Source: Escherichia phage ETEP102. From it: 48,422 nt of DNA. Shown piece after piece: positions 1 to 48,422 of the stretch. The position numbers and the translations under genes are program-made. The notes beneath the pieces are model-generated. The model did not search any database. It was not told where the DNA came from and saw only the letters and a list, made by a program, of their open reading frames with translations. Within the stretch, counting starts at the first letter, position 1. Each line of letters starts with the position of its first letter. Where the stretch lies: sequence record OR979723.1; one strand, written 5' to 3'.

Positions 1-169
1 ACTCCGCTTCGTAGTATTCATAGTTGTTGAAACCATCGCGCATGTTCATCTTCTCGCAAACCTGCTTAGCCATCTGTTCACTGAGGCATACGCAGTGAAC
101 GGTCGTATCGTAATTCGGATCACACGGCTCAGATATCACGATGTAGCAATACATTTTTACAGTGCTCAT
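1..169 (-). CDS. hypothetical protein, partial (3' end runs off window start)
   Basis: ATG at 169-167 on minus strand with GGAG about 8 nt upstream; open frame to window edge, reads MSTVKMYCYIVISEPCDPNYDTTVHCV... Confidence 0.4.
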   Translation of the reverse strand, partial: MSTVKMYCYIVISEPCDPNYDTTVHCVCLSEQMAKQVCEKMNMRDGFNNYEYYEAE

Positions 170-236
170 TTATTTTCTCCAGTTCTCTTCACTCGTTTCG
201 ATGGAGTAATAATAGCGAATCACACCTGATCGGTCA

Positions 237-254
237 TTAGCAAAAAAGTGCTAT
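237..254 (-). promoter_or_regulatory. ATAGCAC-N5-TGCTAA motif copy (minus orientation) upstream of gene at 169
   Basis: Minus strand reads AATAGCACTTTTTTGCTAATG, then about 23 nt to TATTAT, then leader CCATCGAAACGA, GGAG and ATG. Confidence 0.45.
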
Positions 255-267
255 TCGTTGGATTTAT

Positions 268-374
268 GGATTGTTGCAGATATTGCAATGATTCACTTCA
301 CTATTGCACATATAGCAATATTGCATCGTTTGCAATGATGTTTTAGATTGTTGCGAATTGAGCAATGATTCATT
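268..374. repeat. array of ATTGCA/TGCAAT palindromes and a 27-bp direct repeat (operator/iteron-like)
   Basis: GATTGTTGC(A/G)...CAATGATTCA at 268-296 and 346-374; inverted repeats TATTGC-N7-GCAATA (302-320) and ATTGCA-N5-TGCAAT (321-337). Confidence 0.5.
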
Positions 375-532
375 GATGGGGGGAATGATGGGGTGAAGTC
401 TGATCCCCTGATCGCCTGGTTGGAACTTTCCGCCACACGTTTTCCATCGCATACGCGTAATTGTGCGTAACGCATGTATAGGCCTTGTATGCTGTGTAAC
501 GATTTGGCCTAAGCATACGCGGCATACGCAGT

Positions 533-622
533 TTTACGCATTAGTTACAATAAAATATCTATATATAACAACCATTTATCTATATTATTATTATTATATA
601 TATCTATGTATACTGTGTAACG
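533..622 (+). repeat. AT-rich ~88-bp element, copy A (second copy at 28967-29056)
   Basis: TTTACGCATTAGTTACAATAAAATATCTATATATAACAACC...ATTATTATTATTATATATAT...CTGTGTAAC; about 85 percent identical to copy B, same orientation. Confidence 0.6.
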
Positions 623-890
623 GTTGTCTAAGTGTGGCATCTGTCAAATTTGATAATATCCCCCACTAATATATAAGAGAGCCATTCCGCCAGGATAATA
701 GGGCCATATGCAGACAATCACCTTTCAGTATGCGTTACACGATATACCGCCTACTTACACCAGTCGTAGCGAGGCCTCCAAGGCGGAAATGTTTCCCGAC
801 CTGTTTTTTACATGCGATTACGGTTGACTTACGCGTTAACTCCCATCATAATTGCCTCACTTAAACGCAACAATCAAATGAGGTAACGAG

Positions 891-1427
891 ATGGATAAGG
901 TAACATTGGGTGATGTGATTCGCGAGATGGTACGCCAGGCAATTAAGTCCGACAAGAAGCTGTGCGTAGTTCCGGTTCGCAAGATATTCAACCTGGTAAA
1001 TGGTCATGATTATCCAGATGAAATACTGGACGAGGTGACGGGGGAGTACATGACTCCCGGGCGTGAGATCGTAGGTCTTAAAAGTTCATACATCTATAAC
1101 ACCGCAGCAAGAATGCAGGAGCTTCGGGATATTGATATGCACGTCAAGCATCGCTTTATCTGGCTGGCGTCAGGAGAGGAAACTGTAGCACGCAAGGCGG
1201 ATGGCGACGGCGCTGATAAGAACCTGTTAATCCAGCTTGAACCCGGGGCACTTAAGCCAACCAAACGAAAGACTGCAGATGTTGAGAGAGAAGTGGCAGC
1301 TATTGAAAGGTTCAAGGCTCGTCTGCTCAAGATCACACCAAACGTCATCGACCTGAAAGGCGAGCAGAAAGAAGGCGCTCTCATTGCCCTGGCACGTTAC
1401 CATGAAATGATTAAGGATACTAACTAA
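891..1427 (+). CDS. hypothetical protein (178 aa)
   Basis: ORF with GAGG about 9 nt upstream of ATG; no recognisable motif. Confidence 0.5.
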   Translation: MDKVTLGDVIREMVRQAIKSDKKLCVVPVRKIFNLVNGHDYPDEILDEVTGEYMTPGREIVGLKSSYIYNTAARMQELRDIDMHVKHRFIWLASGEETVARKADGDGADKNLLIQLEPGALKPTKRKTADVEREVAAIERFKARLLKITPNVIDLKGEQKEGALIALARYHEMIKDTN

Positions 1428-1987
1428 TGTTTAATTTCGACGAAGATAAATTGACCGATGAAAAGGTGATGGAAGTCGCCAGGCAAGATAACCTGCCTCC
1501 ACTTCGTGTGGCAATCAATGCTAATGGATACCGTCAATAATTCAAGTTCTGGCCCAGCGCCGAAGAGATGCTGTGCGTCAAGTTGAGCTACAAATACGGC
1601 GTCGTAGTGAGCAGGATTCGCCGCCAGTGCTGCAACGGGAAGGGAGTGTCTGGCATTCGATCTCTATACGAGGCAATCCGAAAGGTCCAGCCATTCGTCG
1701 GGCGCGAAGGGATTATGCATGACCTGACAAATAACATCATCCCAGCACTACAGGAGGCGGGAATTGTTTGCCTCATTGGCGATAAGATTTATGTGCATCC
1801 GGCCCTGGTGGGAATGTATGAGCGAGACGTGTACAACTGGTGCAGTCAGTACCGATCTGATGCGCCACGCTCTCACTACGTTGAGCCGATTAAGCCGACA
1901 ACCATCCATGGCTATGATGCCGATGAGGTGGAGAAGGCCATCCAGTTCTACCGGAAAGCGAAATCTCTCCTGAATGGTGAATATTAA
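1427..1987 (+). pseudogene. internally deleted remnant paralog of the P-loop ATPase at 44067-45650, with in-frame TAA at 1538-1540
   Basis: 1427-1537 encodes MFNFDEDKLTDEKVMEVARQDNLPPLRVAINANGYRQ (matches N-terminus MFDFNEDKLSIDQVMAVAAADNLPPLRVAINANGYRQ); same frame continues after TAA into ORF 1568-1987 whose GKGVSGIRSLYEAIRKVQPF...IGDKIYVHP matches the ATPase C-terminus; central P-loop region absent. Confidence 0.5.
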
Positions 1988-2199
1988 TGATTATAAAATG
2001 TGTGTATGTAAGGCAAGCCAATCACCACAACCTTTCAGTTGTAAATGGTGGGATATACTCGGCAAAGCCAATCCCTCGCTTTAATGGCTCATACTACATC
2101 AAGGTTGATGGCAATGAGTACATAGTGAAGACGATAGGTGAAGCTCTTATGATAAAGAGCCTTGGTGTGATAATGGCTAAATTCGAAATCGTTCGTTAA
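1987..2199 (+). CDS. hypothetical protein (70 aa)
   Basis: ORF; start overlaps upstream stop (TAATG). Confidence 0.4.
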   Translation: MIIKCVYVRQANHHNLSVVNGGIYSAKPIPRFNGSYYIKVDGNEYIVKTIGEALMIKSLGVIMAKFEIVR

Positions 2200-2217
2200 T
2201 AGCACGAATTGCTAAAC
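2199..2217 (+). promoter_or_regulatory. ATAGCACGAATTGCTAAAC motif copy
   Basis: Palindromic core TAGCA-N5-TGCTA directly after stop codon; 22 nt from TTGCTA to TATGAT (2237-2242); gene ATG at 2273. Confidence 0.5.
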
Positions 2218-2272
2218 AACAAATCGGGTAGTCAGCTATGATTACCCTATCAAAAACGAAGAGGAAATGATT

Positions 2273-2479
2273 ATGGAAACTGTACGCATTGACGATGTTC
2301 ACTTTGACCAAGCAGAGGTCAGCGTTCTGCTCAATCGGACTGGAGTAGTCAAGGCCGTAGTCTCCATTGACTTCGATACTGACGATCAGGGCGTTACCAT
2401 GATGCACTACACACCAGAACAAGCACGCAAGCTGGCGGCAGCGCTTATCCTGGCAGCAGAAGAGGCAGAAAATCAATGA
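2273..2479 (+). CDS. small protein, tandem paralog A (68 aa)
   Basis: ATG 2273 with AGAGGA 7 nt upstream (track start 2267); C-terminal YTPEQARKLAAALILAAEEAE shared with next gene. Confidence 0.5.
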   Translation: METVRIDDVHFDQAEVSVLLNRTGVVKAVVSIDFDTDDQGVTMMHYTPEQARKLAAALILAAEEAENQ

Positions 2480-2694
2480 GAGACATTCGAGTTAACTCAT
2501 CATGGAATCAGGAAACAGAAATCTCAGTAATCAAGGTTCCGTTCGGAAAGATGCGTAAGCGCGTGCACCTGGACCTTTCGCCGGATTCGCAAGTGGATGT
2601 CGCTGGCATGACATACACCGCAGAGCAGGCGCGCGAACTTGCTGCGGCGCTAATTAAGGCAGCTGAGGAAGTGGAGGCGGAAGTCGATGAGTAA
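2476..2694 (+). CDS. small protein, tandem paralog B (72 aa)
   Basis: ATGA start/stop overlap with paralog A; C-terminal YTAEQARELAAALIKAAEEVE. Confidence 0.5.
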   Translation: MRDIRVNSSWNQETEISVIKVPFGKMRKRVHLDLSPDSQVDVAGMTYTAEQARELAAALIKAAEEVEAEVDE

Positions 2695-2887
2695 ATTCAG
2701 GATCGCATTGATTGACACAACAACCGCCTTCGGTCATCCGGTCAAGTGGTATGACGTCCAAAAACGGGTGGCTTTGTTCTGGTGGGTTACAGTGGCCCAT
2801 GCAAGCCAGCTTTCCCAGGCTCGCTACTGGCTGCATAAGTCCGGCGCACCGCATCGCAAAGAGAAAGTAGTGAGGATTATCGAATGA
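2687..2887 (+). CDS. hypothetical protein (66 aa)
   Basis: ORF overlapping neighbours by a few nt (translational coupling). Confidence 0.35.
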   Translation: MSKFRIALIDTTTAFGHPVKWYDVQKRVALFWWVTVAHASQLSQARYWLHKSGAPHRKEKVVRIIE

Positions 2888-3174
2888 AGAAACTAATTTT
2901 ACTGGCAGCACTTGCTCTGGCTGGATGTGATTTCGGAAGCACCCGTGTAGATTCAGAGGCTCGGCAGAAGATGCCAGTGAATGTCAACGATCGCGTCCAG
3001 GTTGTGAAGATTCAGGAGTTCAGTGATGAACTGGCATACGAGAACGTCAGAGCTATATACGTCATCACCGATAAGGACACTGGTCAGGAATATATCGGCT
3101 TAAGCGGTGTCGGGATCGTGGAAGTTGGTCGCCATGGTTGCGGCAAGGGATGCTCCAGAGAAGATGAACGATAG
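2884..3174 (+). CDS. putative lipoprotein (96 aa)
   Basis: N-terminus MKKLILLAALALAGC: signal peptide plus lipobox LAGC. Confidence 0.55.
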   Translation: MKKLILLAALALAGCDFGSTRVDSEARQKMPVNVNDRVQVVKIQEFSDELAYENVRAIYVITDKDTGQEYIGLSGVGIVEVGRHGCGKGCSREDER

Positions 3175-3189
3175 CACTTTTGTTAAAAC
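3171..3189 (+). promoter_or_regulatory. ATAGCACTTTTGTTAAAAC motif copy
   Basis: Overlaps TAG stop of upstream gene; 22 nt to TATAGT (3208-3213) inside hairpin GGAGAC/GTCTCC; ATG at 3255. Confidence 0.5.
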
Positions 3190-3254
3190 TTGCTCGGAGA
3201 CATTAGCTATAGTGTCTCCTGTCAAGTGAACACAAACCAACTGAGGAATCACAT

Positions 3255-3413
3255 ATGAACAGCATCAACCGTTATATCCCTGTGTCAGTGCCAACCAGCG
3301 TCAATATTCACGGCGTCGGAATGCAAGCCTGCGACGATGGAGCATGGGTATCCTACGCAATGCATAAAAAAGAAATCGAGTCCTTACAGGCGCGTTTAAA
3401 GGCCTTAGAATAG
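3255..3413 (+). CDS. small hypothetical protein (52 aa)
   Basis: ATG with GAGGA 8 nt upstream, downstream of motif/hexamer module; below the 60-aa cutoff of the ORF track. Confidence 0.4.
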   Translation: MNSINRYIPVSVPTSVNIHGVGMQACDDGAWVSYAMHKKEIESLQARLKALE

Positions 3414-3494
3414 ACTCAAAAACATCAAATTTCTGCACCGTCGATTATCGCTGACCATGTTGAGCAGGCAATCAAAGAAGCTGTAGGTAAGCTG

Positions 3495-4061
3495 GTGCAC
3501 GAAGCATGTGAGCAATTACTCAAGGATTTGCCTAAGTACAATGGCGATCCGTGTCACAGCACTGTCGATGCATTCGTTAGTGAAATGGCAAAAGCTCCGG
3601 ATGATGGCGTGAAGTGTTATTACCTTGTCGCAGATGAATTGACGAAGAACGGCAAGTTCACTTTCGGTAGCAATTTCGGTGAAGGCAAGGCGCTCACCAT
3701 GTCAACCGCGAAAATGGAACCACGCATCGGCGGTTACGGGTATGGCAATCGTCACGTATGGGCGGTTGGTGAATGTGAATCAGCACGCGATCGCAAGGTG
3801 GCAGTTTGCTACCATGTTAATAACGGCAGTGCGTTTATCAATGGTTGCGAGTACGCGTATGAAATTGATGAATGCGAACCAGGTTGCGAGCCTCGCCTTA
3901 TCCATATCGCACAAGATGCATTCATCTCTGATTTAAAAGGCGATTACCGATGGAAAGCAAAGAGAATTGGTAAGGTTATGAATGCCAAGGCAACGCTAGG
4001 TGACGCATACGCAATAGTAAATCCTGATTGCGGCGTAGTGGCTAAGTTCTATATCAAATAG
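3495..4061 (+). CDS. Cys-rich hypothetical protein (188 aa)
   Basis: ORF in track; first codon is GTG (in-frame TAG three codons upstream), an internal ATG start is possible; many Cys/Gly residues. Confidence 0.45.
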   Translation: MHEACEQLLKDLPKYNGDPCHSTVDAFVSEMAKAPDDGVKCYYLVADELTKNGKFTFGSNFGEGKALTMSTAKMEPRIGGYGYGNRHVWAVGECESARDRKVAVCYHVNNGSAFINGCEYAYEIDECEPGCEPRLIHIAQDAFISDLKGDYRWKAKRIGKVMNAKATLGDAYAIVNPDCGVVAKFYIK

Positions 4062-4076
4062 CACCTTTTGTTAAAA
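4058..4076 (+). promoter_or_regulatory. ATAGCACCTTTTGTTAAAA motif copy with extended -10
   Basis: Overlaps TAG stop; about 24 nt to TGGTATAAT (4095-4103); ATG at 4135. Confidence 0.5.
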
Positions 4077-4134
4077 GGGGTGGTTCATCCTGACTGGTAT
4101 AATCCCCACATCAACCACACGAAAGGATAGCAAC

Positions 4135-4278
4135 ATGCCGCATCAGCAGAGTAACAACAAGTCATGGACCAAGGCCGCAAGGGCTAAGCGTCGCGGTGAA
4201 CTTAAAGATTTCTTTATCAGTGCAGGCCACACACGTAAAGTGGCATTACAATTAGCCAAACAGAGCGAGAAACAATAA
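4135..4278 (+). CDS. small basic protein (47 aa)
   Basis: ATG with GAAAGGA upstream; MPHQQSNNKSWTKAARAKRRGELKDFF...; stop overlaps next start (TAATG). Confidence 0.4.
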   Translation: MPHQQSNNKSWTKAARAKRRGELKDFFISAGHTRKVALQLAKQSEKQ

Positions 4279-4895
4279 TGAATCAGCTTTACACCATGAT
4301 TAAGCATCACCTTCAAACGGTAGCGGTAAACAAGAAAGTTTACATCTTTGATTACGATGGTACTCTGTCGGACAGAACGCACCGCCTGCACAAGCTACCG
4401 ACAAAGGATTTGCGCCTCACTGAGTCATGGCTTGAATTTAACTCATTGAGCAAGTTCGATCGGCCATTCCAGGAAACGATTGACGTAATGAATAGCCTGT
4501 TCGCTTCCGGAGCTTTCATCATCGTGCTCACTGGTCGATCTGATGCGGTTGTTGAGGAATCAACGCAATGGCTGCATGATGCTGGCGCTAAATATAACGT
4601 TCTGGTCATGCGCCGGGCTGATGACAACCGAAAGGATACCATCATCAAGGAAGAGTTTTTACGATACATTGGCTTGCACCGCATCACCGCAGCGTGGGAT
4701 GATAGCGTTAACGTTATTAAGCACTTCCGAAGCCTCGGAATCACTACCTATCATGTGTGCGACTATGGCGATAACGTGCACTCCGCCCTTAAGTCTCACG
4801 GCGTAGAAAAAGTTTGCGAGCACGAATTTAGCGAGCCGCTACCTCCGCATGGTGTTCGCCAGTGCAAAAAATGCAATCTCGTAAGCGGTAAATAA
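4278..4895 (+). CDS. HAD-family polynucleotide 3'-phosphatase (T4 Pnk phosphatase-like)
   Basis: DxDGT motif (IFDYDGTL), LTGRSD, RRADDNRKDTIIKEEF, AWDDSV: pattern of the T4 Pnk C-terminal phosphatase domain as recalled from memory. Confidence 0.65.
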   Translation: MNQLYTMIKHHLQTVAVNKKVYIFDYDGTLSDRTHRLHKLPTKDLRLTESWLEFNSLSKFDRPFQETIDVMNSLFASGAFIIVLTGRSDAVVEESTQWLHDAGAKYNVLVMRRADDNRKDTIIKEEFLRYIGLHRITAAWDDSVNVIKHFRSLGITTYHVCDYGDNVHSALKSHGVEKVCEHEFSEPLPPHGVRQCKKCNLVSGK

Positions 4896-4944
4896 AACTA
4901 ACCTTAACGGGCGCACATCGCGCCCACTACTCAGGAATATAAAA

Positions 4945-5562
4945 ATGTCAAAGATTATCATTCTAAACGGTCCTGCTGGCGTAGGTAAAGACACGATCGG
5001 CAATGCACTGGCAGCAGATTACAACTGCATCCCTACCAGCTTCAAACGTCCGATGTTTGAAATTGCAGCATCCATCCTTGGGGCCAGGGATTTTTCAAAG
5101 TTCATCACAGCATACGACGACCGCGATCAGAAAGAGCAGCCTCAGGGCTTTCTCGGTGGCAAGACCTGCCGTGAGTTCATGATCTGGATTAGCGAAACAG
5201 TGGTCAAGCCGCTTTTTGGCAATCAGCAGTTCGGCAAATTGATGAGCGAACATATCCGTCTGTGTGATGAAGGATTCTGTTTTGTTTGCACTGATGGCGG
5301 GTTCCCTGACGAAGTGATCCAACTCCTTGAAGATGGTCACGATGTCACCCTGGTTCGCCTATTCATGGATGGCAAGACTTTCGATGGCGATAGACGTGAT
5401 TACATTCGTCTTAAGGAATTGTACTACCCTTATTACAAGAAATATAACGAGCATGATGTGCATCTGGTTAATGGTGATATTGAAGGCGGTGTGCTGTCGG
5501 TTGTTAGAGCTTGCGGTATCCGTCCTGCAATCGACGAGTGGGCCGACGATATTCCCTGGTAA
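4945..5562 (+). CDS. P-loop kinase (candidate polynucleotide 5'-kinase partner)
   Basis: Walker A GPAGVGKDT near N-terminus; adjacent to phosphatase gene. Confidence 0.55.
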   Translation: MSKIIILNGPAGVGKDTIGNALAADYNCIPTSFKRPMFEIAASILGARDFSKFITAYDDRDQKEQPQGFLGGKTCREFMIWISETVVKPLFGNQQFGKLMSEHIRLCDEGFCFVCTDGGFPDEVIQLLEDGHDVTLVRLFMDGKTFDGDRRDYIRLKELYYPYYKKYNEHDVHLVNGDIEGGVLSVVRACGIRPAIDEWADDIPW

Positions 5563-5580
5563 ATAGCACGAATTGCTAAG
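5563..5580 (+). promoter_or_regulatory. ATAGCACGAATTGCTAAG motif copy
   Basis: Immediately after TAA stop; 22 nt to TATAGT (5601-5606); ATG at 5636. Confidence 0.5.
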
Positions 5581-5600
5581 CCCGCTCCGGCGGGTTTTGT
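5581..5600 (+). terminator. hairpin plus T-run (terminator-like, embedded in promoter spacer)
   Basis: CCCGC-TCCG-GCGGG followed by TTTTGTT. Confidence 0.45.
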
Positions 5601-5635
5601 TATAGTTAGTTCACACCAAACGAGAGGAAACAAAG

Positions 5636-5794
5636 ATGATTACTATCAACCTGTCAGACAAGCAAGCCGCCACACTGAAATATTTACTCGCAAGCCAGCC
5701 TATGCATTTCTCGGCCGATGAGTACTACGAGATGGTCAAAGAGGTTCACACTCAGATCAACAATCAACAATTCGACGAAAACGAAGGTGAATAG
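5636..5794 (+). CDS. small hypothetical protein (52 aa)
   Basis: ATG with GAGAGGA 7 nt upstream; MITINLSDKQAATLKYLLASQ... Confidence 0.4.
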   Translation: MITINLSDKQAATLKYLLASQPMHFSADEYYEMVKEVHTQINNQQFDENEGE

Positions 5795-5958
5795 CCATGA
5801 AGTTCAATAAGACCGAGAAGAAAAGTTGATCGCATCAATGATAAGCGCCGCCACCGCCGACTCTGCCGACAGTACGGTAAACTTCGATTCAATGAGCCTG
5901 GTATGTTCTGCTTTATCGCTTGGCGAGCAATGAAAGATATTGCGCGAAACCATAAGCG

Positions 5959-5979
5959 ATAGCACTTTTTGTTAAAAAC
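5959..5979 (+). promoter_or_regulatory. ATAGCACTTTTTGTTAAAAAC motif copy
   Basis: 22 nt to TATAGT (5997-6002) inside hairpin GGGGTA/TACCCC; leader CCATCGAAAC; ATG at 6033. Confidence 0.5.
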
Positions 5980-6032
5980 AATTCACGGGGTAGCGGTATA
6001 GTTACCCCATCGAAACTAACGAGGAAGCAGAA

Positions 6033-6254
6033 ATGAAAATTGAAATTATCGACGTTGACTACCAGGTAGATCAGATCGATCAGGGGGTTCTCACACTGCG
6101 TGAATGTGGTTTTCAGGTTGGCGATGTAGTAGAGGTATCCGGTCACTACGTTAATGGAGACTTGTCGATTCAGGCAATCCGTGAAACGGAGCTGGTTAAG
6201 GTCGGCAATGAAATCAGTATCAGTGATCATGAATACAAGGTGGTTGAGGAATGA
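6033..6254 (+). CDS. hypothetical protein (73 aa)
   Basis: ORF with GAGGAAG upstream. Confidence 0.45.
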   Translation: MKIEIIDVDYQVDQIDQGVLTLRECGFQVGDVVEVSGHYVNGDLSIQAIRETELVKVGNEISISDHEYKVVEE

Positions 6255-6589
6255 TTTACATACACACATACGGCGTCGGCAAGTTCGGTAAAGAAATACA
6301 CCGAACCGTCCACGACACGAAGGAATCAGCAGAATCGGCACAAAAAGTTCTCGGCGGTGAGTTCAAGGCTTACCGCGACGCAGAAGACTCTGTTGAATGC
6401 TGGCAGATTGAGCACGTGCGCAATATGCTGGAAAGTGAAGTGTCAGAGCTTATCGATAACATGACGAGTCACAGCCCTGGAGGACCATGGGAAGAACCAG
6501 GCTCACCGGAATGGTATTGTGCAAAGGTTGACACAATGAACAAGATCAGCAAAATCATTGATGAGGTGTACAAATCATGTTTGGATTAA
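6251..6589 (+). CDS. hypothetical protein (112 aa)
   Basis: ORF, ATGA overlap with upstream gene. Confidence 0.45.
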   Translation: MIYIHTYGVGKFGKEIHRTVHDTKESAESAQKVLGGEFKAYRDAEDSVECWQIEHVRNMLESEVSELIDNMTSHSPGGPWEEPGSPEWYCAKVDTMNKISKIIDEVYKSCLD

Positions 6590-6816
6590 CTGACCAGCAG
6601 ATGAACGCAGTAAAGGCCAAGGCCAAGCAATTAAACGCAGAATACAGCGCCCTTGATAAGAAGACCCGCAAGGATGATAAGCTGGTTGCGTCAATTATTA
6701 ACAAGCACCACGAGCCAGTATCAGTACTCATATCTCGCGATAAATTCGTGTGGATCGCAGGTTATCTCAATGGACTGGTTGGCAAGCGTGAAAATGGAGA
6801 TAGTATTTATGAGTAA
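6577..6816 (+). CDS. hypothetical protein (79 aa)
   Basis: ORF overlapping upstream gene end. Confidence 0.4.
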   Translation: MFGLTDQQMNAVKAKAKQLNAEYSALDKKTRKDDKLVASIINKHHEPVSVLISRDKFVWIAGYLNGLVGKRENGDSIYE

Positions 6817-6978
6817 ACTCAAAAAGCTCATTGACAGCCATCTCACTGACTGGTATCTTTAATCACGTACACAAGAGGCTACCAAGTAGCAACGAGCGGT
6901 TCGTAAGCCGCATGTGCAGTGAAGCAAATCGAGGCATTGTGAAAGCCTTACGGATTCCGTAACCGTAACTCATTCAAA

Positions 6979-7053
6979 GCTCCGCTAGCTCAATTGGATA
7001 GCAGCAACGACCTTCTAAGTCGTATGTTACTGGTTCGAATCCAGTGCAGAGCG
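6979..7053 (+). tRNA. tRNA-Arg (anticodon TCT), encoded CCA follows at 7054-7056
   Basis: Hand-folded cloverleaf: acceptor 6979-6985/7046-7052 (one C-A mismatch), D-loop with GG, anticodon stem 7007-7011/7019-7023, loop CTTCTAA, T-loop TTCGAAT. Confidence 0.75.
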
Positions 7054-7060
7054 CCAATTT

Positions 7061-7159
7061 CTCGGCGTTGCTAATATTGGCCTTAGGGTGGAGCTTATAC
7101 CTCCATAAAGCAATCGACAGATAATCGATGTAATGCAGGTTCGATTCCTGCCGCCGAGA
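7061..7159 (+). tRNA. atypical 99-nt tRNA-like gene, anticodon TAT (Ile, AUA) if folded canonically
   Basis: Perfect 7-bp acceptor 7061-7067/7152-7158, T-arm GCAGG-TTCGATT-CCTGC, encoded CCA 7160-7162, anticodon stem-loop TGGAG-CTTATAC-CTCCA; 29-nt region between anticodon and T arms with its own hairpin. Confidence 0.4.
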
Positions 7160-7177
7160 CCAATAACGAGGTTTGAT

Positions 7178-7357
7178 ATGTTCAAAGTCAAGCTGACGAT
7201 ATTGCTGATGGGCCGCACGTGCGCATCATGTAAACAGAACTTTGAGACAACCGTTCAGGCATTAAATGCCGAGGAAGCAGTTTCAAAGGCAAAGAAAATG
7301 AGCGGAGTCGATACGACGACTCACAAATTTTTAGTTAATTATGTAAGTGGTATATAA
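7178..7357 (+). CDS. hypothetical protein (59 aa)
   Basis: ATG 7178 with ACGAGG upstream; MFKVKLTILLMGRTCASCKQNF... Confidence 0.4.
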   Translation: MFKVKLTILLMGRTCASCKQNFETTVQALNAEEAVSKAKKMSGVDTTTHKFLVNYVSGI

Positions 7358-7578
7358 TGCTGACGTTTGTTTATGGTTTCTTGTTCGCTTCCGTCCTTAT
7401 CGTTTCGATGTCGTGCGCTTGGGATTCTCGGATTGTTAAGCGCGGGTTTCTTGCTCAGGCGCGATACGATGAGAAGAAAAAAGAGTGGCGCGTAGCCTGC
7501 AAGTTCATCTCAGTATTCAAAGAGATCGACGACATCCGATCGGGGCGGAAGCCTGGGGCCATAAAATACGTTGACTGA
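7357..7578 (+). CDS. putative membrane protein (73 aa)
   Basis: Hydrophobic N-terminus FVYGFLFASVLIVSMS; TAATG overlap. Confidence 0.4.
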   Translation: MLTFVYGFLFASVLIVSMSCAWDSRIVKRGFLAQARYDEKKKEWRVACKFISVFKEIDDIRSGRKPGAIKYVD

Positions 7579-7584
7579 TTTATT

Positions 7585-7609
7585 AAGCATCCTTCGGGTT
7601 GCTTTTTTT
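7585..7609 (+). terminator. rho-independent terminator
   Basis: AAGCATCC-TTCG-GGTTGCTT then TTTTTTT. Confidence 0.6.
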
Positions 7610-7621
7610 ATGCCTGCAATC

Positions 7622-7630
7622 TGGTATAAT
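7622..7630 (+). promoter_or_regulatory. extended -10 promoter element TGGTATAAT
   Basis: TGnTATAAT about 30 nt upstream of ATG 7660 with AGAGGA RBS. Confidence 0.45.
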
Positions 7631-7659
7631 TCCTTCCTATTCAACAAGAGGATGAAACC

Positions 7660-8178
7660 ATGAAAGATGAAAACTTCACCAGCGCCGCTCAAGAGAAGGT
7701 GCGTATTGGCAACTTCAAGGAGCTGTACAATAAAAAGTATGGCGACATCGCCAACCTGAGCCATCGTCACCCAATGACGCCTGAAACTGTATTCAATCTT
7801 GCGGTTAAATATTTCTCATGGGCTGAGAGTCAGGCCATTAAGGCGATTGAAACAGCAAGTTTTCAAGGCGTAGTTACTGAGAACCTCGTGCATAAGCATC
7901 GCATTTTCACTTTAAACGGATTCTGCCTGTACTGCGGAGTTACAGCAAGCTCAATCCAGAGCTGGCGCGCATCACCTGGATTTGCTGAGGTCGTTGAGTT
8001 CATTGACGCTGTAATACATGAGCAAAAATATCAGCTCGCCGCTTCCAACCTCATCAACGCCGGATTCGTAGGTAAAGAGATCGGAATCGACAAGGCCGCT
8101 GAGGTCAACGTAAGCAATGTAGTGAATGACACTCAAACGATTGAGGATGCCGTGAAAAGCGTACTTGATAAGATTTGA
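7660..8178 (+). CDS. putative terminase small subunit
   Basis: 172-aa ORF at head of packaging module, upstream of large terminase; call by position only. Confidence 0.45.
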   Translation: MKDENFTSAAQEKVRIGNFKELYNKKYGDIANLSHRHPMTPETVFNLAVKYFSWAESQAIKAIETASFQGVVTENLVHKHRIFTLNGFCLYCGVTASSIQSWRASPGFAEVVEFIDAVIHEQKYQLAASNLINAGFVGKEIGIDKAAEVNVSNVVNDTQTIEDAVKSVLDKI

Positions 8179-8205
8179 TAAACTTAGGATATGTTGATAA
8201 TATAA

Positions 8206-8235
8206 CCCCTGACAATTAATGTTTAGGGGTTTTTT
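8206..8235 (+). terminator. hairpin plus T-run, terminator-like
   Basis: CCCCT-(14-nt loop)-AGGGG then TTTTTT directly before ATG 8236. Confidence 0.4.
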
Positions 8236-8748
8236 ATGATTAATGCAAAGCAGTTGCCAGACCTATCAATTCTAAACCATATATTTGATTATGATCCTGA
8301 GAGCGGCGTGCTTTACTGGAAGAACCCAACCAGTAAGAGGGTGAGGCCTGGCCGTGAGGCTGGAACGCTGCATAAACCAAGTGGAAGGTTACAGGTTCAA
8401 ATATCAGGTAGCATCTACAAAGTATCAAGAGTTGTGTTTTACATGCACTACGGAAGGCAACCAGAAGGAGTTGTTGACCATGTTGATCACAACACTCTGA
8501 ACAACAGGCCTGATAATTTAAGGGATGCCACGATGAGTCAGAACGGAATGAATAAATCAATGCAGTCAAATAATACATCTGGATATAAAGGCGTTAGCTT
8601 CCATAAAGGCAGGGGTGAGTTTATAGCTTACGCAAAAGTTGACGGAAAGATGGTGTTTGGTGGGTGGCATAAATCAGCGATAGACGCCGCTTACTCAGCA
8701 GCAAATCTAAGAGAAAAATTGCACGGAGAATTTGTACATCATGGCTAA
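8236..8748 (+). CDS. HNH homing endonuclease
   Basis: VVDHVDHNTLNNRPDNLR HNH core; YKGVSF...FIAYAKVDGK AP2-like tail; inserted between terminase genes. Confidence 0.8.
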   Translation: MINAKQLPDLSILNHIFDYDPESGVLYWKNPTSKRVRPGREAGTLHKPSGRLQVQISGSIYKVSRVVFYMHYGRQPEGVVDHVDHNTLNNRPDNLRDATMSQNGMNKSMQSNNTSGYKGVSFHKGRGEFIAYAKVDGKMVFGGWHKSAIDAAYSAANLREKLHGEFVHHG

Positions 8749-10321
8749 CAAAATATTGATTTGGGAAGAATTGACGCAAAGGGAAAAGTCGGTAGTGAAG
8801 GTGATGAGCGAAAGGTCTTTTAGTGATTTTATGCGCATATGGTTCGCTTTGATACAGGCTCAAAAGTTTAGGTCTAATTGGCACTTCAACTACCTTTGCT
8901 GGAAGGTTGAGCAGATAATCAACGGTGAGATACAAAACATCATATTCAACATTACCCCAGGCTCTGGCAAGACTGAGATCTTCTCCATTCACATGCCAGT
9001 GTATTGCATGTTCAGGAGCGAGAAGATAAGGAATCTTAACCTCTCATTCTCTGATAGTCTCGTTAAGGATAACGGGATCAGGACGCGTGAGATTATCGGG
9101 TCTGATGAGTTCCAGGAGCTTTGGCCATGCAAACTAGCAAAGGCTTCAGGTGGTGACATTACCGCTCTAAACTCAAAGGAAAAGGCATGGTTAACTCTAA
9201 CTTCACGTGCGATCGGTGGTCAGGTAACTGGTAAGCGTGGCGGTTATATGGATGATGGCTTCACCGGAATGCTGACGCTTGATGACCCTGAGAAGCCGAA
9301 AGACCTATACTCAGCAGTAAAGAGAAAGGCTGGTCACACGCTGCTAAAGAACACCGTTCGATCGCGAAGAATGAATGACAAGACACCATGCGTTGTTGTT
9401 CAGCAGCGACTACACGTAAACGATGCGACGTGGTTCCTGATGAATGGCGGCATGGGTGGGATGGAGTTTGAGCAGGTAATCATTCCGGCTCTGGTAACTG
9501 AGGAATACAGAGACACGCTTCCTGACTGGTTGAAAGAAGAGTTTGACCGCGACGTTTTATCGTCAGAGCCTGTTGAGATTGATGGTGTTAAGCATTATTC
9601 ATTCTGGCCTGCAAAAGAAAGCGCGCAAAGTTTACTGGCGTTACGCGAAGCTGACCTGTACACCTTCGAGTCTCAGTATCAGCAAAAGCCTATCGCGCTC
9701 GGTGGTAACGCATTCAAATCGGAATGGTTCCAGTATTACGGCGATGGTGAGAAAGCCAGCATGCCAAAACCTGAACGATTCGAGTACCTTTTCACCACTG
9801 CGGATACAGCTCAAAAGGCTGAGGAGATACACGACTACAGCGTATTTGTTTTGTGGGGTAAGTATAAGGATCGCATTTATTTCATTGATGGCATACGCGG
9901 AAAGTGGGAAGCTCCAGAGCTTGAGAAGATGGCATTGAACTTTTACGGTAATTGTTTCAAGTGGGCCAAGGAGAATCGGGTGTCACTTCGCAGGGTTTAC
10001 ATTGAAGACAAGGCAAGCGGAACGGGCCTGATCCAGTCAATCAATAAGAAGCTGCCTATTGACATTACGCCAGTTCAGCGAGATACAGATAAGGTTACTC
10101 GCGCAATGGATGCGGCACCAATCATGAAGGCAGGGCGGATCGTGTTTCCAGAATCACATCCAATGCTTACCGACATGGAGGCGGAACTCATTGGGTTCAC
10201 ATTTGACGATAGCCATCCTCACGATGACATCGTGGATAACGTGGTTGACGCTGGCAACTTCGAAATGAACTTGCTTGACGATCCTGTAGCGAGAATGAAG
10301 CGACTGGCGGGACTTAAATAA
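8741..10321 (+). CDS. terminase large subunit
   Basis: Walker A-like ITPGSGKTEIFS; 527 aa; ATG 8741 (track start TTG 8732). Confidence 0.8.
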   Translation: MANKILIWEELTQREKSVVKVMSERSFSDFMRIWFALIQAQKFRSNWHFNYLCWKVEQIINGEIQNIIFNITPGSGKTEIFSIHMPVYCMFRSEKIRNLNLSFSDSLVKDNGIRTREIIGSDEFQELWPCKLAKASGGDITALNSKEKAWLTLTSRAIGGQVTGKRGGYMDDGFTGMLTLDDPEKPKDLYSAVKRKAGHTLLKNTVRSRRMNDKTPCVVVQQRLHVNDATWFLMNGGMGGMEFEQVIIPALVTEEYRDTLPDWLKEEFDRDVLSSEPVEIDGVKHYSFWPAKESAQSLLALREADLYTFESQYQQKPIALGGNAFKSEWFQYYGDGEKASMPKPERFEYLFTTADTAQKAEEIHDYSVFVLWGKYKDRIYFIDGIRGKWEAPELEKMALNFYGNCFKWAKENRVSLRRVYIEDKASGTGLIQSINKKLPIDITPVQRDTDKVTRAMDAAPIMKAGRIVFPESHPMLTDMEAELIGFTFDDSHPHDDIVDNVVDAGNFEMNLLDDPVARMKRLAGLK

Positions 10322-10333
10322 GAGTGATAAACT

Positions 10334-10356
10334 AGCCCCTTAAATGGGGCTTTTTA
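10334..10356 (+). terminator. rho-independent terminator
   Basis: AGCCCC-TTAAAT-GGGGCT then TTTTT; followed by GGAG and ATG. Confidence 0.6.
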
Positions 10357-10370
10357 TTGGAGTAAACAAA

Positions 10371-11645
10371 ATGGTAAAAGCAGATTCATACGCAAGCCAA
10401 TTCCTCTCGGGGGATGATGGTAGCGAGATTTACGGCCACTTCGGTAGCGCATACCTTGAGCCGCAATACGCTGATTCACTGTACGTGGCCAACTCACTGG
10501 TTCGTAGAATTGTTGATACTGTGCCAGAGACTGCGATCGCGGCAGGCTTTCATATCGACGGCGTTAATGATGAGGGTGAGTTCTGGTCTCGCTGGGATTA
10601 TCTTAAGGTTAACGAGTCAATCTCTGATGCATGGTCATGGGCGCGTCTATTTGGTGGGTCCGCAATCGTGGCTATCGTCAAGGACAATCGCGCTCTAACA
10701 AGTCCTGTTCGTGAAGGGGCAGAACTTGAATCACTTCGAGTGTATGACCGTAGCCAGATTAAGGTTTGGACTAAGGAGGAGAATCCTCGCAACGTTAGAT
10801 TTGGTAAGCCACTAACATACCGAATAAATCCAACTGGAAGTGATACGTTCTACGATATTCACTATTCACGCGTTCACGTAATGGATGGAGATAAGGTTCC
10901 AAACTCACTTCGTAGAGGTAATGACGGATGGGGTGCAAGCGTCTTAGTCCCTGACCTCATGGCGGCAATCAATGACTACGACGTCTGTGAGAAACTGGCA
11001 ACTCAGTTACTGCGCCGTAAGCAACAGGCGGTATGGAAAGCCAAGGGATTGGCTGAATTGTGCGATGACAATGAAGGATTCGGTGCTGCAAGGTTAAGGT
11101 TGGCGCAGGTTGATGATAACTCAGGAGTGGGGCGAGCGATTGGCATCGATGCAGAGGCTGAGGAATACGACGTCCTGAACTCTGATATTAGTGGCATCGA
11201 CTCGTTTCTGGAGAGTAAATTCAACAGGATTGTTGCTCTGAGCGGCATTCATGAAATCATTCTTAAAGGTCAGAACACTGGCGGCGTATCATCAAGTCAG
11301 AACACAGCATTGGAGACTTTCCATAAGATGGTTGATCGCAAGCGCAACGAGGAGCTGCTTCCAGTGCTTGGTTTCTTAATTCCGTTCATCGCAACGGAGA
11401 AAGAGTGGTCAGTTGAATTTAACCCACTGGCTCAGGAGTCCAATCTGGACCGCGCCAAGGTACTGAAGGATAACGTTGACTCAATTACTGCACTCATCAC
11501 TAATGGAATAATGGATGCTGATGAGGCGAGAGATACCTTGCGTGCAATTGCTCCAGAAGTTAAGATTGGTGAAGGTTCAATTGAGACAGAGGTAACGATT
11601 AATGAAACAAGTAACGACCCGCTGGACGTATCCGCAGGCGATTGA
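10371..11645 (+). CDS. portal protein
   Basis: 424-aa ORF directly after large terminase; ATG 10371 with GGAG upstream. Confidence 0.7.
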   Translation: MVKADSYASQFLSGDDGSEIYGHFGSAYLEPQYADSLYVANSLVRRIVDTVPETAIAAGFHIDGVNDEGEFWSRWDYLKVNESISDAWSWARLFGGSAIVAIVKDNRALTSPVREGAELESLRVYDRSQIKVWTKEENPRNVRFGKPLTYRINPTGSDTFYDIHYSRVHVMDGDKVPNSLRRGNDGWGASVLVPDLMAAINDYDVCEKLATQLLRRKQQAVWKAKGLAELCDDNEGFGAARLRLAQVDDNSGVGRAIGIDAEAEEYDVLNSDISGIDSFLESKFNRIVALSGIHEIILKGQNTGGVSSSQNTALETFHKMVDRKRNEELLPVLGFLIPFIATEKEWSVEFNPLAQESNLDRAKVLKDNVDSITALITNGIMDADEARDTLRAIAPEVKIGEGSIETEVTINETSNDPLDVSAGD

Positions 11646-12339
11646 GAATCAGATTAACCGCAACCTTAGCGTTGCGGTAACTGAACTTGTATCTGCGATG
11701 AAGGACTCAGCGACAAGACTTAAGATTGACTCAGCGGAAGAGTTGGAGCAAGAGGATGGCTATCTTGATACCATTATAGCAGCGCTTCTTGCTTCTGTTG
11801 TCTCTACTCTGCCAGCCATTGGTGCCGCTATATACAGACAAAATTCAGCCAGGTTCCTGGTGCTGGCAATCAAGACTGGTGGCAAGTCATCTCCATCAGT
11901 TCTTGATCTGAAAGTTAACGGAATTAACGGAAACGAGTCATGGTATCGAGATGAGATGAGTCAGTGGATTTTCACCACGCGCAAATCAGCCAGCAAACTA
12001 CTTAACAATATCAAAGATGACTTTATTCAGACGGCCAGCCAGATTCAGACAGGAGATCACGTTAATTTGGCTGATAAGTACAAGATTTACCGCAAGAGAA
12101 CTGCTAATATAGCATCTGGAATTACGGCAAGCTTGAACTCCACTCTCATGCGCAGGCGGCTTGAGGATGCAGGCGTTAGCGAATACATATGGCATGGAAT
12201 GCTTGATGATCGAGAGAGATTATCTCACATCGCGCGAGAGGGTAAGAGCTTCAGCTTAAATAGCACTGATATTTTTCCCGGTCAGGAATACGGATGTCGC
12301 TGTTGGGCTGTGCCAGATTGGGAATCAGCAAAGGAGTAA
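11602..12339 (+). CDS. head morphogenesis protein (Mu F / SPP1 gp7-like)
   Basis: C-terminal GKSFSLNSTDIFPGQEYGCRCW typical of the family; follows portal. Confidence 0.6.
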   Translation: MKQVTTRWTYPQAIENQINRNLSVAVTELVSAMKDSATRLKIDSAEELEQEDGYLDTIIAALLASVVSTLPAIGAAIYRQNSARFLVLAIKTGGKSSPSVLDLKVNGINGNESWYRDEMSQWIFTTRKSASKLLNNIKDDFIQTASQIQTGDHVNLADKYKIYRKRTANIASGITASLNSTLMRRRLEDAGVSEYIWHGMLDDRERLSHIAREGKSFSLNSTDIFPGQEYGCRCWAVPDWESAKE

Positions 12340-12341
12340 AA

Positions 12342-13451
12342 ATGAAAGCAAAAGTTCGTTATGACTCGGCGAGTGTAAAGGCTCGCTTCGATGAAAATGG
12401 TTTTCTGGTGGACACGCCTGTCGTTGCGCGTGTCGGGGTGCAATCATACTTCCTGCCAGATGGATCTGAGCGTCGAGAGTTCAGACCAGCATCGGAGGTA
12501 TTCAAGCCTGATTCACTGGCAAGCTACCAGGGCAAGCCGATTACCTTGGGTCACGTGTTTGTTAACGTGGACAACGCGAAACAGGTTGTTGTGGGATCTG
12601 TGTCTGGATCAGCTGTGCGTCAGGACTCTAACGTTGTCGTTCCACTAACCGTCTACGACAAGGAATCCATTGAGAAAGCAAAGTCAGGTGTTGCTGGTGA
12701 GCTATCTGTGGGCTATTCTACTGTTGATGTTGAGACTCCTGGTTGGGGTAGCAATGAGACTGGAGAGTATAAGTTGGATGGAGATTACGATTCGCAAGAT
12801 GACATTCCTTCTGACTGGGTTCGCTTTGACGCGCTGCAAACTAACATCGTTGTCAACCACGTTGCCATGGTCTATAAAGGTCGAGCTGGTGTGGCGAAAT
12901 TGAATATGGACTCCCAGCAAGAAAACCCGTATACTGATGACGTTAAATCAAACATTGAGGAAAAAGACATGACAGTAAGATTGACTCAGCGGAAGGCGGA
13001 AGTTGAGGTAAGCAAGGATGTTGCAGACCACATTGCCAAACTTGATTCCGCCATTGAAGCGCAGAAGGCTAAAGTAGACACCATTGAAGCCGAACGCGAC
13101 GCACTGAAGGCGAAAGTTGACGGCATTCCCGCAGAGATTGAAAAGGCTGTTAAAGCTGCTAAAGCTGACGCTGAAGCGCTGGCCGCTCTGGTTACTGTAG
13201 CTACCGAGGCTGGTGTTAAGGCGGATGGTCTTGATGCTAAAGGTATCAAAGTTGCCTACGTTAAAGAAGTGTCTGGCCTTGACGTTTCTGAGAAATCTGA
13301 CGCATATATCGACGCGGCGTTCGACATTGCCAAGGATTCTGATAAAATGGCTGAAGTTCGTAAAGCTACTGTAGCTTCCGAAAAATCTGACGCAGATGAC
13401 GCACCTAAAAAATTAGACCCGCGCGCTCGTCTGGCTAAAATCAAAAAGTAA
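12342..13451 (+). CDS. putative scaffold (possibly protease-scaffold) protein
   Basis: ATG 12342 with AAGGAG upstream; Ala/Lys/Glu-rich coiled-coil-like C-terminus KAKVDTIEAERDALKAKVDGIPAEIEKAVKAAKADAEALAAL. Confidence 0.45.
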   Translation: MKAKVRYDSASVKARFDENGFLVDTPVVARVGVQSYFLPDGSERREFRPASEVFKPDSLASYQGKPITLGHVFVNVDNAKQVVVGSVSGSAVRQDSNVVVPLTVYDKESIEKAKSGVAGELSVGYSTVDVETPGWGSNETGEYKLDGDYDSQDDIPSDWVRFDALQTNIVVNHVAMVYKGRAGVAKLNMDSQQENPYTDDVKSNIEEKDMTVRLTQRKAEVEVSKDVADHIAKLDSAIEAQKAKVDTIEAERDALKAKVDGIPAEIEKAVKAAKADAEALAALVTVATEAGVKADGLDAKGIKVAYVKEVSGLDVSEKSDAYIDAAFDIAKDSDKMAEVRKATVASEKSDADDAPKKLDPRARLAKIKK

Positions 13452-13462
13452 GGAGATTCATT

Positions 13463-13942
13463 ATGGCAATTCGTTCCGTAGCACTGGCAGGCATGGTATC
13501 TGATACTTCCCTGTATAATATCGACGGCGCTTGTGTAGTTGGCGGTGCAGCATCAATTCCGGTTGGCACTGTTGTTAAGTTTACAACCGCTCAGCCTGTG
13601 GATGGGCACAAGATTATTGAAGCAAGTGACCTCACTACAGGTAATTCTCTCGGTGTGGTTGTTCGCTCTCATTATGAGACACCTGATGGCACCGCTCGCG
13701 TAAATGAAGCGGTTAACGTAATGACTCACGGTCGTATCTGGGTTCGAACTGATATTTCGTTAGCTTCCGACGTAGTCTTCGGCGCTCCCGTTAAAGTATC
13801 TGCAACTGGTATCGTCCAGAAGGAAGGCACTGTTGAAACTGGCTGGACTTTTGCTGGTGGTTACATCGCAAACACTGGCAAAGACCCGCAAAACCTGAGC
13901 CCCGATGGCGCGCTGGTTGAAGTTCAGGTTAAGCAAAAGTAA
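13463..13942 (+). CDS. putative head decoration/minor capsid protein
   Basis: 159-aa ORF between scaffold and major capsid genes; AGGAG RBS; call by position. Confidence 0.4.
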   Translation: MAIRSVALAGMVSDTSLYNIDGACVVGGAASIPVGTVVKFTTAQPVDGHKIIEASDLTTGNSLGVVVRSHYETPDGTARVNEAVNVMTHGRIWVRTDISLASDVVFGAPVKVSATGIVQKEGTVETGWTFAGGYIANTGKDPQNLSPDGALVEVQVKQK

Positions 13943-13960
13943 TTGAGTGAAATGTAAACT

Positions 13961-13983
13961 AACCTCCTTCTGGAGGTTTTTTA
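13961..13983 (+). terminator. rho-independent terminator
   Basis: AACCTCC-TTCT-GGAGGTT then TTTTATT. Confidence 0.65.
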
Positions 13984-13995
13984 TTGTCCAAATCA

Positions 13996-14004
13996 TGTTA
14001 CAAT
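13996..14004 (+). promoter_or_regulatory. extended -10-like element TGTTACAAT
   Basis: Upstream of mini-ORF 14040. Confidence 0.35.
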
Positions 14005-14039
14005 GGCTTTTACCACACTAAACGAAAGGAGAGTACAAA

Positions 14040-14120
14040 ATGGCACTTAATTTTAAGCAAATCACAGCCGATACAACTTACAACCTTGATAATGAAGATG
14101 TGAAATGTGATGATAATTAA
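14040..14120 (+). CDS. mini-ORF (26 aa) with strong RBS upstream of capsid gene
   Basis: AAAGGAGAG 7 nt upstream of ATG; MALNFKQITADTTYNLDNEDVKCDDN. Confidence 0.25.
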   Translation: MALNFKQITADTTYNLDNEDVKCDDN

Positions 14121-14166
14121 GCTAAAAAAATACTTGCCAGATACCATTGTTCACCTGAGAGAATCG

Positions 14167-14174
14167 TGTATAAT
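14167..14174 (+). promoter_or_regulatory. extended -10 promoter TGTATAAT
   Basis: 35 nt upstream of ATG 14210; leader AACGAAAGGA. Confidence 0.45.
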
Positions 14175-14209
14175 TAACCCGTAAACTCATAACGAAAGGA
14201 AATTACAGA

Positions 14210-15160
14210 ATGACTATCAAATTTGATGCTGAAAAGGAAAAAATCATTAACCACCTGCGCGAAATGGGCGTTGAAAAGGCTGATGCGGCTGGCATCTGGA
14301 CCGTCAAGCAGCTTATCGCCACCCTGAATCGCGCTTACGAAAAAGAGTACCCGGACAATTCAGTAGTTAAGATTTTCCCGGTCAGTAACGAGATTCCTTC
14401 TCATGCTAAATACTTCGAGTATCCGGAGTTCGACGGTGTATCTATCGCGCAGATTATCGCAGATTACTCCGATGACCTTCCGCTGGTTGACGCATTCATG
14501 ACTGAGAAGCAGGGCAAGGTTTTCCGCTTTGGTAACGCATTCCTGATTTCTACTGACGAAATCATGGCTGGCGCTGCTACTGGTCAATCGCTGTCAGCTC
14601 GCAAGCAGGCATTGGCATTCGAAGCGCACGATAACCTGCTTGATAAGCTGGTGTGGAAAGGCTCCTCTCCTCACGGTATCAAGTCAGTATTTAACGCTGA
14701 TAACGTAAACCAGGTTGAGGCCAACCCTACAGGATGGGCTAGCGCGGCTGATGCGGTTGCTGATGTCACCAACATGATTGACGCTATTGAGACTGCGACT
14801 CAAGGCCTTCATAGTGCAACTCACATCATTCTTCCGGCATCAGCTCGTCGATTGATGCAGGTATTGGTTCCTATGACCACAATTAGTTACGGTGAGTTGT
14901 TCACTCGTAACAACCCTGGCGTTAGCGTTAGGTATCTGCAGTTCCTGGACAACTACGATGACGCAGGTGGTAAAGCTGCACTGGCTTTCGAGTATGACCC
15001 GCTTAACCTGGCCATCGAGATTCCAGAAGCCACCAACGTACTGCCTGGGCAGCCGAAGGATTTGCACTTTAAGTATCCTGTTACATCAAAGTCTACGGGT
15101 TTGATTATCTTCCGCCCACTGACAGTTTCTGTCCTAAAGGGCATTACCTACCCTGCGTAA
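14210..15160 (+). CDS. major capsid protein
   Basis: 316-aa ORF with own promoter, strong RBS GAAAGGA and terminator after it; position after scaffold and decoration genes. Confidence 0.6.
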   Translation: MTIKFDAEKEKIINHLREMGVEKADAAGIWTVKQLIATLNRAYEKEYPDNSVVKIFPVSNEIPSHAKYFEYPEFDGVSIAQIIADYSDDLPLVDAFMTEKQGKVFRFGNAFLISTDEIMAGAATGQSLSARKQALAFEAHDNLLDKLVWKGSSPHGIKSVFNADNVNQVEANPTGWASAADAVADVTNMIDAIETATQGLHSATHIILPASARRLMQVLVPMTTISYGELFTRNNPGVSVRYLQFLDNYDDAGGKAALAFEYDPLNLAIEIPEATNVLPGQPKDLHFKYPVTSKSTGLIIFRPLTVSVLKGITYPA

Positions 15161-15174
15161 GTTAAAGCCAAATA

Positions 15175-15198
15175 GCCATCCTTCGGGGTGGCTTTTTT
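15175..15198 (+). terminator. rho-independent terminator
   Basis: GCCATCC-TTCG-GGGTGGC then TTTTTT. Confidence 0.65.
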
Positions 15199-15244
15199 GT
15201 CTGTGTGGGTATATAATCAAGCAATCAAAACAAAGGAGGAAAAC

Positions 15245-15490
15245 ATGATTACTTTAGAACATACTGGCGCTTGTCTTATTATGATGCGCGGAAAGCGGTT
15301 ACTGCCTGGCGACACTATCGAGGTCGATGAGCTGAGTGATGGTATTAAGAGTTTCATCGCAGAAGGTAGGTTGACTATTAGCAATGACACCAAGAAGCAA
15401 AAGCAGATTGTTGATGAGGTTGTTGGCGCTAAGAAGAAGAAGGAACCCAAAACCATCTCAGAAGCTGAGAAAGGTTTAGAGTACAAATAA
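15245..15490 (+). CDS. hypothetical protein (81 aa), head module
   Basis: ATG 15245 with AAAGGAGG upstream; Lys-rich C-terminus. Confidence 0.45.
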   Translation: MITLEHTGACLIMMRGKRLLPGDTIEVDELSDGIKSFIAEGRLTISNDTKKQKQIVDEVVGAKKKKEPKTISEAEKGLEYK

Positions 15491-15497
15491 ATCACAT

Positions 15498-15519
15498 GGA
15501 CGCTTCGGCGTCCGTTTTT
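15498..15519 (+). terminator. rho-independent terminator
   Basis: GGACGC-TTCG-GCGTCC then GTTTTT. Confidence 0.6.
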
Positions 15520-15532
15520 GTATGGAGGCAAT

Positions 15533-15640
15533 ATGTTGTTATTTTTAGCAGTTATGTCGCTACTACTATTCATCCCACTTTCTTTAGTTGGTTTGATTCT
15601 TCTTATTGGATTCATTAAAGGCGGTCCATCCTGGAGGTAA
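15533..15640 (+). CDS. small hydrophobic peptide (35 aa, single predicted TM helix)
   Basis: GGAGG 5 nt upstream of ATG; MLLFLAVMSLLLFIPLSLVGLILLIGFIKGGPSWR; stop 2 nt before next ATG. Confidence 0.35.
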   Translation: MLLFLAVMSLLLFIPLSLVGLILLIGFIKGGPSWR

Positions 15641-15641
15641 T

Positions 15642-16040
15642 ATGAACGAAGATATTTTATCTTTCATGCGAGGACTTGCTCCGGCATTGAAATCAGTTTC
15701 AGACGAAACGCTTAACGTGTGGATTGACCTAGCCAGGCTTTTCGTGTGCGAAAGCAAGTTTGGCACTGACGCATATAAGGCAACAGGCCTGTACGCCATG
15801 CACCTGATGTTTCTTGATGGAGCTATGAAGGCAGAGAATGAGAGTATTGAGAACTACTCACGCAGGCTGGCAAGTTACTCCCTGACCGGTGAGTTCTCCA
15901 TGACATACGGCAGTGTTACCACAAATACAGATGGAAGGCAGATTACCCAGACCCCATGGGGTAAGATGTACGACATCCTCAACAAGAAAAAAGGCGGCGG
16001 ATTTGGCCTTCTTTCAGGAATGCGTAGAGGTTGTTGCTAA
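15642..16040 (+). CDS. putative head-tail connector/head completion protein
   Basis: 132-aa ORF, ATG 15642 with GGAGG upstream; call by position between capsid and tail genes. Confidence 0.35.
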   Translation: MNEDILSFMRGLAPALKSVSDETLNVWIDLARLFVCESKFGTDAYKATGLYAMHLMFLDGAMKAENESIENYSRRLASYSLTGEFSMTYGSVTTNTDGRQITQTPWGKMYDILNKKKGGGFGLLSGMRRGCC

Positions 16041-16420
16041 TGGTAAACTATGATGAAGTTCAAAGATTAACCAATCAGGGCATCAACGCTTTCTCTGGCA
16101 ATAATGAGATCGGCTTCGATATCATCATCACTGGCGGAGGTGTTCAGATGGTTGATGGCGAAGAAGTCAAAGTGCCCGAGGTTCGCGGGAAAGTTTTCGG
16201 CGCTGTGCGTGCGATCAGTTACCACATGATTGATGGTGAGTCTATCAAGCTGGGTGATAAGCGAGCTTTCTTTTCTAACGTGACGCCGATTGAAAACGGG
16301 ATGATTATCATCCTTGAGGGCCAACATTGGCGTGTCGTGGATAGCCGACCAGTTAACCCAACTCAATCTCACGTTATCGCTTACCGTCCGATACTTCGCA
16401 AGGTGGCTACTCATGGCTAA
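16040..16420 (+). CDS. putative head-tail joining protein
   Basis: TAATG-coupled 126-aa ORF in neck region. Confidence 0.35.
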   Translation: MVNYDEVQRLTNQGINAFSGNNEIGFDIIITGGGVQMVDGEEVKVPEVRGKVFGAVRAISYHMIDGESIKLGDKRAFFSNVTPIENGMIIILEGQHWRVVDSRPVNPTQSHVIAYRPILRKVATHG

Positions 16421-16856
16421 CTACATCGTCAGGAAGTTCCAGGGCGATATAGATAAGTGGATTAAACAGGTTAAATCAGGCCTTGATGACGTAATTCGTG
16501 AGTTCGTCAAGGCTGTTCATGCTGATTTAGTTAAAGGATCACCAGTTGATACTGGTCGTTTCAGGGCTAACTGGCAGATAACATACAACCACATCCCGAT
16601 GTACGCACTGAATGAGTACGATAAATCAGGTAGTAAAACCATCGCGTCAGGCATAAGGACGGCTAACGCATTGCCTTTAGGTCGTGGCGGTGCGGTGACT
16701 ACCATCCACTTTTCCAACATGCTGATATATGCCAATGCTCTTGAGTACGGTCACTCTAAACAGGCTCCCGCTGGCGTGCTTGGCGTGGTTGCGGTAAGAT
16801 TGAGATCCTATATATCGCAGGCAATCATTGAATCAAGGAGAAAAAATGGTTTATGA
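16413..16856 (+). CDS. putative neck protein (HK97 gp10-like)
   Basis: ATG 16413; motif SPVDTGRFRANW resembles that family as recalled; overlaps neighbours. Confidence 0.4.
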   Translation: MANYIVRKFQGDIDKWIKQVKSGLDDVIREFVKAVHADLVKGSPVDTGRFRANWQITYNHIPMYALNEYDKSGSKTIASGIRTANALPLGRGGAVTTIHFSNMLIYANALEYGHSKQAPAGVLGVVAVRLRSYISQAIIESRRKNGL

Positions 16857-17247
16857 CGATTATGATCTGGCTAAGGCGGCTCGCGTCGCCTTGTTCCAGG
16901 AGTTCGGCAGCAGGTTTAAAATAATGGCTGAGAACGTGGAGTTCAAAGAACCTAATGACGGAGGAACATGGCTAAAGTTTGATTACATGCCCGCTGAGAA
17001 AACCTACAAATCCTTGAGTCGTAAGTGCATCAGGATTCGCGGCCTCGTTCAGATTGGCATCGTATTCTCACCTGACACTGGCACTGACGAAGCCCGTAGG
17101 CTGGCGAAAGAAATTGCTAATTTCTTCGAAGATGGTAAAATCCTCTCTGTAGGTTTTATTTTTGAAGGTGCGAGCCAAAAGCCCGTACAGAAATCACAAA
17201 GAGGCTGGTTAATACCGATCCGCTTCACAGTACAACACGACGAATAA
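16846..17247 (+). CDS. putative tail completion protein
   Basis: ATG 16846 with AAGGAG upstream; position before major tail gene. Confidence 0.35.
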   Translation: MVYDDYDLAKAARVALFQEFGSRFKIMAENVEFKEPNDGGTWLKFDYMPAEKTYKSLSRKCIRIRGLVQIGIVFSPDTGTDEARRLAKEIANFFEDGKILSVGFIFEGASQKPVQKSQRGWLIPIRFTVQHDE

Positions 17248-17260
17248 AGGAGCATTAATT

Positions 17261-17935
17261 ATGGCACTTCCTAACGGTTCCCAAGTTTTTATTGAGCAGA
17301 CCCGATCCGCTACCGAGATTGAAGCTACGGCAGTTAGCAACGCAGAAAACCCTGTAGCGACAGTGGCATCAACTACTGGCATTGTTGCTGGTGATTATGT
17401 TCTGGTTCTTGAAAGCGTGTGGGCTTCGTTCAAAAACCGAGTTATGCGAGTAAAAGAAGTAACCCTGAATACATCTCTGACTCTCGAAGGTGACAAGAAT
17501 ACCTCGACGGCGGACACTAACAAGTTCCCAGCTGGCGGCGCGTCAACTCTGGTTAAGATCGAAAGCTGGATTGAGATCCCATGCGTGAGCGATATTGCAA
17601 AATCTGGTGGCGAGCAGCAGTTCTACACCAAGCAGTGTCTATCTGATGACCGTGAAAAGCAGATCCCGACCTTTAAGTCTGCGACTTCCATCGCGTATAC
17701 TTTCGACTTCGACTACGCGAACCCGATCACTCAGCTACTGATTGGTTACGACGAAGACGGCAAGACCCGCGCTATGCGAATGTTTGTTCCGAAGGCAAGC
17801 TATCCGATCCGCACATTCTCTGGCACGCCATCTTTCGATGACATCCCCAATACGGTCATGAACGAAGATGAAACGACCATCCTGACCATCTCACTTGATG
17901 GTAAATATACTCACATGAAAGAGTTTGTGGTGTAA
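17261..17935 (+). CDS. major tail protein
   Basis: 224-aa ORF with AAAGGAG RBS and strong terminator after it, directly before chaperone and tape measure genes. Confidence 0.6.
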   Translation: MALPNGSQVFIEQTRSATEIEATAVSNAENPVATVASTTGIVAGDYVLVLESVWASFKNRVMRVKEVTLNTSLTLEGDKNTSTADTNKFPAGGASTLVKIESWIEIPCVSDIAKSGGEQQFYTKQCLSDDREKQIPTFKSATSIAYTFDFDYANPITQLLIGYDEDGKTRAMRMFVPKASYPIRTFSGTPSFDDIPNTVMNEDETTILTISLDGKYTHMKEFVV

Positions 17936-17938
17936 CAC

Positions 17939-17965
17939 GAGGGGGCTATTGCCCCCTCTTTTTAT
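17939..17965 (+). terminator. rho-independent terminator
   Basis: GAGGGGGC-TATT-GCCCCCTC then TTTTT. Confidence 0.7.
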
Positions 17966-18007
17966 TTGTGATTTAATAGATACTCAATTAACGAGAGGGC
18001 ATTTCAA

Positions 18008-18322
18008 ATGGCTGCAAAATTTAAAGTAACTCTGGGCGCACTGCCTGATTTCATTCTTCCGGTTTCTTTCGTCATGCCAAACGGTGATGAGGCTGAGATT
18101 AAATTCAAGGTTCGCCACAAGAAAGCAAGCGAAATCAAAGCACTATATGACGGAGAGGCGAAGGATTATACCTTTATCAACGAGGTTTGCACTGGCTGGG
18201 ATCTGGAGGATGAGTTTAATTCCGAAAACGCGCAGGCGATTGTTGATCTCTTCCCATCCATTGCACTGGCGCTGGCTCAAGCCTACATGGGCGCTCTCGT
18301 TGGTCAGCGAGTAAAAAACTAA
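18008..18322 (+). CDS. tail assembly chaperone (lambda G-like)
   Basis: 104-aa ORF before tape measure; ends ...VGQRVKN with slippery heptamer in last codons. Confidence 0.6.
   Translation: MAAKFKVTLGALPDFILPVSFVMPNGDEAEIKFKVRHKKASEIKALYDGEAKDYTFINEVCTGWDLEDEFNSENAQAIVDLFPSIALALAQAYMGALVGQRVKN
18313..18319 (+). other. programmed -1 frameshift slippery site A_AAA_AAC
   Basis: X_XXY_YYZ heptamer in zero frame of chaperone ORF 3 codons before its stop; -1 frame is open into ORF 18337-18633. Confidence 0.55.
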
Positions 18323-18633
18323 AAAGGGCGATCCGGTTGATGTTCCAAAAATCACCGACTGATGCAGAGCTTGAAGCGTACGGATTGACCCGTGAAGATT
18401 ACGAGGATGAAGAGCCTGAGATATTAATCTTTGATGAGTCAATGTATCAGTCATGGGAGATATTCAACGCAATGAATACTCAGTGGAGATCATCCGGAGG
18501 CGTCCCTTACGGTCTTGATTATAATGTGTTGCCGATGTTGTTCAGAATCTATAAAATAGACGATGAGGAAATGGCACTCAATGACGTGCGAGTAATGGAG
18601 GGCTTATCCCTACAGCTCATGCACAAAAAGTAA
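18319..18633 (+). CDS. -1 frame extension giving a GT-like chaperone fusion
   Basis: Frame of ORF 18337-18633 is -1 relative to 18008-18322 and open from the slippery site (LKRAIRLMFQKSPTDAEL...). Confidence 0.45.
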   Translation, partial: LKRAIRLMFQKSPTDAELEAYGLTREDYEDEEPEILIFDESMYQSWEIFNAMNTQWRSSGGVPYGLDYNVLPMLFRIYKIDDEEMALNDVRVMEGLSLQLMHKK

Positions 18634-18635
18634 TA

Positions 18636-18658
18636 AGCGCCTACGGGCGCTTTTTTTG
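18636..18658 (+). terminator. hairpin plus T-run, terminator/attenuator
   Basis: GCGCC-TACG-GGCGC then TTTTTTT, then GGGGG and ATG 18671. Confidence 0.5.
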
Positions 18659-18670
18659 TTTGGGGGTTTT

Positions 18671-21600
18671 ATGACAGATAAACTTGCAGGGCTATCCCTT
18701 GGTGTTGACGTTTCCCAGGTTGATAGGGCGGTGAAATCACTGGAGAACTTCTCCAAGGCTAACAATAAGGCGGCTGGCTCTCTCTCTGATTTTGTCGATA
18801 ATGAACAGGTAGCAAGGGTGAAGGCAAAAGAGCTTGCGGCTGAATTGGCACGACAGCGTGCCGAGTTCCAGAAGCTTGAGGGAGTCATTGACCCGACAGC
18901 TAGCAAAATGGCACGACTTAAAACTGCTAGTGAGCAACTTGATGCGGCGTGGCAAAAGGGAGTTGTACCTGATAAAAAGTTTTTCGAATTAGGTGAAATG
19001 CTTGAGGCGCAGAATAACGCGCTCATCAAGTCACGCTCTATATTGACAGCAGAGGGGCGTGCTGCTGCGGAGAATGCCAAGCAGAAAGCCAGAGCCAAAG
19101 CTGATGCCGATAGCTTCATTCGAAGCCTTGAGCGTCAAGCACAAGCGGCTACGATGACGAAGCAAGAAATGCTTGAGCTTAGGGCAGCTGAGTTGGGCGT
19201 ATCGGACAAAGCGGCTCCTTTGATTTCTAAGTTAAATCAGCAAACGGAAGCATTCAAACTCAGCGGAATCTCAGCGGGTGAATACCGAAACGCAATGAAG
19301 ATGCTACCTGCGCAGATTACTGATGTTGTAACATCAATGGCGACTGGGATGCCGATATGGATGGTTGCCATCCAGCAGGGCGGACAGATCAGCGATTCAT
19401 TCGGCGGAATTGGTAACGCGATGCAGTTAGCTAAGGATGGCGTGATTGATTATATATCATCTATTACAGAGCTTAAATCAGCATTCGCAGATGTAAGAAC
19501 CTTGGGTCAAGATGCGATTGCCAGATTCGGACGTGCGGCAACGATTTTCGGTGGCGGAATTTTCACTGCGGTTGCTGCTATTGGTTATGCGGCTTACTCC
19601 TCATACTCTGAGCTGAGTGAGCTTCAAAGCGCTATCGTTCTGAGCGGTGGATATGCGGTTCAATCAGCGTCCGAAATGGATACATTGACCGATGCGATCA
19701 CCGAAAACAGCAAGGCAAGCGGAGGGGCGGTTAATGACATCGCTGTATCTATGGCTAAGTCTGGCAAGTACACATCCGATCAAATCAAAATCATCACCGC
19801 ATCCACGGCAGATTGGGCGACAGTAACAAGCACAAGCGCAGATAAGATCCTTGCGGAGTTCGATAAGATTGCAAAAGATCCGGTTAGCGGACTGATAGAG
19901 TTAAACAAGACATATAACTTCCTAGAGAAAGGCCAGTTAACATACATCAACAAGCTTAAGAAAACGGAAGGTCAAACTGCGGCGGTTACTGCTGCGACGA
20001 AAATTTTCGCCGATGTAATGGATGATCGAATTGCAAAGCTTGCGGAATCAGCAAACCCACTAGAGAAAATGTGGTGGAATATCAAGAAATGGTCTAGCGA
20101 CGCGTGGGGTTCCGTTTCCGACAGGACGCTAGGGGCGCTAAATCTGATCACCGATGTAGTTGCTGGCACGGTTGAGCAGGTCAAGGTGATCCTCAACTAT
20201 GGAGATCAGTACATTGGTGAGTTCGTCATTTCAGCTACAAAGGCGATGCAAGGGATTCCTGGCATGGGCACTTTCGGTCAATCGGTGATCGACGAGCAGC
20301 AGAAAATTGTTGACGCAGCCAAAAAACAAAACGAGGAGTTGTTAAAATCCATCGCAGAGCGCGATGCTAGGATCAGAAAGGGGGAAGCTGGATACCTTGA
20401 AGCGGGCAAGAATGATAAGGTAGGAGACGGTTATTCATCAAAAACAAAAGAAGCTGTAGACAAAGAGGCCGAGGATCTAAAAAAATTAAACAAGGAAAAG
20501 AAATATTCAGTCGATCAGGGGGTTAAAATCACCGAACAGTACGAAATGGATATTGTCGCCTTGCAGTCTCAGCTAAAAGTATTGCAGGAGCATAAGACCA
20601 TCAACGACAGCATCAGCCAGCAGCGCAAAACGCAATGGAACGAGCAAGCGCGAATCCTGATTCTGGAGGGTATTGCGGCGGATCAGAAAGGGAGAGCGCT
20701 GACTCAGGAAGAGAAATCAATCCTTTTAAACAAGTCCAAGATTCTAGACCTTGCGGAACAGAAAGCGGCGTTGGGGGATCAGATTGTTGTCCAAGAGCGG
20801 TTGAACAAGTTGCAGGACGATTCAGAGAAGTTCGTGAATAAGACGCTGGCGGCAACAAGATCGCTCAATGATACCAAGGCGATGGGCGACAGGGACGCAA
20901 AACGCTACGCTGAACGAGAGGCTATGAAAGCCAATTGGACGAGCAAGGGCGGGAAAGATACTGATCCAGCATTCAAGAGAATGATTGATGAGCAGGATAA
21001 GTACTACGCGGCGGAAGATGCGAAGCGTGCTGACTGGTTGGCTGGGGCTGAAAACGCTTTTGAAAACTACGGCGAAGCGGCAACGGATATGTATACCAAC
21101 GTAGGAGGCATTGCAACTAATGCTCTGACTGGTTTGTCTGATATGATGACTGAGTTTTTAACTACCGGTCAGGCCAACTTCGCTGACTTCGCAAAGAGCA
21201 TTATCAGCCAGATTATTAAGATGATCACGCAGATGGTAATCTTCAACTCAATCTCCGGTATGATGGGAGGCTCGGCTGGTGGTAAGGGATTCTCCTTCGC
21301 TAACTCAGGATGGTTCGCTGCTGGCGGGTACACTGGAGACGGTGGGAAATATGAGCCTGCTGGAACAGTCCATAAAGGTGAGTTTGTCATGACCAAGGAA
21401 GCGACAAAGCGTATCGGCGTTGATAACCTTTACAGAATGATGCGAGGTTATGCGAATGGCGGTATGGTTGGCGGAGCTTCTAGAGGTGGGGGCGGAAGTG
21501 CAATCATGGCTGGCGGAGTGACAATCGGGAGTATCCCTGTTAGCATCAATAACAGAAGCGATCCGAATGGAATGGAGCAGGGCGTGAAAATGATTTTCAA

Positions 21601-21673
21601 GCAAATGATTCAGGAGTCGTGCTCTCAAGGCGGCGAGGTTTACAACTACATCAACGGCAAAGCAGGAGCGTAA
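18671..21673 (+). CDS. tail tape measure protein
   Basis: 1000-aa largely alpha-helical protein after chaperones; Gly-rich C-terminus. Confidence 0.8.
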   Translation: MTDKLAGLSLGVDVSQVDRAVKSLENFSKANNKAAGSLSDFVDNEQVARVKAKELAAELARQRAEFQKLEGVIDPTASKMARLKTASEQLDAAWQKGVVPDKKFFELGEMLEAQNNALIKSRSILTAEGRAAAENAKQKARAKADADSFIRSLERQAQAATMTKQEMLELRAAELGVSDKAAPLISKLNQQTEAFKLSGISAGEYRNAMKMLPAQITDVVTSMATGMPIWMVAIQQGGQISDSFGGIGNAMQLAKDGVIDYISSITELKSAFADVRTLGQDAIARFGRAATIFGGGIFTAVAAIGYAAYSSYSELSELQSAIVLSGGYAVQSASEMDTLTDAITENSKASGGAVNDIAVSMAKSGKYTSDQIKIITASTADWATVTSTSADKILAEFDKIAKDPVSGLIELNKTYNFLEKGQLTYINKLKKTEGQTAAVTAATKIFADVMDDRIAKLAESANPLEKMWWNIKKWSSDAWGSVSDRTLGALNLITDVVAGTVEQVKVILNYGDQYIGEFVISATKAMQGIPGMGTFGQSVIDEQQKIVDAAKKQNEELLKSIAERDARIRKGEAGYLEAGKNDKVGDGYSSKTKEAVDKEAEDLKKLNKEKKYSVDQGVKITEQYEMDIVALQSQLKVLQEHKTINDSISQQRKTQWNEQARILILEGIAADQKGRALTQEEKSILLNKSKILDLAEQKAALGDQIVVQERLNKLQDDSEKFVNKTLAATRSLNDTKAMGDRDAKRYAEREAMKANWTSKGGKDTDPAFKRMIDEQDKYYAAEDAKRADWLAGAENAFENYGEAATDMYTNVGGIATNALTGLSDMMTEFLTTGQANFADFAKSIISQIIKMITQMVIFNSISGMMGGSAGGKGFSFANSGWFAAGGYTGDGGKYEPAGTVHKGEFVMTKEATKRIGVDNLYRMMRGYANGGMVGGASRGGGGSAIMAGGVTIGSIPVSINNRSDPNGMEQGVKMIFKQMIQESCSQGGEVYNYINGKAGA

Positions 21674-21676
21674 TAA

Positions 21677-22024
21677 ATGGCCCTAGACGTGTTTAATTGG
21701 TGCGTACAGGTTCAGGATGGTGGCGGCGTAATGACCGTCACCAACAATGACAGACAGGTGCAATTTGGTAATGGTTTTCGTCAGGTTGCATCGTCTGGAT
21801 ATAACACTGAGCGACGAGAGTATGCGATAAGTTATGTGGGAAAGGACTGGATTGAGGTTAGAGAGTTTTTAAGATCTCACCGACTAAAAGCCTTCGCCTT
21901 CACCCCGCCGGAAGACAGGATCGGCGTTTTCCTACTGAAGCCTGATACGCTGAATACTCAGCCAATAGGTCGAGGTCTTCTTGTTGTAAAATGCACCATT
22001 GTGGAAACATTCACAGCGGTGTAG
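21677..22024 (+). CDS. minor tail protein (lambda M-like)
   Basis: 115-aa ORF immediately after tape measure; size and position. Confidence 0.65.
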   Translation: MALDVFNWCVQVQDGGGVMTVTNNDRQVQFGNGFRQVASSGYNTERREYAISYVGKDWIEVREFLRSHRLKAFAFTPPEDRIGVFLLKPDTLNTQPIGRGLLVVKCTIVETFTAV

Positions 22025-22027
22025 AAT

Positions 22028-22051
22028 AAAGCCTCCTAGCGGGGCTTTTTT
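22028..22051 (+). terminator. hairpin plus T-run, terminator/attenuator
   Basis: AAAGCC-(loop)-GGCTTT then TTTT, followed by GGAGG and ATG 22067. Confidence 0.45.
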
Positions 22052-22066
22052 ATTGGAGGTAATCAC

Positions 22067-22813
22067 ATGACACCTAAGTTTGAAAACGTCTTGCAGGGGC
22101 TTTTCCCTGGCGAGATTATGACACTGATTGACGTTGACGGGACGAAGTTCGGCGCTCAGGTCTACCGATTCCACAACGAGAACATCCAGTTTACGCCGGA
22201 GGAGATTCTCGCAGCCACGCAGCCAGGCGGGAGCCTTCAGCCAAAAACAATCACCTTTCAGGGAAATGAATATGGCGCTCGTCCTTTCGGCATATCAGGC
22301 ATTGACCTAAACGGTAACGGAAAGGCAGGAAAACCACAGTTAACCTTATCCAACCTTGATAGCCGAGTATCGGCCCTTATCCGATCCTACAACGGCATGA
22401 TGCAGGCTAAGGTGACTATCTGGATAACATCACGAGAAATGCTCGGCAGCAACGGCGATGTTTCCCCCGGTGACTTCAGAAAATACGTTTACTACGTTGA
22501 GAGACCGAACTTTGTGGATCAGAACGTTGCGCGATTTGATCTGACTTCACCATACGACATGGACGGAATCATGATTCCACCGCGAGTTACTCAGAGTGTT
22601 TGTTTTTGGGCACAGCGTGGCTGGTACAGAAGCGGCAACGGTTGCGGTTACAACGGAAGCAGGATGTTTGACAAAGACAACAATCCAGTAACAGATCCAT
22701 CCAGGGACGTATGCGCGGGAACTGTAACGGCATGCAAGATAAGGTTCGGCTCTGAAAACGAATTAGATTTCGGCGGCTGTGCGGTAGCATCACTTGACAG
22801 GAAAAACCAATGA
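22067..22813 (+). CDS. minor tail protein (lambda L-like)
   Basis: 248 aa; C-terminal Cys cluster CFWAQ...CGYNG...CAGTVTAC as in gpL-type proteins. Confidence 0.7.
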   Translation: MTPKFENVLQGLFPGEIMTLIDVDGTKFGAQVYRFHNENIQFTPEEILAATQPGGSLQPKTITFQGNEYGARPFGISGIDLNGNGKAGKPQLTLSNLDSRVSALIRSYNGMMQAKVTIWITSREMLGSNGDVSPGDFRKYVYYVERPNFVDQNVARFDLTSPYDMDGIMIPPRVTQSVCFWAQRGWYRSGNGCGYNGSRMFDKDNNPVTDPSRDVCAGTVTACKIRFGSENELDFGGCAVASLDRKNQ

Positions 22814-23535
22814 TTAACGGCAAAATCAAGATGGCAATCTTCGAACATGCGAAATCAGTATACCCCAATGAATGCTGCGGCGTGGTAACTCAAAAAGGCC
22901 GAGTGCAAAAATACTGGCCCATTGACAACGTTCACTCTGAACCGGAAAAAGGATTCCAGCTTGACTCTGTGCAATACGCCTGCGTTGATGATAACGCTGA
23001 CCTAACCACGATCGCCATTGTTCACAGCCACACCGGAGACGGGGCTACGACCTTACCAAGCGCTCACGACTTGTGCGTATTGAATGAGATGGAATTGCCT
23101 TGGGTGATTGTCAGTCTGCCGGAAGGTGACATGAGAATTGTTCATCCTGAAGCCATGCCTCTGATTGGTCGTCCTTGGTCGCTTGGATCTTTCGATTGCT
23201 GGGGACTGGTTATGGCATGGCACAAAGAGCACGGCGTAATCCTGAATGACTTCCGAAAGCCTTACGAGTGGTGGAAGCCTGAATATGGTGAGAATCTCTA
23301 CCAGGACAACTACATTAAAGAGGGTTTTATTGAAACCGGAAAGGATCCTGAACCTGGCGATATGATCATCATGAAATTGCAAGCTGAGGTATGGAACCAC
23401 GCGGGGATTTACCTTGGAAATAATCAACTCCTGCATCATGCATTTGGTAAGCTGTCAAAGACAGATATTTATTCAGGATGGTTCCAGGAGCATACGGTAA
23501 TGGTATGTAGGCATAAGGAGTTAGAGAAATGTTAA
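22810..23535 (+). CDS. tail assembly protein (lambda K-like, JAB/MPN plus NlpC/P60)
   Basis: HSHTGDGATTLPSAHD metalloprotease-like motif and CWGLVMAW...H cysteine peptidase-like motif. Confidence 0.7.
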   Translation: MINGKIKMAIFEHAKSVYPNECCGVVTQKGRVQKYWPIDNVHSEPEKGFQLDSVQYACVDDNADLTTIAIVHSHTGDGATTLPSAHDLCVLNEMELPWVIVSLPEGDMRIVHPEAMPLIGRPWSLGSFDCWGLVMAWHKEHGVILNDFRKPYEWWKPEYGENLYQDNYIKEGFIETGKDPEPGDMIIMKLQAEVWNHAGIYLGNNQLLHHAFGKLSKTDIYSGWFQEHTVMVCRHKELEKC

Positions 23536-24122
23536 AAACAATCAAGCTATCAGGTTCGCTTGGCCGCAGGTTCGGCGTTTTCCACAAATATGACGTTGAC
23601 TCATACCCAGAGGCTATCCGAGCGCTGTCATCTCAGGTTGCAGGATTCAAGGAGTTCATGCAAAGCGAGATCGGCTCTCGTATGCACTTTGCTGTGTTCG
23701 TTGATGGTAAAAACGTTGGGCCGCATGATGAATCAGCATTCAGTTGCGCGAAAGAGGTTCGTATTATACCAATTCCAACAGGCTCAAAAAATGGCGGTAT
23801 GTTCCAGATTGTTGTCGGTGCAGTGATGATGGTAGCGGCATTCTACACTGGCGGCGCCTCACTGGCTCTCATGGGTACATTCGCCACGTCAGCATTCATG
23901 ATGGGCGGCGCCATGGTCCTTGGCGGAGTGATGCAAATGATTTCACCGCAGCAAGGCGGCTCAAAGATGGAGGTTCAGAGCAGCAAGAATAAGCCTTCAT
24001 ATGCTTTCGGTGGCGCAGTTAACACAACGGCAGCTGGAAACCCGATCCCGGTCCCTTATGGTTATCGAACCGTTGGCGGAGCGACATTCTCAGCGTATTC
24101 AGTTGCAGAGGATATGTCATAA
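23529..24122 (+). CDS. tail assembly protein (lambda I-like)
   Basis: 197 aa with hydrophobic Gly/Ala/Met-rich central segment; position before J-like gene. Confidence 0.65.
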   Translation: MLKTIKLSGSLGRRFGVFHKYDVDSYPEAIRALSSQVAGFKEFMQSEIGSRMHFAVFVDGKNVGPHDESAFSCAKEVRIIPIPTGSKNGGMFQIVVGAVMMVAAFYTGGASLALMGTFATSAFMMGGAMVLGGVMQMISPQQGGSKMEVQSSKNKPSYAFGGAVNTTAAGNPIPVPYGYRTVGGATFSAYSVAEDMS

Positions 24123-24129
24123 GAACAAA

Positions 24130-24151
24130 CCCGCCTTGCGCGGGTTTTTTT
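24130..24151 (+). terminator. rho-independent terminator
   Basis: CCCGC-CTTG-CGCGGG then TTTTTTT. Confidence 0.6.
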
Positions 24152-24156
24152 ACGCC

Positions 24157-24164
24157 TGTATAAT
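24157..24164 (+). promoter_or_regulatory. extended -10 promoter TGTATAAT
   Basis: 35 nt upstream of ATG 24200; leader CACGAAAGG. Confidence 0.45.
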
Positions 24165-24199
24165 GAATCTTCTATAAATCGCACGAAAGGCTAAACATC

Positions 24200-27100
24200 A
24201 TGATTAAAAATAATGTAGTGACTGGCCGAAAGGGTGGAAGCAGTAAACCTCATACCCCACAGGAGATGGAAGACAACCTGATCTCAATCAACAAGATTAA
24301 GGTTTTGCTCGCTGTCAGTGATGGTGAGGTTGACGCGAATTTCTCATTAAAGGACTTATATCTTAATGATGTTCCTGTAATTGCACCCTCTGGAGAAGTT
24401 AACTATGAAGGCGTTAAGGCTGAGTTTCGCCCAGGCACACAGACGCAGGACTACATCAAAGGATTTAACGACACGGCGGCTGAGTTCACTGTAGGTCGTG
24501 AATTGAAAACAACTACGCCTTACGTGATCTCGGTAACGAATAAGCAGCTATCAGCCGTTCGCGTAAAAATCCTGATGCCTCGAGGCGTTACAACGAAAGA
24601 AAACGGCGATATGGTCGGGGTTGTCGTGAAGTGGGCCGTAGATATGGCGGTTGATGGAGGGAGCTACCAGGAAGTTTTGCTTGACACTATAGACGGGAAA
24701 ACACTAAGCGGATATGACAAAACTAAGCGTATTGACTTGCCGGCGTTTAATAGTCAAGTCCTGCTGCGGGTTCGGCGGGTTACTCCTGATTCAACTAATT
24801 CGCGCGTCGTTGACACGATAAACATACAGTCTTACGCCGAGGTTATTGATGCAAAGTTCCGTTACCCTCTGACTGGTCTTGTTTACGTTGAGTTTAACAG
24901 CGAGCTATTCCCGCAGATTCCAAGCATTAGCACGAAAAAGAAATGGAAGATCATCAACGTTCCGAGCAACTACGACCCAGTACTGAGAGAATACAGCGGC
25001 ACATGGGATGGCAGTTTTAAAAAAGCGTGGTCAAATAACCCAGCGTGGGTGCTTTATGATTTGATTACCAATCAGAGATATGGACTCGACCAACGAGAGT
25101 TGGGTATCGCCGTTGATAAGTGGTCGCTCTATGATGCTGGTCAATACTGCGATCAGAAAGTTCCTGACGGTCACGGAGGGTTGGAGCCTCGCTACCTTTG
25201 CGACGTGGTAATCCAGTCTCAGGTTGAGGCTTACAATCTGGTTAGAGATATTTGCTCAATATTCCGAGGGATGAGCTTTTGGAACGGCGAGAGCCTTTCA
25301 ATTGTCATAGACCGACCGAGAGAGGCTTCATACATTTTCACTAACGATAACGTCGTTGATGGCTCATTTGCCTATACGTTCGCAAGTGAAAAAAGCATGT
25401 ATACAACTTGTAACGTCACATTTGACGACGAGCAAAACATGTACAGCCAGGATATTGAGGGAGTATTCGACCTTAACGCATCGTTACGGTTCGGGCACAA
25501 CCCTACAAGCATCACGGCGATCGGATGCACTCGACGCAGTGAGGCTAACCGTCGAGGCCGATGGGTTCTTAAAACAAACCTTCGCAGCACGACGGTAAGT
25601 TTTGCAACTGGTCTTGAGGGTATGATCCCGATGATTGGCGACGTAGTGGCGATCGCTGATAACTTCTGGTCAAGCAACCTGACTCTCTCATTGTCAGGTC
25701 GCGTCATGGAAGTTTCTGGTCTGCAAGTGTTCACTCACTTTAAGGTTGATGCTCGCGCTGGTGATTTTATCATCGTCAACAAACCTGATGGAAATCCTGT
25801 GCGCCGCACGATTTCAAAGGTGTCGGCAGATGGCAAGACGATTGAGCTTAATGTTGGTTTTGGCTTTGATGTTCAGCCTAACACTGTTTTCGCAATCGAC
25901 AGAACTGACATAGCTTTGCAGCAATACGTCGTAACTGGAATCACGAAGGGCGACGGTGATGATGAGTTCACATACAGCATCACGGCGGTTGAGTATGACC
26001 AAAACAAATACGACGAGATCGACTACGGCGTAAATATTGATGACCGACCAACCAGTATTGTAGATCCTGACAACATGCAGCCACCTAAAAACATTGTAGT
26101 TTCATCATACTCTCGCATTGTCCAGGGGATGAGCGTAGAAACAATGGTTATTGGATGGGGTAAGGTTCAGTACGCAAGCAAGTACGATGTGCAGTGGCGA
26201 AAGGATAACGGTAACTGGATGAACGTACCGCGCACAGCAAGCTCAGAGGTTGAGGTAGAAGGTATTTATGCTGGTAATTATCACGTACGCGTAAGGAGCA
26301 TCTCAAGCGGCGGAAACACGTCCCCATGGTCTGACGTTGTCAGCGTTGGGTTGACTGGTAAGATTGGGAAGCCAGATAAACCAACGGTCATAACCGCGTC
26401 TGACGACCAGGTATTTGGGATCAGAGTTAAATTGGGCTTCCCGGAAGGTTCTGGCGACACTGCCTACACTGAATTGCAGCAGATACCAGATAATGGTGCC
26501 GGAGGTCACACTGGTGAGGAGAATGCAAGTCTATTAACAATGATTCCTTACCCTCAGTACGAGTACTGGCACTCAACATTACCAGCAGGTTATGTAAACT
26601 GGTACAGGGCGAGATTGGTAGACAGGATTGGGAACGCCTCTGACTGGTCTGATATTGTTCGCGGAATGTCAAGCGATGACGTTGAGTCCATCATTGGAGA
26701 AATAAAGGTTGATATCGAGGGTTCCGAGGGTTTTAAGTACCTACAGCAGAACTCCATTGATTCAAACGTAGCTATTCAGGCGCAAGCGGAATCAATCCTT
26801 GAGAACGCCCTTGCAAACGACACAGACGTACGTCGAATGACCAAGGAGAACGGCAAGAGAAAGGCTGAATACGTTCAGGCGGTGAATCTTATTGCCGATG
26901 AAACTCAGGCTCGCGTAGAGGCTCTCACGCAGCTTAAAGCGCAGATTGATGATGAGGTCGTAGCCTCAATAACTGAAGTTCAGACGGCACTAGCCACCGA
27001 AACGGAAGCAAGGACCACGGCGGATACAGTTCTGAGCGCTCAGCTTGGAGATACTCAGGCAGCACTGAATGAAAAGCTTGATTCCTGGGTGGATGCGGAA

Positions 27101-27580
27101 TCCGCTGGTGCTCAGTACGGTGTTAAGTTAGGTCTAAAATATAATGGGGTTGAGTATAGCGCAGGGATGAGCATGGAACTTGTTGGCAGTGGTGCTGGCG
27201 TTAAGAGTCAGCTCATCTTTGACGCAAGCAGATTCGCTATCAGTAATGGCATTGGATCTGGTTCCGGTCAGTGGGCATTGCCTTTTGTTGTTGAGAGCAA
27301 CCAGGTGTTCATACAGAGCGCCGTGATCAAGGATGGCTCAATCACTAACGCCAAGATTGGTAACAGGATTCAATCAAATAACTACGTGGCAGGTAGCACT
27401 GGCTGGGCGATTGATAAATCAGGAAGTGCTGAATTTAGTAACGCAACCGTAAGGGGCAACCTGTACGCAAACAGCGGAAACTTCGCATTCAACGGCACCA
27501 ATAACACGGTTCAGATTAACGGAAACGGAATCACTGTTAACCTGGCGAATGGTGGGAGGGTTGTTGTAGGAACATTCTAA
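24200..27580 (+). CDS. tail tip / central fiber host-specificity protein (lambda J-like)
   Basis: 1126-aa ORF following the M/L/K/I-like genes. Confidence 0.8.
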   Translation: MIKNNVVTGRKGGSSKPHTPQEMEDNLISINKIKVLLAVSDGEVDANFSLKDLYLNDVPVIAPSGEVNYEGVKAEFRPGTQTQDYIKGFNDTAAEFTVGRELKTTTPYVISVTNKQLSAVRVKILMPRGVTTKENGDMVGVVVKWAVDMAVDGGSYQEVLLDTIDGKTLSGYDKTKRIDLPAFNSQVLLRVRRVTPDSTNSRVVDTINIQSYAEVIDAKFRYPLTGLVYVEFNSELFPQIPSISTKKKWKIINVPSNYDPVLREYSGTWDGSFKKAWSNNPAWVLYDLITNQRYGLDQRELGIAVDKWSLYDAGQYCDQKVPDGHGGLEPRYLCDVVIQSQVEAYNLVRDICSIFRGMSFWNGESLSIVIDRPREASYIFTNDNVVDGSFAYTFASEKSMYTTCNVTFDDEQNMYSQDIEGVFDLNASLRFGHNPTSITAIGCTRRSEANRRGRWVLKTNLRSTTVSFATGLEGMIPMIGDVVAIADNFWSSNLTLSLSGRVMEVSGLQVFTHFKVDARAGDFIIVNKPDGNPVRRTISKVSADGKTIELNVGFGFDVQPNTVFAIDRTDIALQQYVVTGITKGDGDDEFTYSITAVEYDQNKYDEIDYGVNIDDRPTSIVDPDNMQPPKNIVVSSYSRIVQGMSVETMVIGWGKVQYASKYDVQWRKDNGNWMNVPRTASSEVEVEGIYAGNYHVRVRSISSGGNTSPWSDVVSVGLTGKIGKPDKPTVITASDDQVFGIRVKLGFPEGSGDTAYTELQQIPDNGAGGHTGEENASLLTMIPYPQYEYWHSTLPAGYVNWYRARLVDRIGNASDWSDIVRGMSSDDVESIIGEIKVDIEGSEGFKYLQQNSIDSNVAIQAQAESILENALANDTDVRRMTKENGKRKAEYVQAVNLIADETQARVEALTQLKAQIDDEVVASITEVQTALATETEARTTADTVLSAQLGDTQAALNEKLDSWVDAESAGAQYGVKLGLKYNGVEYSAGMSMELVGSGAGVKSQLIFDASRFAISNGIGSGSGQWALPFVVESNQVFIQSAVIKDGSITNAKIGNRIQSNNYVAGSTGWAIDKSGSAEFSNATVRGNLYANSGNFAFNGTNNTVQINGNGITVNLANGGRVVVGTF

Positions 27581-27583
27581 AAT

Positions 27584-27610
27584 AAAAGCCCCGAAAGGGG
27601 CTTTATCTTT
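27584..27610. terminator. bidirectional rho-independent terminator
   Basis: AGCCCC-GAAA-GGGGCT flanked by A-run and T-rich run between convergent genes. Confidence 0.65.
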
Positions 27611-28565
27611 AATACATATTTGGAAGGTATGGAAGTGACATTGAGATGTTTGTGTTGAATGGGAACTGAGCACCAGTCTGAGTCGAGTAGTTACCAATTA
27701 CGCTGCCAAACTCACTCCTAACGGATCCTCCTGACATTACAACTCCCTTGTATCGAAGGTTATTGTACCCGCCAGTTACCCTTGTATATGCGCCAGTCCT
27801 GAGTATTGGGAAGTAACCACCTCCTATTGACTGGAATGAGTTACTCAATTGAAGGAATCCACCAAGCACAAATGGCCTTTTAACGGTTGAGAAAACAACC
27901 TGACCTGAAGGATTCACTATGGTAATCCCCCTGCCTCCAACTGGAGCTGTGTTGTTGAAAATAACCAGATCGACACTGGCACTAGCCGCTACATTGTCAA
28001 TTCCTGTGTATGTATTGCTTCTACAGAGAATTCTTGAACCATCAAACTCAAGCGTCACGTTTGGATTATTCCATCTTCCGAAAGGAACGCCAGTAACTGG
28101 AAGTGTGTAGCTACCATTCACGGTAACTGTTCCAACATACTGAGCCGTTAAAAGCCTTGAGTTGGTAGTGATCGATACAAAATCAGTTGAGTCGGCAACA
28201 AGAATACCCTGACCAGTAGAGGCGCCCATCACCTCAAAGCAATTACCTGAGAAGTTTATCAACCTACCATTAGCGCCGTTAAAGTTACTAACGTTTATCC
28301 GTCCTTGCGTGTTTGATACGCGCTGGAATCCATTCAAATAATAAACCTCTGGTATTACATCGAAATCTATTACATCAACAGCCTTTGTTGGTAGCATGAA
28401 TGCAGTAGATCCGCTTGTGTGAGCAAGTCCAAATGTCAACCCACCATTTGATGAGTCAAATCCAGATGTTGGAACGCTTCCTGTTACGTTTGGCATTCTA
28501 AGTCCTGCCGTAATCTCCATCGCTGGCCTTCCATCATTCAGGTCGATTAGAATACCCTGTGGCAT
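27609..28565 (-). CDS. putative receptor-binding / tail fiber-like protein
   Basis: 318 aa rich in Gly/Ser/Thr/Asn/Val; ATG 28565 with AAGGAG 8 nt upstream (track start GTG 28574); TAATG-coupled to upstream lipoprotein gene. Confidence 0.4.
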   Translation of the reverse strand: MPQGILIDLNDGRPAMEITAGLRMPNVTGSVPTSGFDSSNGGLTFGLAHTSGSTAFMLPTKAVDVIDFDVIPEVYYLNGFQRVSNTQGRINVSNFNGANGRLINFSGNCFEVMGASTGQGILVADSTDFVSITTNSRLLTAQYVGTVTVNGSYTLPVTGVPFGRWNNPNVTLEFDGSRILCRSNTYTGIDNVAASASVDLVIFNNTAPVGGRGITIVNPSGQVVFSTVKRPFVLGGFLQLSNSFQSIGGGYFPILRTGAYTRVTGGYNNLRYKGVVMSGGSVRSEFGSVIGNYSTQTGAQFPFNTNISMSLPYLPNMY

Positions 28566-28807
28566 TATTTCCACTCCTTAGAGCCGTGGTCTTTAACGGA
28601 GCCGCCGTAACCGCCACCATTAGCCTTAATTCCGTCGTAGCGCACGTCAACTTCGCCGGAAGGTACAACCACACCATTTTTCCATTTAGCTACGCACGCG
28701 CCGTTTGCTTGCGTTGCACACCAACCGTCAGGACGATGACCTGATGAACAACCAACCGTCATGATTACTGCCGCTGAGATGATTGCTAATTTGATGAAGT
28801 TAGTCAT
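28565..28807 (-). CDS. small lipoprotein, Cor/Llp-like superinfection-exclusion candidate
   Basis: 80 aa; [22 protein letters not shown] signal peptide plus lipobox; GAGGA RBS; function inferred from size and context. Confidence 0.5.
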
Positions 28808-28873
28808 TTTGTATTCCTCATTAAGTTGTTTCGTTTCGATGGAGTAACTATACACGCAACGAGCGATCGAGTC

Positions 28874-28893
28874 TTTAGCTATTCGTGCTATTG
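28874..28893 (-). promoter_or_regulatory. ATAGCACGAATAGCTAAA motif copy (minus orientation)
   Basis: Minus strand: CAATAGCACGAATAGCTAAAG, about 23 nt, TATAGT, leader CCATCGAAACGA, then lipoprotein ATG 28807. Confidence 0.45.
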
Positions 28894-28966
28894 TATACGC
28901 GTAACCGATGTAACTCGATGTATACAATATCATCCGCGGAAAATGATATACGCGCTGTTACGCCAA

Positions 28967-29056
28967 TTTACGCATTGGTTACATTAAAATATCTATATAT
29001 ATCAACCTTTTACTCTTATTATTATTATATATATATTACTGTGTATATCATGTAAC
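28967..29056 (+). repeat. AT-rich ~88-bp element, copy B
   Basis: TTTACGCATTGGTTACATTAAAATATCTATATATATCAACC...ATTATTATTATATATATATTACTGTGTA...GTAAC. Confidence 0.6.
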
Positions 29057-29322
29057 TACTTCTATAGAGTGTTCCGCTTATAAATTTCTAATATGTACAT
29101 TTATACAGTGTTTAGTCACACGCACACCAATGCACCATCTGTTGAAAATGATATACACGATATACAAGCTATTTACATTGAGCTATGGCTGGTCCTGATA
29201 GCCTTTTTATGTAACTAACACCAATGTATACATCGAATTACAGCTATATACGTGTAACCACTTGACTAATGCGACTAAGCGAGTATAGTTAGCCACATCA
29301 ACAACAAGTGAGGATTAAAGAG

Positions 29323-30363
29323 ATGACCAAGCCACTATTTCAATACTTCACGTCAGAAGAAATGAGCAACGATTTCTATCACAGCAAAGACGAATGGACC
29401 GCTGAGTATGTGTCAGGTTCATCACTAAGCAAGATTCACAGCACTTGCCCTGCGGCGTGGAAGTTTGAAATGAACGCTACGACTAAGGCTCTTGTTTTCG
29501 GCACTCAGTCACACACTAACTTTGAGAGCAAGGCGATGTTTGAACGTCAATATCGCCGCGCACCGAAAGAAAGCGAGATTGAAAACGTGATAACAAGCCA
29601 GGCAGCTTTAGCAACTAAGTTAAAATCATTTGGCCTGACTGGTACAAGCGGCAAGCAATATCCAGAGTTGATTAAAATGATGGTTGATTGTGGTGAAGAC
29701 CTCAACGTCATGTGGCTGATTGATATGATCGCACAGTGTCAGGCGTGGTCCGATGGCGTGGAACTTGTTAAGGCGGAGGACTACGACGCCTGCGTCAGTA
29801 TGCGCCAGGTTCTTGAGATGATTCCTGAACATAACGCCTGCATGAACAGTGAGACTGCATTCCGTGAGTATTCATTGTTTGGCGTGATTTGTGGCGTTAA
29901 AGTTAAGGTGCGACTTGACAATGTTGATATCGTTAAGGATCCAGAGGCAATCCGGCGCATGGGTTACGATCCTGAAGTCCACCCAGAGATTGTCGTTATC
30001 ACAGATTACAAAACGACGATGAGCGCTAACCCGATTGAGTTTCCTCGCCTGGCATTCAACCTTGGTTATTACCTCAAGATGGCATTGCAGCGTGATTTGT
30101 TCGTTAAGTGCTTTGAAGAGACACGCCCAGTAGTAGTCCGATTGTTGGCGCAGGAGAAGAAAGAGCCTTACTTGCCTATGGCTTACCGCATGAGTAGCGA
30201 TCAGCTTAAGATTGGTCGCGCGCAGTATATGAGCGTTATTCATACTTTCTCAATGTGCGAAGCGAATGACGTATGGCCTTCATACAGCAACGGAGAACCA
30301 GAGATTGAGCTTGAGACTCCTGATTGGATTAAAAAGCAGTTCAAGCACATTCTGGAAGCGTAG
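29323..30363 (+). CDS. PD-(D/E)xK recombination exonuclease (YqaJ / lambda Exo-like)
   Basis: KVRLDNVD ... VVITDYKT D-(D/E)xK arrangement; ATG 29323 with GAGGA upstream; upstream of annealing protein and SSB genes. Confidence 0.5.
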   Translation: MTKPLFQYFTSEEMSNDFYHSKDEWTAEYVSGSSLSKIHSTCPAAWKFEMNATTKALVFGTQSHTNFESKAMFERQYRRAPKESEIENVITSQAALATKLKSFGLTGTSGKQYPELIKMMVDCGEDLNVMWLIDMIAQCQAWSDGVELVKAEDYDACVSMRQVLEMIPEHNACMNSETAFREYSLFGVICGVKVKVRLDNVDIVKDPEAIRRMGYDPEVHPEIVVITDYKTTMSANPIEFPRLAFNLGYYLKMALQRDLFVKCFEETRPVVVRLLAQEKKEPYLPMAYRMSSDQLKIGRAQYMSVIHTFSMCEANDVWPSYSNGEPEIELETPDWIKKQFKHILEA

Positions 30364-30378
30364 CACTTTTTGCTAAAC
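30361..30378 (+). promoter_or_regulatory. TAGCACTTTTTGCTAAAC motif copy
   Basis: Overlaps TAG stop; 21 nt to TGATATAAT (30395-30402) in hairpin CGGTGATT/AATCACCG; ATG 30440. Confidence 0.5.
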
Positions 30379-30439
30379 ACGAGCGCGGTGATTTGATATA
30401 ATCACCGTAAATCAAACGAAGTAAACAAAGGTATATATA

Positions 30440-31096
30440 ATGCGTACATCAGAGAAGTTTTCGACTGTTTCATCAGCTCTAATTGCAGCTAAAAAGCAGT
30501 TTGCTATCGCAAAGAAATCAGGATATAACACTCACCTAAAAAGTCACTATTCAAACCTGACTGACGTTTTAGAGGCCATTGAGCCAGCATTGAAAGAGCA
30601 TGACTTGATGGTGATTCAGTCAAATCTTGATACATCAACCGAAAAGGTTATGCATATTGAGACGCTCATACTTCACAGCTCCGGAGAATGGCTTTCCTTC
30701 CAGTACAACATGCCGATCGAGAAGATTAGCGCGCAGGCATACGGATCTACAACTTCATACGGTCGCCGTTACGCATTATGCGCTGCGCTCGGAATCACTC
30801 AGAGCGATGACGACGCAGAAATCGCTAAGCGCACAGCAGCAGATTACAAAAAGCTGATCACCAATTGTGAAAAGCTGGAGGACCTTCAGGTTATTTACAA
30901 GAGCGCGAAGGGTTCACTTGGCGCTGCAGAGTGGAAGATCGCAGAAGACCATTTGCAGAAGCGAAAGGCTGAGCTTAGCATTGGTAACGCTCGCGGATTC
31001 CAGCCAGCCAAAAAGGCTGATCCTCAAAAGGTTGATGATAAGGTTGCAAATGCACCGTCAGAACCTGTACAATCTGAATCCATCGAAAAATTCTAA
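30440..31096 (+). CDS. putative single-strand annealing protein (Erf-like)
   Basis: 218 aa between exonuclease and SSB; call by context and size. Confidence 0.4.
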   Translation: MRTSEKFSTVSSALIAAKKQFAIAKKSGYNTHLKSHYSNLTDVLEAIEPALKEHDLMVIQSNLDTSTEKVMHIETLILHSSGEWLSFQYNMPIEKISAQAYGSTTSYGRRYALCAALGITQSDDDAEIAKRTAADYKKLITNCEKLEDLQVIYKSAKGSLGAAEWKIAEDHLQKRKAELSIGNARGFQPAKKADPQKVDDKVANAPSEPVQSESIEKF

Positions 31097-31134
31097 TTAA
31101 CGTGGCTTCTGCCCCATCAAAAAAGGAAAATATA

Positions 31135-31581
31135 ATGCCACACGTAATTACTGGTCAGATCCGTAAAGCACCATTCACAATGGAAGGTAGCAACAATAAT
31201 GGGCGATGGAAAATGTATGCCGTAGAGCTTTCTGAACGAATGAAGATTCGAAATCAGAATGGCGAGGATGAGACAGTTTATAGCAACTACCGCGCTACAT
31301 TCTTCGCAAAAGAAAACGTTATGCAGTGGTATGATGAATCGTTCCAGGAAGGAAAGGTTGTTTCAATTTATTCCGATACCCTTCATCTATCGTCTAGACA
31401 GGGTAATGACGGGACTGTTTACGTCACCGCTGAAATGATCCGTCCTCAGTTGCAATTCAGTCAGCGCGAGCCAGCGCAACAGCATAGTCAAGGTCAGAAG
31501 CGACAGCAGCCCCAGCAGCAACAACGTCAGCAGCAGCAACCAAATCAGTCAATGCAATTCGACGACGACATTCCATTCTAA
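31135..31581 (+). CDS. ssb: single-stranded DNA-binding protein
   Basis: Gln/Pro-rich linker and C-terminal QFDDDIPF tail identical in type to the bacterial SSB tip; ATG 31135 with AAGGA upstream. Confidence 0.85.
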   Translation: MPHVITGQIRKAPFTMEGSNNNGRWKMYAVELSERMKIRNQNGEDETVYSNYRATFFAKENVMQWYDESFQEGKVVSIYSDTLHLSSRQGNDGTVYVTAEMIRPQLQFSQREPAQQHSQGQKRQQPQQQQRQQQQPNQSMQFDDDIPF

Positions 31582-31587
31582 AGATAA

Positions 31588-31613
31588 AGCCCCTTTCGGG
31601 GCTTTTATTTTTT
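31588..31613. terminator. bidirectional rho-independent terminator
   Basis: AGCCCC-TTTC-GGGGCT then TTTTATTTTTT between convergent ssb and tail fiber genes. Confidence 0.7.
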
Positions 31614-31616
31614 ACA

Positions 31617-33536
31617 TCAACGCCAAGTGCTTTGATTTATTATATAAGTTGATATTTCAGACCAATAAATCGCTGTAATTAAGCAAGTTTTTGTAGTGGA
31701 GGTGTTAGCCCCAGTAACATCAAGGGAAATTCCATTAAATGACAGACTTTGAATGTTTGCCCCCCTTAAAATTAAATTAATACACTCACCATCCCTTGGT
31801 GTTGTTGTCGTAACATCAAGCCCTGAAGTAACGTTAATTCTGTAAGATGAATAACCTTCTCTTGTATTTATTGGCAATGATGATGATGAGTATTGTTTTA
31901 AAGAGTTATTTCCAAGATCAAGGATTAATCCTCCAACAACGCCAATTTTATTAAGGAACCCACCCCAGATCTTAGAGCCATCTGCCCTACAGTTTACTCC
32001 AGAAGCGAAGTTGTACAAGCCAATAGATCTATCTGCTGGATTGAAAGCTCCTATAGTTGCGTGGTTTGCGCCAGAACCTTTGAAACATGACTCACCAACA
32101 TTAAGACTGTGATGTGTGGCGTTGCTTGTAAAATAATAACTTCCACTTGACAAAGCAACATCTGACACTCCATTCCTTTCAAGGTAAGTACCATTAACCA
32201 AAGTGCTAACACCAGAATCTAGTATGCCGTACTTTGATGTATTTTGAGAGTAACCACCGTTGATTACTGTAGCAGCGGTAGGCCAAAGATCGGAGCCTTC
32301 AGGGAAATTAAATGAACCATCACTTCCGTTAAATATTACAATTCCATAATCTGGGAGCGCACCTGAATGATCACCACTATAACCTATGTGATTGTTTATA
32401 AGAACAGAGTTTGGGCCATTCCTTAAAAGCACCCTAATGGAGCCTACCCCGCCATTTAAAATCTCAGAGTCATTAAACCTAAAACCATAGCTAAACTTTT
32501 CAATTATAACCCCATTATTAGAGGAACCAAGACCCAGATCAAGCCACAAACCATCAACCCCAGAGTTATTCCTTGCGTTAAAAGCGTGAAGTCCAATGCA
32601 ATTGTTAAAACCAACGGTAGAAAGTCTAGGATTGTAAACCTTGCAGTTCCTAATGAATGCAGATGATACATCTTCCGATGACATTCTAAGTAAAGTAACG
32701 TTATTTGATGAAGCAGAGAGAAGTGCACCAGCAGACCAATACAATCTAGTGTTTTGAGCGAGCGCCCATGTCTGAGTTGCTGATGCAACATAATACTGAC
32801 CACTATTAACAAAAATATCCCCACCAGATAAAAGGATAGCCCTTATCTCCTGATTAGTCATAGTTGGATATATGTTTTTAAAGTTTAATGTTTCAATCTT
32901 AGAGTATACATTAAGGTTCAACCTTGCTAGTGGCTTATCAGTTAGATCAGACAAAGCCAGGTCTTTTCTTAAAAGTATTGATGTATCGAGAGATGCCGCG
33001 TAATACTCTGCCTCCTGAGCCGAAGTGGCTGCTGAATTCTTGCTGCTTTCGGCTGCTAGTGCGCTGGCCGAAGCCGCATCCTTATCAGCTGATACTTTGG
33101 AGGCGTCAGTAGATACTTGTAATCCAATTGATACAATATCTCCGTGTTGCGTGTTAACCTGCGCAACCTTCGCGCTAAAGTCATTAGCATCAAAGTTATT
33201 AAATGCATCAACTGCATCTGCAACCTCAGTTTCACGTGACTGATAGTAACGAAGCGTCTCAGCAACATCCTGAGCTAAGCCCTGAACGGTAATCCCATCG
33301 TGAGCAAGAATCGCGTAACCAGTTCCGGCAGGAACAGTTTCAGAATTAGGGTTATAAACATTAATCTGCGTATCGCTGATAATTTCTGAGATAGTGTAAA
33401 TCTGTACTGGTTCAGTTTTGAAAACAATGGTAGCACCAACGCGAATCAGTGTAAGCGGTGCTTTCCATGTCGTCCCGACGCCAGTAACCTCGCCATTTGC
33501 GGCTAGCGATGCTGTTCCTAAGTCATAAATTGCCAT
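31617..33536 (-). CDS. tail fiber / tailspike with beta-helix-like central region
   Basis: 639 aa; ATG 33536 with GGAG upstream (track start TTG 33545); N/G/S-rich repeats (NCKVYNPRLSTVGFNNCIGLHAFNARNNSG) suggest a right-handed beta-helix. Confidence 0.6.
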   Translation of the reverse strand: MAIYDLGTASLAANGEVTGVGTTWKAPLTLIRVGATIVFKTEPVQIYTISEIISDTQINVYNPNSETVPAGTGYAILAHDGITVQGLAQDVAETLRYYQSRETEVADAVDAFNNFDANDFSAKVAQVNTQHGDIVSIGLQVSTDASKVSADKDAASASALAAESSKNSAATSAQEAEYYAASLDTSILLRKDLALSDLTDKPLARLNLNVYSKIETLNFKNIYPTMTNQEIRAILLSGGDIFVNSGQYYVASATQTWALAQNTRLYWSAGALLSASSNNVTLLRMSSEDVSSAFIRNCKVYNPRLSTVGFNNCIGLHAFNARNNSGVDGLWLDLGLGSSNNGVIIEKFSYGFRFNDSEILNGGVGSIRVLLRNGPNSVLINNHIGYSGDHSGALPDYGIVIFNGSDGSFNFPEGSDLWPTAATVINGGYSQNTSKYGILDSGVSTLVNGTYLERNGVSDVALSSGSYYFTSNATHHSLNVGESCFKGSGANHATIGAFNPADRSIGLYNFASGVNCRADGSKIWGGFLNKIGVVGGLILDLGNNSLKQYSSSSLPINTREGYSSYRINVTSGLDVTTTTPRDGECINLILRGANIQSLSFNGISLDVTGANTSTTKTCLITAIYWSEISTYIINQSTWR

Positions 33537-33559
33537 AATAATCAACTCCTATATTGTTG

Positions 33560-33579
33560 TTTAGCACGAATTGCTAAAG
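33560..33579. promoter_or_regulatory. TAGCACGAATTGCTAAAG motif copy (orientation ambiguous)
   Basis: Perfect palindromic core between primase gene terminator and tail fiber start. Confidence 0.4.
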
Positions 33580-33603
33580 TGCAGTATAGCATTGCTTTAG
33601 GCA

Positions 33604-33628
33604 TAAAAAAACCTCCCGAAGGAGGTTA
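33604..33628 (-). terminator. rho-independent terminator for primase gene
   Basis: Minus strand: ACCTCC-TTCG-GGAGGT then TTTTTTT; hairpin overlaps stop codon. Confidence 0.6.
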
Positions 33629-34549
33629 GTTTAGCAAGTCGTTTGCTTTGTAAACTTTCTTTCTAATGCCTGTTTTAAATGACTTGCCATCATTTGGGAT
33701 GACTACACCAACAGACCTGTCATCAGCAATAGAGAGTATATCAAAATCATGATCACGACAAGCAATCCTGAAGCTGCGGGACTTGTCTCGGTGAATAACC
33801 ATTTCCATGTTATAACAGGAGAAAGCAACAAACACCTCACGCCCCCCAGTAGCAATATGAACACGCACGCCATCAATAAAATTATCAACAACATAAGTGT
33901 AACCATCAACCTGCCAAGAACCAATGACAGCAACAGAATCACGAGTGTAATCACCAGCAAGGAATTTAACATTTGAATCTCCATCAATAAACATTAAGTT
34001 GCAGAACTCATTACCAATCCCATCCTCGTAAACCATCGAGCAAGGTACGGCATGAATCATTGATCCATCCTTAGCTATACCAACATCGAATCCATCATCA
34101 AGATAAATACCCTCATATGTTGTGAGTGGGCTTGATTCAACTCTTACAGTCCGCTCCATGACTTCAAGAACTTTTTCATGATCTACTTGAGCGCCCATTT
34201 TGTAATGCTGAGTCCTTGATGCTTGCTTGTTTGCCTTATTAACCACTTCTACAGGGATAAGGTTTAACCACTCACCGAGAACATCGATACATTCACTAAA
34301 TGACTCACCTCGCAGCTTCTGGACCCAAATAATACCATCTCCTGAACCGCATTGGTTGCAGATAATTCCACCATCACCATTTTCGCTAACTTTGTTGGTC
34401 CATCTCGCGCGATCGCTTCCTCCGCAATAAATGCATGGCTGGTGTTTTTTGGTCTGGAAAAACTTAGGATCTGCGCCACATATATTGATAAGCGCCTTAT
34501 CCCATAGGCCGCGCATTCTTGGTAAAACCTCTCTCTTATCGTAGTGCAT
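33626..34549 (-). CDS. putative DNA primase (zinc-ribbon plus TOPRIM-like)
   Basis: CIYCGG...CNQCGSGDG zinc-binding pair near N-terminus, Asp/Gly-rich acidic core; next to helicase. Confidence 0.5.
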   Translation of the reverse strand: MHYDKREVLPRMRGLWDKALINICGADPKFFQTKKHQPCIYCGGSDRARWTNKVSENGDGGIICNQCGSGDGIIWVQKLRGESFSECIDVLGEWLNLIPVEVVNKANKQASRTQHYKMGAQVDHEKVLEVMERTVRVESSPLTTYEGIYLDDGFDVGIAKDGSMIHAVPCSMVYEDGIGNEFCNLMFIDGDSNVKFLAGDYTRDSVAVIGSWQVDGYTYVVDNFIDGVRVHIATGGREVFVAFSCYNMEMVIHRDKSRSFRIACRDHDFDILSIADDRSVGVVIPNDGKSFKTGIRKKVYKANDLLN

Positions 34550-34606
34550 ATAAATAATCTCTTAACAAATAAAAAAGGTTGCACCGATTATGGCACAACC
34601 TTAATT

Positions 34607-35080
34607 TTACTCTTTAGCTTTTCGTGCTGCTTCGTTAGCGGCCTTAATCTTGCGCCACGATCGACATTCTGGCTTCGTAGCTAATTCAGCATCAGTAACA
34701 ACGCGCAGCATGTGACGTTTTTTGCACCGGAGTGTCAGCGGCTTTCCGTTGCCATCGAATTGCAGATCCGGTCGGCAAAAAGTCGCGCGAAAACCCTCTC
34801 CAGTTCGCTTGTATCGGTTGTGCGCCAGTTGAGCGCCTCGGGCCGACATCATGCCCCTCTTGAACCATTCCTCAACCGCCTGGCGACTAACCTTCAGTTG
34901 CTTTGCGATATTGGCCTTCGTTCCGTAGAAGTCGAGAACCATCTCCAGTCGCGCCAGAAGCCCGGCCTTTACTTCATCTTTTAAAACGTAGTAACCTGAA
35001 GGTCGTTTTCGTTGCTTTTTGTCTTCAGTTCGGACTGTTCCGTTGTTGCCGTTAATGGTTCGCTTGTCGACTGCATTCAT
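34607..35080 (-). CDS. HTH DNA-binding regulator
   Basis: Helix-turn-helix ANIAKQLKVSRQAVEEWFKRG; basic tails; divergent from helicase gene. Confidence 0.5.
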   Translation of the reverse strand: MNAVDKRTINGNNGTVRTEDKKQRKRPSGYYVLKDEVKAGLLARLEMVLDFYGTKANIAKQLKVSRQAVEEWFKRGMMSARGAQLAHNRYKRTGEGFRATFCRPDLQFDGNGKPLTLRCKKRHMLRVVTDAELATKPECRSWRKIKAANEAARKAKE

Positions 35081-35092
35081 CTCATCACCTCA

Positions 35093-35111
35093 ATAGCACT
35101 TTTTGTTAAAC
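35093..35111 (+). promoter_or_regulatory. ATAGCACTTTTTGTTAAAC motif copy
   Basis: In divergent intergenic region; 21 nt to TATTAT (35130-35135); helicase ATG 35173. Confidence 0.45.
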
Positions 35112-35172
35112 ATTGGTTTCGATGGCTGTTATTATAACGTCAATCGAACGAACATGAAAGGCATTTAATACT

Positions 35173-37275
35173 ATGGCTATGCGCATTAAATCCATCAAAA
35201 AACAGATAGAGGAACTCGGTCCTCAGAAGATAAAAGAAATTCAGGATAAGTTTACCTTTGGTGACATGGTTCCGTATGAGTACCAGTGCGTGATGTATGA
35301 TGAGATCGGCAAGCGCATTGCTCGCTATAAGCATCCATTCATTGTTAAGGCTTCCGTATCTGCTGGTAAAACAATTGGCTTTGCCATGATCGCGTCTCGA
35401 GTTAAAGAGATGGGACTTTCAATGATGATACTTGCGCGCCAGGGCGACATCGTCGCTCAGGATAGCGAGGAGATCTCAAACTTCGGCGTTCCAAACTCTG
35501 TTTACTGTGCTGGCCTGAATACAAAATCCGCATACTTCCCTATAGTTGTAGGATCGGAAGGTTCAGTGGCGAACGGTCTATTCAAGGCTCTGGGTGACTT
35601 TACTCCAATGGTGCTGGGTATTGATGAATGTCACCAGGTAGACTGGGAAGACCTTGCTGCAGCCATCGGCAATGAAGAAACGATTGAGATGATGCTAACT
35701 GAAAAGGATGAGCGAGTATTCATTGATTACCCTAAAAATCGCGATGGTTATGTCAATGGTTATCTTAATGGCGTAGAGGTTGGCGCCCAGGTAATGGATA
35801 AGCAATTGCTAATCAGCCGGAAGACTGGCGAGCCTGTGTTGGGAACAAAGCGAAGCCAATACACGATCATAATCACTGAGCTAATGAGGCGCTGCAAAGA
35901 GAAGAATGGCAAGGAATTAAGGATATTCGGGATGACTGGTTCTGAGTTCAGAGGAACAGCTCCAATCGTAGTTGACAACCCAAAGCTACCTGGATTCTGG
36001 CGTGAGCAGGTGACTAATATTGACACAAATTACCTTATTGAGTTCGGATCTGTGGTTCCGACTGTTTTTGGTAGTGTCGGTGATGCTGGTTATGATCTTG
36101 ATGAGTTCAAGGCATCAAGTCAGGACGGCACGGCTGACTTCAGCCAGAAAGATATGAAGGCGATGGAAAAGAAAATCCATGACAACGCCAGCATGACCAA
36201 GCGAATCATGGAAATGGTTGTTGAGGAGGCAAAGAAGCGAAACGGGGTTCTTATTACATGCTCAGGGCAGCGCCACTGCAAAGAGGCAGCGAGCTATCTG
36301 CCACCTGACGCCACCTATGAGATCATCACCGAGAAGACAAACACCAAAAAGCGACAAGCAATACTGGAAGCGGCTAACCGTGGTGAAATTAAATACATTT
36401 TCCAGGTTATAGCGCTAACTACTGGAGTTAACGTTCCGTTTTGGGATTTCTCAGTCATCCTGCGTAAGATTGGTTCTCTTACACTACTGATCCAGCTTCT
36501 CGGTCGCGGAATGCGATTGCTTAAACCGTGGCAAAAAGCAATGGGTATGGTTAAGGAAGATCACCTTGTGTGGGATTTCGCGGGTTGCATGGACGAGTTA
36601 GGTCAGTTATACTTTGACCCCATCCTTGAGGAATCACAGTATCAGCGCCGCTTTGACGGTAAGAAAGAACCGAAGAAATGTGAGTTGTGCGGAACTGAGA
36701 ACAGTTTTTACGCTCGCCGTTGCATTCACAGAGACGAAAACGGCAATCGTTGTGAGTATTTCTGGAAGTCTCGCGTATGTGAAGACCAGATTGATGATCG
36801 CACTGGCGAAGTGCTCGCTAAGGGTTGCGGAACTGAGAATGACGTAGTTGCTAGAATATGCCGCTGCTGTGACGTGAGCTTGAAAGACCCCAATGACAAT
36901 CTGACTGGTAAGGCTTACACAAAAAACGACTGGTGCACAGTTAATAGCTTTGAAGTGACGCTGACGAGAAATCAGACTGGTATTCTTTATCGTTACGACC
37001 TTACCGACTCGATGGGGGTTAACTTCATTGCTTATGAAAAATTTTTCCCTCAATCAACGGCGCAGGTATGCCACACGATATGGAAACAAAAAGGTGTATT
37101 GCCTCATGTGCATGACAGCAAGATCGCAAAGTTAATGGCAGCTTACAGAAGTGCGAAAATGATTTTAAACAACGCTCACCACATAGCACATCCGGTGCGG
37201 GTAACACACCGAAAAAATGCAAAAGGTGATGATATTATTTCACGTAAAGATTTCGGATTGGATGGTAACTTATGA
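35173..37275 (+). CDS. SF2 DEAD/DEAH-box helicase with C-terminal Cys-rich domain
   Basis: Walker A SAGKT, Walker B GIDECHQ, C-terminal CELCG...CIHRD...CRCC cysteine clusters. Confidence 0.75.
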   Translation: MAMRIKSIKKQIEELGPQKIKEIQDKFTFGDMVPYEYQCVMYDEIGKRIARYKHPFIVKASVSAGKTIGFAMIASRVKEMGLSMMILARQGDIVAQDSEEISNFGVPNSVYCAGLNTKSAYFPIVVGSEGSVANGLFKALGDFTPMVLGIDECHQVDWEDLAAAIGNEETIEMMLTEKDERVFIDYPKNRDGYVNGYLNGVEVGAQVMDKQLLISRKTGEPVLGTKRSQYTIIITELMRRCKEKNGKELRIFGMTGSEFRGTAPIVVDNPKLPGFWREQVTNIDTNYLIEFGSVVPTVFGSVGDAGYDLDEFKASSQDGTADFSQKDMKAMEKKIHDNASMTKRIMEMVVEEAKKRNGVLITCSGQRHCKEAASYLPPDATYEIITEKTNTKKRQAILEAANRGEIKYIFQVIALTTGVNVPFWDFSVILRKIGSLTLLIQLLGRGMRLLKPWQKAMGMVKEDHLVWDFAGCMDELGQLYFDPILEESQYQRRFDGKKEPKKCELCGTENSFYARRCIHRDENGNRCEYFWKSRVCEDQIDDRTGEVLAKGCGTENDVVARICRCCDVSLKDPNDNLTGKAYTKNDWCTVNSFEVTLTRNQTGILYRYDLTDSMGVNFIAYEKFFPQSTAQVCHTIWKQKGVLPHVHDSKIAKLMAAYRSAKMILNNAHHIAHPVRVTHRKNAKGDDIISRKDFGLDGNL

Positions 37276-37769
37276 TTATAAACTTTGTCGAATACAAAGA
37301 TGGTGGGCTCTACTGGACTAAACCGTCAGGGCCAAGGGCTAGAGTTAGCATTGGATCAAGGGTAGGTCACGTAAATCGTGAAGGCTACAGGGTATTCAAG
37401 TTCGAAGGCGCTCACCTAAAGGAGCATAGGGTGATATGGTATATACATAATGGTGAAATACCAGAAGGGATGGAGGTTGATCACATAAATCACGAAAGGG
37501 ATGATAATAGAATTTCAAACTTAAGACTAGTTAGCAGATCCGACAACATGAAAAATACATCAATAAGAAAGTCGAATAGTAGCGGATTTACTGGTGTTAG
37601 TTGGTGCTCAACCAGTAAAAAGTGGAAGGCTCAGATACAAGTAAACGGAAAGAAAATATCGTTAGGTTACTTTAGTGATATTGATTTAGCTATAAGTGCA
37701 AGAACCGAGGCGAATATTAAATATAACTTCCACGACAATCATGGTGGCAAAAATGGCTATAAAAGATAA
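37272..37769 (+). CDS. HNH homing endonuclease
   Basis: EVDHINHERDDNRISNLR core and TGVSW...WKAQIQVNGK tail, paralogous to 8236-8748; ATGA overlap with helicase stop. Confidence 0.8.
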   Translation: MIINFVEYKDGGLYWTKPSGPRARVSIGSRVGHVNREGYRVFKFEGAHLKEHRVIWYIHNGEIPEGMEVDHINHERDDNRISNLRLVSRSDNMKNTSIRKSNSSGFTGVSWCSTSKKWKAQIQVNGKKISLGYFSDIDLAISARTEANIKYNFHDNHGGKNGYKR

Positions 37770-38184
37770 AGGTGACTACCTGGAGTATTACACTCCAGAC
37801 AAAACGGATACGTGGACTGAGAACAAGCACCAGGTCGACTGCGTAACCTGGACAAAGGTTAGGCATGGTGAGTTATTGTTCTGGCACGCTGTTAATGAGA
37901 ATAAAAAACACATTCATACCGCTATAAAGGATGCTCAGAGCGGGTTATTGAAGGGTGTTAGTGACTTTGTATTCCTTCTCGGTCCGTTCGGTAAATACCC
38001 GTTTGGGGCCATAGAATTGAAGAGGGTAAATAAGAGCGGAAAAGGCAAAGCGTCACCAGTCAGCAAGGAGCAGAAAGATTTCCTTCGTCTCGTTCGTGAG
38101 CGTGGCGGTTTCGCGGCGGTGGCGTACGGCCAGGAAGAATATAAGAAAGCGGTTCATGATATGCTGAATAGCACGAATTGCTAA
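37753..38184 (+). CDS. VRR-NUC-type PD-(D/E)xK nuclease
   Basis: GVSDFVFLL ... GAIELKR arrangement; ATG 37753 (track start 37696). Confidence 0.5.
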   Translation: MAIKDKGDYLEYYTPDKTDTWTENKHQVDCVTWTKVRHGELLFWHAVNENKKHIHTAIKDAQSGLLKGVSDFVFLLGPFGKYPFGAIELKRVNKSGKGKASPVSKEQKDFLRLVRERGGFAAVAYGQEEYKKAVHDMLNSTNC

Positions 38185-38186
38185 AG
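38168..38186 (+). promoter_or_regulatory. ATAGCACGAATTGCTAAAG motif copy
   Basis: Encodes last residues NSTNC of upstream gene; 22 nt to TGTATTAT (38204-38211); leader CATCGAAACGAAG; ATG 38251. Confidence 0.5.
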
Positions 38187-38250
38187 ACGAATCGGTGAGG
38201 TGGTGTATTATCACTTCATCGAAACGAAGTGACCAACTAAGGGAATCAAA

Positions 38251-38523
38251 ATGAAAAAGTCAATCATCGCTTTACTGGCAGTTTTGGCAATGGCAGGTTG
38301 TGCTGAAGACACTAAATTCTACGATTGCGGTAGCGAATCTTTCACAGTAACTAAGTCTCAAATTGTGTCAGATAAAGGCGTTATCATTGAACGTGAAGGC
38401 GATCACTACGAACTGCAAACTTTCTTGGGAAAGGCAATTTACAACGTGACTGAAAGTCAGGTAAACGTTAGCGTTGGCGGGTTCGTTGCTGTCAATAACT
38501 GCAAAGTAACTGAGGTTGAATAA
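38251..38523 (+). CDS. putative lipoprotein (90 aa)
   Basis: MKKSIIALLAVLAMAGC signal peptide plus lipobox. Confidence 0.5.
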   Translation: MKKSIIALLAVLAMAGCAEDTKFYDCGSESFTVTKSQIVSDKGVIIEREGDHYELQTFLGKAIYNVTESQVNVSVGGFVAVNNCKVTEVE

Positions 38524-38524
38524 T

Positions 38525-38656
38525 ATGTGGAATGTATATATTGATGAAGATATGTATTACTCATTTGAAAATAAAGATGATGCATATTATTTCGCAAGTG
38601 TTGTTATCAATCAAGGTAAAGAGTGCCTTGTTAAATTTGAGACTGAGGTTGAATAA
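38525..38656 (+). CDS. small hypothetical protein (43 aa)
   Basis: ATG 2 nt after upstream stop; last 15 nt ACTGAGGTTGAATAA identical to the 3' end of the preceding gene. Confidence 0.25.
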   Translation: MWNVYIDEDMYYSFENKDDAYYFASVVINQGKECLVKFETEVE

Positions 38657-38658
38657 AG

Positions 38659-39387
38659 ATGATCGAATCAGACGACAAATATACTCATGACGAATTCGTT
38701 AGCTTTGAACAGATTGAGCGTGAGAACTTCGTGGCAAATGCCCTCGTTCCTGGTTACGGGCACTACCAAGCAGTTAAGCCTGACACATTTTATCATGTAA
38801 CTGGAAAACGATACGCCGGAAGTAAGACACCTGACGCAGTAAGAGATCTTTGGGCCACCGACAGGGAGCTGATCTCATGGATGGAGTCGCGTTATGGAAA
38901 GTATGACATCGACGCCGCCGCCAGCGCTAACAATGCGGTTTGCGAAAAGTTCTATAGCGAGCAATTGAACTGCCTTAAGATCTGGTGGGGCAGAAATAAG
39001 CACATATGGCTTAACCCTCCTTACTCACATCCAGATCCTTTCGTTAAGAAAGCGATTGAGCAGATGGAGCACGGGAACCAGATTGACATGCTCTTGCCTG
39101 GCGATAACTCGACGGCGTGGTTCGCTGAGGCGAGACGCAATGCGGCTGAGATCATCTGGATTGAGGCAGAGATAACAGAAATTGACCAGCAGGAATACTG
39201 CCGAACAGGACGACTAGCTTTCATATCTGGACTGGCCGGAAAGCCTGTGGATGGAAACAATAAAGGATCTGTCATCTTCGTCATGCGAAAGCTGAAAGAA
39301 GGTGAGGAACAGAAAACGACGTATGTTAGCGTCTCTGAGATTTGCCCTGGCGTAAGCCGAAAGAAACCACGTAAGCGGAGTGTTTAA
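38659..39387 (+). CDS. dam: DNA N6-adenine methyltransferase (Dam-like)
   Basis: Catalytic NPPY motif (WLNPPYS) and context typical of phage Dam methylases. Confidence 0.8.
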   Translation: MIESDDKYTHDEFVSFEQIERENFVANALVPGYGHYQAVKPDTFYHVTGKRYAGSKTPDAVRDLWATDRELISWMESRYGKYDIDAAASANNAVCEKFYSEQLNCLKIWWGRNKHIWLNPPYSHPDPFVKKAIEQMEHGNQIDMLLPGDNSTAWFAEARRNAAEIIWIEAEITEIDQQEYCRTGRLAFISGLAGKPVDGNNKGSVIFVMRKLKEGEEQKTTYVSVSEICPGVSRKKPRKRSV

Positions 39388-39388
39388 G

Positions 39389-39619
39389 ATGGAAAAGTTG
39401 CAATTTGATTTAACTGAGCAGGCTCAGTTCCTTTTGTTTCGCGGTCTTGTTTGCACGGCTCTTACAAAGGCTGGGTTCAAGGGTGATGCTTGGGTATTCT
39501 CAAATCTTGACATGTCATTTGAAGAGGTCCAAGGCACTCCATTTGAATCATGGTCAAGATCAATAGCAAAAGATCTCGCAGACTATAAGCGCGATTGCCC
39601 TGAGGATTTTCACGAATAG
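39389..39619 (+). CDS. hypothetical protein (76 aa)
   Basis: ATG 39389 with GGAG upstream. Confidence 0.4.
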   Translation: MEKLQFDLTEQAQFLLFRGLVCTALTKAGFKGDAWVFSNLDMSFEEVQGTPFESWSRSIAKDLADYKRDCPEDFHE

Positions 39620-39634
39620 CACGAATTTCTAAAC
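39616..39634 (+). promoter_or_regulatory. ATAGCACGAATTTCTAAAC motif copy
   Basis: Overlaps TAG stop; 22 nt to TGGTATACT (39651-39659) in hairpin ATACCAGC/GCTGGTAT; ATG 39690. Confidence 0.5.
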
Positions 39635-39689
39635 ATACCAGCCGCTGTGCTGGTATACTTCTTTCACGCCAACGAAACGAGGAATCAAC

Positions 39690-39923
39690 ATGAAAAAGCA
39701 ACCTTTTGTTACTCACAACCACGCAGCATACCGTAACAAGGTTTTATTTCCGCACCTGCTTCGCCTGGCTAACGATAGCGCAAAGGACGCGATCGCACTT
39801 GGTAAGGACGGCGGTCTGGACGAGGTTATTGCGGTGACTTATCTCAAGGGCGCTTATGGTCACTTGCCAGTTGCTGACTATCAGGCTATGTCGGGGAGCT
39901 TTGACATTTATGGTAACTGTTGA
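39690..39923 (+). CDS. hypothetical protein (77 aa)
   Basis: ORF with ACGAGGAA RBS. Confidence 0.4.
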   Translation: MKKQPFVTHNHAAYRNKVLFPHLLRLANDSAKDAIALGKDGGLDEVIAVTYLKGAYGHLPVADYQAMSGSFDIYGNC

Positions 39924-40155
39924 GGTTGGGCGTCAGGCAGTGTGGACGCACTGCAAAGAAGCCGGAATAAGTGAAGACATCGCGCTTATATCCAAGTATT
40001 TTGATATCAAAGACATATGCGTCATATTCAACGGTAAGATGACGTATATACATGAAAGGCCGCGTAAGCTGATCAGAGTTCCTGCAACTCCTGTGAAGAT
40101 TGACTACAAGGCTTGCATTCAGGCGACAAAAGACGCCGCGAGGAGATACAAGTGA
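39910..40155 (+). CDS. hypothetical protein (81 aa)
   Basis: ATG 39910 overlapping upstream gene end (track start 39856). Confidence 0.35.
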   Translation: MVTVEVGRQAVWTHCKEAGISEDIALISKYFDIKDICVIFNGKMTYIHERPRKLIRVPATPVKIDYKACIQATKDAARRYK

Positions 40156-40403
40156 ATTTACCAGGGCTTGATTTTGACGCTGGAATTTATCCTACGTGTA
40201 GCAATAATGATGAGACGTTCGCAATTATCCATTTCTCTGACTGGTTGCCTTCAGACTTCGAAGATGTGCCATGTTCGCGCGGCGGCGGGTATCGACTGAT
40301 GTATTTCAGCCCGTCAACTGGTATGATGGTTCCAAGCGAATCAGAGATAGCAGGCGAGGCGGTTGAGCCAAATACTTTGACAACATGGTTGAAAAAGATT
40401 TGA
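40113..40403 (+). CDS. hypothetical protein; start uncertain (GTG 40152 possible)
   Basis: ORF in track; possible GTGA-coupled start. Confidence 0.3.
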   Translation: MHSGDKRRREEIQVNLPGLDFDAGIYPTCSNNDETFAIIHFSDWLPSDFEDVPCSRGGGYRLMYFSPSTGMMVPSESEIAGEAVEPNTLTTWLKKI

Positions 40404-40474
40404 TGCGCTGCTTAATTGCTGTATTATTGCCGCCGATAATTGGTTTTATTATCATCTACTTAATAACACGATAA
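40403..40474 (+). CDS. very small hydrophobic peptide (23 aa)
   Basis: TGATG-coupled ORF MRCLIAVLLPPIIGFIIIYLITR in the 80-nt gap before the next gene. Confidence 0.25.
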   Translation: MRCLIAVLLPPIIGFIIIYLITR

Positions 40475-40484
40475 GGATTTAAAA

Positions 40485-41627
40485 ATGGCTATTCAGAAAA
40501 TTAGTGACGAACAATTCATTGCCGAGCGCGAAGCTGGTAAAACTCTACGTCAAATAGCTCAAGAATACGGTATGAATATTCGAACTGTAGAGCAGCGTTC
40601 AAGTCGCCTCGCGAAGCGTGGAGAGTTTCACGGAAACAAGCACGTAAGCGTACATGTTCCAGAAGGGTTTCAGGTTAAAGGTACATCGACAATGATTCGA
40701 GCCGATGGCTCAGAGGTTGTGCGGTGGGTAAAGACAGATCAGGACAAGGAGAAGTTAGCCGCCATGATGGATGCCGCGATTGAAGCATTCTGTGAAGAAA
40801 TCCCACGCGCAGATCCTCAGCCTATTCTTGGCGAGCCTAACTATGATGAGAATCTCCTGGCACTGTATCCAGTGTTCGATCTACACATCGGCGCAATGGC
40901 ACACAAGCATGAGTGCGGTGAAAACTACAGCACCGACATCTCTGAGAAAGTCCTCAAGAACTTCTTTGATTACTCGGTTGGCGTAGCTCCTAAAGCAAAG
41001 AAAGCCGTATTGCTAATCGGTGGTGACTTCCTTCACTCTGATGGCCTGGACGCTGTAACGCCCGCAAGCGGTCACGTACTGGATCAGGATAGTCGATACG
41101 CTAAGCTCGTGCATGTTGCAATTCGTTCCGTCCGCCGCGCTGTGGCAAAAATGCTGGATAAACACGAGGATGTCGAAATTCAGATCATTGAGGGCAATCA
41201 TGATCAGGCGGGAATGATTTGGTTGCGTGCTGCCATGGCTGCATACTTCGAAGATGAATCGCGCGTAAAAGTTGACGTATCCCCAATGATTCTCCACCGA
41301 ACCAAGTGGGGTAAGACGCTACTCGGATACACTCATGGTCACACCATGAAGAAGGCTGACACTCGACTGGCGGCGATGGCAACAGATTTCCGTGAGGAGT
41401 TCGGGACCAGTAAATATATCTATACGCATAGCGGCCATTGGCACCATCAGACGATCACGGAAGGAACTTTGGGAATTGATGAGGTTCACGGTCAACTAGG
41501 AGCAAAAGACGCATATGCGGCTCGCGGCGGATGGCGCTCTTATCGACAGGCAGCTGTGATCTTGTATTCAAAAGAGTTCGGTGAGGTTGGTCGATTCGTT
41601 TACCGTCCAGAGATGAGTGATATTTGA
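40485..41627 (+). CDS. calcineurin-like metallophosphoesterase with N-terminal HTH domain
   Basis: Phosphoesterase motifs DLHIG, GGDFLHSD, EGNHDQ, GHTH, GHWHH; N-terminal HTH-like GKTLRQIAQEYGMNIRTVEQ. Confidence 0.6.
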   Translation: MAIQKISDEQFIAEREAGKTLRQIAQEYGMNIRTVEQRSSRLAKRGEFHGNKHVSVHVPEGFQVKGTSTMIRADGSEVVRWVKTDQDKEKLAAMMDAAIEAFCEEIPRADPQPILGEPNYDENLLALYPVFDLHIGAMAHKHECGENYSTDISEKVLKNFFDYSVGVAPKAKKAVLLIGGDFLHSDGLDAVTPASGHVLDQDSRYAKLVHVAIRSVRRAVAKMLDKHEDVEIQIIEGNHDQAGMIWLRAAMAAYFEDESRVKVDVSPMILHRTKWGKTLLGYTHGHTMKKADTRLAAMATDFREEFGTSKYIYTHSGHWHHQTITEGTLGIDEVHGQLGAKDAYAARGGWRSYRQAAVILYSKEFGEVGRFVYRPEMSDI

Positions 41628-41645
41628 TAGCACTTTTTGCCTAAC
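41627..41645 (+). promoter_or_regulatory. ATAGCACTTTTTGCCTAAC motif copy
   Basis: Follows TGA stop; 22 nt to TATATT (41665-41670) in hairpin TAGCGCC/GGCGCTA; ATG 41698. Confidence 0.45.
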
Positions 41646-41697
41646 ATGTAGCGCCGATTGGCGCTATATTTACATCTCACTATCAGAGGATTCAATC

Positions 41698-41871
41698 ATG
41701 GTTAAATTGTTTTGCATTAAGAATACATCTAAGACACTTCCTTTCACTGTAAACAGTCCATACATCGGTGAGTATCAGGGTGACGGATACTACAAGATTT
41801 ATGGTGACGATATGACGTGGATTTTAGCGCCGATTAATGGTTCGCTTGTTGAATTTATTATTGCAGATTAG
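41698..41871 (+). CDS. small hypothetical protein (57 aa)
   Basis: ATG 41698 with AGAGGA upstream (track start 41617). Confidence 0.4.
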   Translation: MVKLFCIKNTSKTLPFTVNSPYIGEYQGDGYYKIYGDDMTWILAPINGSLVEFIIAD

Positions 41872-41897
41872 CGTATCCAAAACATAGCGTTACAAGC

Positions 41898-41923
41898 GGG
41901 GAGCCTTTTGGCTCCCCTTTTTT
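41898..41923 (+). terminator. rho-independent terminator
   Basis: GGGGAGCC-TTTT-GGCTCCCC then TTTTTT. Confidence 0.7.
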
Positions 41924-42002
41924 ATGCTTCTTTTCCGAGCGACGATAATGTATCATGTTTTTACTAACTTAATATTGACAAACAAAATAAAAGGCGGTTC
42001 AC

Positions 42003-42218
42003 ATGAGAGAGGTAATCAACGCTGCTACAGCGTCAACTGGCGGAGCTGCGGTAACTGGCGCAGCAACTGGTCAAATGACTATAGCAATAATCAGCCTTAT
42101 CGCTTTAATAATTTTTGGTGCGTGGGGGGCTTACTGGAAGTTTAAGGATAGCCAGGCGATTCGGCGCGCTCTTGAATCAGGAGACTTAAAAACAGCAATC
42201 AATATAAGGAGTAAGTAA
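42003..42218 (+). CDS. putative holin
   Basis: 71 aa, one hydrophobic helix MTIAIISLIALIIFGAWGAYW and charged C-terminus; immediately upstream of endolysin. Confidence 0.55.
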   Translation: MREVINAATASTGGAAVTGAATGQMTIAIISLIALIIFGAWGAYWKFKDSQAIRRALESGDLKTAINIRSK

Positions 42219-42704
42219 ATGAAGCAGAAGCTGTTAATTAGCGCGGCGACAGCTGCGGCAATATACATCGCAGCACCGCTTATTGAGCTTGTTGAGGGTG
42301 TGGAGAACAGACCTTACATTGACATTGCTGGGGTGAAAACCGTCTGCGCTGGGATCACTGGCCCAGACGTAGTTTGGGGTAAAACTTACAGTAACAGGGA
42401 GTGCCGGAGCCTGCTGGAGAAACACATTCAGATTCATGTTAAGCATGTTCAGAACGCCGTCACCTACCCAATTGCACCAGAGACAATGGCGGCTTTAATC
42501 AGTTTTAGCTACAATGTTGGCGGCTCAGCGATGAGGAAATCTACTGCCGTTAAGTTAATTAACCAGGGTAAGATTGAGCAGGGTTGCAAGGCTCTCGGGA
42601 TGTGGACAAAGGCTACCGTTAATGGCAAGAAGGTTGTCGTTAAGGGGTTAGTGAATCGCAGGAATGAGGAGATTAAGTTATGTTTAAGTGGATTGCAGCG
42701 TTAG
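42219..42704 (+). CDS. SAR endolysin (lysozyme-like)
   Basis: N-terminal signal-anchor-release-like segment LLISAATAAAIYIAAPLI then E-x8-D-x5-T catalytic triad ELVEGVENRPYIDIAGVKT. Confidence 0.8.
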   Translation: MKQKLLISAATAAAIYIAAPLIELVEGVENRPYIDIAGVKTVCAGITGPDVVWGKTYSNRECRSLLEKHIQIHVKHVQNAVTYPIAPETMAALISFSYNVGGSAMRKSTAVKLINQGKIEQGCKALGMWTKATVNGKKVVVKGLVNRRNEEIKLCLSGLQR

Positions 42705-43069
42705 TAATGTGCATGGCTTTATCTGGGTGCTCAGCAACATCTGCGCTGACTGGTTTAATTGGCAGCAAGCCAGAAATTAGCGCGCAGGCTGGGGCCGAGA
42801 ACGTGAAACAAACGGTAGGCGTTACCGGAAAGGTTGATAAGTCAAACGACAACGACACCAATATCAAAGACTCAAAGGTAGGAAAGGTTGATACGTCAAG
42901 CGGGAAGTCTGTCAGCACATCAAGCATCAAGGCTGACACCATCATCGCTGATAAGATTGAGATCAGGAATGAGGAGGTAGGTGGAAGAATTGCATTTGGA
43001 CTTGCTTTAATTCTAATTAGCCTATTGCTTTTCTCGTTCACGATATGGACTACTTTTCGCAAAAAATAA
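42680..43069 (+). CDS. unimolecular spanin (T1 gp11-like)
   Basis: N-terminal lipoprotein signal with lipobox LSGC and C-terminal TM helix IAFGLALILISLLLFSF; overlaps endolysin 3' end. Confidence 0.65.
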   Translation: MFKWIAALVMCMALSGCSATSALTGLIGSKPEISAQAGAENVKQTVGVTGKVDKSNDNDTNIKDSKVGKVDTSSGKSVSTSSIKADTIIADKIEIRNEEVGGRIAFGLALILISLLLFSFTIWTTFRKK

Positions 43070-43071
43070 AA

Positions 43072-43095
43072 GGAGCCGAAAGGCTCCATTTTTTT
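43072..43095. terminator. bidirectional rho-independent terminator
   Basis: GGAGCC-GAAA-GGCTCC flanked by A-run and T-run between convergent operons. Confidence 0.7.
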
Positions 43096-43288
43096 ATCCA
43101 AATATTTGCACAGGCAGCAACAATTCACCTTCATTATTGCATAGAGTATGCTCATCACGTCGTCCGGCGCGCATGGATGAGTTAAGCATTGAAGGAAGGG
43201 CTTGGTTAAGCCAGTCCTCACTGATACCATTCTCAGAACTGCATCTGATTATCGCGTCGATTACGACCTGGCTTTCCGAATAACTCAT
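43094..43288 (-). CDS. possible overlapping small ORF (64 aa)
   Basis: ORF in track overlapping the last 56 nt of upstream gene in another frame; weak RBS. Confidence 0.2.
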   Translation of the reverse strand: MSYSESQVVIDAIIRCSSENGISEDWLNQALPSMLNSSMRAGRRDEHTLCNNEGELLLPVQIFG

Positions 43289-43607
43289 TATCGCTCATCT
43301 TCTCTATGTTCATCATCTCACATGTATAGCGATCACTCTCACCGCCATAGCACCTGAAATGAAATTCAAACGGCCTTTTTTGCGCCCCTTTGGACCAGTA
43401 CCAGTTATTAACGCCGTCTAGGTATCCCTCACCCATACACCTTGCTATGAACTCCTTTGATGATGATGAGGCGAAGTAGCGAGGCGTAACTCCAGCAGAC
43501 TTTGCCAGTCGTTCGCACTCCCTATGCTTGTATATGAATACCGCCAGGTGCTGACGGTTGAATTTTTCATAGCCTTCGCAAAAACGGTACAGATCCAGAA
43601 GAAACAT
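43233..43607 (-). CDS. hypothetical protein (124 aa)
   Basis: ORF starting 2 nt after the HNH stop. Confidence 0.45.
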   Translation of the reverse strand: MFLLDLYRFCEGYEKFNRQHLAVFIYKHRECERLAKSAGVTPRYFASSSSKEFIARCMGEGYLDGVNNWYWSKGAQKRPFEFHFRCYGGESDRYTCEMMNIEKMSDNELFGKPGRNRRDNQMQF

Positions 43608-43609
43608 GA

Positions 43610-44134
43610 TTAGCGCCCGTGGTTATGGTGGAATTTAAGCCTTGCCCTAGCATCAATCACGGCCTGGCAGGCATCATCAAACAGGTAAAAAGTTCCTAGT
43701 GCAATTCTTTTACCGCTCAGGGATATTCTGGCCTTGAACTTCCCGTTCTTTTCAATCGTAACGCCAGGGAATCCGCTGGTGTTATTCTTATATACACTTT
43801 TGTTTTTTGAGTTATCTTGAGCCGATACAAGCCTGAGATTTACTCGTCTATTATCCATTCTATTATGATTTATGTGGTCAATCTGCATCCCCTTCGGTAT
43901 TTCACCCTCTCAAATATTCCATATTACAACGTGATTTGTCAGCCTCTTACCACCATAATCGAAACGCCTATAGCCACCTCTTGACTTATTGCCGCAATAG
44001 TTACCTTCTATCGCGGTTGGGTTTATTGTCCTAAGCCAGACTAAATCAATACCATCATAACCAATGTCAGGATAGCAATCGTGGGTTAACATATACCTTG
44101 TCTCCAATTGTGCAGGTGTAATATTTCTCATCAA
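43610..44134 (-). pseudogene. HNH homing endonuclease interrupted by in-frame TGA (43910-43912)
   Basis: Track ORFs 43910-44134 and 43610-43888 are in the same frame; joined reading ...HVVIWNI-stop-EGEIPKGMQIDHINHNRMDNRRVNLR matches intact paralog ...HRVIWYIHNGEIPEGMEVDHINHERDDNRISNLR. Confidence 0.6.
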
Positions 44135-45650
44135 GCATTGGCAGTAAGTGATCTTTAATCTTTGTCATTATCCCGGCCTGAGATTCGAATGGCTTAACCT
44201 TACGCGCCGCTTCATATAGGGATCGGACACCTACAACGCCTTTCCCGTTCTTGCCTTGCTTGATCAGGATGTCAATCAGCTTGTTCATCTCAGCATGGTC
44301 GCCAGCATGACCAGCAGCGTTTGCAGATGACAGATAAGTCTTACTCAGTTCCTGGAACATAATTACCGCTTCCTGCATTGTGTCAAGCTCAATCTCTCTG
44401 GACTTCTGCGGACTCCCGCCATTGGGATTAAACCAGTTACGCACAGTGTGAAGAACAGCAGCAATCCTGATGGCCTGCTTATCGAACTTACCCAACGCGC
44501 CGCGCAACATTGTGTGTGAATACTTCCCGCCGTCCGCAAGGTGAGGCTCCATATCCTGACGCGCACGGTTGAGATATTTCATCGCCGACGTGCTCACTGT
44601 CAGGTTGACTTCGTGTTCGCTCATGATCTCATGGACCAGACGGAAGTAGTCCGCCTTGAGTCCGCCATCAATCGGCTCGTATGTTGATTCGCCTTTTTCG
44701 TCAACGAATACACGCTCGCCAAGGAATGACTTCTCACGCACAAGCAAGAAACGTTCTGACACACCGATACCACGCGCACCAGCATTCATGATCGCGTTGA
44801 TTGTTTCATCCTGTGCAATTACAGAGATGCAACCCATCGCAATAAAGCTCATGTTATTGTCTGCGTTCGCACGCGCGATAGATACGTTACCAGCATCCCA
44901 TGCTTTCAGCACAAGCTCGCTGTTCGTTTTCTTTGAACCGTCACCATAGGTCATGCCTAAAAGTGAGTTCACGCTCGTCGCTTCATCCGAGATCACAGAG
45001 AAGTTGCCCTGGCGGTTGTTGATTCTCGCAAGACCTTCCGGCGTGGTGTCTGATACGGGGAACACGATGTCACAAAGGCGTTCCAGTTTTTCTTCCAGTT
45101 CTTCTTTTTCCTCAAACAGCGCCGCCATGTCAGATGGTGATTTCTCCTGCTTCATCTCCTTGGATAGAGCGGAAAGCTTAGCCATAATCTTCTTGCGGTC
45201 ACGCCTTCGGATCTCGTTGAGTCGCTCAGTCTCGGCGATCATCGGGGCCAGTGAAAGTGAGTTGATAGCTGATTTACCCGTCGATGGTGGCTGACTGGTT
45301 ACGACGTACAGCGCGGTAGGCTGTTGTGTTCCGTGATACTCAACCGTAAATCGTCCAAGCATCGCAGCAGAGATACATCCCAGGAAGTGCATATAAGCAG
45401 ATGACTCGGGGAACTGGACTGAGCGAGCAGCGTTGCTCGATAGTTTACCAACGACATCATGATCGTTTCCCAGGGAGATGACGGGATATTTGTCACCGCC
45501 TGAGTCAATCTCTGTAGGAGCTTTCCAGAATGACTGGCTCTGCCTGTATCCGTTGGCATTGATGGCGACGCGCAGAGGCGGGAGGTTATCGGCGGCGGCG
45601 ACAGCCATAACCTGATCAATTGACAATTTATCTTCGTTGAAATCAAACAT
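44067..45650 (-). CDS. P-loop ATPase, putative replicative primase-helicase C-terminal-type (DUF3987-like)
   Basis: Walker A-like SQPPSTGKSA; 527 aa; AAGGAG RBS; family name from recollection only. Confidence 0.5.
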   Translation of the reverse strand: MFDFNEDKLSIDQVMAVAAADNLPPLRVAINANGYRQSQSFWKAPTEIDSGGDKYPVISLGNDHDVVGKLSSNAARSVQFPESSAYMHFLGCISAAMLGRFTVEYHGTQQPTALYVVTSQPPSTGKSAINSLSLAPMIAETERLNEIRRRDRKKIMAKLSALSKEMKQEKSPSDMAALFEEKEELEEKLERLCDIVFPVSDTTPEGLARINNRQGNFSVISDEATSVNSLLGMTYGDGSKKTNSELVLKAWDAGNVSIARANADNNMSFIAMGCISVIAQDETINAIMNAGARGIGVSERFLLVREKSFLGERVFVDEKGESTYEPIDGGLKADYFRLVHEIMSEHEVNLTVSTSAMKYLNRARQDMEPHLADGGKYSHTMLRGALGKFDKQAIRIAAVLHTVRNWFNPNGGSPQKSREIELDTMQEAVIMFQELSKTYLSSANAAGHAGDHAEMNKLIDILIKQGKNGKGVVGVRSLYEAARKVKPFESQAGIMTKIKDHLLPMLDEKYYTCTIGDKVYVNPRLLS

Positions 45651-45720
45651 TAATTTTACTCCTTAGTGGTGCGCTAATGTTAACGCACCTATATTAAATC
45701 CGACCACTAATAAATGCTAC

Positions 45721-46074
45721 TTATTTGTACGCCGCTTCAAATTTATAAGTTTCGCAAATGGTATTGAATCCGACCTCATCATCTCGGTAAATCTGCCACG
45801 CAAAGCCTTCTTCGTCAAAGATATACCCAGCGTTACTTCCCAGACCTGCGTGCATATCAACCTGGTATCGCTTGCCGTTCTTGAAACTCTTCTCCACTGG
45901 CGAATTGTGGTTAATTTTTGTAACGTAAAGTGTTTTGGTCTTGATGTATCTGCCTTTGATACTCAGGTTGACCCACTTACCATCGATCTTGACCTGTTCA
46001 AATCCATTCTTGCTGACGCGAGCTTTCAGGAGGCGATTGGCGGAGGTAACGAAGTTTTTAGTGGTTATTGTCAT
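45721..46074 (-). CDS. hypothetical protein (117 aa)
   Basis: ORF downstream of motif/hexamer/leader module on minus strand. Confidence 0.45.
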   Translation of the reverse strand: MTITTKNFVTSANRLLKARVSKNGFEQVKIDGKWVNLSIKGRYIKTKTLYVTKINHNSPVEKSFKNGKRYQVDMHAGLGSNAGYIFDEEGFAWQIYRDDEVGFNTICETYKFEAAYK

Positions 46075-46137
46075 TTTGATTTCCTTTATGTGTTTCGTTT
46101 CGATGAGATGAATATACAGGAAAAGCCCAGAATGGCT

Positions 46138-46158
46138 TTAGCAATTAGTGCTATTTTA
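46138..46158 (-). promoter_or_regulatory. ATAGCACTAATTGCTAAA motif copy (minus orientation)
   Basis: Minus strand: follows TAA of methyltransferase gene; 22 nt to TATATT; leader CATCGAAACGAAAC; ATG 46074. Confidence 0.45.
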
Positions 46159-46830
46159 GCTGTTGGCGAGGTATACGGCACGGGCGAACCCGCGCGGGGT
46201 TAGAGAGCGAAACTGCTTGGTCTTTGCTGACTTACCTCCAAGGAAGCGCCAACCCCAAAAGAAACCAATGTTGATGGGGCCAGGCTTCTTAACTGGCTCA
46301 ATAAATCCGTTACCATGCCAGATGCAGGTCTTTTTTGTATAACCGTCGTATTTCGGCATTTTATCGTGATAAGGCATATCGCCAGCCTTCATGAGTCCGC
46401 CGTACTCGTGAGGGTTAAAGTAAAAATCAGGCTTACGCCATAGCGTTGACAGTTTGCCTACCGGATTCTCAACCATCCATGGAGCGTCAAAGTGATTTCC
46501 AACCTCCTCCACCAGCTTTGCATTAGCCAAGGCGTAAGCAAGCTCATCTTCGCTGCGGTCGTGCTGAGATCCTGACTGAGAAAACAGCGTGCAGTCAGGG
46601 AATCCGATAACCATTTGTGCCGGAGGTATTCCGAACAATTCGCACTTCGTTATGAAATCCTTATCAATCCACATATTGACATAGTGAATGTTCTCATGCT
46701 GCATCTTGACTTGATACTCGCCATGATTACCGGAGTCAGCATTAAAGCAGTAAACGGTGTGCCCGTTCTCAGCCCATGGGAGTCCAGCGATACCGGAACC
46801 GTCAAACATGCAGTAAATTACCTTTTTCAT
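46156..46830 (-). CDS. DNA cytosine-5 methyltransferase-like protein
   Basis: Motif I-like MFDGSGIAG, motif IV-like GFPDCTLFS (PC dipeptide), motif VI-like MVENPVG; short (224 aa). Confidence 0.45.
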   Translation of the reverse strand: MKKVIYCMFDGSGIAGLPWAENGHTVYCFNADSGNHGEYQVKMQHENIHYVNMWIDKDFITKCELFGIPPAQMVIGFPDCTLFSQSGSQHDRSEDELAYALANAKLVEEVGNHFDAPWMVENPVGKLSTLWRKPDFYFNPHEYGGLMKAGDMPYHDKMPKYDGYTKKTCIWHGNGFIEPVKKPGPINIGFFWGWRFLGGKSAKTKQFRSLTPRGFARAVYLANS

Positions 46831-46985
46831 TTCTTCATTGCCTTCTTGATTGCTTTCTGTGTGATTTCGAAACTGCTTTGCAGGTCTTCAACTTGCGCGG
46901 ATGTGATCCATGGATACCATCCTTTACCCGACATCTTCGCTATCGTGTCATTATCGTAATAGTTCAGATCTGAAGGTTTAAGCAT
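46827..46985 (-). CDS. small hypothetical protein (52 aa)
   Basis: ATG with GAGGTG 5 nt upstream; stop overlaps methyltransferase ATG (ATGA). Confidence 0.35.
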   Translation of the reverse strand: MLKPSDLNYYDNDTIAKMSGKGWYPWITSAQVEDLQSSFEITQKAIKKAMKK

Positions 46986-47226
46986 CTTTCACCTCATCAA
47001 AAGTTGCAATTCCAGGAATAAACATTCCAACCTTCCAGCCAGCGATGGCAACCCATCCAGAATCGTGCTTGTGCGGTCGCTCAGCGCCATTAATCAACCA
47101 CTCGTTCGGGATTGTCTTGCCGTTAATGATTAGCGGCTCAGCGTCGTATACAGAGCCTTTTACAAATGGCGTTAAAACCTTTTTGTCGGTGCTGGTGATT
47201 ACGTTCGTGCAGCGAATTTTCATCAT
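46978..47226 (-). CDS. hypothetical protein (82 aa)
   Basis: ORF in minus-strand early operon. Confidence 0.4.
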   Translation of the reverse strand: MMKIRCTNVITSTDKKVLTPFVKGSVYDAEPLIINGKTIPNEWLINGAERPHKHDSGWVAIAGWKVGMFIPGIATFDEVKDA

Positions 47227-47232
47227 GAGTCC

Positions 47233-47448
47233 TTAAAACGGTATGCCGTCATCAAATTTTAATCGATAGTCGAAGTCATCCCCGATTCCATCGACTGACT
47301 GGTTGCTCTCGCTTTCCAGATCCATATCCATAATTCCGAGAGCGTCATCAAGTTCTATACATCCATAAGCTACCTTGAGCGCCCACTCTTCATTAAGTCC
47401 GGCTTCAAGTGCCGCGCGGTGGCGGCTCCAGAAATTATCTTGATTCAC
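47233..47448 (-). CDS. small acidic protein with SSB C-terminal tail mimic (KFDDGIPF)
   Basis: 71 aa, GTG start with GGAG 6 nt upstream; acidic C-terminal half ending FDDGIPF, the same motif that ends the phage SSB (FDDDIPF). Confidence 0.5.
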   Translation of the reverse strand: MNQDNFWSRHRAALEAGLNEEWALKVAYGCIELDDALGIMDMDLESESNQSVDGIGDDFDYRLKFDDGIPF

Positions 47449-47450
47449 CG

Positions 47451-47675
47451 TTAGCTCCAGGAGTTGATATAAAGTGAGTTGTCGTTTAACAGATTGATCA
47501 TCTCGGCACGGGTGAGGCTACGGATTATTTGGCCTGGATGAGTGCCAAAAACGTAGCGATCGAACTCACGGCGCGTAATGGTGATCTGACTAACGCCTGC
47601 TGAGCGGTCAAGTTTGATGATTGCGCGGCCTTTGGCTTCGATGTGTGCTACTACGTTCTGAACTTTAACTGACAT
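47451..47675 (-). CDS. hypothetical protein (74 aa)
   Basis: ORF with GAGGAAG RBS downstream of motif/leader module. Confidence 0.4.
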   Translation of the reverse strand: MSVKVQNVVAHIEAKGRAIIKLDRSAGVSQITITRREFDRYVFGTHPGQIIRSLTRAEMINLLNDNSLYINSWS

Positions 47676-47738
47676 TTTTACTTCCTCTTGTGTACTTCGT
47701 TTCGATGAAATGATTATGCCTCAATCCGTGAGGCTTAG

Positions 47739-47757
47739 TTTAGCAATTCGTGCTATT
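47739..47757 (-). promoter_or_regulatory. ATAGCACGAATTGCTAAAC motif copy (minus orientation)
   Basis: Minus strand: follows TAA stop of gene 47757-48188; hairpin GCCTCA/TGAGGC; about 22 nt to CATAAT; leader TTCATCGAAACGAAG; ATG 47675. Confidence 0.5.
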
Positions 47758-48188
47758 TAACGATTTTTTGGTGGTCGTTTACAGTGAGAATAAAACGGCG
47801 TTGGCGGAAAGCATGGCTGATAACCAGTCAGGCGTTGACGTGCCGCTTTGCCGAAAGCAGCAGCCGCATTTTGTTGTGCCATTGCAATCTCACCTTTGCG
47901 GAACAATCGTCTTTTACTAAACCGATGCCCCATGAACTCAACGGCAAAGTAGTCAATCGGATCGAGCGCTACACGCTTTTCCATGAACACCTTGCGACTT
48001 GATGCCAGGTATATATTGCTAACGCCATTCCCGATACAGGATCGCAAGCTATTGTAGATCGACTCATTGAATTGGTGCTGGAAGCGCCAGGCTCCGTAGG
48101 CCCACATATAAACCCTGCATGATGGCGTAACAAACCTTACCTTTCCGTCAGTTTTTCCATTATAGATAACACCGTGAACAATGCTCAT
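47757..48188 (-). CDS. hypothetical protein (143 aa)
   Basis: ORF with GGAG RBS; basic C-terminus. Confidence 0.45.
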   Translation of the reverse strand: MSIVHGVIYNGKTDGKVRFVTPSCRVYMWAYGAWRFQHQFNESIYNSLRSCIGNGVSNIYLASSRKVFMEKRVALDPIDYFAVEFMGHRFSKRRLFRKGEIAMAQQNAAAAFGKAARQRLTGYQPCFPPTPFYSHCKRPPKNR

Positions 48189-48199
48189 TTGTCAACTCC

Positions 48200-48415
48200 T
48201 TAAATTAGTGAAATATCAACAGTGATTTTGGCCTTGCCAATTACCCGTGCCACACCACCGTAAAGTAGCGCCAACTCAATAGTCTTAGCATTCATAGCGG
48301 TTGCCTGTACTGGCATCTCACCCACCAGGCGGAACACTTCAGGACTTGAGTTGTCGCAACGGATTAGATACTCGTTACCGCTGCCAATCAGTGCACATTC
48401 TTGGCGTAACTCCAT
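48200..48415 (-). CDS. hypothetical protein (71 aa)
   Basis: ORF starting 7 nt from window end. Confidence 0.35.
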   Translation of the reverse strand: MELRQECALIGSGNEYLIRCDNSSPEVFRLVGEMPVQATAMNAKTIELALLYGGVARVIGKAKITVDISLI

Positions 48416-48422
48416 TTCTGCA

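Follow-up and report, generated by a model that had tools for sequence, protein, structure and literature searches.

An accessory phage gene family apparently derived from the two ends of an MCM-like DUF3987 helicase, and its nonsense allele in Escherichia phage ETEP102

The sequence analyzed here, called the window below, is the entire 48,422-nt record OR979723.1 of Escherichia phage ETEP102. This phage is a T1-like siphovirus of the Drexlerviridae, near Nouzillyvirus and the Rogunavirinae, and its best relatives in the phage collection showed ~85–89% identity across 45–64% of the first 24 kb. In relatives, the two window ends join without a break: a single TH30 alignment spans position 47695, the window end and position 169, so the window is a circular permutation of the whole genome. 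Two related genes concern us, a helicase gene (44067–45650, minus strand) and a short disrupted gene (1427–1987, plus strand), the mini-gene, whose product we call the mini-protein. With the permutation taken into account, they lie ~4.2 kb apart and are divergently transcribed. The first-pass annotation had described the short gene as inverted at the opposite end of the window; the TH30 alignment across the junction revealed this to be an artefact of linearisation.

Between the leftward helicase arm and the rightward arm that carries the mini-gene lies a divergent intergenic control region of ~700 bp (190–890), with several repeat families and an AT-rich core, which may be a putative origin or operator. 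A candidate sigma-70-like promoter (824–852, plus strand; TTGACT-17-CATAAT, 10/12, a consensus match only) precedes the operon in which a DUF7174 gene (phrog_4841; 891–1427, plus strand) stands upstream of the mini-gene. The DUF7174 protein had no match among solved structures. In the window, the mini-gene start overlaps the DUF7174 stop as TAATG, and a Shine-Dalgarno-like AAGGA lies ~10 nt upstream of the start at 1427; the two genes are putatively coupled in translation. The same arrangement, with the mini-gene directly after the DUF7174 gene and stop and start overlapping, was found in every locus with gene annotation that was inspected, and DUF7174 is the invariable upstream partner.

The mini-gene comprises 186 codons in one frame and belongs to the phrog_7327/JK_46P family. 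The frame and coordinates first proposed for it were confirmed: positions 1427–1537 encode 37 aa, a TAA follows at 1538–1540 (codon 38), and the same frame continues through 1568–1987. The window therefore displays an N-module ORF of 37 aa plus TAA (1427–1540, plus strand), homologous to helicase residues 1–37, and a downstream ORF of 139 aa (1568–1987, plus strand), which begins at an ATG that is codon 48 and encodes a winged-helix module, a disordered linker and a family-specific C-terminal amphipathic helix. Intact orthologues were present in TH30 (93.5% identical) and P0001 (95% identical), and the N-terminal 37 aa of the window copy were identical to both. A sequence look-up of the exact 139-aa product in public assemblies returned no record, and hence no independent copy of the allele.

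The 527-aa protein encoded at 44067–45650 is a DUF3987 (SF6, MCM-like) replicative helicase, with matches to PF13148 (E = 4e-39) and phrog_2373 (E = 6e-252). Walker A (PPSTGKS, residues 121–127) and Walker B (VISDEA) motifs were read from its translation. By sequence it had no match in the PDB, and only the fold search succeeded: with the AF2 model (pLDDT 89.5, pTM 0.87), the top 50 PDB matches were MCM subunits only, with E-values down to 4e-6. This MCM-type fold agrees with the published SF6 assignment of DUF3987 proteins, which places them among replicative helicases bearing a wHTH at the C-terminus (Kazlauskas et al. 2016, PMC4889955). A PriCT-DUF3987 protein was shown to be an active helicase (PMC11724360), and the winged-helix (WH) domain of archaeal MCM has a modulatory effect on both the ATPase and the helicase (PMC4357721).

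The two ends of the mini-protein align with the two ends of this helicase. Read through the TAA, mini-protein residues 1–48 shared 65% identity with helicase residues 1–48 (BLASTP, E = 2e-17), and the match crosses the stop (RQ*FKFW versus RQSQSFW, the asterisk being the stop). Residues 66–128 shared 52% identity with helicase 464–526 (BLASTP, E = 4e-19), hhalign paired residues 56–129 with helicase 454–527 (probability 99.4%, E = 2.5e-21), and the PHROG profile of phrog_7327 matched helicase 439–526 (E = 2.5e-52). On the minus strand of the window, the helicase counterparts are the N-module (aa 1–48) at 45507–45650, supported by BLASTP and the AF2 model, and the C-terminal WH domain (aa 454–527, counterpart of mini-protein residues 56–129) at 44070–44291, supported by BLASTP, AF2 and hhalign. 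The aligned DNA comprised 105 nt at the 5' end, with 75% identity, and 64 nt in the 3' block, with 70%. Because DNA identity reaches just 70–75%, we consider the two genes old paralogs and not a recent duplication. The original idea of an internally deleted paralog of the ATPase gene is thus borne out at the protein level (BLASTP, hhalign) and at the DNA level. Its second part, the loss of the central ~400 aa with the P-loop, stands as well: the alignment is limited to helicase residues 1–48 and 439/454–527, and the Walker motifs sit in the part absent from the mini-protein. With the whole ATPase core gone, the mini-protein is incapable of ATP hydrolysis or DNA unwinding. Neither Pfam (E<=0.1) nor PADLOC gave a match for it.

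An AF2 model of the P0001 protein, the 95%-identical intact relative, was confident and compact (pLDDT 85.5). Its N-terminal helices span residues 11–20, 25–33 and 36–41, and the same three-helix pattern occurs in the helicase model. The WH unit consists of a helix (55–68), a strand (74–76), two helices (77–84 and 96–110) and a hairpin (114–123), in the element order of residues 451–521 of the modeled helicase; a disordered stretch (147–155) and a terminal helix (165–182) follow. In the fold search, the domain showed the helix-strand-helix-helix-hairpin topology of solved WH domains. The best matches were ORC/Cdc6/MCM-type winged helices, and MarR, Fur and forkhead binders were also present. 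The WH module is basic (pI ~9) and the N-module acidic (pI ~5). The candidate recognition helix is MHDLTNNIIPALQEAG, which has no basic character. Two other relationships were rejected. Homology of the C-terminal helix to the FKARLLK stretch of DUF7174 had an hhalign probability of 0.6%. The depositor's name for the UDF157lw orthologue, HEPN protein, is at odds with the winged-helix fold and with the empty Pfam search at E<=0.1, and the sole RxxxxxxH string that could represent the HEPN Rx4-6H motif lies in the non-conserved disordered linker; this label should not be propagated.

phrog_7327 is a catalogued family without an assigned function, with members such as JK_46P of Jk06, e41c_0064 of e4/1c and bas03_0065 of JulesPiccard. 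The P0001 protein matched its profile over positions 1–185 (E = 1.5e-91), and the 139-aa ORF of the window matched positions 48–179 (E = 4.4e-60). The window copy resembles the family in its full-length profile match and in its place after DUF7174, and differs in its premature stop; members have an uninterrupted ORF of 174–192 aa, whereas this copy is broken by TAA at codon 38. It is a nonsense allele of a catalogued, uncharacterised family. A single intact ORF of 174–187 aa was found in Jk06, e4/1c, TH30, TH21, GaoY1-9D, ESCO41, BEK6, SU57, Sadiya and CJ19. A search of 5.8 billion proteins recovered 322 relatives, and nearly all of the 120 matches listed were 174–192 aa long with full-length coverage. 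A profile search of 1.84 billion representatives gave 52 matches, all of them mini-proteins, fragments of these, or Drexlerviridae-type helicases.

The alignment of 55 members had invariant or near-invariant columns over the entire length, and the conserved C-terminal motif Y..EV..AI.FYRKAK.LL.G has no helicase counterpart. Pairwise dN/dS was 0.14–0.47. Because of its uniform length, whole-length conservation, dN/dS and fixed synteny, we regard the family as functional. In the phage collection, the mini-gene was present in ~105–110 of ~920 helicase-bearing records and the DUF7174 gene in 133 records; most Drexlerviridae have no mini-gene, and Rtp retains only a 16-aa remnant (rtp2). The family is thus narrow, accessory and clearly selected. 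The first-pass annotation had left a choice between a decaying duplicate and a mini-protein with only the terminal domains. The latter holds at the family level, with intact members in >300 protein clusters, the dN/dS values given above and fixed synteny. Decay applies to the ETEP102 allele alone, with its private TAA, and is contradicted for the family by conservation, dN/dS and synteny. In the same genome pairs, mini-proteins were 36–95% identical and helicases 89–100%, so the mini-protein evolves much faster. Concerted evolution or gene conversion with the resident helicase was rejected, since mini-protein N-modules were 64–81% identical to any helicase N-module, with no preference for that of their own genome.

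The stop was compared in a DNA alignment of the window and six relatives. It results from a single C-to-A change, TCA to TAA, at Ser38; the six aligned relatives encode Ser (TCA) or, in TH21, Ala (GCT), and the in-frame TAA that had been reported is real in the record. The private ochre codon (1538–1540, plus strand) is followed by T, giving the context UAAU. The dN/dS between the window copy and its closest relatives was still 0.22–0.24, and for this reason the stop must be recent, or an artefact. Upstream of the restart candidate, ATG 1568, the sole SD-like element is GAAGAG, weak and poorly spaced, and family members do not consistently retain M48. Because readthrough is unlikely and the restart site is poor, the allele is expected to yield the 37-aa N-module peptide and, in the best case, small amounts of the 139-aa remainder. 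The latter, a winged-helix-plus-tail product, could arise only through inefficient reinitiation at ATG 1568. A genome-wide burst of C-to-A changes, from oxidative damage or a mutator host, was considered and rejected: the spectrum of private substitutions resembled that of three relatives, and the C>A share was 20.8% in the window versus 14–20% in these. The window carries two further private in-frame stops, TCG to TAG at 3411–3413 in a 268-codon accessory gene that is intact in relatives, and TGA at 43910–43912 in an inserted HNH endonuclease gene.

Phage records, IMG/VR, metagenomes and assemblies together supplied 39 distinct loci. The mini-gene was intact in 26 and damaged or reduced in 13 of the 39, and this one-third is a rough figure, as the sample was partly picked for short proteins. 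Nine loci carried a single lesion. Around the first module junction these were the TAA of the window at alignment column 38; an independent TAA at the same column in CEB_EC3a, whose relatives DTL and UALMA_PCEc3 have TCA there and whose downstream frame is intact; frameshifts at column ~42 (L075) and at column ~47 (L032/L033, identical in two samples and with both ORFs intact); and, at column ~48 in Phleasolo, a 129-bp insert that is an exact 42-codon ORF and supplies GAGGA and a TTG restart for the downstream module. Around the second junction were stops at columns 140 (12210I clade), 141 (DTL), ~150 (L065) and ~160 (L066). All nine single lesions therefore fell at columns 38–48 or 140–160, the two module junctions, and none within residues 1–37 or 55–139, which make up 66% of the protein (chance ~7e-5, with boundaries set partly post hoc). 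An assumption-free test of clustering gave a mean nearest-neighbour distance of 3.0 versus 11.4 expected (p = 0.002). Other loci were reduced in different ways: N-module-only ORFs of 36–63 aa stood right after DUF7174 in several diverged lineages, one locus (L081) had 24 N-terminal residues fused to the terminal helix, rtp2 of Rtp is a remnant, and L058 had two lesions. The confinement of lesions to the junctions suggests that the modules can act separately, the N-module being kept most consistently. A third of the loci are damaged, in a sample partly biased to short proteins; under laboratory conditions at least, the mini-gene is dispensable, and it may have a small or conditional effect.

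The reading that we favour, and hold to be somewhat better than even, is that the mini-protein is a non-catalytic mimic of the peripheral modules of the helicase and that the ETEP102 allele was cut by a recent C-to-A stop. The mini-protein is an old paralog of the MCM-like DUF3987 helicase after loss of the whole ATPase core. It has kept the acidic three-helix N-module (aa 1–41) and the basic winged helix (aa ~55–129), together with a tail that bears the conserved amphipathic helix; that the terminal modules are interaction domains is plausible. MCM winged-helix domains engage loaders. By the same token, the mini-protein would bind the partners of the helicase modules, that is, a loader or initiator, a primase, DNA or helicase subunits, and would thereby, in early infection, adjust how the helicase is recruited or how active it is. 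It would be co-expressed and translationally coupled with the DUF7174 protein in an early-looking operon. In ETEP102, the change of TCA (Ser38) to TAA splits the frame exactly between the two modules, with predicted loss of the full-length protein. The role as a mimic is modeled on the MCM winged-helix domains that regulate the motor (PMC4357721). Tight mimicry is opposed by two observations: the mini-protein shows no genome-specific co-variation with the resident helicase, and it diverges far faster.

Several other explanations have to be set against this one, and they concern the stop as well as the protein. It is quite unlikely that the TAA arose in sequencing or assembly, or represents a minority variant, and that the phage encodes the intact 186-aa protein. 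The one-base difference from all close relatives aligned and the unrelaxed constraint on the rest of the gene would fit an error, and the private stops at 3411–3413 and 43910–43912 could reflect consensus errors too. However, substitution errors are uncommon in consensus assemblies, and the private substitution spectrum of the window is ordinary. Comparison of the window with the 71 CJ19 proteins that matched it flagged no conserved gene as frameshifted, and the partial or split matches flagged were small ORFs or paralogous HNH or helicase matches. All three stops are in accessory genes, as expected of real mutations filtered by selection, and the independently sequenced CEB_EC3a has TAA at the same alignment column. 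This recurrence in two unrelated lineages is also what could point to programmed recoding or readthrough giving two isoforms, an idea that is scarcely credible: TAA was found in just 2 of the 39 loci, the aligned close relatives have TCA or, in TH21, GCT, and the window encodes no suppressor tRNA, its sole tRNA gene being Arg-TCT. The stop context UAAU argues against it as well, UAA followed by U being the strongest terminator context in E. coli. As for the protein, the premature stop in ETEP102, the 13 damaged or reduced loci among 39 and the lack of the gene in most Drexlerviridae might indicate a functionless, decaying duplicate of the helicase. We consider such a pseudogene very improbable in view of the family-wide purifying selection, the tight lengths among >300 clusters (120 matches listed), the invariant tail residues without helicase counterpart, the fixed operon position and the confident, compact AF2 model.

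A function that owes nothing to helicase mimicry, sequence-specific DNA binding as an origin-binding protein or a transcriptional regulator of the adjacent region, seems unlikely to us. The winged-helix fold, the basic module, the DNA binders (MarR, Fur, forkhead) among the fold matches and the location of the gene ~540 bp from the repeat-rich, AT-rich divergent intergenic region speak for it. Yet the fold search ranked winged helices of the ORC/Cdc6/MCM type highest, and such domains frequently serve in contacts between proteins; MHDLTNNIIPALQEAG, the candidate recognition helix, lacks basic character, and the strongly conserved N-module common to the helicase is left unexplained. For the basic winged-helix module taken by itself (pI ~9), DNA binding is equally possible. 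Possible, if doubtful, is that the split is functional, with the N-module peptide and the winged-helix-plus-tail protein working separately and with junction breaks tolerated or selected ("domain shedding"), for example to evade a host factor that detects the full-length protein or is inhibited by it. The nine independent single lesions that avoid residues 1–37 and 55–139 agree with this, and so do the GAGGA and TTG restart brought by the Phleasolo insert, the L032/L033 junction frameshift that leaves both ORFs intact in two identical samples, the fully intact downstream frames in CEB_EC3a and the window, and the persistence of N-module-only ORFs after DUF7174 in several diverged lineages. On the other hand, the window offers its restart codon only a poor ribosome binding site, and M48 varies across the family; intact downstream frames may merely reflect recent lesions, the junction boundaries were partly set after the lesions were known, L058 with its two lesions and Rtp with its remnant are plain wrecks, and the N-only ORFs could be recombination scars beside an essential neighbour. 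A further version, which we rate as rather doubtful, combines mimicry with shedding: a modular mimic under conflicting selection would keep the N-module constant and shed the winged helix and tail at the junctions, and the TAA of the window would be adaptive. The N-module would then be a micro-protein of 36–60 aa, in a layout identical to the flexible N-terminal recruitment module of the helicase, and the full-length form would be costly on some hosts, e.g. through defence sensing or over-inhibited helicase loading.

Taken as a non-catalytic mimic of helicase modules, the mini-protein can be compared with several known systems. [quoted passage not shown] Its WH domain shares just 6–16% sequence identity with the solved MCM, ORC and Cdc6 WH domains and, unlike these, is fused to a helicase N-module in a separate gene. 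Truncated, non-catalytic isoforms of replication proteins include OBPC/UL8.5 of HSV-1, derived from the UL9 origin-binding helicase, papillomavirus E8^E2 and the short form of T7 gp4. Such isoforms keep binding modules without the enzymatic core and can compete with or modulate the full-length protein. The trait in common with the mini-protein is the presence of binding modules without a catalytic core, and modulation by the mini-protein is proposed by analogy only. Internal starts or splicing generate the isoforms from the gene of the full-length protein itself, whereas the mini-gene is a separate, old paralog in which an internal deletion joined the N- and C-termini. Phage genes interrupted by small ORFs or by homing endonuclease genes are also known, e.g. 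in T4-like phages. Phleasolo, with a 42-codon ORF inside its mini-gene, resembles these, and its insert encodes no recognisable nuclease; the mini-gene of the window is cut at nearly the same junction, but by a point nonsense mutation and not by an insertion.

Non-catalytic, truncated replication proteins are already known as a general concept. A separate gene that fuses the N- and C-terminal modules of an MCM-like helicase is undescribed as far as our searches went: literature searches on DUF7174, Drexlerviridae escape mutants and helicase or winged-helix mini-proteins returned nothing about phrog_7327, and no published mention of its helicase origin was found in them. The interest of the locus stems from this family-level origin and from the junction-clustered lesions; the stop codon as such does not account for it. 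For annotation, the two ORFs at 1427–1987 are better called one disrupted gene. phrog_7327 gains a concrete origin and a testable role, as a stand-alone protein that unites the two peripheral modules of an MCM-like helicase. A natural protein restricted to the terminal helicase modules is a ready probe for the partners of DUF3987 helicases, and the recurrent junction lesions in independent phages constitute a natural experiment on which modules matter.

The mini-gene, which joins an N-terminal helicase module to a C-terminal winged-helix module, was broken or reduced in several relatives (L-numbers are loci in our survey of these relatives). In phage Phleasolo (L011, OL539447.1), a 129-bp insertion relative to Sadiya (L010) lies at positions 1644-1772, in the junction between the modules, and outside this insertion the two mini-genes are identical. 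The insert corresponds exactly to one small ORF of 42 aa, from ATG to TGA (MANTVIFTLMSALNYMKDMASQLRAMEMSLVSAFPKSVRIDI), and it supplies the restart for the downstream half of the gene (GAGGA and TTG). A diverged mini-gene in phage vB_EcoS_CEB_EC3a (L034/L048, KY398841.1; 893-1414) carries a TAA in column 38 of the mini-gene alignment, the same column as the TAA of the window but independent of it. The complete frame downstream of this stop is unbroken, and the gene is annotated as two separate ORFs.

Two shorter forms were found. The variant at L081 (Ga0079226_10013624; 901-1056) encodes only 51 aa, with residues 1-24 of the N-module joined in frame to the C-terminal helix; the deletion covers columns ~25-157 and lies between GLP and RLP microhomology. 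Phage Rtp (L026, AM156909.1) retains mini-gene codons 1-16 in rtp2, a remnant of 19 aa at 1064-1123 (MFDFTEEKLTDEQVMRIVE), the remainder having been swapped for an unrelated lipoprotein-like gene. The orthologue in phage UDF157lw (L083, OQ243221.1; 901-1461) was deposited as a "HEPN domain-containing protein", a name supported neither by profile search nor by the predicted fold.

Other premature stops occur in the window. A private in-frame TAG at 3411-3413 splits a 268-codon gene (3255-4061) into two ORFs, 3255-3413 and 3495-4061; the gene is unbroken in L012 and in the related phages ESCO41 and CJ19. Since the relatives have TCG (Ser53) at this position, the TAG represents a C-to-A change from serine to stop, like that of the mini-gene. 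A further Ser-to-stop difference makes the homologue of CJ19_040, a small ORF at 7178-7360, two codons shorter (GI*C in the window, GISC in CJ19). The single tRNA gene of the window, a tRNA-Arg (TCT) at 6979-7056 that is shared with ESCO41, was ruled out as a suppressor.

An HNH_3 homing-endonuclease gene (43611-44074; ORFs 43610-43888 and 43910-44134) is inserted directly behind the helicase gene and reaches slightly into its 3' end, so that the last helicase residues are RLLS and not RLLG. The insertion is not present in TH30, e4/1c, or an AHS24-like phage. An in-frame TGA (43910-43912) interrupts the inserted gene; its unbroken homologue in SU57 (176 aa, 48% identical) also lies downstream of the helicase of that phage.

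In the divergent intergenic region at 190-890, a ~32-nt unit with TTGCAATGATTCA-like cores is present three times (264-372). GCATACGCG is likewise repeated three times and TGTATnCTGTGTAACG twice, the latter having an inverted partner at 733-747, while positions ~540-620 form an AT-rich block. The region is a possible operator or origin.

The helicases of the window and ESCO41 are 98% identical, whereas their mini-proteins share only 57% identity; the ESCO41 mini-protein is 83% identical to that of BEK6, a Braunvirinae phage. These identities show mosaicism: the early-operon module has been swapped independently of the helicase.

Follow-up and report, generated by a model that had tools for sequence, protein, structure and literature searches.

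Two adjacent genes of Escherichia phage ETEP102, one encoding a HAD-superfamily phosphatase and the other a P-loop kinase, raise the question of whether they form a T4-type polynucleotide kinase/3'-phosphatase split into its two parts, as the original prediction held, or a pair with some other purpose. The sequence analyzed here (OR979723.1, 48,422 nt; hereafter the window, position 1 being its first letter) is the genome of a T1-like coliphage of the Drexlerviridae, and its nearest records over this region are phages P817, TH30 and ESCO41, at ~86% nucleotide identity. Both proposed ORFs, ORF A (4278–4895) and ORF B (4945–5562), are found at exactly these coordinates on the plus strand, each encoding 205 aa, and every motif quoted for them is present (FDYDGT, LTGRSD, RRADDNRKDTIIKEEF and AAWDDSV in ORF A; LNGPAGVGKDT in ORF B). 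They are indeed separate genes, with the phosphatase 5' of the kinase and a 49-nt spacer between the two.

Upstream of the pair, a 47-aa ORF on the plus strand (4135–4278), for which we find no family match, ends in a stop codon that overlaps the ORF A start codon (TAATG), and this ORF probably shares a transcription unit with ORF A. The spacer contains a GC-rich hairpin with a GGGCGC/GCGCCC core (4905–4929, unstranded) that is not followed by a T-run on the plus strand, and a ribosome-binding site, AGGA, lies 8–9 nt 5' of the ORF B start. A terminator-like hairpin with a T-run (5578–5597, plus strand) is located 16 nt past the kinase stop codon and is the probable end of the transcription unit; a tRNA-Arg(TCT) lies 1.4 kb farther 3'.

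Family assignments of ORF A and ORF B

Pfam, PHROGs, hhalign and fold comparison all assign ORF A to the Pnkp-type HAD phosphatases. The protein matches Pfam PF25109 (HAD_PNKP) with 63.5 bits relative to a curated cut-off of 27.6 (E = 3e-17) and phrog_415 with E = 1.6e-61, and in a reciprocal check the phosphatase part of T4 Pnkp matches phrog_415 at 3e-24. A PDB sequence search with ORF A returns the T4 Pnkp phosphatase domain and Pnkp1, and hhalign aligns the ORF A profile with T4 Pnkp residues 139–297 (probability 96.9, E = 1.3e-10). The best Foldseek matches of an AF2 model of ORF A (pLDDT 81.5) are 1ltq and 5uj0 (target TM-score 0.76–0.79) and 4xrp, with the AphA class B nucleotidases ranking behind these. 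ORF A thus shares both PF25109 and the fold with the T4 Pnkp phosphatase domain (1LTQ, 5UJ0).

The catalytic residues of T4 Pnkp all have counterparts in ORF A, on the plus strand throughout. HAD motif I, D25-Y-D27-G-T29 (4350–4364), supplies the equivalents of Asp165, the nucleophile, and Asp167, the acid/base; motif II, T85-G-R87 (4530–4538), those of Ser211 and Arg213; motif III, D120-T-I-I-K124 (4635–4649), those of Asp254 and Lys258; and motif IV, D141-D142 (4698–4703), those of Asp277 and the Mg2+ ligand Asp278, while R36 corresponds to Arg176 by alignment counting. D25, D27, T29, R36, T85, R87, D120, K124, D141 and D142 are invariant in 21 ORF A homologues. Arg176, Arg213 and Asp254 of T4 Pnkp we take to be essential; the roles of Asp165, Asp167, Ser211, Lys258 and Asp278 have been described (PMC3592404).

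ORF A differs from T4 Pnkp in several respects: identity is only ~22–25%, and ORF A lacks both the Pnk kinase domain and an RNA ligase partner. It also has ~14–16 strongly conserved residues beyond T4 Pnkp after motif I, within a family-specific insert (approximately residues 37–60, 4386–4457, plus strand; consensus LPTKDLxLTESWxEFN) that forms two short helices in the AF2 model and could be a mini-cap. A zinc-knuckle-like Cys/His tail, C180-x-H182 ... C196-x2-C199 (4815–4874, plus strand), is variable, with zero, one or two copies across ORF A homologues. The likeness to the T4 Pnk phosphatase that had been pointed out for the HAD protein is therefore borne out by Pfam, by fold and by the full set of catalytic residues, and by family ORF A is a stand-alone T4-Pnkp-type 3'-phosphatase. 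Its GenBank relatives carry the name "polynucleotide kinase", a misnomer because there is no kinase domain, and thousands of phage records name the HAD protein in this way.

ORF B, by contrast with the expectation of a split T4 enzyme, is assigned to the gp1/Dnk family of P-loop kinases by phrog_139, hhalign and Foldseek. No Pfam or NCBIfam model scores above threshold, NCBIfam giving only sub-threshold noise, and phmmer against PDB sequences returns nothing. ORF B does match phrog_139, "deoxynucleoside monophosphate kinase", with E = 1.3e-41 over profile positions 82–252, much as the characterized dNMP kinase T4 gp1 does (1.8e-65, positions 83–261); T4 Pnk does not match phrog_139, nor does ORF B match phrog_505 or AAA_33. 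Given E-values of 3e-17 (Pfam) and 1.6e-61 (phrog_415) for ORF A and of 1.3e-41 (phrog_139) for ORF B, the family matches of both proteins are far above chance.

Searching 1.84 billion representatives with a profile finds 3,815 relatives of ORF B, roughly 1,400 phage genomes carry the kinase, and a profile built from 129 of the relatives was used for comparison with gp1, Dnk and Pnk. In hhalign, 175 columns of this profile are colinear with T4 gp1 (E = 4.7e-8). With T5 Dnk it pairs SFAKPVYELASVILG with ORF B SFKRPMFEIAASILG (E = 2.7e-9); against T4 Pnk, only 25 P-loop residues align. A narrow alignment of 25 sequences aligns the P-loop alone with both T4 gp1 and T4 Pnk and does not discriminate between them, the T4 Pnk match covering 25–26 residues over the two comparisons. 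The 129-sequence HMM scores 18–22 bits against single sequences, which is weak for all three targets, and the assignment does not depend on these scores alone. The 50 top Foldseek matches of the ORF B model are all NMP or small-molecule kinases, among which gp1 (1DEK) has the highest query TM-score and ranks fifth by E-value.

The motifs that ORF B shares with gp1 and Dnk, i.e., GKDT, F-x-x-P-h, an xPR/xRR helix and D-x-x-x-x-x-E, are distributed along the plus-strand gene. The P-loop, G9-PAGVGKD-T17 (4969–4995), reads GKDT as in both enzymes; S32-F-K-R-P-M-F38 (5038–5058), after strand 2, is equivalent to SFAKPVY of T5 Dnk and LAGPIK of T4 gp1; and D117-GGFPD-E123 (5293–5313) is equivalent to DVRFPNE and DTRQDHE, respectively. 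A lid-like segment, G143-KTFDGDRRD-Y153 (5371–5403), carries the family-invariant D149 and R151, and residues invariant across the family also include K15, D16, K34, R60, K63, R76, E84, K88, D117 and E123. ORF B itself departs from its family at two near-invariant positions, M141 (R in 88%) and R150 (S in 96%).

Two absences bear on what ORF B might phosphorylate. The S32–F38 motif occupies the position of the Pnk Asp35/Arg38 motif, and the general-base Asp found there after strand 2 in T4 Pnk is missing, ORF B having invariant S32, K34 and P36 instead, an equivalence of S32-F-K34-x-P36 with Asp35 that reflects secondary-structure register rather than superposition; that Asp35 is the general base of T4 Pnk is described in PMC3592404. 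The Arg of the D-x-R motif after strand 3 (PDTR in gp1, TDVR in Dnk) is likewise absent from the ORF B family, which has an invariant D117-G-G119-F, and by sequence this replacement could mean that the acceptor substrate differs from that of gp1 and Dnk. ORF B is also only ~12–14% identical to gp1 and Dnk and, at 205 aa, shorter than either (241 and 250 aa), lacking the gp1 43–124 insertion.

We conclude that ORF B is, by family, a gp1/Dnk-type dNMP kinase and not a Pnk-type kinase. The prediction of a separate P-loop kinase in an ORF of its own is correct, the P-loop lying at 4969–4995; that of a split T4 Pnk is not, as ORF B has no homology to the Pnk kinase domain outside the P-loop, and its proposed activity as a 5'-OH polynucleotide kinase conflicts with both the gp1/Dnk assignment and the missing general-base Asp. 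A nucleotide kinase beside a nucleotidase had been named as the outcome that would overturn the original prediction: the kinase does fall, by family assignment only, among the dNMP kinases, while ORF A is by family no generic nucleotidase. The kinase is labeled variously in existing records, "hypothetical", "replication factor C" and "phosphomevalonate kinase" among them.

Gene coupling, fusions and neighboring genes

We find that the two genes are clearly coupled. Of 88 loci selected through the kinase, 78 have the HAD gene 5' of it and on the same strand; the HAD gene always comes first, and gaps range from −4 nt to ~2.1 kb. Of 80 loci selected through the HAD gene, 78 have the kinase downstream, with a gap of at most 10 nt in 40, and a Pnk-type kinase is beside the HAD gene in none. 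The pair extends beyond Drexlerviridae to Kagunavirus and Autographiviridae with its order invariant, and it moves as a unit, occupying the early left end in the window and a position after the exonuclease in Webervirus. Exceptions are of several kinds: TLS-like genomes have 0.6–2 kb of small ORFs between the two genes, in a few genomes only one of the pair is present, and kinases of the ORF B family also occur without a HAD gene, accompanied by nothing but a metallophosphoesterase, or by themselves in large phages. JulesPiccard, which by annotation has the kinase without the HAD gene, is not such a case, its upstream "hypothetical" protein being the HAD phosphatase by HMM.

Natural fusions of a HAD_PNKP domain to the kinase, HAD first, make up three protein clusters (P0261, P0391 and P0266) that are 37–74% identical and share a conserved linker, and two samples contain contigs with the P0261 gene model, including a phage contig of 60.7 kb. 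The spread of identities across three clusters, the conserved linker and the recurrence of one model in two samples lead us to reject assembly or gene-calling artifacts as their source. These fusions carry the gp1-like kinase and not a Pnk kinase. Because synteny is near-obligate and the natural fusions have the same order, ORF A and ORF B are functionally linked.

The order phosphatase then kinase, which had been singled out as the reverse of that in T4, is thus present, and it is unremarkable among end-healing enzymes, as mammalian PNKP and Runella HD-Pnk also have the phosphoesterase N-terminal to the kinase. A bifunctional enzyme of the T4 Pnkp type is a single polypeptide, and the window has two ORFs. 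PNKP, HD-Pnk and Clostridium thermocellum Pnkp resemble the pair in combining a 3'-phosphoesterase with a P-loop kinase; they differ in that their kinases are of the Pnk/Clp1 type with a general-base Asp, which ORF B is not, and in that these systems include or recruit a ligase, with none in the window. The gp1 and Dnk genes, for their part, show no linkage to any HAD gene, whereas ORF B-family kinases almost always lie downstream of a Pnkp-type HAD gene.

A third gene often accompanies the pair. In the window, a gene of the calcineurin-like metallophosphoesterase family with an N-terminal HTH-like stretch (40485–41627, plus strand; phrog_704, "DNA repair exonuclease") sits upstream of the lysis genes, away from the pair, and phmmer finds nothing for it among PDB sequences. 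In Webervirus, Kagunavirus and Aeromonas phage Ahp1, a metallophosphoesterase gene is directly upstream of the HAD gene, an arrangement seen at 20 of the 88 kinase-chosen and 31 of the 80 HAD-chosen loci, and one lies directly downstream of the P0261 fusion; these cassette metallophosphoesterases fall in phrog_704 or phrog_221. Bacterial Pnkp likewise has a metallophosphoesterase partner (PMC3675462), as in the cassette.

Two further contexts point in different directions. In the 142-kb Salmonella phage vB_Sen_SG_WM_RUS_R7, the gene for an ORF B-family kinase (6.5e-54) overlaps that for an NT5C-like 5'(3')-deoxyribonucleotidase, a HAD protein of a different family from ORF A that scores 22.3 bits, just under the Pfam cut-off, and the pair is followed by thymidylate synthase and RNR, a context that argues for mononucleotide metabolism. 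The R7 pair is like that of the window in joining this kinase family to a HAD-superfamily partner, and unlike it in that the HAD gene is downstream of the kinase, the pair sitting inside a thymidylate synthase/RNR cluster. Pm5460-like podophages have overlapping genes for a metallophosphoesterase, the kinase and an ATP-dependent DNA ligase, with no HAD gene, an order that can be read as support for repair, although T7 also places its ligase near its nucleotide kinase.

Ligase search and the proposed tRNA repair

No ligase domain is detected by Pfam or PHROGs in the window ORFs of at least 150 aa, a scan that covered all but the tape-measure ORF, the central tail-fiber ORF and one shadow ORF, and T4 Rnl1, T5 LigA/LigB and a phage ATP-dependent DNA ligase used as queries against the window return nothing, on which grounds we reject a hidden ligase. 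The reported absence of a ligase from the window therefore holds. The accompanying statement that no ORF contains KxDG is literally wrong, K-x-D-G tetrapeptides being present in seven window ORFs of at least 100 aa (e.g., KVDG in the HNH ORF at 8236–8748 and three in that at 12294–13451); the conclusion stands because none of them lies in a nucleotidyltransferase domain. Nor is a ligase found within 6–10 kb of any HAD and kinase pair in related loci.

The suggestion that the pair heals broken tRNA for a host ligase is unlikely to be correct, as there is no Rnl-type ligase and the substrates of RtcB are incompatible. In E. coli, RtcB uses 3'-P or 2',3'>p ends as they are and ligates them to 5'-OH ends, so healing would remove the substrates it needs.

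Proposed nucleotide supply and competing readings

The reading that we favor, and to which we assign about an even chance, is that the pair is a nucleotide-supply module that recycles host nucleic acid, and not a split polynucleotide kinase. It draws on the families to which the two proteins belong, on the full set of catalytic residues, on the linkage and fusion of the genes, and on the larger phage in which the kinase lies among nucleotide-metabolism genes. We infer the substrates and the order of the steps as follows. ORF B would convert (d)NMPs from host nucleic acid to (d)NDPs; these would pass to Ndk and the polymerase of the host, genes for a DNA polymerase and for RNR being absent from T1-like phages. 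ORF A, acting via an Asp25-phosphate intermediate, would strip 3'-phosphates from the ends of DNA fragments, or from pNp and 3'-(d)NMPs, and thereby keep the breakdown products usable by exonucleases and by the kinase. The metallophosphoesterase, as a nuclease, would complete the set, being encoded directly upstream in many relatives and at the distant site in the window. T7 gp1.7, a nucleotide kinase unrelated in sequence to ORF B and without a P-loop, phosphorylates dNMPs released from degraded host DNA, the very role proposed here.

The pair is already annotated in related papers and GenBank records. For Drexlerviridae, a 2026 paper describes exonuclease, PNK and dNMP kinase genes in this order and proposes a role in "enhancing nucleotide supply" (PMC13164509), and a TLS reannotation paper, in which T1 and TLS are described as degrading host DNA and reusing the nucleotides, names both genes likewise, as PNK and dNMP kinase (PMC11447400); papers on retron Eco2 and ApeA mention PNK only as a reagent. 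What is added here is that the kinase is of the gp1 type rather than the Pnk type, that synteny is near-obligate, that natural fusions exist, and that the pair belongs to a wider three-gene cassette. Linked as they are, at times in one polypeptide and in many cases beside a metallophosphoesterase gene, the two genes define a testable module in T1-like model phages, for which no genes have ever been assigned to the path that leads from host DNA to the precursors of phage DNA. Were ORF B a plain dNMP kinase, an annotation would be corrected and this gap in T1 biology filled; were it to act on 5'-OH ends, it would represent a new type of end-healing enzyme.

Several observations count against nucleotide supply. 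ORF B is distant from gp1 in identity, its single-sequence HMM scores are weak, it has D-G-G for D-x-R, and the window kinase departs from its family at M141 and R150. The gp1 and Dnk kinases themselves lack HAD linkage, the hallmark of end-healing enzymes is a kinase strictly linked and fused to a Pnkp-type 3'-phosphatase, and in Pm5460-like phages the kinase gene overlaps a DNA ligase gene. We know of no nuclease that leaves 3'-phosphate DNA ends in T1 infection, and the need of a salvage pathway for a 3'-phosphatase is therefore conjectural.

Less probably, an enzyme of dNMP-kinase lineage may have been recruited as the 5'-kinase partner of the Pnkp-type 3'-phosphatase, often together with the metallophosphoesterase. 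More than a thousand phage genomes would then carry an end-healing cassette that is non-orthologous and ligase-less, with breaks in DNA or RNA, or breakdown products in the form of 3'-phosphorylated oligo- or mononucleotides, as its substrates and not simply 5'-dNMPs. Its polynucleotide version, taken alone, we consider unlikely: here the gp1-like kinase would phosphorylate 5'-OH polynucleotide ends beside the Pnkp-type 3'-phosphatase, converting 3'-P/5'-OH breaks in DNA or RNA to ends that a host ligase could seal, with the metallophosphoesterase taking part in relatives. By family and fold, ORF A is a true phosphatase of the Pnkp type, and the near-obligate synteny and same-order fusions are as expected of bifunctional end-healing enzymes. 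The overlapping metallophosphoesterase, kinase and ATP-dependent DNA ligase genes of Pm5460-like phages are consistent with such a function, and the Cys/His tail of ORF A could bind nucleic acid. The combination of metallophosphoesterase and kinase also recalls bacterial Pnkp (PMC3675462).

More doubtful still is a version in which the substrates are mononucleotides or short oligonucleotides, ORF B converting Np to pNp on the 5'-OH of 3'-(d)NMPs and short 3'-phosphorylated fragments and ORF A then converting pNp to pN, such that the products of 3'-phosphate-forming RNases or DNases would become usable 5'-nucleotides. T4 Pnkp is known to accept 3'-mononucleotides, including 3'-dTMP (PMC3592404), ORF A structurally resembles the AphA 3'/5'-nucleotidases and has its extra insert at the cap position, ORF B departs from gp1 and Dnk at D-x-R, and this scheme would explain why the kinase and 3'-phosphatase are inseparable. 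Against it, a general base should be required to phosphorylate a 5'-OH, and ORF B has none at the Pnk position, kinases of the ORF B family also occur without the HAD gene, and a 3'-phosphate-forming nuclease is not in evidence in these phages.

That the two proteins have unrelated functions and are adjacent through inherited early-region synteny, a reading compatible with the intervening small ORFs of TLS-like genomes and the few genomes with one gene only, is highly improbable given an order that is invariant across Drexlerviridae, Kagunavirus and Autographiviridae, the movement of the pair as a unit between two genomic positions, and three independent fusion clusters.

Kinase and HAD genes in other arrangements

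We find that the kinase family of ORF B (window 4945-5562, +), a P-loop kinase of the T4 gp1/T5 Dnk family, also occurs beside other partners than the T4 Pnkp-type HAD phosphatase encoded by ORF A (window 4278-4895, +). In the Salmonella phage vB_Sen_SG_WM_RUS_R7 (L172:3995-5195), an ORF B-family kinase gene overlaps a gene for an NT5C-like deoxyribonucleotidase, and thymidylate synthase and RNR genes adjoin the two; this is a second, independent pairing of a kinase with a HAD protein. Pm5460-like Autographiviridae (L174:2924-5505; L078, L081-L086) carry contiguous genes for a metallophosphoesterase, the kinase and an ATP-dependent DNA ligase, a set from which the HAD is absent. Two HAD-bearing T1-like contigs, L095 (46,219 bp) and L169, lack the kinase despite at least 3 kb of downstream sequence.

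Residue-level variation in the HAD and the kinase

The C-terminus of ORF A carries a Cys-x-His ... Cys-x2-Cys tail (residues 180-199; window 4815-4874) which looks like a zinc knuckle. Among homologues this tail is missing, as in the Rtp-type proteins of 179 aa, single, or duplicated, as in P0155, P0162 and P0172. In the HAD-kinase fusion proteins P0261 and P0391 (L003:9143-10354), the HAD half has Ser in place of D120 (T4 Asp254), with the remaining catalytic residues intact, and the phosphatase of these fusions may be altered. ORF B itself has unusual residues at two positions: residue 141 (window 5365-5367) is Met, common to its close subgroup, where 88% of the 129 family members have Arg, and residue 150 (window 5392-5394) is Arg, a substitution found in no other of the 25 close homologues aligned, where 96% of the same family have Ser.

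Metallophosphoesterase partners

The "DNA repair exonuclease"/metallophosphoesterase partners (window 40485-41627; L008:4482-5456; L010:4389-5519) all possess an N-terminal HTH-like stretch, with weak matches to HTH_23, GerE and HTH_Tnp_1 at approximately residues 10-45. The Metallophos signal in these partners is weak and lies C-terminal to this stretch; for the window protein there is no Metallophos match at E ≤ 1.

Surroundings and annotation of the pair

The spacer between ORF A and ORF B contains a GC-rich hairpin (window 4905-4929) that lacks a T-run on the coding strand and may act in the processing or stability of RNA. At 1.4 kb downstream of the two genes is a tRNA-Arg gene with anticodon TCT (window 6979-7056), which also occurs in ESCO41 and JulesPiccard. 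Its role could be in codon supply or in substituting for a tRNA attacked by host nucleases. Neither the 188-aa ORF just upstream of the pair (window 3495-4061) nor a 185-aa ORF elsewhere (window 42673-43230, -) has a Pfam or PHROG match.

GenBank names for the pair are highly inconsistent: the HAD appears as "polynucleotide kinase", "kinase-phosphatase", "acid phosphatase" or "kinase", and the kinase as "hypothetical", "ATPase", "replication factor C large subunit", "phosphomevalonate kinase", "adenylate kinase" or "dNMP kinase". The window also encodes two HNH endonuclease ORFs (8236-8748 and 37272-37769), one of them an insertion that separates the small terminase gene from the large one.

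Follow-up and report, generated by a model that had tools for sequence, protein, structure and literature searches.

Positions 5797-5962 of the Escherichia phage ETEP102 genome (sequence record OR979723.1) almost certainly hold a frameshifted copy of the short form of the phage gene phrog_34194, in which a single inserted A separates the first nine codons from the remaining 45. All coordinates refer to the window, by which we mean the whole stretch of 48,422 nt that was analysed. The initial annotation had described 5795-5958 as a gene-free stretch with only very short ORFs between two promoter-like motifs, and every position in that description was confirmed: in our listing of all ORFs of at least 20 aa across window 5300-6500, an intact ORF is absent from these 164 nt between the ATAGCAC motifs at 5563 and 5959 (Table 1). 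An ORF-free stretch of this length is unusual for the region because the adjoining motif-to-start spacers measure about 70 nt (5563-5635 and 5963-6032). Nevertheless, 'gene-free' holds for 5795-5958 in a formal sense only and the stretch is not a spacer, since the ORF is missing because of one frameshift in an otherwise recognisable gene. The locus adds a broken allele to an already catalogued phage gene family, from whose members it differs only in lacking an uninterrupted frame; it is either an unremarkable accessory gene whose frame was lost recently or an error in base calling.

Table 1. Features at and around the interrupted gene, in window coordinates
Feature	Position	Strand	Details
Promoter-like motif and 5' leader of two-gene unit	5563-5635	+	ATAGCAC 5563-5569, TTGCTA 5573-5578, TATAGT 5601-5606
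52-aa gene, upstream neighbour	5636-5794	+	Pfam DUF7180 (PF23805, E 1.9e-12)
Interrupted gene, 5' part	5797-5829	+	ATG 5797 opens 10-codon ORF MKFNKTEKKS, stop TGA 5827-5829
A run with single inserted base	5821-5824	+	AAAA; AAA in four closest relatives
Interrupted gene, remaining 45 codons, +1 frame	5825-5962	+	VDRINDKRRHRRLCRQYGKLRFNEPGMFCFIAWRAMKDIARNHKR, stop TAG 5960-5962
Second short ORF	TTG 5826 / ATG 5838 to stop 5931-5933	+	35 aa from TTG, 31 aa from ATG
Antisense ORF, 53 aa	5965-5804	-	From ORF listing
Antisense ORF, 42 aa	5892-5764	-	From ORF listing
Next promoter-like motif	5959-6032	+	ATAGCAC 5959-5965, TTGTTA 5969-5974; overlaps stop codon of broken gene
73-aa gene, downstream neighbour	6033-6254	+	Synteny conserved in relatives
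Composite motif copies	2199, 3171, 4058, 5563, 5959, 35093, 38168, 39616, 41627	+	
Composite motif copies	254, 28891, 46154, 47756	-	

The interrupted reading frame and its surroundings

The start codon of the interrupted gene lies 2 nt downstream of the stop codon TAG (5792-5794) of the 52-aa gene and has an SD-like AAGGTG 7 nt on its 5' side. Nine codons homologous to the family (MKFNKTEKK) follow from ATG 5797, and then an out-of-frame AGT and the stop codon TGA. At this site the window reads ACC GAG AAG AAA AGT TGA TCG C while the related phage P818 reads ACT GAA AAG AAA GTA GAT CGC; three contigs from SRA runs that carry close homologues (L020, L021 and L022, introduced below) read GAGAAG-AAAGTAGATCGC, GAAAAA-AAAGTAGATCGC and GAAAAG-AAAGTTGATCGC, as against GAGAAGAAAAGTTGATCGC in the window. 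DNA alignments thus place AAA in P818, L020, L021 and L022 and the extra A in the window alone. Over the 948 nt that could be aligned with the closest contig we found only two 1-nt indels, this A and another in the spacer before the 52-aa gene. Removal of the A joins MKFNKTEKK to the +1-frame codons and gives a 54-aa protein. In the homologous frame no ATG, GTG or TTG occurs from the upstream stop (5798-5800) until ATG 5903, and as the C-terminal 45 codons have no start codon of their own they are not translatable by themselves; hence the window copy of the phrog_34194 gene does not run uninterrupted from start to stop. Its position is that of the family, after the DUF7180 gene and with its stop codon within the next ATAGCAC motif.

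The other ORFs of the stretch were considered as real genes and rejected on the basis of six-frame translations: the frame of the plus-strand 35-aa ORF (5826-5933) has stops in at least one relative, and the frames of the minus-strand 53-aa and 42-aa ORFs are likewise stopped in at least one relative. The frame that begins MKFNK... or MKLIK... is the sole one of the six that is open in all relatives.

The two motifs that bracket the stretch belong to a composite promoter-like element of which the window holds 13 copies, each 65-85 nt 5' of a start codon. Its consensus is ATAGCAC-N3-TTG(C/T)TAAA, 22 nt and TATnnT (TAT(A/T)nT) at a constant +38 offset; CATCGAAACGAA and an RBS usually come next, and ATAGCAC on its own was observed 16 times where 6 occurrences were expected. 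The 22-nt spacing exceeds that of a canonical sigma-70 -35/-10 pair, and the upstream box may bind an activator, act as a displaced -35 or be a terminator or processing element. Several copies have a hairpin formed by the spacer and -10 region, its sequence varying from copy to copy, with z -4 to -6 at 2199, 3171, 5959, 38168 and 41627. The 5563 leader contains a GC hairpin and then a T-run at 5578-5597, while downstream of the 5959 motif the hairpin spans 5987-6008, with TATAGT (5997-6002) in and beside its loop, and is followed by CATCGAAAC, an RBS and ATG 6033. The sequence CGATAGCACTTTTTGTTAA at the 5959 motif is invariant in all aligned relatives, and this ATAGCAC takes in the gene's TAG stop, in the window as in all relatives. 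As no copy of the motif lies inside 5795-5958, the stretch gives no sign of a separate transcript and is the distal part of the 5563 unit. The literature on Nouzillyvirus and on Drexlerviridae promoters contained nothing on this motif or on the phrog_34194 gene. Elsewhere in the early region, ARAGORN and Rfam identify a tRNA-Arg (anticodon TCT) at 6979-7056 (+), which is present in ESCO41 and unannotated in several relatives.

Intact counterparts in related phages

By megablast, the window is a Nouzillyvirus-like phage that falls among the E. coli phages of Nouzillyvirus (Drexlerviridae), at about 80-89% identity, and no record identical to the window was found. The interval that matches the stretch is about 200 nt longer in the relatives, and every one of them carries a phrog_34194 gene at the same position, in either a long form of 131-132 aa or a short form of 54-56 aa, with the DUF7180 neighbour gene beside the locus in all of them. 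The long form is an annotated CDS of 131-132 aa in ESCO41, 50EP, P818, GaoY1-9D, CJ19 and XT34; in ESCO41, for example, it is the 399-nt CDS ESCO41_00038, which encodes 132 aa and is flanked by the 52-aa gene and the one that follows. The BUCT-XGG-1 annotation starts the same ORF further downstream (119 aa), and the same long ORF is open in the unannotated records of TH21, TH27 and TH30, while the three relatives p111, PH1062 and P817 have a 55-aa ORF instead. Alignment to relatives, which the initial annotation had put forward as a check, therefore places an intact gene at this position, and relatives sharing an empty spacer, which would have spoken against a lost gene, were not what we found. 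Its suggestion of a decayed gene was right insofar as the gene, intact at this position in the relatives, has lost its frame in the window, but 'decayed' overstates what is a single 1-nt lesion.

Two further observations concern individual relatives. In P817 (L002, 1987-2154; MZ826699.1, about 3939-4106, minus strand) the intact 55-aa ORF is unannotated in GenBank, which leaves a comparable apparent gap there. In the tail-fibre gene at 32970-33536 (-), the match to the P818 fibre is limited to the first 182 residues (76%), and the C-terminal parts, presumably receptor-binding, differ between the window and P818.

To the translation of the +1 frame at 5825-5959, tblastn assigned 93.9% identity with the P818 C-terminus over residues 6-54, and 72-74% identity with nine further long-allele records, among them ESCO41, CJ19 and TH30. 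When the translation with one A removed was used as the query against a collection of 5.8 billion proteins, three intact proteins closely similar to the repaired window protein were recovered: P0001 (54 aa, 98% identical), P0002 (56 aa, 94%) and P0003 (54 aa, 93%). They lie on contigs from three independent SRA assemblies of three SRA runs, P0001 at 1738-1902 of locus L020 (Logan contig SRR18313947_7167), P0003 on L021 and P0002 on L022, and the gene order is the same in all three, namely the DUF7180 gene, the phrog_34194 gene and a 70-73-aa gene.

The repaired frame also bears the marks of a protein under selection. In pairwise comparison with L020, L021, L022 and P818 we obtained pS 0.12-0.46, pN 0.008-0.031 and pN/pS 0.04-0.20, the substitutions being concentrated at third codon positions and mostly synonymous. 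In two family alignments all family-invariant columns (E-K ... D-K-R ... R ... Q-Y-x-K ... P ... R ... R) are kept in the +1-frame translation of the window, in which a single amino-acid change (N14) is window-specific. Neither a second lesion nor any other indication of further decay or relaxed selection was seen in this frame. The pattern of substitutions shows that the stretch has been evolving as protein-coding sequence until now, and since the changes are mostly synonymous the lesion is either very recent or an artefact.

The locus shows a presence/absence polymorphism of a domain, with the long form in L001, L004 and L012 and the short form in L002, L005, L006, L020-L022 and the window (5797-5962). 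The short alleles fall into two divergent types, MKLIKSEK... and MKFNKTEK..., and XT34 and P0005 show that recombination exchanges C-terminal sequence types between the long and the short forms. Another case of shortening may be present in the window itself: the product of 1427-1984 (+), about 176-188 aa in length, is 56-65% identical to the two ends (residues 1-48 and 464-527) of the 527-aa product of 45650-44073 (-), and looks like a second shortened paralogue in which the termini are kept and the middle is missing.

Origin of the extra A

Were the extra A carried by the phage, the change from AAA to AAAA at 5821-5824 would shift the frame after codon 9; ribosomes that begin at ATG 5797, translationally coupled to the 52-aa gene, would make MKFNKTEKKS and stop at TGA 5827, and the 45 conserved codons downstream would, for want of a start codon, stay untranslated. 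The insertion would then have inactivated, very recently, an accessory early gene that the phage can do without. This is the reading we prefer, and we give an even chance to the extra A being a real recent mutation of this kind, present in the phage itself and in a gene that is presumably dispensable, rather than a sequencing error. Bearing on this choice is a frameshift screen in which the 154 annotated CDS of CJ19 and P818 were translated and compared with the window; it replaced an earlier screen on all stop-to-stop ORFs of the same two phages, which had suffered from noise from non-coding frames. A match in the window was obtained for 138 of the 154 CDS, and this gene was the only one with a disrupted frame, its window counterpart having no usable start on account of the break, other multi-frame flags being rejected as frameshifts because they are paralogue matches (HNH endonucleases and the 1427-1984 / 44073-45650 pair). 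With one frame break in 138 comparisons, the assembly is not generally prone to homopolymer errors, and because the screen is otherwise clean and a run of 3 to 4 bases offers little scope for an error of this kind, the evidence tilts slightly to a real mutation. The family itself is patchy among Drexlerviridae, with long, short and absent forms, which fits a dispensable accessory gene. The competing explanation, that the 54-codon gene is intact in the phage, with AAA at the site, and that a sequencing or assembly artefact put the extra A into the deposited record, is a serious one, to which we give somewhat less than an even chance. A homopolymer that gains one base (+1), as here, represents the commonest error type of several sequencing platforms; moreover, the repaired frame is perfectly preserved, with its invariant residues all in place and the low pN/pS given above, and an artefact, too, would leave just such a frame, with no secondary decay. 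The extra A is also a singleton, absent from P818, L020, L021 and L022, and no second independent sequence of the phage was found that confirms it: the AAAA variant or this phage gave no match in IMG/VR, JGI metagenomes or GTDB genomes, this phage gave none in E. coli complete genomes, plasmids or the gene-position index, and exact-protein look-ups of both flanking genes returned nothing. An artefact is made less probable by the run being of just four bases, by the lack of any further frameshift in the 138 gene comparisons across 48 kb, and by there being one other 1-nt indel in 948 nt relative to the closest relative, which is intergenic.

The remaining readings carry little weight beside a real mutation or an artefact. 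It is very improbable that the extra A is both real and adaptive, with the early accessory protein knocked out, or strongly knocked down if rare +1 slippage occurs at AAA-A; the change would then have been selected because the protein is recognised in the isolation host or carries a cost there, in parallel with the triggering of CapRelSJ46 by the non-essential Gp54 of Bas11. If that were so, the series of long, short and broken alleles would reflect an arms race at the locus, and the A-rich tract, whose length varies among relatives (A3, A4 and A8), would serve as a mutational switch. Programmed +1 ribosomal frameshifting, by which tRNA-Lys would slip from AAA 5821-5823 to AAA 5822-5824 so that the 54-aa protein is still made, is very improbable even though +1 is the right direction, AAA-A gives tRNA-Lys perfect re-pairing, a UGA stop lies one codon downstream and the downstream frame is fully conserved. 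Each of the 23 matched phage-collection records and of the 42 protein clusters has its ORF in a single frame, and the AAAA variant is absent from every collection searched. Besides, the stop lies outside the A site of the slippery codon, unlike in prfB, the upstream sequence offers only GAGAAG, which is not a good Shine-Dalgarno-like stimulator, the RNA structure of the region is unremarkable, and a newly arisen site would be expected to give at best a few per cent of product. For transcriptional slippage, four A are far too few. The initial annotation had also raised a non-coding RNA, and here we have treated together a small RNA gene, a regulatory leader and a plain spacer, for each of which the similarity to a gene would be irrelevant; the lack of an intact ORF and the position between two promoter-like motifs are in keeping with such an element, which we nevertheless regard as extremely improbable. 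The fold energy is not better than that of shuffled sequences on either strand (z +1.49 and +0.06), no Rfam match was obtained at the gathering score or at E<=1, the substitutions are dominated by third positions as expected of a protein frame, the promoter motif is absent between 5563 and 5959, and the antisense ORFs are broken in relatives.

The A-rich tract itself varies in the family. The gene in L021 (1169-1333; Logan SRR24963438_38917) has an in-frame A8 (GAAAAAAAAGT) at the exact site of the extra A of the window, which makes slippage mutations at this site plausible, and the tract is likely a slippage hot spot in the phrog_34194 gene family.

The protein family and comparison with known alleles

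The repaired 54-aa translation matches phrog_34194, a family of early proteins of Nouzillyvirus and Vilniusvirus, with E 1e-19 over profile positions 112-168 of 168. Proteins of this family have no Pfam domain and no sequence relative in the PDB. Exhaustive profile searches gave 42 clusters at 90% identity, in which the same two architectures recur as in the phage records, and 13 representatives at 50% among 1.84 billion proteins. In an AlphaFold2 model of a long allele (mean pLDDT 81), an N-terminal beta-barrel (1-75) is joined by a disordered linker to a C-terminal pair of helices at 93-109 and 116-128. The window allele corresponds to the helical hairpin alone and has 18 Lys/Arg against 5 Asp/Glu in its 54 residues, a net charge of about +13. 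On account of this Lys/Arg excess the product may, with low confidence, be a nucleic-acid-binding or host-factor-binding early protein. The basic two-helix domain is a functional unit, since two divergent short-allele lineages have kept it on its own under purifying selection. We rejected the downstream 73-aa gene as a paralogue of the long-allele N-terminal domain despite a shared 'FQVG' motif (hhalign probability 0.6%), and disregarded a phmmer match of the 73-aa protein to BurrH as a sum of weak repeat matches.

For annotation, these results mean that the locus is to be recorded as a frameshifted CDS or pseudogene of phrog_34194, with a base call to check, and not as intergenic sequence or RNA. 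They also show that the C-terminal basic two-helix domain is separable from the Gp54-like beta-barrel that is fused to it elsewhere, and suggest that the gene, apparently lost without further consequence, is an accessory early gene; neither point alters the current understanding of these phages.

The N-terminal beta-barrel of the long allele has the fold of Gp54 of Bas11 (PDB 9axb), a small, non-essential beta-barrel protein that triggers the defence protein CapRelSJ46. Sequence similarity to Gp54 of Bas11 was undetectable, and the likeness is limited to a domain that is missing from the window allele. Among the alleles of the locus itself, the second short type (55 aa, MKLIKSEKIITDL...; p111 UGV21813.1, PH1062 WKV16877.1, the P817 ORF and P0005) resembles the window allele in consisting of the C-terminal domain alone (about 55 aa) at the same locus and in the same start context. 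It is in frame, however, and only 55-60% identical to the window allele, its C-terminal sequence being XT34-like whereas that of the window is P818-like. The long allele (P818 UOX38505.1, 131 aa; ESCO41_00038/A0A1U9WQZ4, 132 aa; CJ19_045) occupies the identical genomic position, and its C-terminal 46-49 residues are homologous to the window protein, with 94% identity for P818 and 72% for ESCO41 and with the invariant residues E-K, DKRR, RR, CRQY, K, F, P and the terminal R in common; in contrast to the window allele, which has no barrel, it is in frame and is extended at the N-terminus by a beta-barrel of about 80 residues. The closest counterpart is P0001, which represents the short allele found in the window, begins likewise with MKFNKTEKK (as does P0003), has the same neighbours and, like the window, a stop codon inside the ATAGCAC motif, and whose contig is 95.5% identical to the window over the surrounding 948 nt. 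Apart from a few synonymous changes, the sole amino-acid difference between the two is S14 in P0001 as against N14 in the window, yet P0001 is intact with AAA where the window has AAAA.

Follow-up and report, generated by a model that had tools for sequence, protein, structure and literature searches.

In Escherichia phage ETEP102, a T1-like coliphage (sequence record OR979723.1; the whole stretch of 48,422 nt that was analysed is called the window here), a canonical tRNA-Arg(UCU) gene is followed by a tRNA-like gene that carries two anticodon-type arms. This twin-arm gene represents a widespread family of non-canonical tRNAs of phages and mobile elements, whose members may well be AUA decoders that possess an identity arm and two folds, a prediction that we derive from the comparison of sequences. 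Literature searches, mostly outside subscription journals, yielded no account of this architecture; it appears to be undescribed, and a prior description is possible. The papers on phage PhiM1, which has a homologue, state only "a single tRNA-Ile".

The tRNA pair of ETEP102

The upstream gene had been read from the sequence as a tRNA-Arg(UCU), and this was borne out: ARAGORN calls it over 6979-7056 with the anticodon at 7014-7016, and the Rfam tRNA model RF00005 gives 53.7 bits over 6979-7053. About 120 nt upstream of the pair lies a candidate promoter-like site (Table 1), a match to the consensus that is no evidence of function. In two homologous loci (L037, L331) ARAGORN reported a tRNA with the four-base anticodon "ctaa" beside the twin-arm element; we rejected this call, since in both cases the gene is a tRNA-Arg(UCU) of the ordinary kind in which one stem position is mismatched.

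Table 1 Coordinates of the tRNA pair, its surroundings and the parts of the twin-arm gene in the window
Feature	Position	Strand	Evidence
Promoter-like site (TTGACA, 17 nt, TATCTT, with TG)	6831..6859	+	consensus scan
tRNA-Arg(UCU), canonical, CCA encoded	6979..7056	+	ARAGORN; Rfam RF00005; tRNA-Arg annotated in relatives
Whole twin-arm tRNA-Ile-like gene	7061..7162	+	sequence; homologues in phages, IMG/VR and bacterial genomes; covariation
Acceptor stem, 5' strand CTCGGCG	7061..7067	+	pairs with 7152-7158, 7 perfect pairs
U8 U9, D-stem 5' strand GCTA (7070-7073), D loop ATATTGGCCT	7068..7083	+	invariant columns
D3a, first copy of the D-stem 3' strand, TAGG (7084-7087), plus G26a	7084..7088	+	pairs with 7071-7073
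Hairpin 1 (ASL1), 5-bp stem, TGGAG-CTTATAC-CTCCA	7089..7105	+	covarying stem, conserved loop
Linker TA, D3b (second copy of the D-stem 3' strand) AAGC (7108-7111), A26b	7106..7112	+	
Hairpin 2 (ASL2), 5-bp stem, ATCGA-CAGATAA-TCGAT	7113..7129	+	covarying stem, conserved loop, Rfam local alignment
Variable loop GTAAT, 5 nt	7130..7134	+	last base is Y48, the Levitt partner of 7076
T arm GCAGG-TTCGATT-CCTGC	7135..7151	+	pairing across the family
Acceptor stem, 3' strand CGCCGAG (7152-7158), discriminator A73 (7159), encoded CCA	7152..7162	+	

For the second gene, the sequence-only reading had proposed a tRNA-like element with an acceptor stem, a T arm and a UAU hairpin with U33 and A37, all of which are found (Table 1); the encoded CCA is present too, at 7160-7162, three bases past the end coordinate given in that reading, so that 99 nt run up to the discriminator A7159. 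The acceptor/T branch is that of a tRNA, with 7-bp and 5-bp stems, the T-loop consensus, a discriminator and CCA, and the D loop holds A14, R15 (7076) and G18 G19 (7079-7080). In place of the standard single D arm and single anticodon arm with U33 and a purine at 37, there are two D-3' strands and two anticodon-type arms. Hairpin 1 presents the anticodon UAU (7096-7098) with U33 and A37. Hairpin 2 lies within the 29-nt stretch 7106-7134, between hairpin 1 and the T arm, and its loop is the anticodon loop of tRNA-Ile(GAU) with A33 replacing U33; in the window copy GAT (7120-7122) is followed by A37 and A38, and C29-G41 is kept. In the linker before D3b, the A occupies the position of A21. The sequence-only reading was right in giving the 29-nt segment a hairpin of its own, but the segment is not a generic variable arm: it consists of a second D-3' strand and a module built like an anticodon arm, whose Ile-type loop is invariant. 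The Ile-type GAU loop with A33, the duplicated D-stem 3' strand and the constancy of UAU were absent from that reading. Every module of the family stands in register in the window copy.

Evidence for a selected gene family

BLAST searches found homologues in Drexlerviridae (87-98% identity to the window copy), Autographiviridae (PhiM1), Schitoviridae, Ounavirinae, Stephanstirmvirinae, large Vibrio phages and a Xanthomonas jumbo phage, and pattern scans added copies in dozens of IMG/VR contigs and in 31 bacterial genomes. We parsed and aligned 86 distinct sequences of 94-102 nt, defined by the order acceptor, D5', D loop, [D3'a-N26-ASL(UAU)], [D3'b-N26-ASL(YAGAUAA)], a loop of 4-6 nt, T arm and A73, and scored stem covariation across 55 sequences. 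All seven acceptor pairs are 100% paired and change on both sides; all five pairs covary in the stem of hairpin 1 and also in that of hairpin 2, which is 99% paired; and the T stem is 100% paired with three of five pairs covarying, next to a conserved GGTTCRA. Standard pairs fill 94-97% of the pair cells of the family helices, the covariation score is 0.76-0.78, compared with 0.2 for shuffles and 0.1 for slid controls, and RNAalifold gives back the four helices.

The core is equally constrained. U8, G10, C11, U12, A14 and the GG of the D loop are invariant columns, and the Levitt pair 15-48 (7076/7134) is A-U or G-C, covarying in 86 of 86 copies; U8, A14, G18G19 and a covarying R15-Y48 are the elbow and core of a tRNA. 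A73 is found in 85/86 copies, a variable loop of 5 nt in 76/86, and an encoded CCA in nearly all copies from phages of proteobacteria. The loop of hairpin 1 reads YTTATAN in all 86, also when taken from scans that leave the loop free. In an unconstrained scan the loop of hairpin 2 was CAGATAA in 54 copies and TAGATAA in 15, and never had U33; a pattern scan for tRNA-like sequences with a CAGATAA loop and no UAU hairpin found none. Pair 31-39 of hairpin 1 is unpaired in 35/86 copies, C29-G41 of hairpin 2 occurs in 48/86, and C4-G69 is not conserved. A helix RTTG/TAAY between the D loop and the variable loop was considered and dropped, since only its R-Y pair covaries and copies with ATGCT break the rest; it reduces to the Levitt pair.

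We consider it almost certain from this pattern that the twin-arm element is a real, selected family of tRNA-like genes. The tRNA finders respond to it unevenly. On the window, ARAGORN makes no call for the element at 7061-7159, and the Rfam tRNA model gives a local match of 26 bits (7092-7151; threshold 29 bits) that takes hairpin 2 as the anticodon arm. The sequence-only reading had named tRNA predictors in its refutation test, which the window copy would nearly fail; the covariation among the homologues decides for a real gene. We therefore set aside this non-acceptance as decisive, because the homologues score well and covary: the Rfam model matches homologues over their full length with 41-63 bits, among them L343 (63.4 bits, with hairpin 1 as the anticodon arm and hairpin 2 as an insert in the variable region) and L168, L336 and L004. 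ARAGORN gives no call or inconsistent ones for the homologues (???, Ile(gat), Gly(acc)), and when it calls the Xanthomonadales copies it reports tRNA-Ile(gat) through hairpin 2. The absence of an ARAGORN gene, the sub-threshold Rfam score of the window copy and the lack of the gene in some relatives would suit a degenerate or chance tRNA-like remnant with no function. The existence of 86 distinct copies in unrelated phage families and bacterial phyla, with compensated helices and two invariant loops, makes such a pseudogene extremely improbable, and the covariation data in effect refute it.

Annotation of the gene ranges from nothing to "tRNA-Ile", a label used without comment in some GenBank records and tRNAscan-based annotations, and hypothetical ORFs are sometimes called over it. 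Folded singly, the window element is more stable than its shuffles (z = -2.65). The D-loop pairing GCUA/UGGC given by RNAfold for the single sequence was dropped, being unconserved in relatives.

Genomic context

Among close Drexlerviridae the element behaves as an accessory cassette that is either present or precisely absent; JulesPiccard and OzMSK, both close relatives, lack it, which indicates that it is dispensable. It was not found in 5,426 complete E. coli genomes or in the PLSDB plasmids, which sets it apart from the ileZ-type tRNA of Stx prophages. It is often the sole tRNA gene of a phage (PhiM1) or is paired with tRNA-Arg(UCU), and it also occurs inside phage tRNA gene arrays. In phages with near-complete tRNA sets it stands alongside a normal tRNA-Ile(GAU), so that it is not redundant with an AUY decoder. 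Arno162 and Pylo, considered for a possible lack of tRNAIle2(CAU) in phages that bear the element, have two CAT tRNAs each, any of which may be of the fMet, Met or Ile2 type.

The cassette-like distribution would also suit a tRNA mimic that serves as no amino-acid adaptor but as a decoy or sponge for a defence system or toxin, as a titrator of IleRS or of a modification enzyme, or as an integration target. KfrA and an OLD-family nuclease are encoded in an island next to the element in a Stenotrophomonas chromosome, the two anticodon loops resemble baits, and most allo-tRNA(UAU) are perhaps unused in translation (Mukai et al., PMC5389517). Against this, the acceptor stem, A73, CCA, T loop and elbow pair are selected as in a tRNA that can be charged and accepted by EF-Tu and the ribosome, and the element is located in tRNA arrays and has as its partner tRNA-Arg(UCU), likewise a classic supplement for rare codons. 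We know of no anticodon nuclease that targets tRNA-Ile, and nothing was found in support of the decoy that the sequence-only reading had listed as an option. A purely non-translational role thus seems quite improbable to us.

Two possible folds around one D-stem 5' strand

A separate copy of the D-stem 3' strand stands before each of the two hairpins. Since there is one D-5' strand, with which either copy can pair, the RNA has two mutually exclusive cloverleaves open to it, one for each hairpin in the canonical place of the anticodon arm. In fold 1, a tRNA(UAU), hairpin 2 forms an oversized variable arm. Because a 5-nt variable loop follows the module of hairpin 2, the gene can equally be drawn as fold 2, a tRNA-Ile(GAU, A33) with that 5-nt loop, its D loop enlarged by the UAU hairpin.

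Pairing of D5 with D3b is the more uniform: standard pairs form at 10-25b, 11-24b and 12-23b in 86/86 copies, pair 13-22b is found in four forms (U-A, C-G, G-C, U-G), and an A precedes D3b, at the position of A21, in 78/86. Between D5 and D3a, 11-24a is C-G and 12-23a is paired in 85/86 copies each, pair 13-22a varies (U-A 34, A-U 19, C-G 10 of 86 copies), and 10-25a is G-C in only 18/86. In the subfamily of the window copy, D3a is always mismatched opposite G10 and usually has no A21; together with the frequent lack of pairing at 31-39 of hairpin 1, this makes fold 1 the less well-formed of the two cloverleaves in these copies. The D arm before hairpin 1 is near-canonical or perfect in the marine/freshwater-type and Xanthomonadales subfamilies, and the Xanthomonadales copies have GCTC as the D-5' strand and GAGC at both D-3' sites.

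These data bear on the question of whether a single fold is used. If only fold 2 mattered, the gene would be a derivative of tRNA-Ile(GAU), with hairpin 1 as an accessory arm that leaves the D loop at position 20 and serves to bind or bait some protein of the host or the phage, for example an anticodon nuclease or a modification enzyme. G10-C25, C11-G24 and U12-A23 of this fold in every copy, A21 in most, A26, a 31-39 pair in 86/86 and the 5-nt variable loop with Y48 agree with it, as does the use of hairpin 2 in both the ARAGORN Ile(gat) calls on Xanthomonadales copies and the local Rfam match in the window. But an invariant A33 runs counter to the rule for anticodon loops that decode, there is no evident need for such a tRNA (the same phages have a normal tRNA-Ile(GAU), and AUY decoders are abundant in the hosts), and the conserved AG of D3a, the covariation of 13-22a and the strict UAU with U33/A37 in hairpin 1 are left unexplained. 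We consider this derivative improbable.

If only fold 1 mattered, the gene would be a class-II-like tRNA in which hairpin 1 is the anticodon arm and hairpin 2 a long variable arm, perhaps left over from a duplication or used by an enzyme as a handle; charging would be by IleRS, or by LeuRS/SerRS through A73 and the long arm, with recoding of AUA. The full-length Rfam matches to the four homologues named above, the canonical U33/A37 loop of hairpin 1 and the good D arm of the two subfamilies speak for it, and there are precedents in tRNAs with a variable arm and UAU that are charged with Leu (PMC3333845) and in allo-tRNA(UAU) (PMC5389517). It leaves unexplained, however, the invariant linker AAGC that covaries with position 13 of the D-5' strand, the exact Ile anticodon loop in every "variable arm" and the canonical 5-nt variable loop after it. 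On its two sides the arm has 6-7 and 5 unpaired bases, which sets it apart from the arms of Leu, Ser and Tyr tRNAs, and A73 speaks against SerRS. E. coli tRNALeu depends on A15-U48, whereas the Levitt pair of the family alternates between A-U and G-C. This explanation is possible, though on balance doubtful.

Nearest-neighbour energies of fold 1 and fold 2 differ by at most 1.2 kcal/mol in 58 of 59 sequences and were set aside as a means of choosing between them, being equal within about 1 kcal/mol; the D stems of tRNAs rest on tertiary contacts, about which such energies say little. Loop 1 (UUAU) and loop 2 (AUAA) could form a loop-loop kiss, but this is inherent to any pair of Ile anticodons. 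Removal of either module would leave a plausible tRNA of 73-76 nt; we rejected an intron or excision reading, as no bacterial mechanism or splice signature was evident.

A possible route to AUA decoding

The idea that the tRNA pair helps to decode rare codons fits the codon use of the window, whose long ORFs contain ATA at 8.3 and AGA at 7.2 per 1000 codons, about 2-3 times the E. coli values. With its UAU arm, its Ile-type arm and its A73, the twin-arm RNA is a putative isoleucine-accepting AUA decoder, a role that we judge probable. A UAU tRNA misreads AUG on E. coli ribosomes, a cost that would count against this role. A further obstacle is charging, since tRNAIle(UAU) receives isoleucine from E. 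coli IleRS at about 1% of the level seen with the LAU form, and at a level 360-fold lower for the synthetic pair (PMC3575796).

The second arm offers a way past this obstacle. In E. coli, the Ile identity set comprises the anticodon loop with t6A37, A73, U12-A23 and C29-G41; spelled out for the comparison made here, the set reads G34/L34, A35, U36, (t6)A37, A38, A73, U12-A23, C29-G41 and C4-G69 (PMC9976931). The window copy has, in hairpin 2 together with D3b, G34 A35 U36 A37 A38, A73, U12-A23 and C29-G41, with G4-C69 instead of C4-G69. We tentatively suggest that identity and decoding might be split between the two arms through the two folds. In fold 2, hairpin 2 would show G34 A35 U36 A37 A38, with U12-A23 and A73, to the IleRS of the host, and this GAU-type arm would overcome the bias of E. 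coli-type IleRS, roughly 100-fold, against a UAU anticodon; in fold 1, hairpin 1 would read AUA on the ribosome. A possible role of A33 is to bar the misshapen fold 2 from the abundant AUY codons, and the RNA would supply decoding of rare AUA with no need for lysidine synthetase. The fullest form of the model, a shape-shifting adaptor in which a swap of D-3' strands toggles between a GAU fold read by IleRS, unfit for the ribosome through A33, and an AUA-decoding UAU fold independent of TilS, is a speculative possibility.

Implications

On the usual view, a tRNA has a single anticodon arm, and that arm is used by the ribosome and, for most amino acids, by the synthetase as well. If the roles are split as suggested, the twin-arm family may be the first natural case of separate arms for synthetase and ribosome. 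It would explain how phages achieve AUA decoding without lysidine synthetase in spite of the discrimination of IleRS against UAU, and would provide a template for the engineering of orthogonal or recoding tRNAs in which the identity arm is kept apart from the decoding arm. It would also expose a blind spot of tRNA finders, since ARAGORN misses the gene and annotations vary. Even with one fold in use, the gene would be a new structural class of tRNA of bacterial viruses with a testable phenotype.

Comparison with known tRNAs and tRNA mimics

To our knowledge, no known tRNA bears both a decoding and an identity anticodon arm. With tRNA-Ile(GAU) and the tRNAs of RF00005 the family shares the 7-bp acceptor and 5-bp T stems, GGTTCRA, U8, A14, G18G19, R15-Y48, A73 and CCA, and hairpin 2 with its flanks reproduces the D-3' strand, A26, anticodon arm and 5-nt variable loop of tRNA-Ile; it differs from tRNA-Ile(GAU) in the interposed UAU arm with its own D-3' strand, the A33 in the GAU loop and the length of 94-102 nt. 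The usual AUA decoder of bacteria and phages is tRNAIle2, in which TilS converts CAU to the lysidine form. The twin-arm gene resembles tRNAIle2 in its presumed task and in its usual partner in small sets, tRNA-Arg(UCU), but its loops carry UAU and GAU and no CAU, so that no lysidine is needed, and it has no standard cloverleaf. A UAU anticodon for AUA is also found in the tRNAIle(UAU) of Mycoplasma mobile, one of the bacteria lacking tilS, where the tRNA is a normal class I cloverleaf and an altered IleRS (Arg865) solves the problem of charging (PMC3575796); here the hosts have an E. coli-type IleRS and it is the tRNA that bears an extra GAU-type arm.

An extra stem-loop between the anticodon and T arms recalls the class II tRNAs for Leu, Ser and Tyr, whose variable arm is typically short-looped and close to the core. 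The extra arm of the twin-arm gene instead has a 5-bp stem, an invariant anticodon-like loop of 7 nt and long single-stranded flanks, with a duplicate of the D-3' strand in one of them; anticodons for Leu, Ser or Tyr do not occur in the family, and A73 fits Leu or Tyr but not Ser, so that the gene is not a class II tRNA. UAU is combined with a long arm in the nematode nev-tRNAIle(UAU) as well, the nev-tRNAs being eukaryotic and leucine-accepting (PMC3333845). Allo-tRNAs have an 8/4 or 9/3 acceptor/T branch, a tRNASec-like D arm and G73 or U73 (Mukai et al., PMC5389517), whereas the twin-arm family, with its 7/5 branch, normal G18G19 D loop and A73, falls outside this group, including the abundant allo-tRNA(UAU). 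The use of an anticodon-arm mimic as a pure recognition module for a synthetase is known from viral tRNA-like structures and the thrS operator (PMC9976931); these are elements of mRNAs or genomes, in contrast to an adaptor that also decodes.

The tRNA pair and the modules of the element

Two genes on the + strand occupy positions 6979-7162 of the window, separated by a 4-nt gap (7057-7060) when measured from the CCA of the first. ARAGORN and the Rfam tRNA model confirmed the first as the tRNA-Arg(UCU) proposed in the sequence-only reading. The features claimed for the second, including a perfect acceptor stem, a consensus T arm, a UAU anticodon arm and an additional hairpin, are all present in the sequence; the claimed CCA is also encoded, but just past the end originally assigned.

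Coordinates and modules of the tRNA pair, its surroundings and related loci
Feature	Location	Strand	Details
tRNA-Arg(UCU)	window 6979-7056	+	ARAGORN call; Rfam 53.7 bits
Element	window 7061-7159, CCA 7160-7162	+	read from window sequence
Module 1			acceptor 5' strand CTCGGCG, then TT
Module 2			D-stem 5' strand GCTA
Module 3			D loop ATATTGGCCT, contains GG
Module 4			TAGG (D3a), spacer G
Module 5			hairpin 1 TGGAG-CTTATAC-CTCCA; anticodon UAU, U33, A37
Module 6			TA, then AAGC (D3b), spacer A
Module 7			hairpin 2 ATCGA-CAGATAA-TCGAT
Module 8			GTAAT, between hairpin 2 and T arm
Module 9			T arm GCAGG-TTCGATT-CCTGC
Module 10			acceptor 3' strand CGCCGAG, then A-CCA
Rfam local match	window 7092-7151		26 bits
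ORF	window 7179-7358	+	60 codons; GAGG ribosome-binding site; C-x2-C motif
JulesPiccard, OzMSK loci	L353 775-850, L354 778-855		compared with window 7057-7200
Element, Stenotrophomonas sp. S11A1a	L336 3291-3390		chromosome
ARAGORN calls compared on family members	L003 1635-1727; L336 3321-3393; L343 6644-6742
tRNA-His(gtg)	L039 7348-7442 (also L015)		ARAGORN, 95 nt
tRNA-Arg(cct)	L027 3645-3743	-	ARAGORN, 99 nt
'ctaa' call	L037 3445-3520; L331 7487-7562		ARAGORN

Conserved helices and loops

A total of 86 distinct element sequences were split into modules, and all counts out of 86 refer to this set; covariation was scored on 55 sequences, aligned without gaps after the variable-length parts had been taken out. 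In this alignment pairing reaches 100% in the acceptor and T stems, 94% in hairpin 1 and 99% in hairpin 2, with two-sided changes at each acceptor-stem pair and at each pair in either hairpin. The covariation score is 0.76-0.78, whereas shuffled columns score 0.20 and slid partners about 0.1; this excludes a pseudogene. RNAalifold independently gave the same four helices and no D stem. The purine 2-3 bases 3' of A14 and the base directly 5' of the T stem are A/U or G/C in 86/86, a perfect covariation that identifies them as the 15-48 Levitt pair characteristic of L-shaped tRNAs. Invariant or nearly so are U8, G10, C11, U12, A14, GG, GGTTCRA and A73.

The hairpin 1 loop is YUUAUAN in all 86 sequences, and also in scans that left it unconstrained. 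Scanned in the same way, the hairpin 2 loop reads CAGAUAA in 54 copies and UAGAUAA in a further 15, with U33 in none. The anticodon loop of E. coli tRNA-Ile1 is CUGAUAA, and CAGAUAA is this loop with U33 changed to A. Every tRNA-like match to the signature AAGC-N6-CAGATAA...GGTTC carries the UAU hairpin, the remaining matches being coding sequence.

Two possible cloverleaves in competition

Immediately 5' of each hairpin lies one spacer base, and 5' of that a separate copy of the D-stem 3' strand, D3a for hairpin 1 and D3b for hairpin 2. Both copies are able to pair with D5, the only 5' strand, whose sequence is GCU(A/U/C/G). In Xanthomonadales copies, where D5 is GCUC, D3a and D3b are both GAGC. 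Between D5 and D3b, all 86 sequences pair at G10-C25, C11-G24 and U12-A23, and pair 13-22 is U-A (34), C-G (10), G-C (2) or U-G (1) and otherwise an A-purine or A-C mismatch. Between D5 and D3a, 85/86 sequences pair at C11-G24 and U12-A23, and pair 13-22 is U-A (34), A-U (19) or C-G (10), with A or G opposite G10 in 68/86.

Pairing with D3a (fold 1) would give a tRNA(UAU) with hairpin 2 inside an oversized variable region. Pairing with D3b (fold 2) would give an otherwise textbook class I tRNA-Ile, from which hairpin 1 leaves the D loop after G19; this fold has A21 (78/86), A26, complete pairing in the anticodon stem and a variable loop of 5 nt (76/86). Pair 31-39 of hairpin 1 is unpaired in 35/86 across the family. 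Since fold 1 has the G10 mismatch and lacks A21, fold 2 is the better cloverleaf in the window's subfamily. Nearest-neighbour energies of the two folds differ by at most 1.2 kcal/mol in 58/59 sequences and carry little weight.

A class-II-like tRNA(UAU) adopting only fold 1 agrees with the Rfam alignment of L343, a Phycisphaeraceae homologue, in that form at 63.4 bits, but it leaves the invariant AAGC strand without explanation, and we consider it rather unlikely. Such a tRNA might possibly be charged by LeuRS, as is nematode nev-tRNAIle(UAU) (PMC3333845). A tRNA-Ile(GAU, A33) adopting only fold 2, with an accessory arm from the D loop, would leave the AG of D3a and the 13-22a covariation unexplained and is improbable.

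Distribution and genomic setting

The window phage is a T1-like (Drexlerviridae) coliphage, and the closest match to the region is ESCO41, genus Nouzillyvirus. BLAST with a 111-nt region as query found the element in other Drexlerviridae and in unrelated phages, namely Pectobacterium podophage PhiM1 (Autographiviridae), Vibrio phages 12VC501 (Schitoviridae), WD615 and the 128-kb Pylo/River4, Klebsiella KP13-26 (Stephanstirmvirinae), Pectobacterium Arno162/Wc4 (Ounavirinae) and Xanthomonas jumbo phage Xoo-sp13. IMG/VR pattern scans gave dozens more copies among the matches listed, and one pattern scan of species-representative genomes gave 31 true copies, mostly from Xanthomonadales (Stenotrophomonas, Luteimonas, Xanthomonas, Lysobacter), the others from Pasteurellaceae, Phycisphaeraceae and a Sulfurovum MAG. 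Searches of 5,426 complete E. coli genomes and of PLSDB plasmids found no copy. Some members do not encode CCA (L232 from IMG/VR; L335 and L343 from Phycisphaeraceae MAGs) and end in ATTC or ATTG; the family therefore reaches beyond Proteobacteria-infecting phages. In L232, either the hairpin 1 loop may be 9 nt long, or the first D stem may be perfect and pair 31-39 a C-U mismatch.

From the close Drexlerviridae relatives JulesPiccard and OzMSK the element is precisely missing: nt 1-72 are gone and ACCAATAA (A73-CCA plus tail) is kept directly 3' of tRNA-Arg. The element behaves as a cassette that is cleanly gained or lost, with boundaries matching the acceptor stem. The ORF that follows in the window starts 17 nt 3' of the CCA, and the Drexlerviridae relatives examined have a CDS of similar size annotated at the corresponding place behind their tRNA(s), with or without the element.

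Copies of the element in Xanthomonadales chromosomes are almost the same from genus to genus, and in Stenotrophomonas sp. S11A1a the element has a phosphopantetheinyl transferase gene on one flank and an island (SEC-C protein, KfrA_N, OLD-family ATPase/TOPRIM nuclease) on the other, which suggests that it marks, or moves with, a genomic island.

Annotation of the family

ARAGORN, run on the region as the sequence-only reading had proposed, called the Arg gene but not the element. The Rfam tRNA model gave a local match below its 29-bit threshold, taking hairpin 2 as the anticodon arm; full-length scores for the homologues L168, L336 and L004 were 41-57.5 bits. Four GenBank records annotate homologues as tRNA-Ile of 98-102 nt, and elsewhere the site is blank or overlaid by a hypothetical ORF. 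The PhiM1 papers mention nothing beyond 'a single tRNA-Ile'. The family is a systematic blind spot of annotation.

ARAGORN output on family members varies between none, 'tRNA-??? (tc)', a 73-nt internal 'tRNA-Ile(gat)' and 'tRNA-Gly(acc)'. BEK6 and ESCO41 have annotated hypothetical ORFs beside or over the element region. Two IMG/VR contigs have, directly 3' of the element, a tRNA-His(gtg) with good acceptor, D and T arms and an irregular, over-long middle section, which may be another non-canonical phage tRNA; a 176-kb viral contig bearing the element (L027) also has an irregularly folded tRNA-Arg(cct). The four-base anticodon 'ctaa' that ARAGORN gives next to the element does not denote a quadruplet decoder; on inspection the gene is a tRNA-Arg(UCU) homologue of ordinary type with a single mismatch in the anticodon stem.

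Proposed role in AUA decoding

The acceptor/T branch, elbow, A73 and CCA are under the kind of selection that an adaptor able to be charged should show. A decoy or regulator outside translation has little probability. The element lies within tRNA arrays or immediately 3' of tRNA-Arg(UCU), is the sole tRNA of PhiM1, and accompanies a normal tRNA-Ile(GAU) in phages with about 25 tRNAs. In the 21 longest ORFs of the window, ATA accounts for 8.3 per 1000 codons and 12.8% of Ile codons, and AGA for 7.2 per 1000, about twice and three times the respective E. coli values. This codon usage fits the earlier idea of rare-codon decoders; from it, the adaptor-like selection, the tRNA-array setting and the coexistence with tRNA-Ile(GAU), we infer that the element decodes AUA through the UAU hairpin. 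The original observation is confirmed, and its interpretation is supported in part, with function as the inferred component.

Charging of a bare UAU tRNA by E. coli IleRS is about 1% of that for the lysidine form; on E. coli ribosomes such a tRNA does not tell AUA from AUG (PMC3575796). The enzyme reads the anticodon loop (including t6A37), A73, U12-A23 and C29-G41 (PMC9976931), and in fold 2 of the window copy those sequence positions are present around hairpin 2. Because a UAU tRNA is charged poorly and the IleRS determinants sit around hairpin 2, we tentatively propose a division of labour in which hairpin 2 would be the identity arm, recognised by IleRS in fold 2, and hairpin 1 the decoding arm, in use in fold 1. 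Speculatively, A33 may hold fold 2 off the ribosome at abundant AUY codons.

Comparison with known tRNA kinds

Full-text searching of non-subscription literature found no description of this architecture, and the element is, on comparative evidence, very probably a real, conserved and structurally novel tRNA variant. The element is not an allo-tRNA, a kind with 8/4 or 9/3 branching, either G73 or U73, and a D arm resembling that of tRNASec (PMC5389517). It is not a tRNAIle2, as it lacks the CAU anticodon, nor a standard class II tRNA, from which its arm geometry and loop differ, nor of the M. mobile type, in which an adapted IleRS serves a cloverleaf of normal shape. Its acceptor/T/elbow half is that of a tRNA, and the arrangement of its anticodon half is new.

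Follow-up and report, generated by a model that had tools for sequence, protein, structure and literature searches.

Escherichia phage ETEP102 is a T1-like siphophage (Drexlerviridae), and the window analysed here, the 48,422-nt stretch of record OR979723.1, contains two very short ORFs, each located in a gap of the coding strand, which an earlier note had described as genes for single-helix membrane peptides. Both exist as claimed: ORF1 (15533..15640, plus strand) runs from an ATG at 15533 to a TAA at 15638-15640 and specifies the 35-aa peptide MLLFLAVMSLLLFIPLSLVGLILLIGFIKGGPSWR, whereas ORF2 (40403..40474, plus strand) runs from an ATG at 40403 to a TAA at 40472-40474 and specifies the 23-aa peptide MRCLIAVLLPPIIGFIIIYLITR. 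The six frames of ETEP102 contain 561 ORFs of 20-60 aa, of which these two take the top two places by Kyte-Doolittle hydropathy over 19 residues (2.89 and 2.79); values of at least 2.5 are reached by just five ORFs in total. Hydropathy thus supports the assignment to single-helix membrane peptides in both cases, as does, for ORF1, the AlphaFold2 model, in which residues 2-30 are helical (pLDDT 91). The two regions are AT-rich, with GC contents of 0.36 (ORF1) and 0.33 (ORF2) compared to 0.46 for the window overall.

ORF1 is preceded by a gene of the T1 gp46 type (15188..15490, plus strand; DUF7444, phrog_2716; Pfam PF24231, E = 1.9e-19; PHROG 2716), homologous to rtp28 and T1 ST46, and by an intrinsic terminator-like hairpin with a T-run (15496..15523, plus strand), detected by consensus scan and seen in the minimum-free-energy fold, which consists of a stem at 15496-15515 with a TTCG loop, followed by TTTTGT. 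The hairpin is conserved at this locus across Drexlerviridae, including the other adaptor loci sampled, and carries a terminator annotation in T1, SU57 and EC3a. Sequence reading places a Shine-Dalgarno (SD) motif, GGAGG (15524..15528, plus strand), 4 nt (CAAT) upstream of the ORF1 ATG, essentially the 5 nt given in the earlier note. This motif is part of a 12-mer, GGAGGCAATATG, which is repeated at 15633-15644, where its GGAGG (15633..15637, plus strand) falls within the last codons of ORF1 and serves as the SD of the next gene. The latter (15642..16040, plus strand) encodes a head-tail adaptor (DUF4054, T1 gp45 homologue; Pfam PF13262, E = 6.9e-19), listed in relatives either as an adaptor or as a structural protein of the virion, and ORF1 does indeed lie between a terminator and a head gene, ending 1 nt upstream of the adaptor ATG in ETEP102 and overlapping it in CY1.

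Comparison with related phages revealed what the earlier note had missed, namely, that ORF1 is a presence/absence cassette and that ORF2 represents a gene shared by the whole family. The ORF1 cassette, 109 nt inserted between the conserved terminator and the adaptor gene, is carried only by ETEP102, Rtp and CY1; it is absent from 79 of the 80 other adaptor loci, as well as from SU57, OzMSK and EC3a, and in the SU57-type phages the adaptor SD immediately follows the terminator. Within a collection of 15 billion proteins, ORF1 has not been predicted by any gene caller. All three carriers, the only sequences on which its conservation can be judged, keep the frame intact, with pairwise dN/dS values of 0.13, 0.36 and 0.32 and amino-acid changes that are mainly conservative and hydrophobic. 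Between ETEP102 and Rtp, 10 of the 15 differences occur at third positions (binomial P = 0.0085), although these coincide with the third positions of an antisense ORF (15217-15615), so that this test alone does not identify the strand. When the observed substitutions were relocated, a stop arose in 27-47% of trials, and the relocation test returned P = 0.005 for ETEP102 versus Rtp and 0.08 and 0.06 for the other two pairs. ORF1 is also more conserved than its neighbours, with 86% nucleotide identity between ETEP102 and Rtp versus 67% and 62% for the flanking genes. Its synonymous divergence is likewise lower than theirs, which could also reflect constraint at the nucleotide level. Overall, the suggestion that ORF1 is an artefact of an AT-rich spacer appears unlikely, and the locus looks like an accessory micropeptide gene found in three phages. 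As an extra cistron of low GC content between genes that are adjacent in relatives, ORF1 resembles the ‘morons’ of lambdoid phages but differs from them in comprising just 109 nt, in being bounded by the repeated SD-ATG 12-mer and in lacking a promoter or terminator of its own detectable by consensus scan.

ORF2 follows an 83-aa gene (40152..40403, plus strand; T1 ST17-like, phrog_4596; full-length match to PHROG 4596, E = 1e-30), for which homologous CDS are annotated in PH1062 and ESCO41. The TGA stop of this gene (40401-40403) overlaps the ORF2 ATG as TGATG, as noted previously, and ORF2 of ETEP102 has no SD, its start depending on the coupling. Downstream, the TAA stop is embedded in the AAGGA SD (40473..40477, plus strand; sequence reading; 7 nt upstream of the ATG at 40485) of a gene for an HTH-metallophosphoesterase (40485..41627, plus strand; ‘DNA repair exonuclease’, phrog_704, T1 ST16 homologue; PHROG 704, E = 7.9e-153), which also yields weak matches to PdeM and sigma-70 region 4. 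The resulting TAAGGA overlap recurs in most lineages, and the exonuclease gene, with homologues in 2040 phage records, is the constant 3' partner of ORF2. The description of both ORFs as unannotated holds for nearly all public records, including the RefSeq entries of T1 and Rtp, but not for PH1062 (Nouzillyvirus), the only record in which ORF2 is annotated. There, the 29-aa ‘hypothetical protein’ WKV16907.1 (MVEKDL-MRCLIPVLLPPLIGFIIIYLLTR) is a direct orthologue of ORF2, likewise flanked by the phrog_4596 and exonuclease genes; it forms a singleton cluster in the 15-billion-protein collection, has no function assigned and was annotated from an upstream ATG that is not conserved in distant relatives. 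ETEP102 has the corresponding in-frame ATG at 40385, which would yield the 29-aa form, whereas in HazelMika and T1 only the equivalent of the ATG at 40403 is conserved.

The overlap with the upstream gene raises the question of whether ORF2 could be a C-terminal extension of the 83-aa protein, produced by programmed -1 frameshifting and generating a membrane-anchored isoform. A heptamer, G_AAA_AAG, is present at 40391-40397, 6 nt upstream of the ORF2 ATG, A_AAG is known from E. coli (dnaX) as a Lys site prone to shifting, and the -1 frame is open into ORF2 (...WLKK/DLMRCLIAV...) in ETEP102, other Nouzillyvirus phages and HazelMika. However, AAAAAG represents the codons of a conserved Lys-Lys, the heptamer is absent in T1, Rtp, Webervirus and the other lineages, the ORF2 ATG lies at variable frame offsets (0, 1 or 2) from the upstream stop, and the preceding gene is itself not the same in all lineages (…WLKK* versus …KKYYK*). 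In Webervirus and in the lineages with MWRL… peptides, furthermore, the ATG lies 8-17 nt past the stop and has its own SD, and no stimulatory RNA structure was found downstream of the heptamer. We consider such an extension extremely improbable.

In 75 of the 79 evaluable Drexlerviridae loci, the ‘DNA repair exonuclease’ gene is immediately preceded by a hydrophobic ORF of 22-26 codons. The family includes members in T1 (40740-40811, unannotated, overlapping the ST17 stop as ATGA), Rtp, Klebsiella Webervirus (a region matched by 328 Klebsiella phage records), Vilniusvirus HazelMika and Kyungwonvirus. The start codon is ATG nearly everywhere and GTG in one lineage, and the ATG is preceded by an SD-like motif or a stop/start overlap, depending on the lineage. 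ORF2 is missing from three Drexlerviridae loci and lacks the canonical start in one more and is, therefore, not strictly essential; the exonuclease homologues in phage groups beyond Drexlerviridae are not accompanied by ORF2. Neither ORF1 nor ORF2 is represented in Pfam, PHROGs or NCBIfam, and NCBIfam and Pfam scans of 23 ORF2 family members returned nothing; at 22-26 aa, the ORF2 peptides are too short for the usual gene callers and for the homology tools used.

Between lineages, 25-36 of 69 nt differ in ORF2, with dS of at least 1 and dN of 0.4-0.65, and still the length, hydrophobicity and position are kept; among the closest relatives, dN is about equal to dS, on just 3-5 substitutions. 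Much of the constraint on ORF2 may thus amount to maintaining ‘any hydrophobic helix’. In every lineage, T is enriched at codon position 2 (58%, versus 27% at position 1 and 31% at position 3). A Tyr occurs among the last eight residues in all 45 unique sequences (encoded by TAC in 25 and TAT in 20), Pro is encoded by all four of its codons, and an N-terminal basic residue is conserved. These patterns bear on the possibility that both ORFs are open merely by chance, as parts of T-rich spacers between genes, and are not translated for a purpose. The AT-richness of the two regions and the near-complete absence of the ORFs from annotations and family databases are compatible with this explanation, as is the fact that a 23-codon frame remains open in 16-53% of composition-matched shuffles. 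Nevertheless, ORF2 occupies one position in at least 12 divergent lineages, saturated at synonymous sites, for which the product of the open-frame probabilities is ~1e-7, and its composition is frame-specific; the chance-frame explanation is strongly disfavoured in this case, and the artefact proposed in the earlier note can be rejected for ORF2. Given also the intact ORF1 frames and the first two ranks in hydropathy, we regard chance origin of the pair as very improbable.

A more serious contender is that the ORFs act in cis as translational relays, whereby ribosomes cross a gap of 80-110 nt and end on the SD of the next gene, so that this gene (that of the exonuclease for ORF2, that of the adaptor for ORF1) is coupled in its expression to the upstream cistron. 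In this case, the peptides would be by-products, and their hydrophobicity either tolerated or a reflection of the need for unstructured U-rich RNA. The arrangement of starts and stops described above fits such a function, as do the rapid amino-acid divergence of ORF2 and the fact that most relatives do not need ORF1. The ORF2 RNA, which has no match in Rfam, is unusually unstructured (z = +2.8), folding worse than all 200 of 200 shuffles. By contrast, U-richness is limited to the second codon position instead of extending to all three, Tyr and Pro are retained through synonymous codon changes, and both the 22-26-codon length and the N-terminal basic residue of ORF2 are maintained. Moreover, a hydrophobic helix of transmembrane length is superfluous for a pure relay, other ETEP102 genes are joined by direct overlaps without a bridging ORF, and the SU57-type phages link the terminator straight to the adaptor SD. 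Accordingly, a relay devoid of any peptide function appears unlikely.

Type I toxins, such as IbsC, ShoB, TisB, Hok and Ldr, are very short, extremely hydrophobic peptides, the loci of which typically combine a dedicated promoter with an antisense sRNA and an mRNA that is structured and translation-blocked. The peptides of ETEP102 are similar to Ibs-, ShoB- and TisB-type toxins in size and extreme hydrophobicity, and toxin-like or holin-like peptides might serve to shut off the host or to time lysis by depolarising the inner membrane or making it permeable. A holin/endolysin/spanin lysis cassette is located ~1.45 kb downstream of ORF2, and in 508 of 522 Drexlerviridae the exonuclease and lysis genes persist together as a module that includes a pinholin and a SAR endolysin, the release of which depends on the membrane potential (PMC13164509). 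However, neither ORF is associated with a promoter of its own, an antisense promoter-like site or a sequestering mRNA structure, both reside in operons instead of stand-alone loci, and the peptides have no counterpart of the charged domain at the C-terminus of holins. Two genes and a terminator (41898-41917) lie between ORF2 and the holin gene, and early expression coupled to neighbouring genes would speak against a lethal toxin. A toxin-like or holin-like function is, in our view, highly unlikely.

Bacterial single-pass micropeptides modulating larger membrane proteins, such as KdpF, CydX/AppX, AcrZ, MgtS and PmrR, are 20-50 aa long and contain one transmembrane helix. Their genes, often within or beside an operon, escape annotation, and their sequences can diverge strongly while the helix persists. 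ORF1 and ORF2 are alike to the KdpF-type micropeptides in size, single helix, operon placement and missed annotation, but are phage-encoded and show no sequence similarity to them detectable with NCBIfam and Pfam; the likeness is one of a possible way of working and not of family membership. In 2022, Fremin, Bhatt and Kyrpides reportedly predicted small-gene families in phage genomes (Cell Reports). Compared by class only, ORF1 and ORF2 belong with these families and with the smORF catalogues (PMC11364881), all of which comprise conserved phage ORFs of less than 50 aa, often with a transmembrane prediction. T1-like phages already have annotated hydrophobic proteins of 36-57 aa, such as the small early protein ST73 (36 aa) of T1, to which ORF1 shows no similarity.

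Judging from the sequence comparisons, both ORFs are probably translated genes for single-pass inner-membrane micropeptides, ORF2 being family-wide and core-like and ORF1 accessory. ORF1 would be expressed as part of the late head operon, past a leaky terminator, from its strong GGAGG SD and would end on the adaptor SD; because most relatives do without it, it should be dispensable for virion assembly. ORF2 would be the ETEP102 copy of a gene that the T1 family maintains in a fixed slot upstream of the HTH-metallophosphoesterase gene. Ribosomes ending the upstream gene would reinitiate at TGATG (ATGA, TAATG or a separate SD being used in other lineages) and stop within the exonuclease SD, and the peptide would therefore be made in the early/middle operon, roughly in step with its neighbours. 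The N-terminal Arg or Lys followed by ~20 hydrophobic residues predicts an N-in/C-out helix, frequently with a mid-helix Pro and with an interfacial Tyr. Both peptides might have a modulatory function; by analogy with known bacterial micropeptides, ORF2 would bind a membrane protein of the host or the phage, act within the membrane in this way and be more than a mere bridge between two cistrons.

Two short open reading frames in the genome of Escherichia phage ETEP102, ORF1 (15533–15640, plus strand, 35 aa) and ORF2 (40403–40474, plus strand, 23 aa), encode transmembrane-length helices. Both had been picked out from the bare sequence in an earlier note, with coordinates that match the sequence exactly. 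Among the 561 six-frame ORFs of 20–60 aa in the window, they rank first and second in hydropathy, with Kyte–Doolittle 19-residue maxima of 2.89 and 2.79, respectively. AlphaFold2 models ORF1 as a single helix spanning residues 2–30 (pLDDT 91), with C-terminal charges at Lys29 and Arg35, and residue 2 or 3 of ORF2 and its homologues is usually Arg or Lys. The positive-inside rule makes N-in/C-out the probable topology of ORF2 and N-out/C-in that of ORF1, and we infer that both peptides are translated and inserted in the inner membrane. All genes flanking the two ORFs lie on the plus strand, and each ORF is interlocked with the ribosome-binding site of the following cistron. Two further plus-strand ORFs below the 60-aa annotation cutoff, 1427–1540 (37 aa) and 708–827 (39 aa), are preceded by Shine–Dalgarno (SD)-like motifs, the former being also ATGA-coupled to a gene that ends at 1427; neither is hydrophobic.

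ORF2 is wedged between a phrog_4596 gene (40152–40403), the TGA of which has one A in common with the ORF2 ATG, and a gene annotated as a DNA repair exonuclease (40485–41627), the SD of which, TAAGGA, contains the ORF2 stop codon as its first half, ahead of the ATG at 40485. With the exonuclease gene as an anchor, we fetched 80 IMG/VR loci, 79 of which included upstream sequence. A hydrophobic ORF of 22–26 codons, ending 0–14 nt 5′ of the exonuclease ATG, was found in 75 of these 79 loci; it is absent from three of the others, and the fourth encodes the peptide without a canonical start. Reading frame, length and position are thus maintained, as the check on conservation in relatives proposed by the earlier note called for. 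The start signal is a TGATG overlap in the window and an ATGA, TAATG or SD-like motif in other lineages. In phage T1 (L177, NC_005833), the homologue (40740–40811, 23 codons, MKLYFAVVLTPLISFSVMYFIIM) overlaps the ST17 stop through ATGA, carries its own stop inside TAAGGA and occupies the 78-nt interval separating ST17 from ST16, which is unannotated in the RefSeq record. Homologues are also carried by Rtp (MKSLILVALVQLFSFTILYFMVMN), Klebsiella Weberviruses (MRYIAILFTAILFTIAIINYAIQLG), HazelMika and the distant Kyungwonvirus ESP2949-1, the latter with a GTG start. The Webervirus ORF2 region is matched by 328 records and, among the records listed, just the two flanking CDSs are annotated. Of ten peptides looked up as exact sequences in a collection of 15 billion proteins, a single one, the 29-aa WKV16907.1 of PH1062, was present. 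A 2026 pangenome study reported a module of exonuclease, holin, endolysin and spanin in 508 of 522 Drexlerviridae (PMC13164509), and a search of it by term gave no mention of an ORF2-type ORF. ORF2 represents a new micropeptide family that extends across Drexlerviridae and is practically unannotated.

Conservation of this frame points to selection on the peptide rather than chance openness of an AT-rich spacer, the artefact that the earlier note had entertained for both ORFs. Across lineages, 25–36 of the 69 nucleotides differ and synonymous sites are saturated, and codon position 2 is the most conserved, with T accounting for 58% of its bases, versus 27% at position 1 and 31% at position 3. 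All 45 unique sequences contain a Tyr within the final eight residues, encoded by both TAC and TAT, and the mid-helix Pro is specified by all four Pro codons. The dN/dS ratio between lineages is ~0.2–0.55, with saturated dS; the closest relatives show roughly equal dN and dS, from no more than 3–5 changes. An ORF2-type frame remains open in 16–53% of composition-matched shuffles, which gives a joint probability of ~1e-7 when 12 lineages are treated as independent. The codon-position bias, the retention of Tyr and Pro and this joint probability lead us to reject the artefact reading for ORF2.

ORF2 could also be imagined as a frameshifted extension of the upstream protein. A dnaX-like, shift-prone heptamer, G_AAA_AAG, occurs at 40391–40397, over the final codons of the upstream gene, and the −1 frame leads straight into ORF2. 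Conservation of the heptamer is confined to Nouzillyvirus and Vilniusvirus, and it probably does nothing more than encode Lys-Lys. The gene 5′ of ORF2 itself changes with the lineage, ending in …WLKK* or …KKYYK*; the ORF2 ATG either overlaps the upstream stop or lies 4–17 nt past it with its own SD-like motif; and the frame offset between the two is 0, 1 or 2. Given that neither the heptamer nor the frame relationship is conserved and that upstream gene, start spacing and offset all vary, a −1 fusion is rejected and ORF2 is an independent cistron.

The pairing of the micropeptide with the exonuclease is specific to the phage family and does not follow the enzyme, because exonuclease homologues outside Drexlerviridae, in Dhillonvirus, Jerseyvirus, Nifs112, RcLkye and Vibrio phage K79, have no upstream micropeptide; this set covers an autographivirus, a casjensvirus and a Vibrio phage. 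Accordingly, a functional tie of ORF2 to the exonuclease as such was discarded. The pair can also be split by insertions, as indicated by phage XT34 (L012, ~545–785), in which ~240 nt separate the micropeptide ORF from the annotated exonuclease start, compared with ~10 nt in relatives, and by P818, with an HNH homing endonuclease annotated near the site. Three related IMG/VR Drexlerviridae contigs (L060–L062) have no micropeptide in the ~50 nt 5′ of the exonuclease ATG and keep the …YWLK… upstream gene and the exonuclease, and can be compared with carriers as natural knock-outs.

ORF1 has a much narrower distribution. The frame has a GGAGG SD (15524–15528, plus strand) four bases 5′ of its ATG, immediately downstream of a terminator-like hairpin with a T-run (hairpin at 15496–15515, plus strand, from a consensus scan). 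Its TAA (15638–15640) stands one base 5′ of the ATG of the DUF4054 head–tail adaptor gene (15642–16040), and the adaptor's own GGAGG (15633–15637) lies within ORF1. The terminator is conserved, and it runs straight into the adaptor SD and ATG in T1, SU57, OzMSK, EC3a and 79 of 80 IMG/VR loci fetched with the adaptor gene as the anchor. An additional stretch of ~109 nt with ORF1, flanked by two copies of the 12-mer GGAGGYAATATG, is present only in the window, Rtp and CY1. The three carriers encode the peptides MLLFLAVMSLLLFIPLSLVGLILLIGFIKGGPSWR, MLLFLAVMSLLISIPLAFVGLILLIGFIKGGASWR and MSLFLAVMSVLLFIPMSLVGLILIAAFINGDLFRRFYE, the Rtp frame starting with an ATG at 13899 and the CY1 version running over the adaptor ATG; ORF1 is unannotated in all three records, and in that of CY1 the adaptor gene has instead been stretched into it. 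DNA pattern scans for further carriers yielded only Rtp and one chance match in IMG/VR, and 24 chance matches with no homologue in a single metagenome scan; a protein homology search with a 40-aa, TTG-extended ORF1 gave no match. ORF1 is a lineage-restricted accessory micropeptide, encoded by a rare cassette.

By megablast and blastn, the window falls within Drexlerviridae, among the T1-like siphophages. Its best genome-scale match is CJ19 (88.5% identity across 74% of a 24-kb query), and its right-hand early region shares 87–95% identity with ESCO41, PH1062, XT34 and similar Nouzillyvirus phages. The segment holding ORF1 is closest to Rtp (Braunvirinae), at 73–80% identity. A junction falls within the adaptor gene at ~15741–15907, 14500–15907 being Rtp/Braunvirinae-like (~73% identity) and the sequence from 15741 on ESCO41/Nouzillyvirus-like (81%), so that ORF1 arrived on, or lies in, a head segment of Braunvirinae type.

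The ORF1 frame is intact in all three carriers, in line with the same proposed conservation check, and its substitutions follow the pattern of purifying selection, on three sequences only. Ten of the 15 differences between the window and Rtp are at third positions (P = 0.0085), the Nei–Gojobori (NG86) dN/dS ratios for the three pairs are 0.13, 0.36 and 0.32, and a relocation test, in which the observed substitutions were shuffled randomly and scored for as few replacements without a stop, gave P = 0.005, 0.08 and 0.06. With the frame intact (n = 3) and dN/dS of 0.13–0.36, a spacer artefact is unlikely for ORF1 as well. Between the window and Rtp, ORF1 (86% nucleotide identity, dS 0.5) is more conserved than the adjacent gp46-like gene (15188–15490; 67%, dS 1.3) and the adaptor gene (62%, dS saturated), pointing either to a cassette recently spread by horizontal transfer or to extra constraint at the nucleotide level. 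A 132-aa antisense ORF (15217–15615, minus strand), which overlaps the gp46-like DUF7444 gene, the terminator and most of ORF1 and has third codon positions in common with the latter, was considered as the true gene behind this conservation. This antisense frame is cut short in Rtp and broken by a frameshift in CY1, lacks an SD close to its ATG (the closest AGGA being 16 nt upstream) and lies opposite a Pfam-supported gene; it is probably spurious. The possibility that ORF1 arose when the 5′ end of the adaptor gene was duplicated in tandem, an idea based on the repeated GGAGGYAATATG and on BLAST placing both insertion edges on the same SU57 segment, found no support in local and ATG-anchored alignments, which were not significant against shuffles (P mostly 0.1–0.9, the lowest being 0.03 of 12 uncorrected tests).

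Both peptides belong to an already known kind, the phage small membrane proteins. Searches of Pfam-A, PHROGs v4 and NCBIfam r20 with ORF1, ORF2 and 23 ORF2-family members returned nothing beyond noise at E > 0.05, and the literature search found neither a description of either ORF nor peptide-level (proteomic) evidence; in the papers searched, none mentions Drexlerviridae together with ribosome profiling. At the RNA level, Rfam has no match at either site, the sole Rfam or ARAGORN match in the window being a tRNA-Arg (anticodon TCT) in the early region (6979–7056, plus strand). Type I toxin loci combine a structured mRNA with an antisense or overlapping sRNA expressed from its own promoter. 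By contrast, a consensus scan detected no minus-strand promoter-like site near either ORF, and no structure sequesters their ribosome-binding sites: the ORF2 RNA is unusually unstructured (z = +2.8, folding worse than all shuffles), and the upstream terminator hairpin is the only stable element in the ORF1 region. Holin and antiholin genes sit beside the endolysin gene within the lysis cassette, whereas ORF1 is located in the head operon and ORF2 lies 1.45 kb upstream, with two genes and a terminator in between. The holin position, immediately past a terminator (41898–41917) and ahead of the endolysin, is taken by a 73-aa putative holin (41924–42145, plus strand) that gives no PHROG match at E ≤ 0.001; its neighbours do match families, those of the endolysin (42219–42704) and the Rz-like spanin (42680–43069). 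ORF1 resembles a moron in being an extra gene between genes that are adjacent in relatives, but it lacks the flanking promoter and terminator of its own: 15490–15533 contains no promoter-like site, and the sole terminator is that of the preceding gene, which phages without ORF1 have as well.

ORF2 would be produced with the early/middle operon extending from dam to the exonuclease, and ORF1 with the late head genes through read-through of the terminator. KdpF, CydX and AcrZ are transmembrane-helix modulators of membrane proteins and, by analogy, both peptides most likely act in this way; the earlier note had raised membrane modulation, in general terms, as one of two alternatives. The main competing explanation casts the two ORFs as mere translational relays, which would account for the interlocked start, stop and SD signals but leaves unexplained the T bias at position 2, the conserved Tyr and Pro, and the fixed transmembrane length. 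Beyond membrane modulation, a bolder and rather improbable proposal is that the ORF2-type micropeptide serves, in Drexlerviridae specifically, as a membrane component of the persistent exonuclease–pinholin–SAR-endolysin–spanin module, for example an antiholin-like transmembrane partner checking the pinholin or the SAR anchor, or a membrane tether of the HTH-phosphoesterase, and, separately, that ORF1 is a recently spread, horizontally mobile 109-nt micro-cassette inserting at SD–ATG junctions. If true, the ORF2-type micropeptide would set the timing of lysis or the handling of host DNA in all T1-like phages.

T1 is among the classical model phages, and phage therapy makes wide use of Drexlerviridae, the Klebsiella Weberviruses among them. 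With a near-universal gene missing from reference annotations, PHROGs and Pfam, pangenome and 'core gene' studies of the family, such as that in PMC13164509, are incomplete. Conserved, closely coupled to the genes on either side and naturally missing from a few lineages, the ORF2 family offers a clean and genetically tractable test case for the role of 23-residue phage membrane peptides, and ORF1 provides, in the comparison of Rtp with SU57-type phages, a natural presence/absence contrast for an accessory late micropeptide. Function can now be tested directly in T1.
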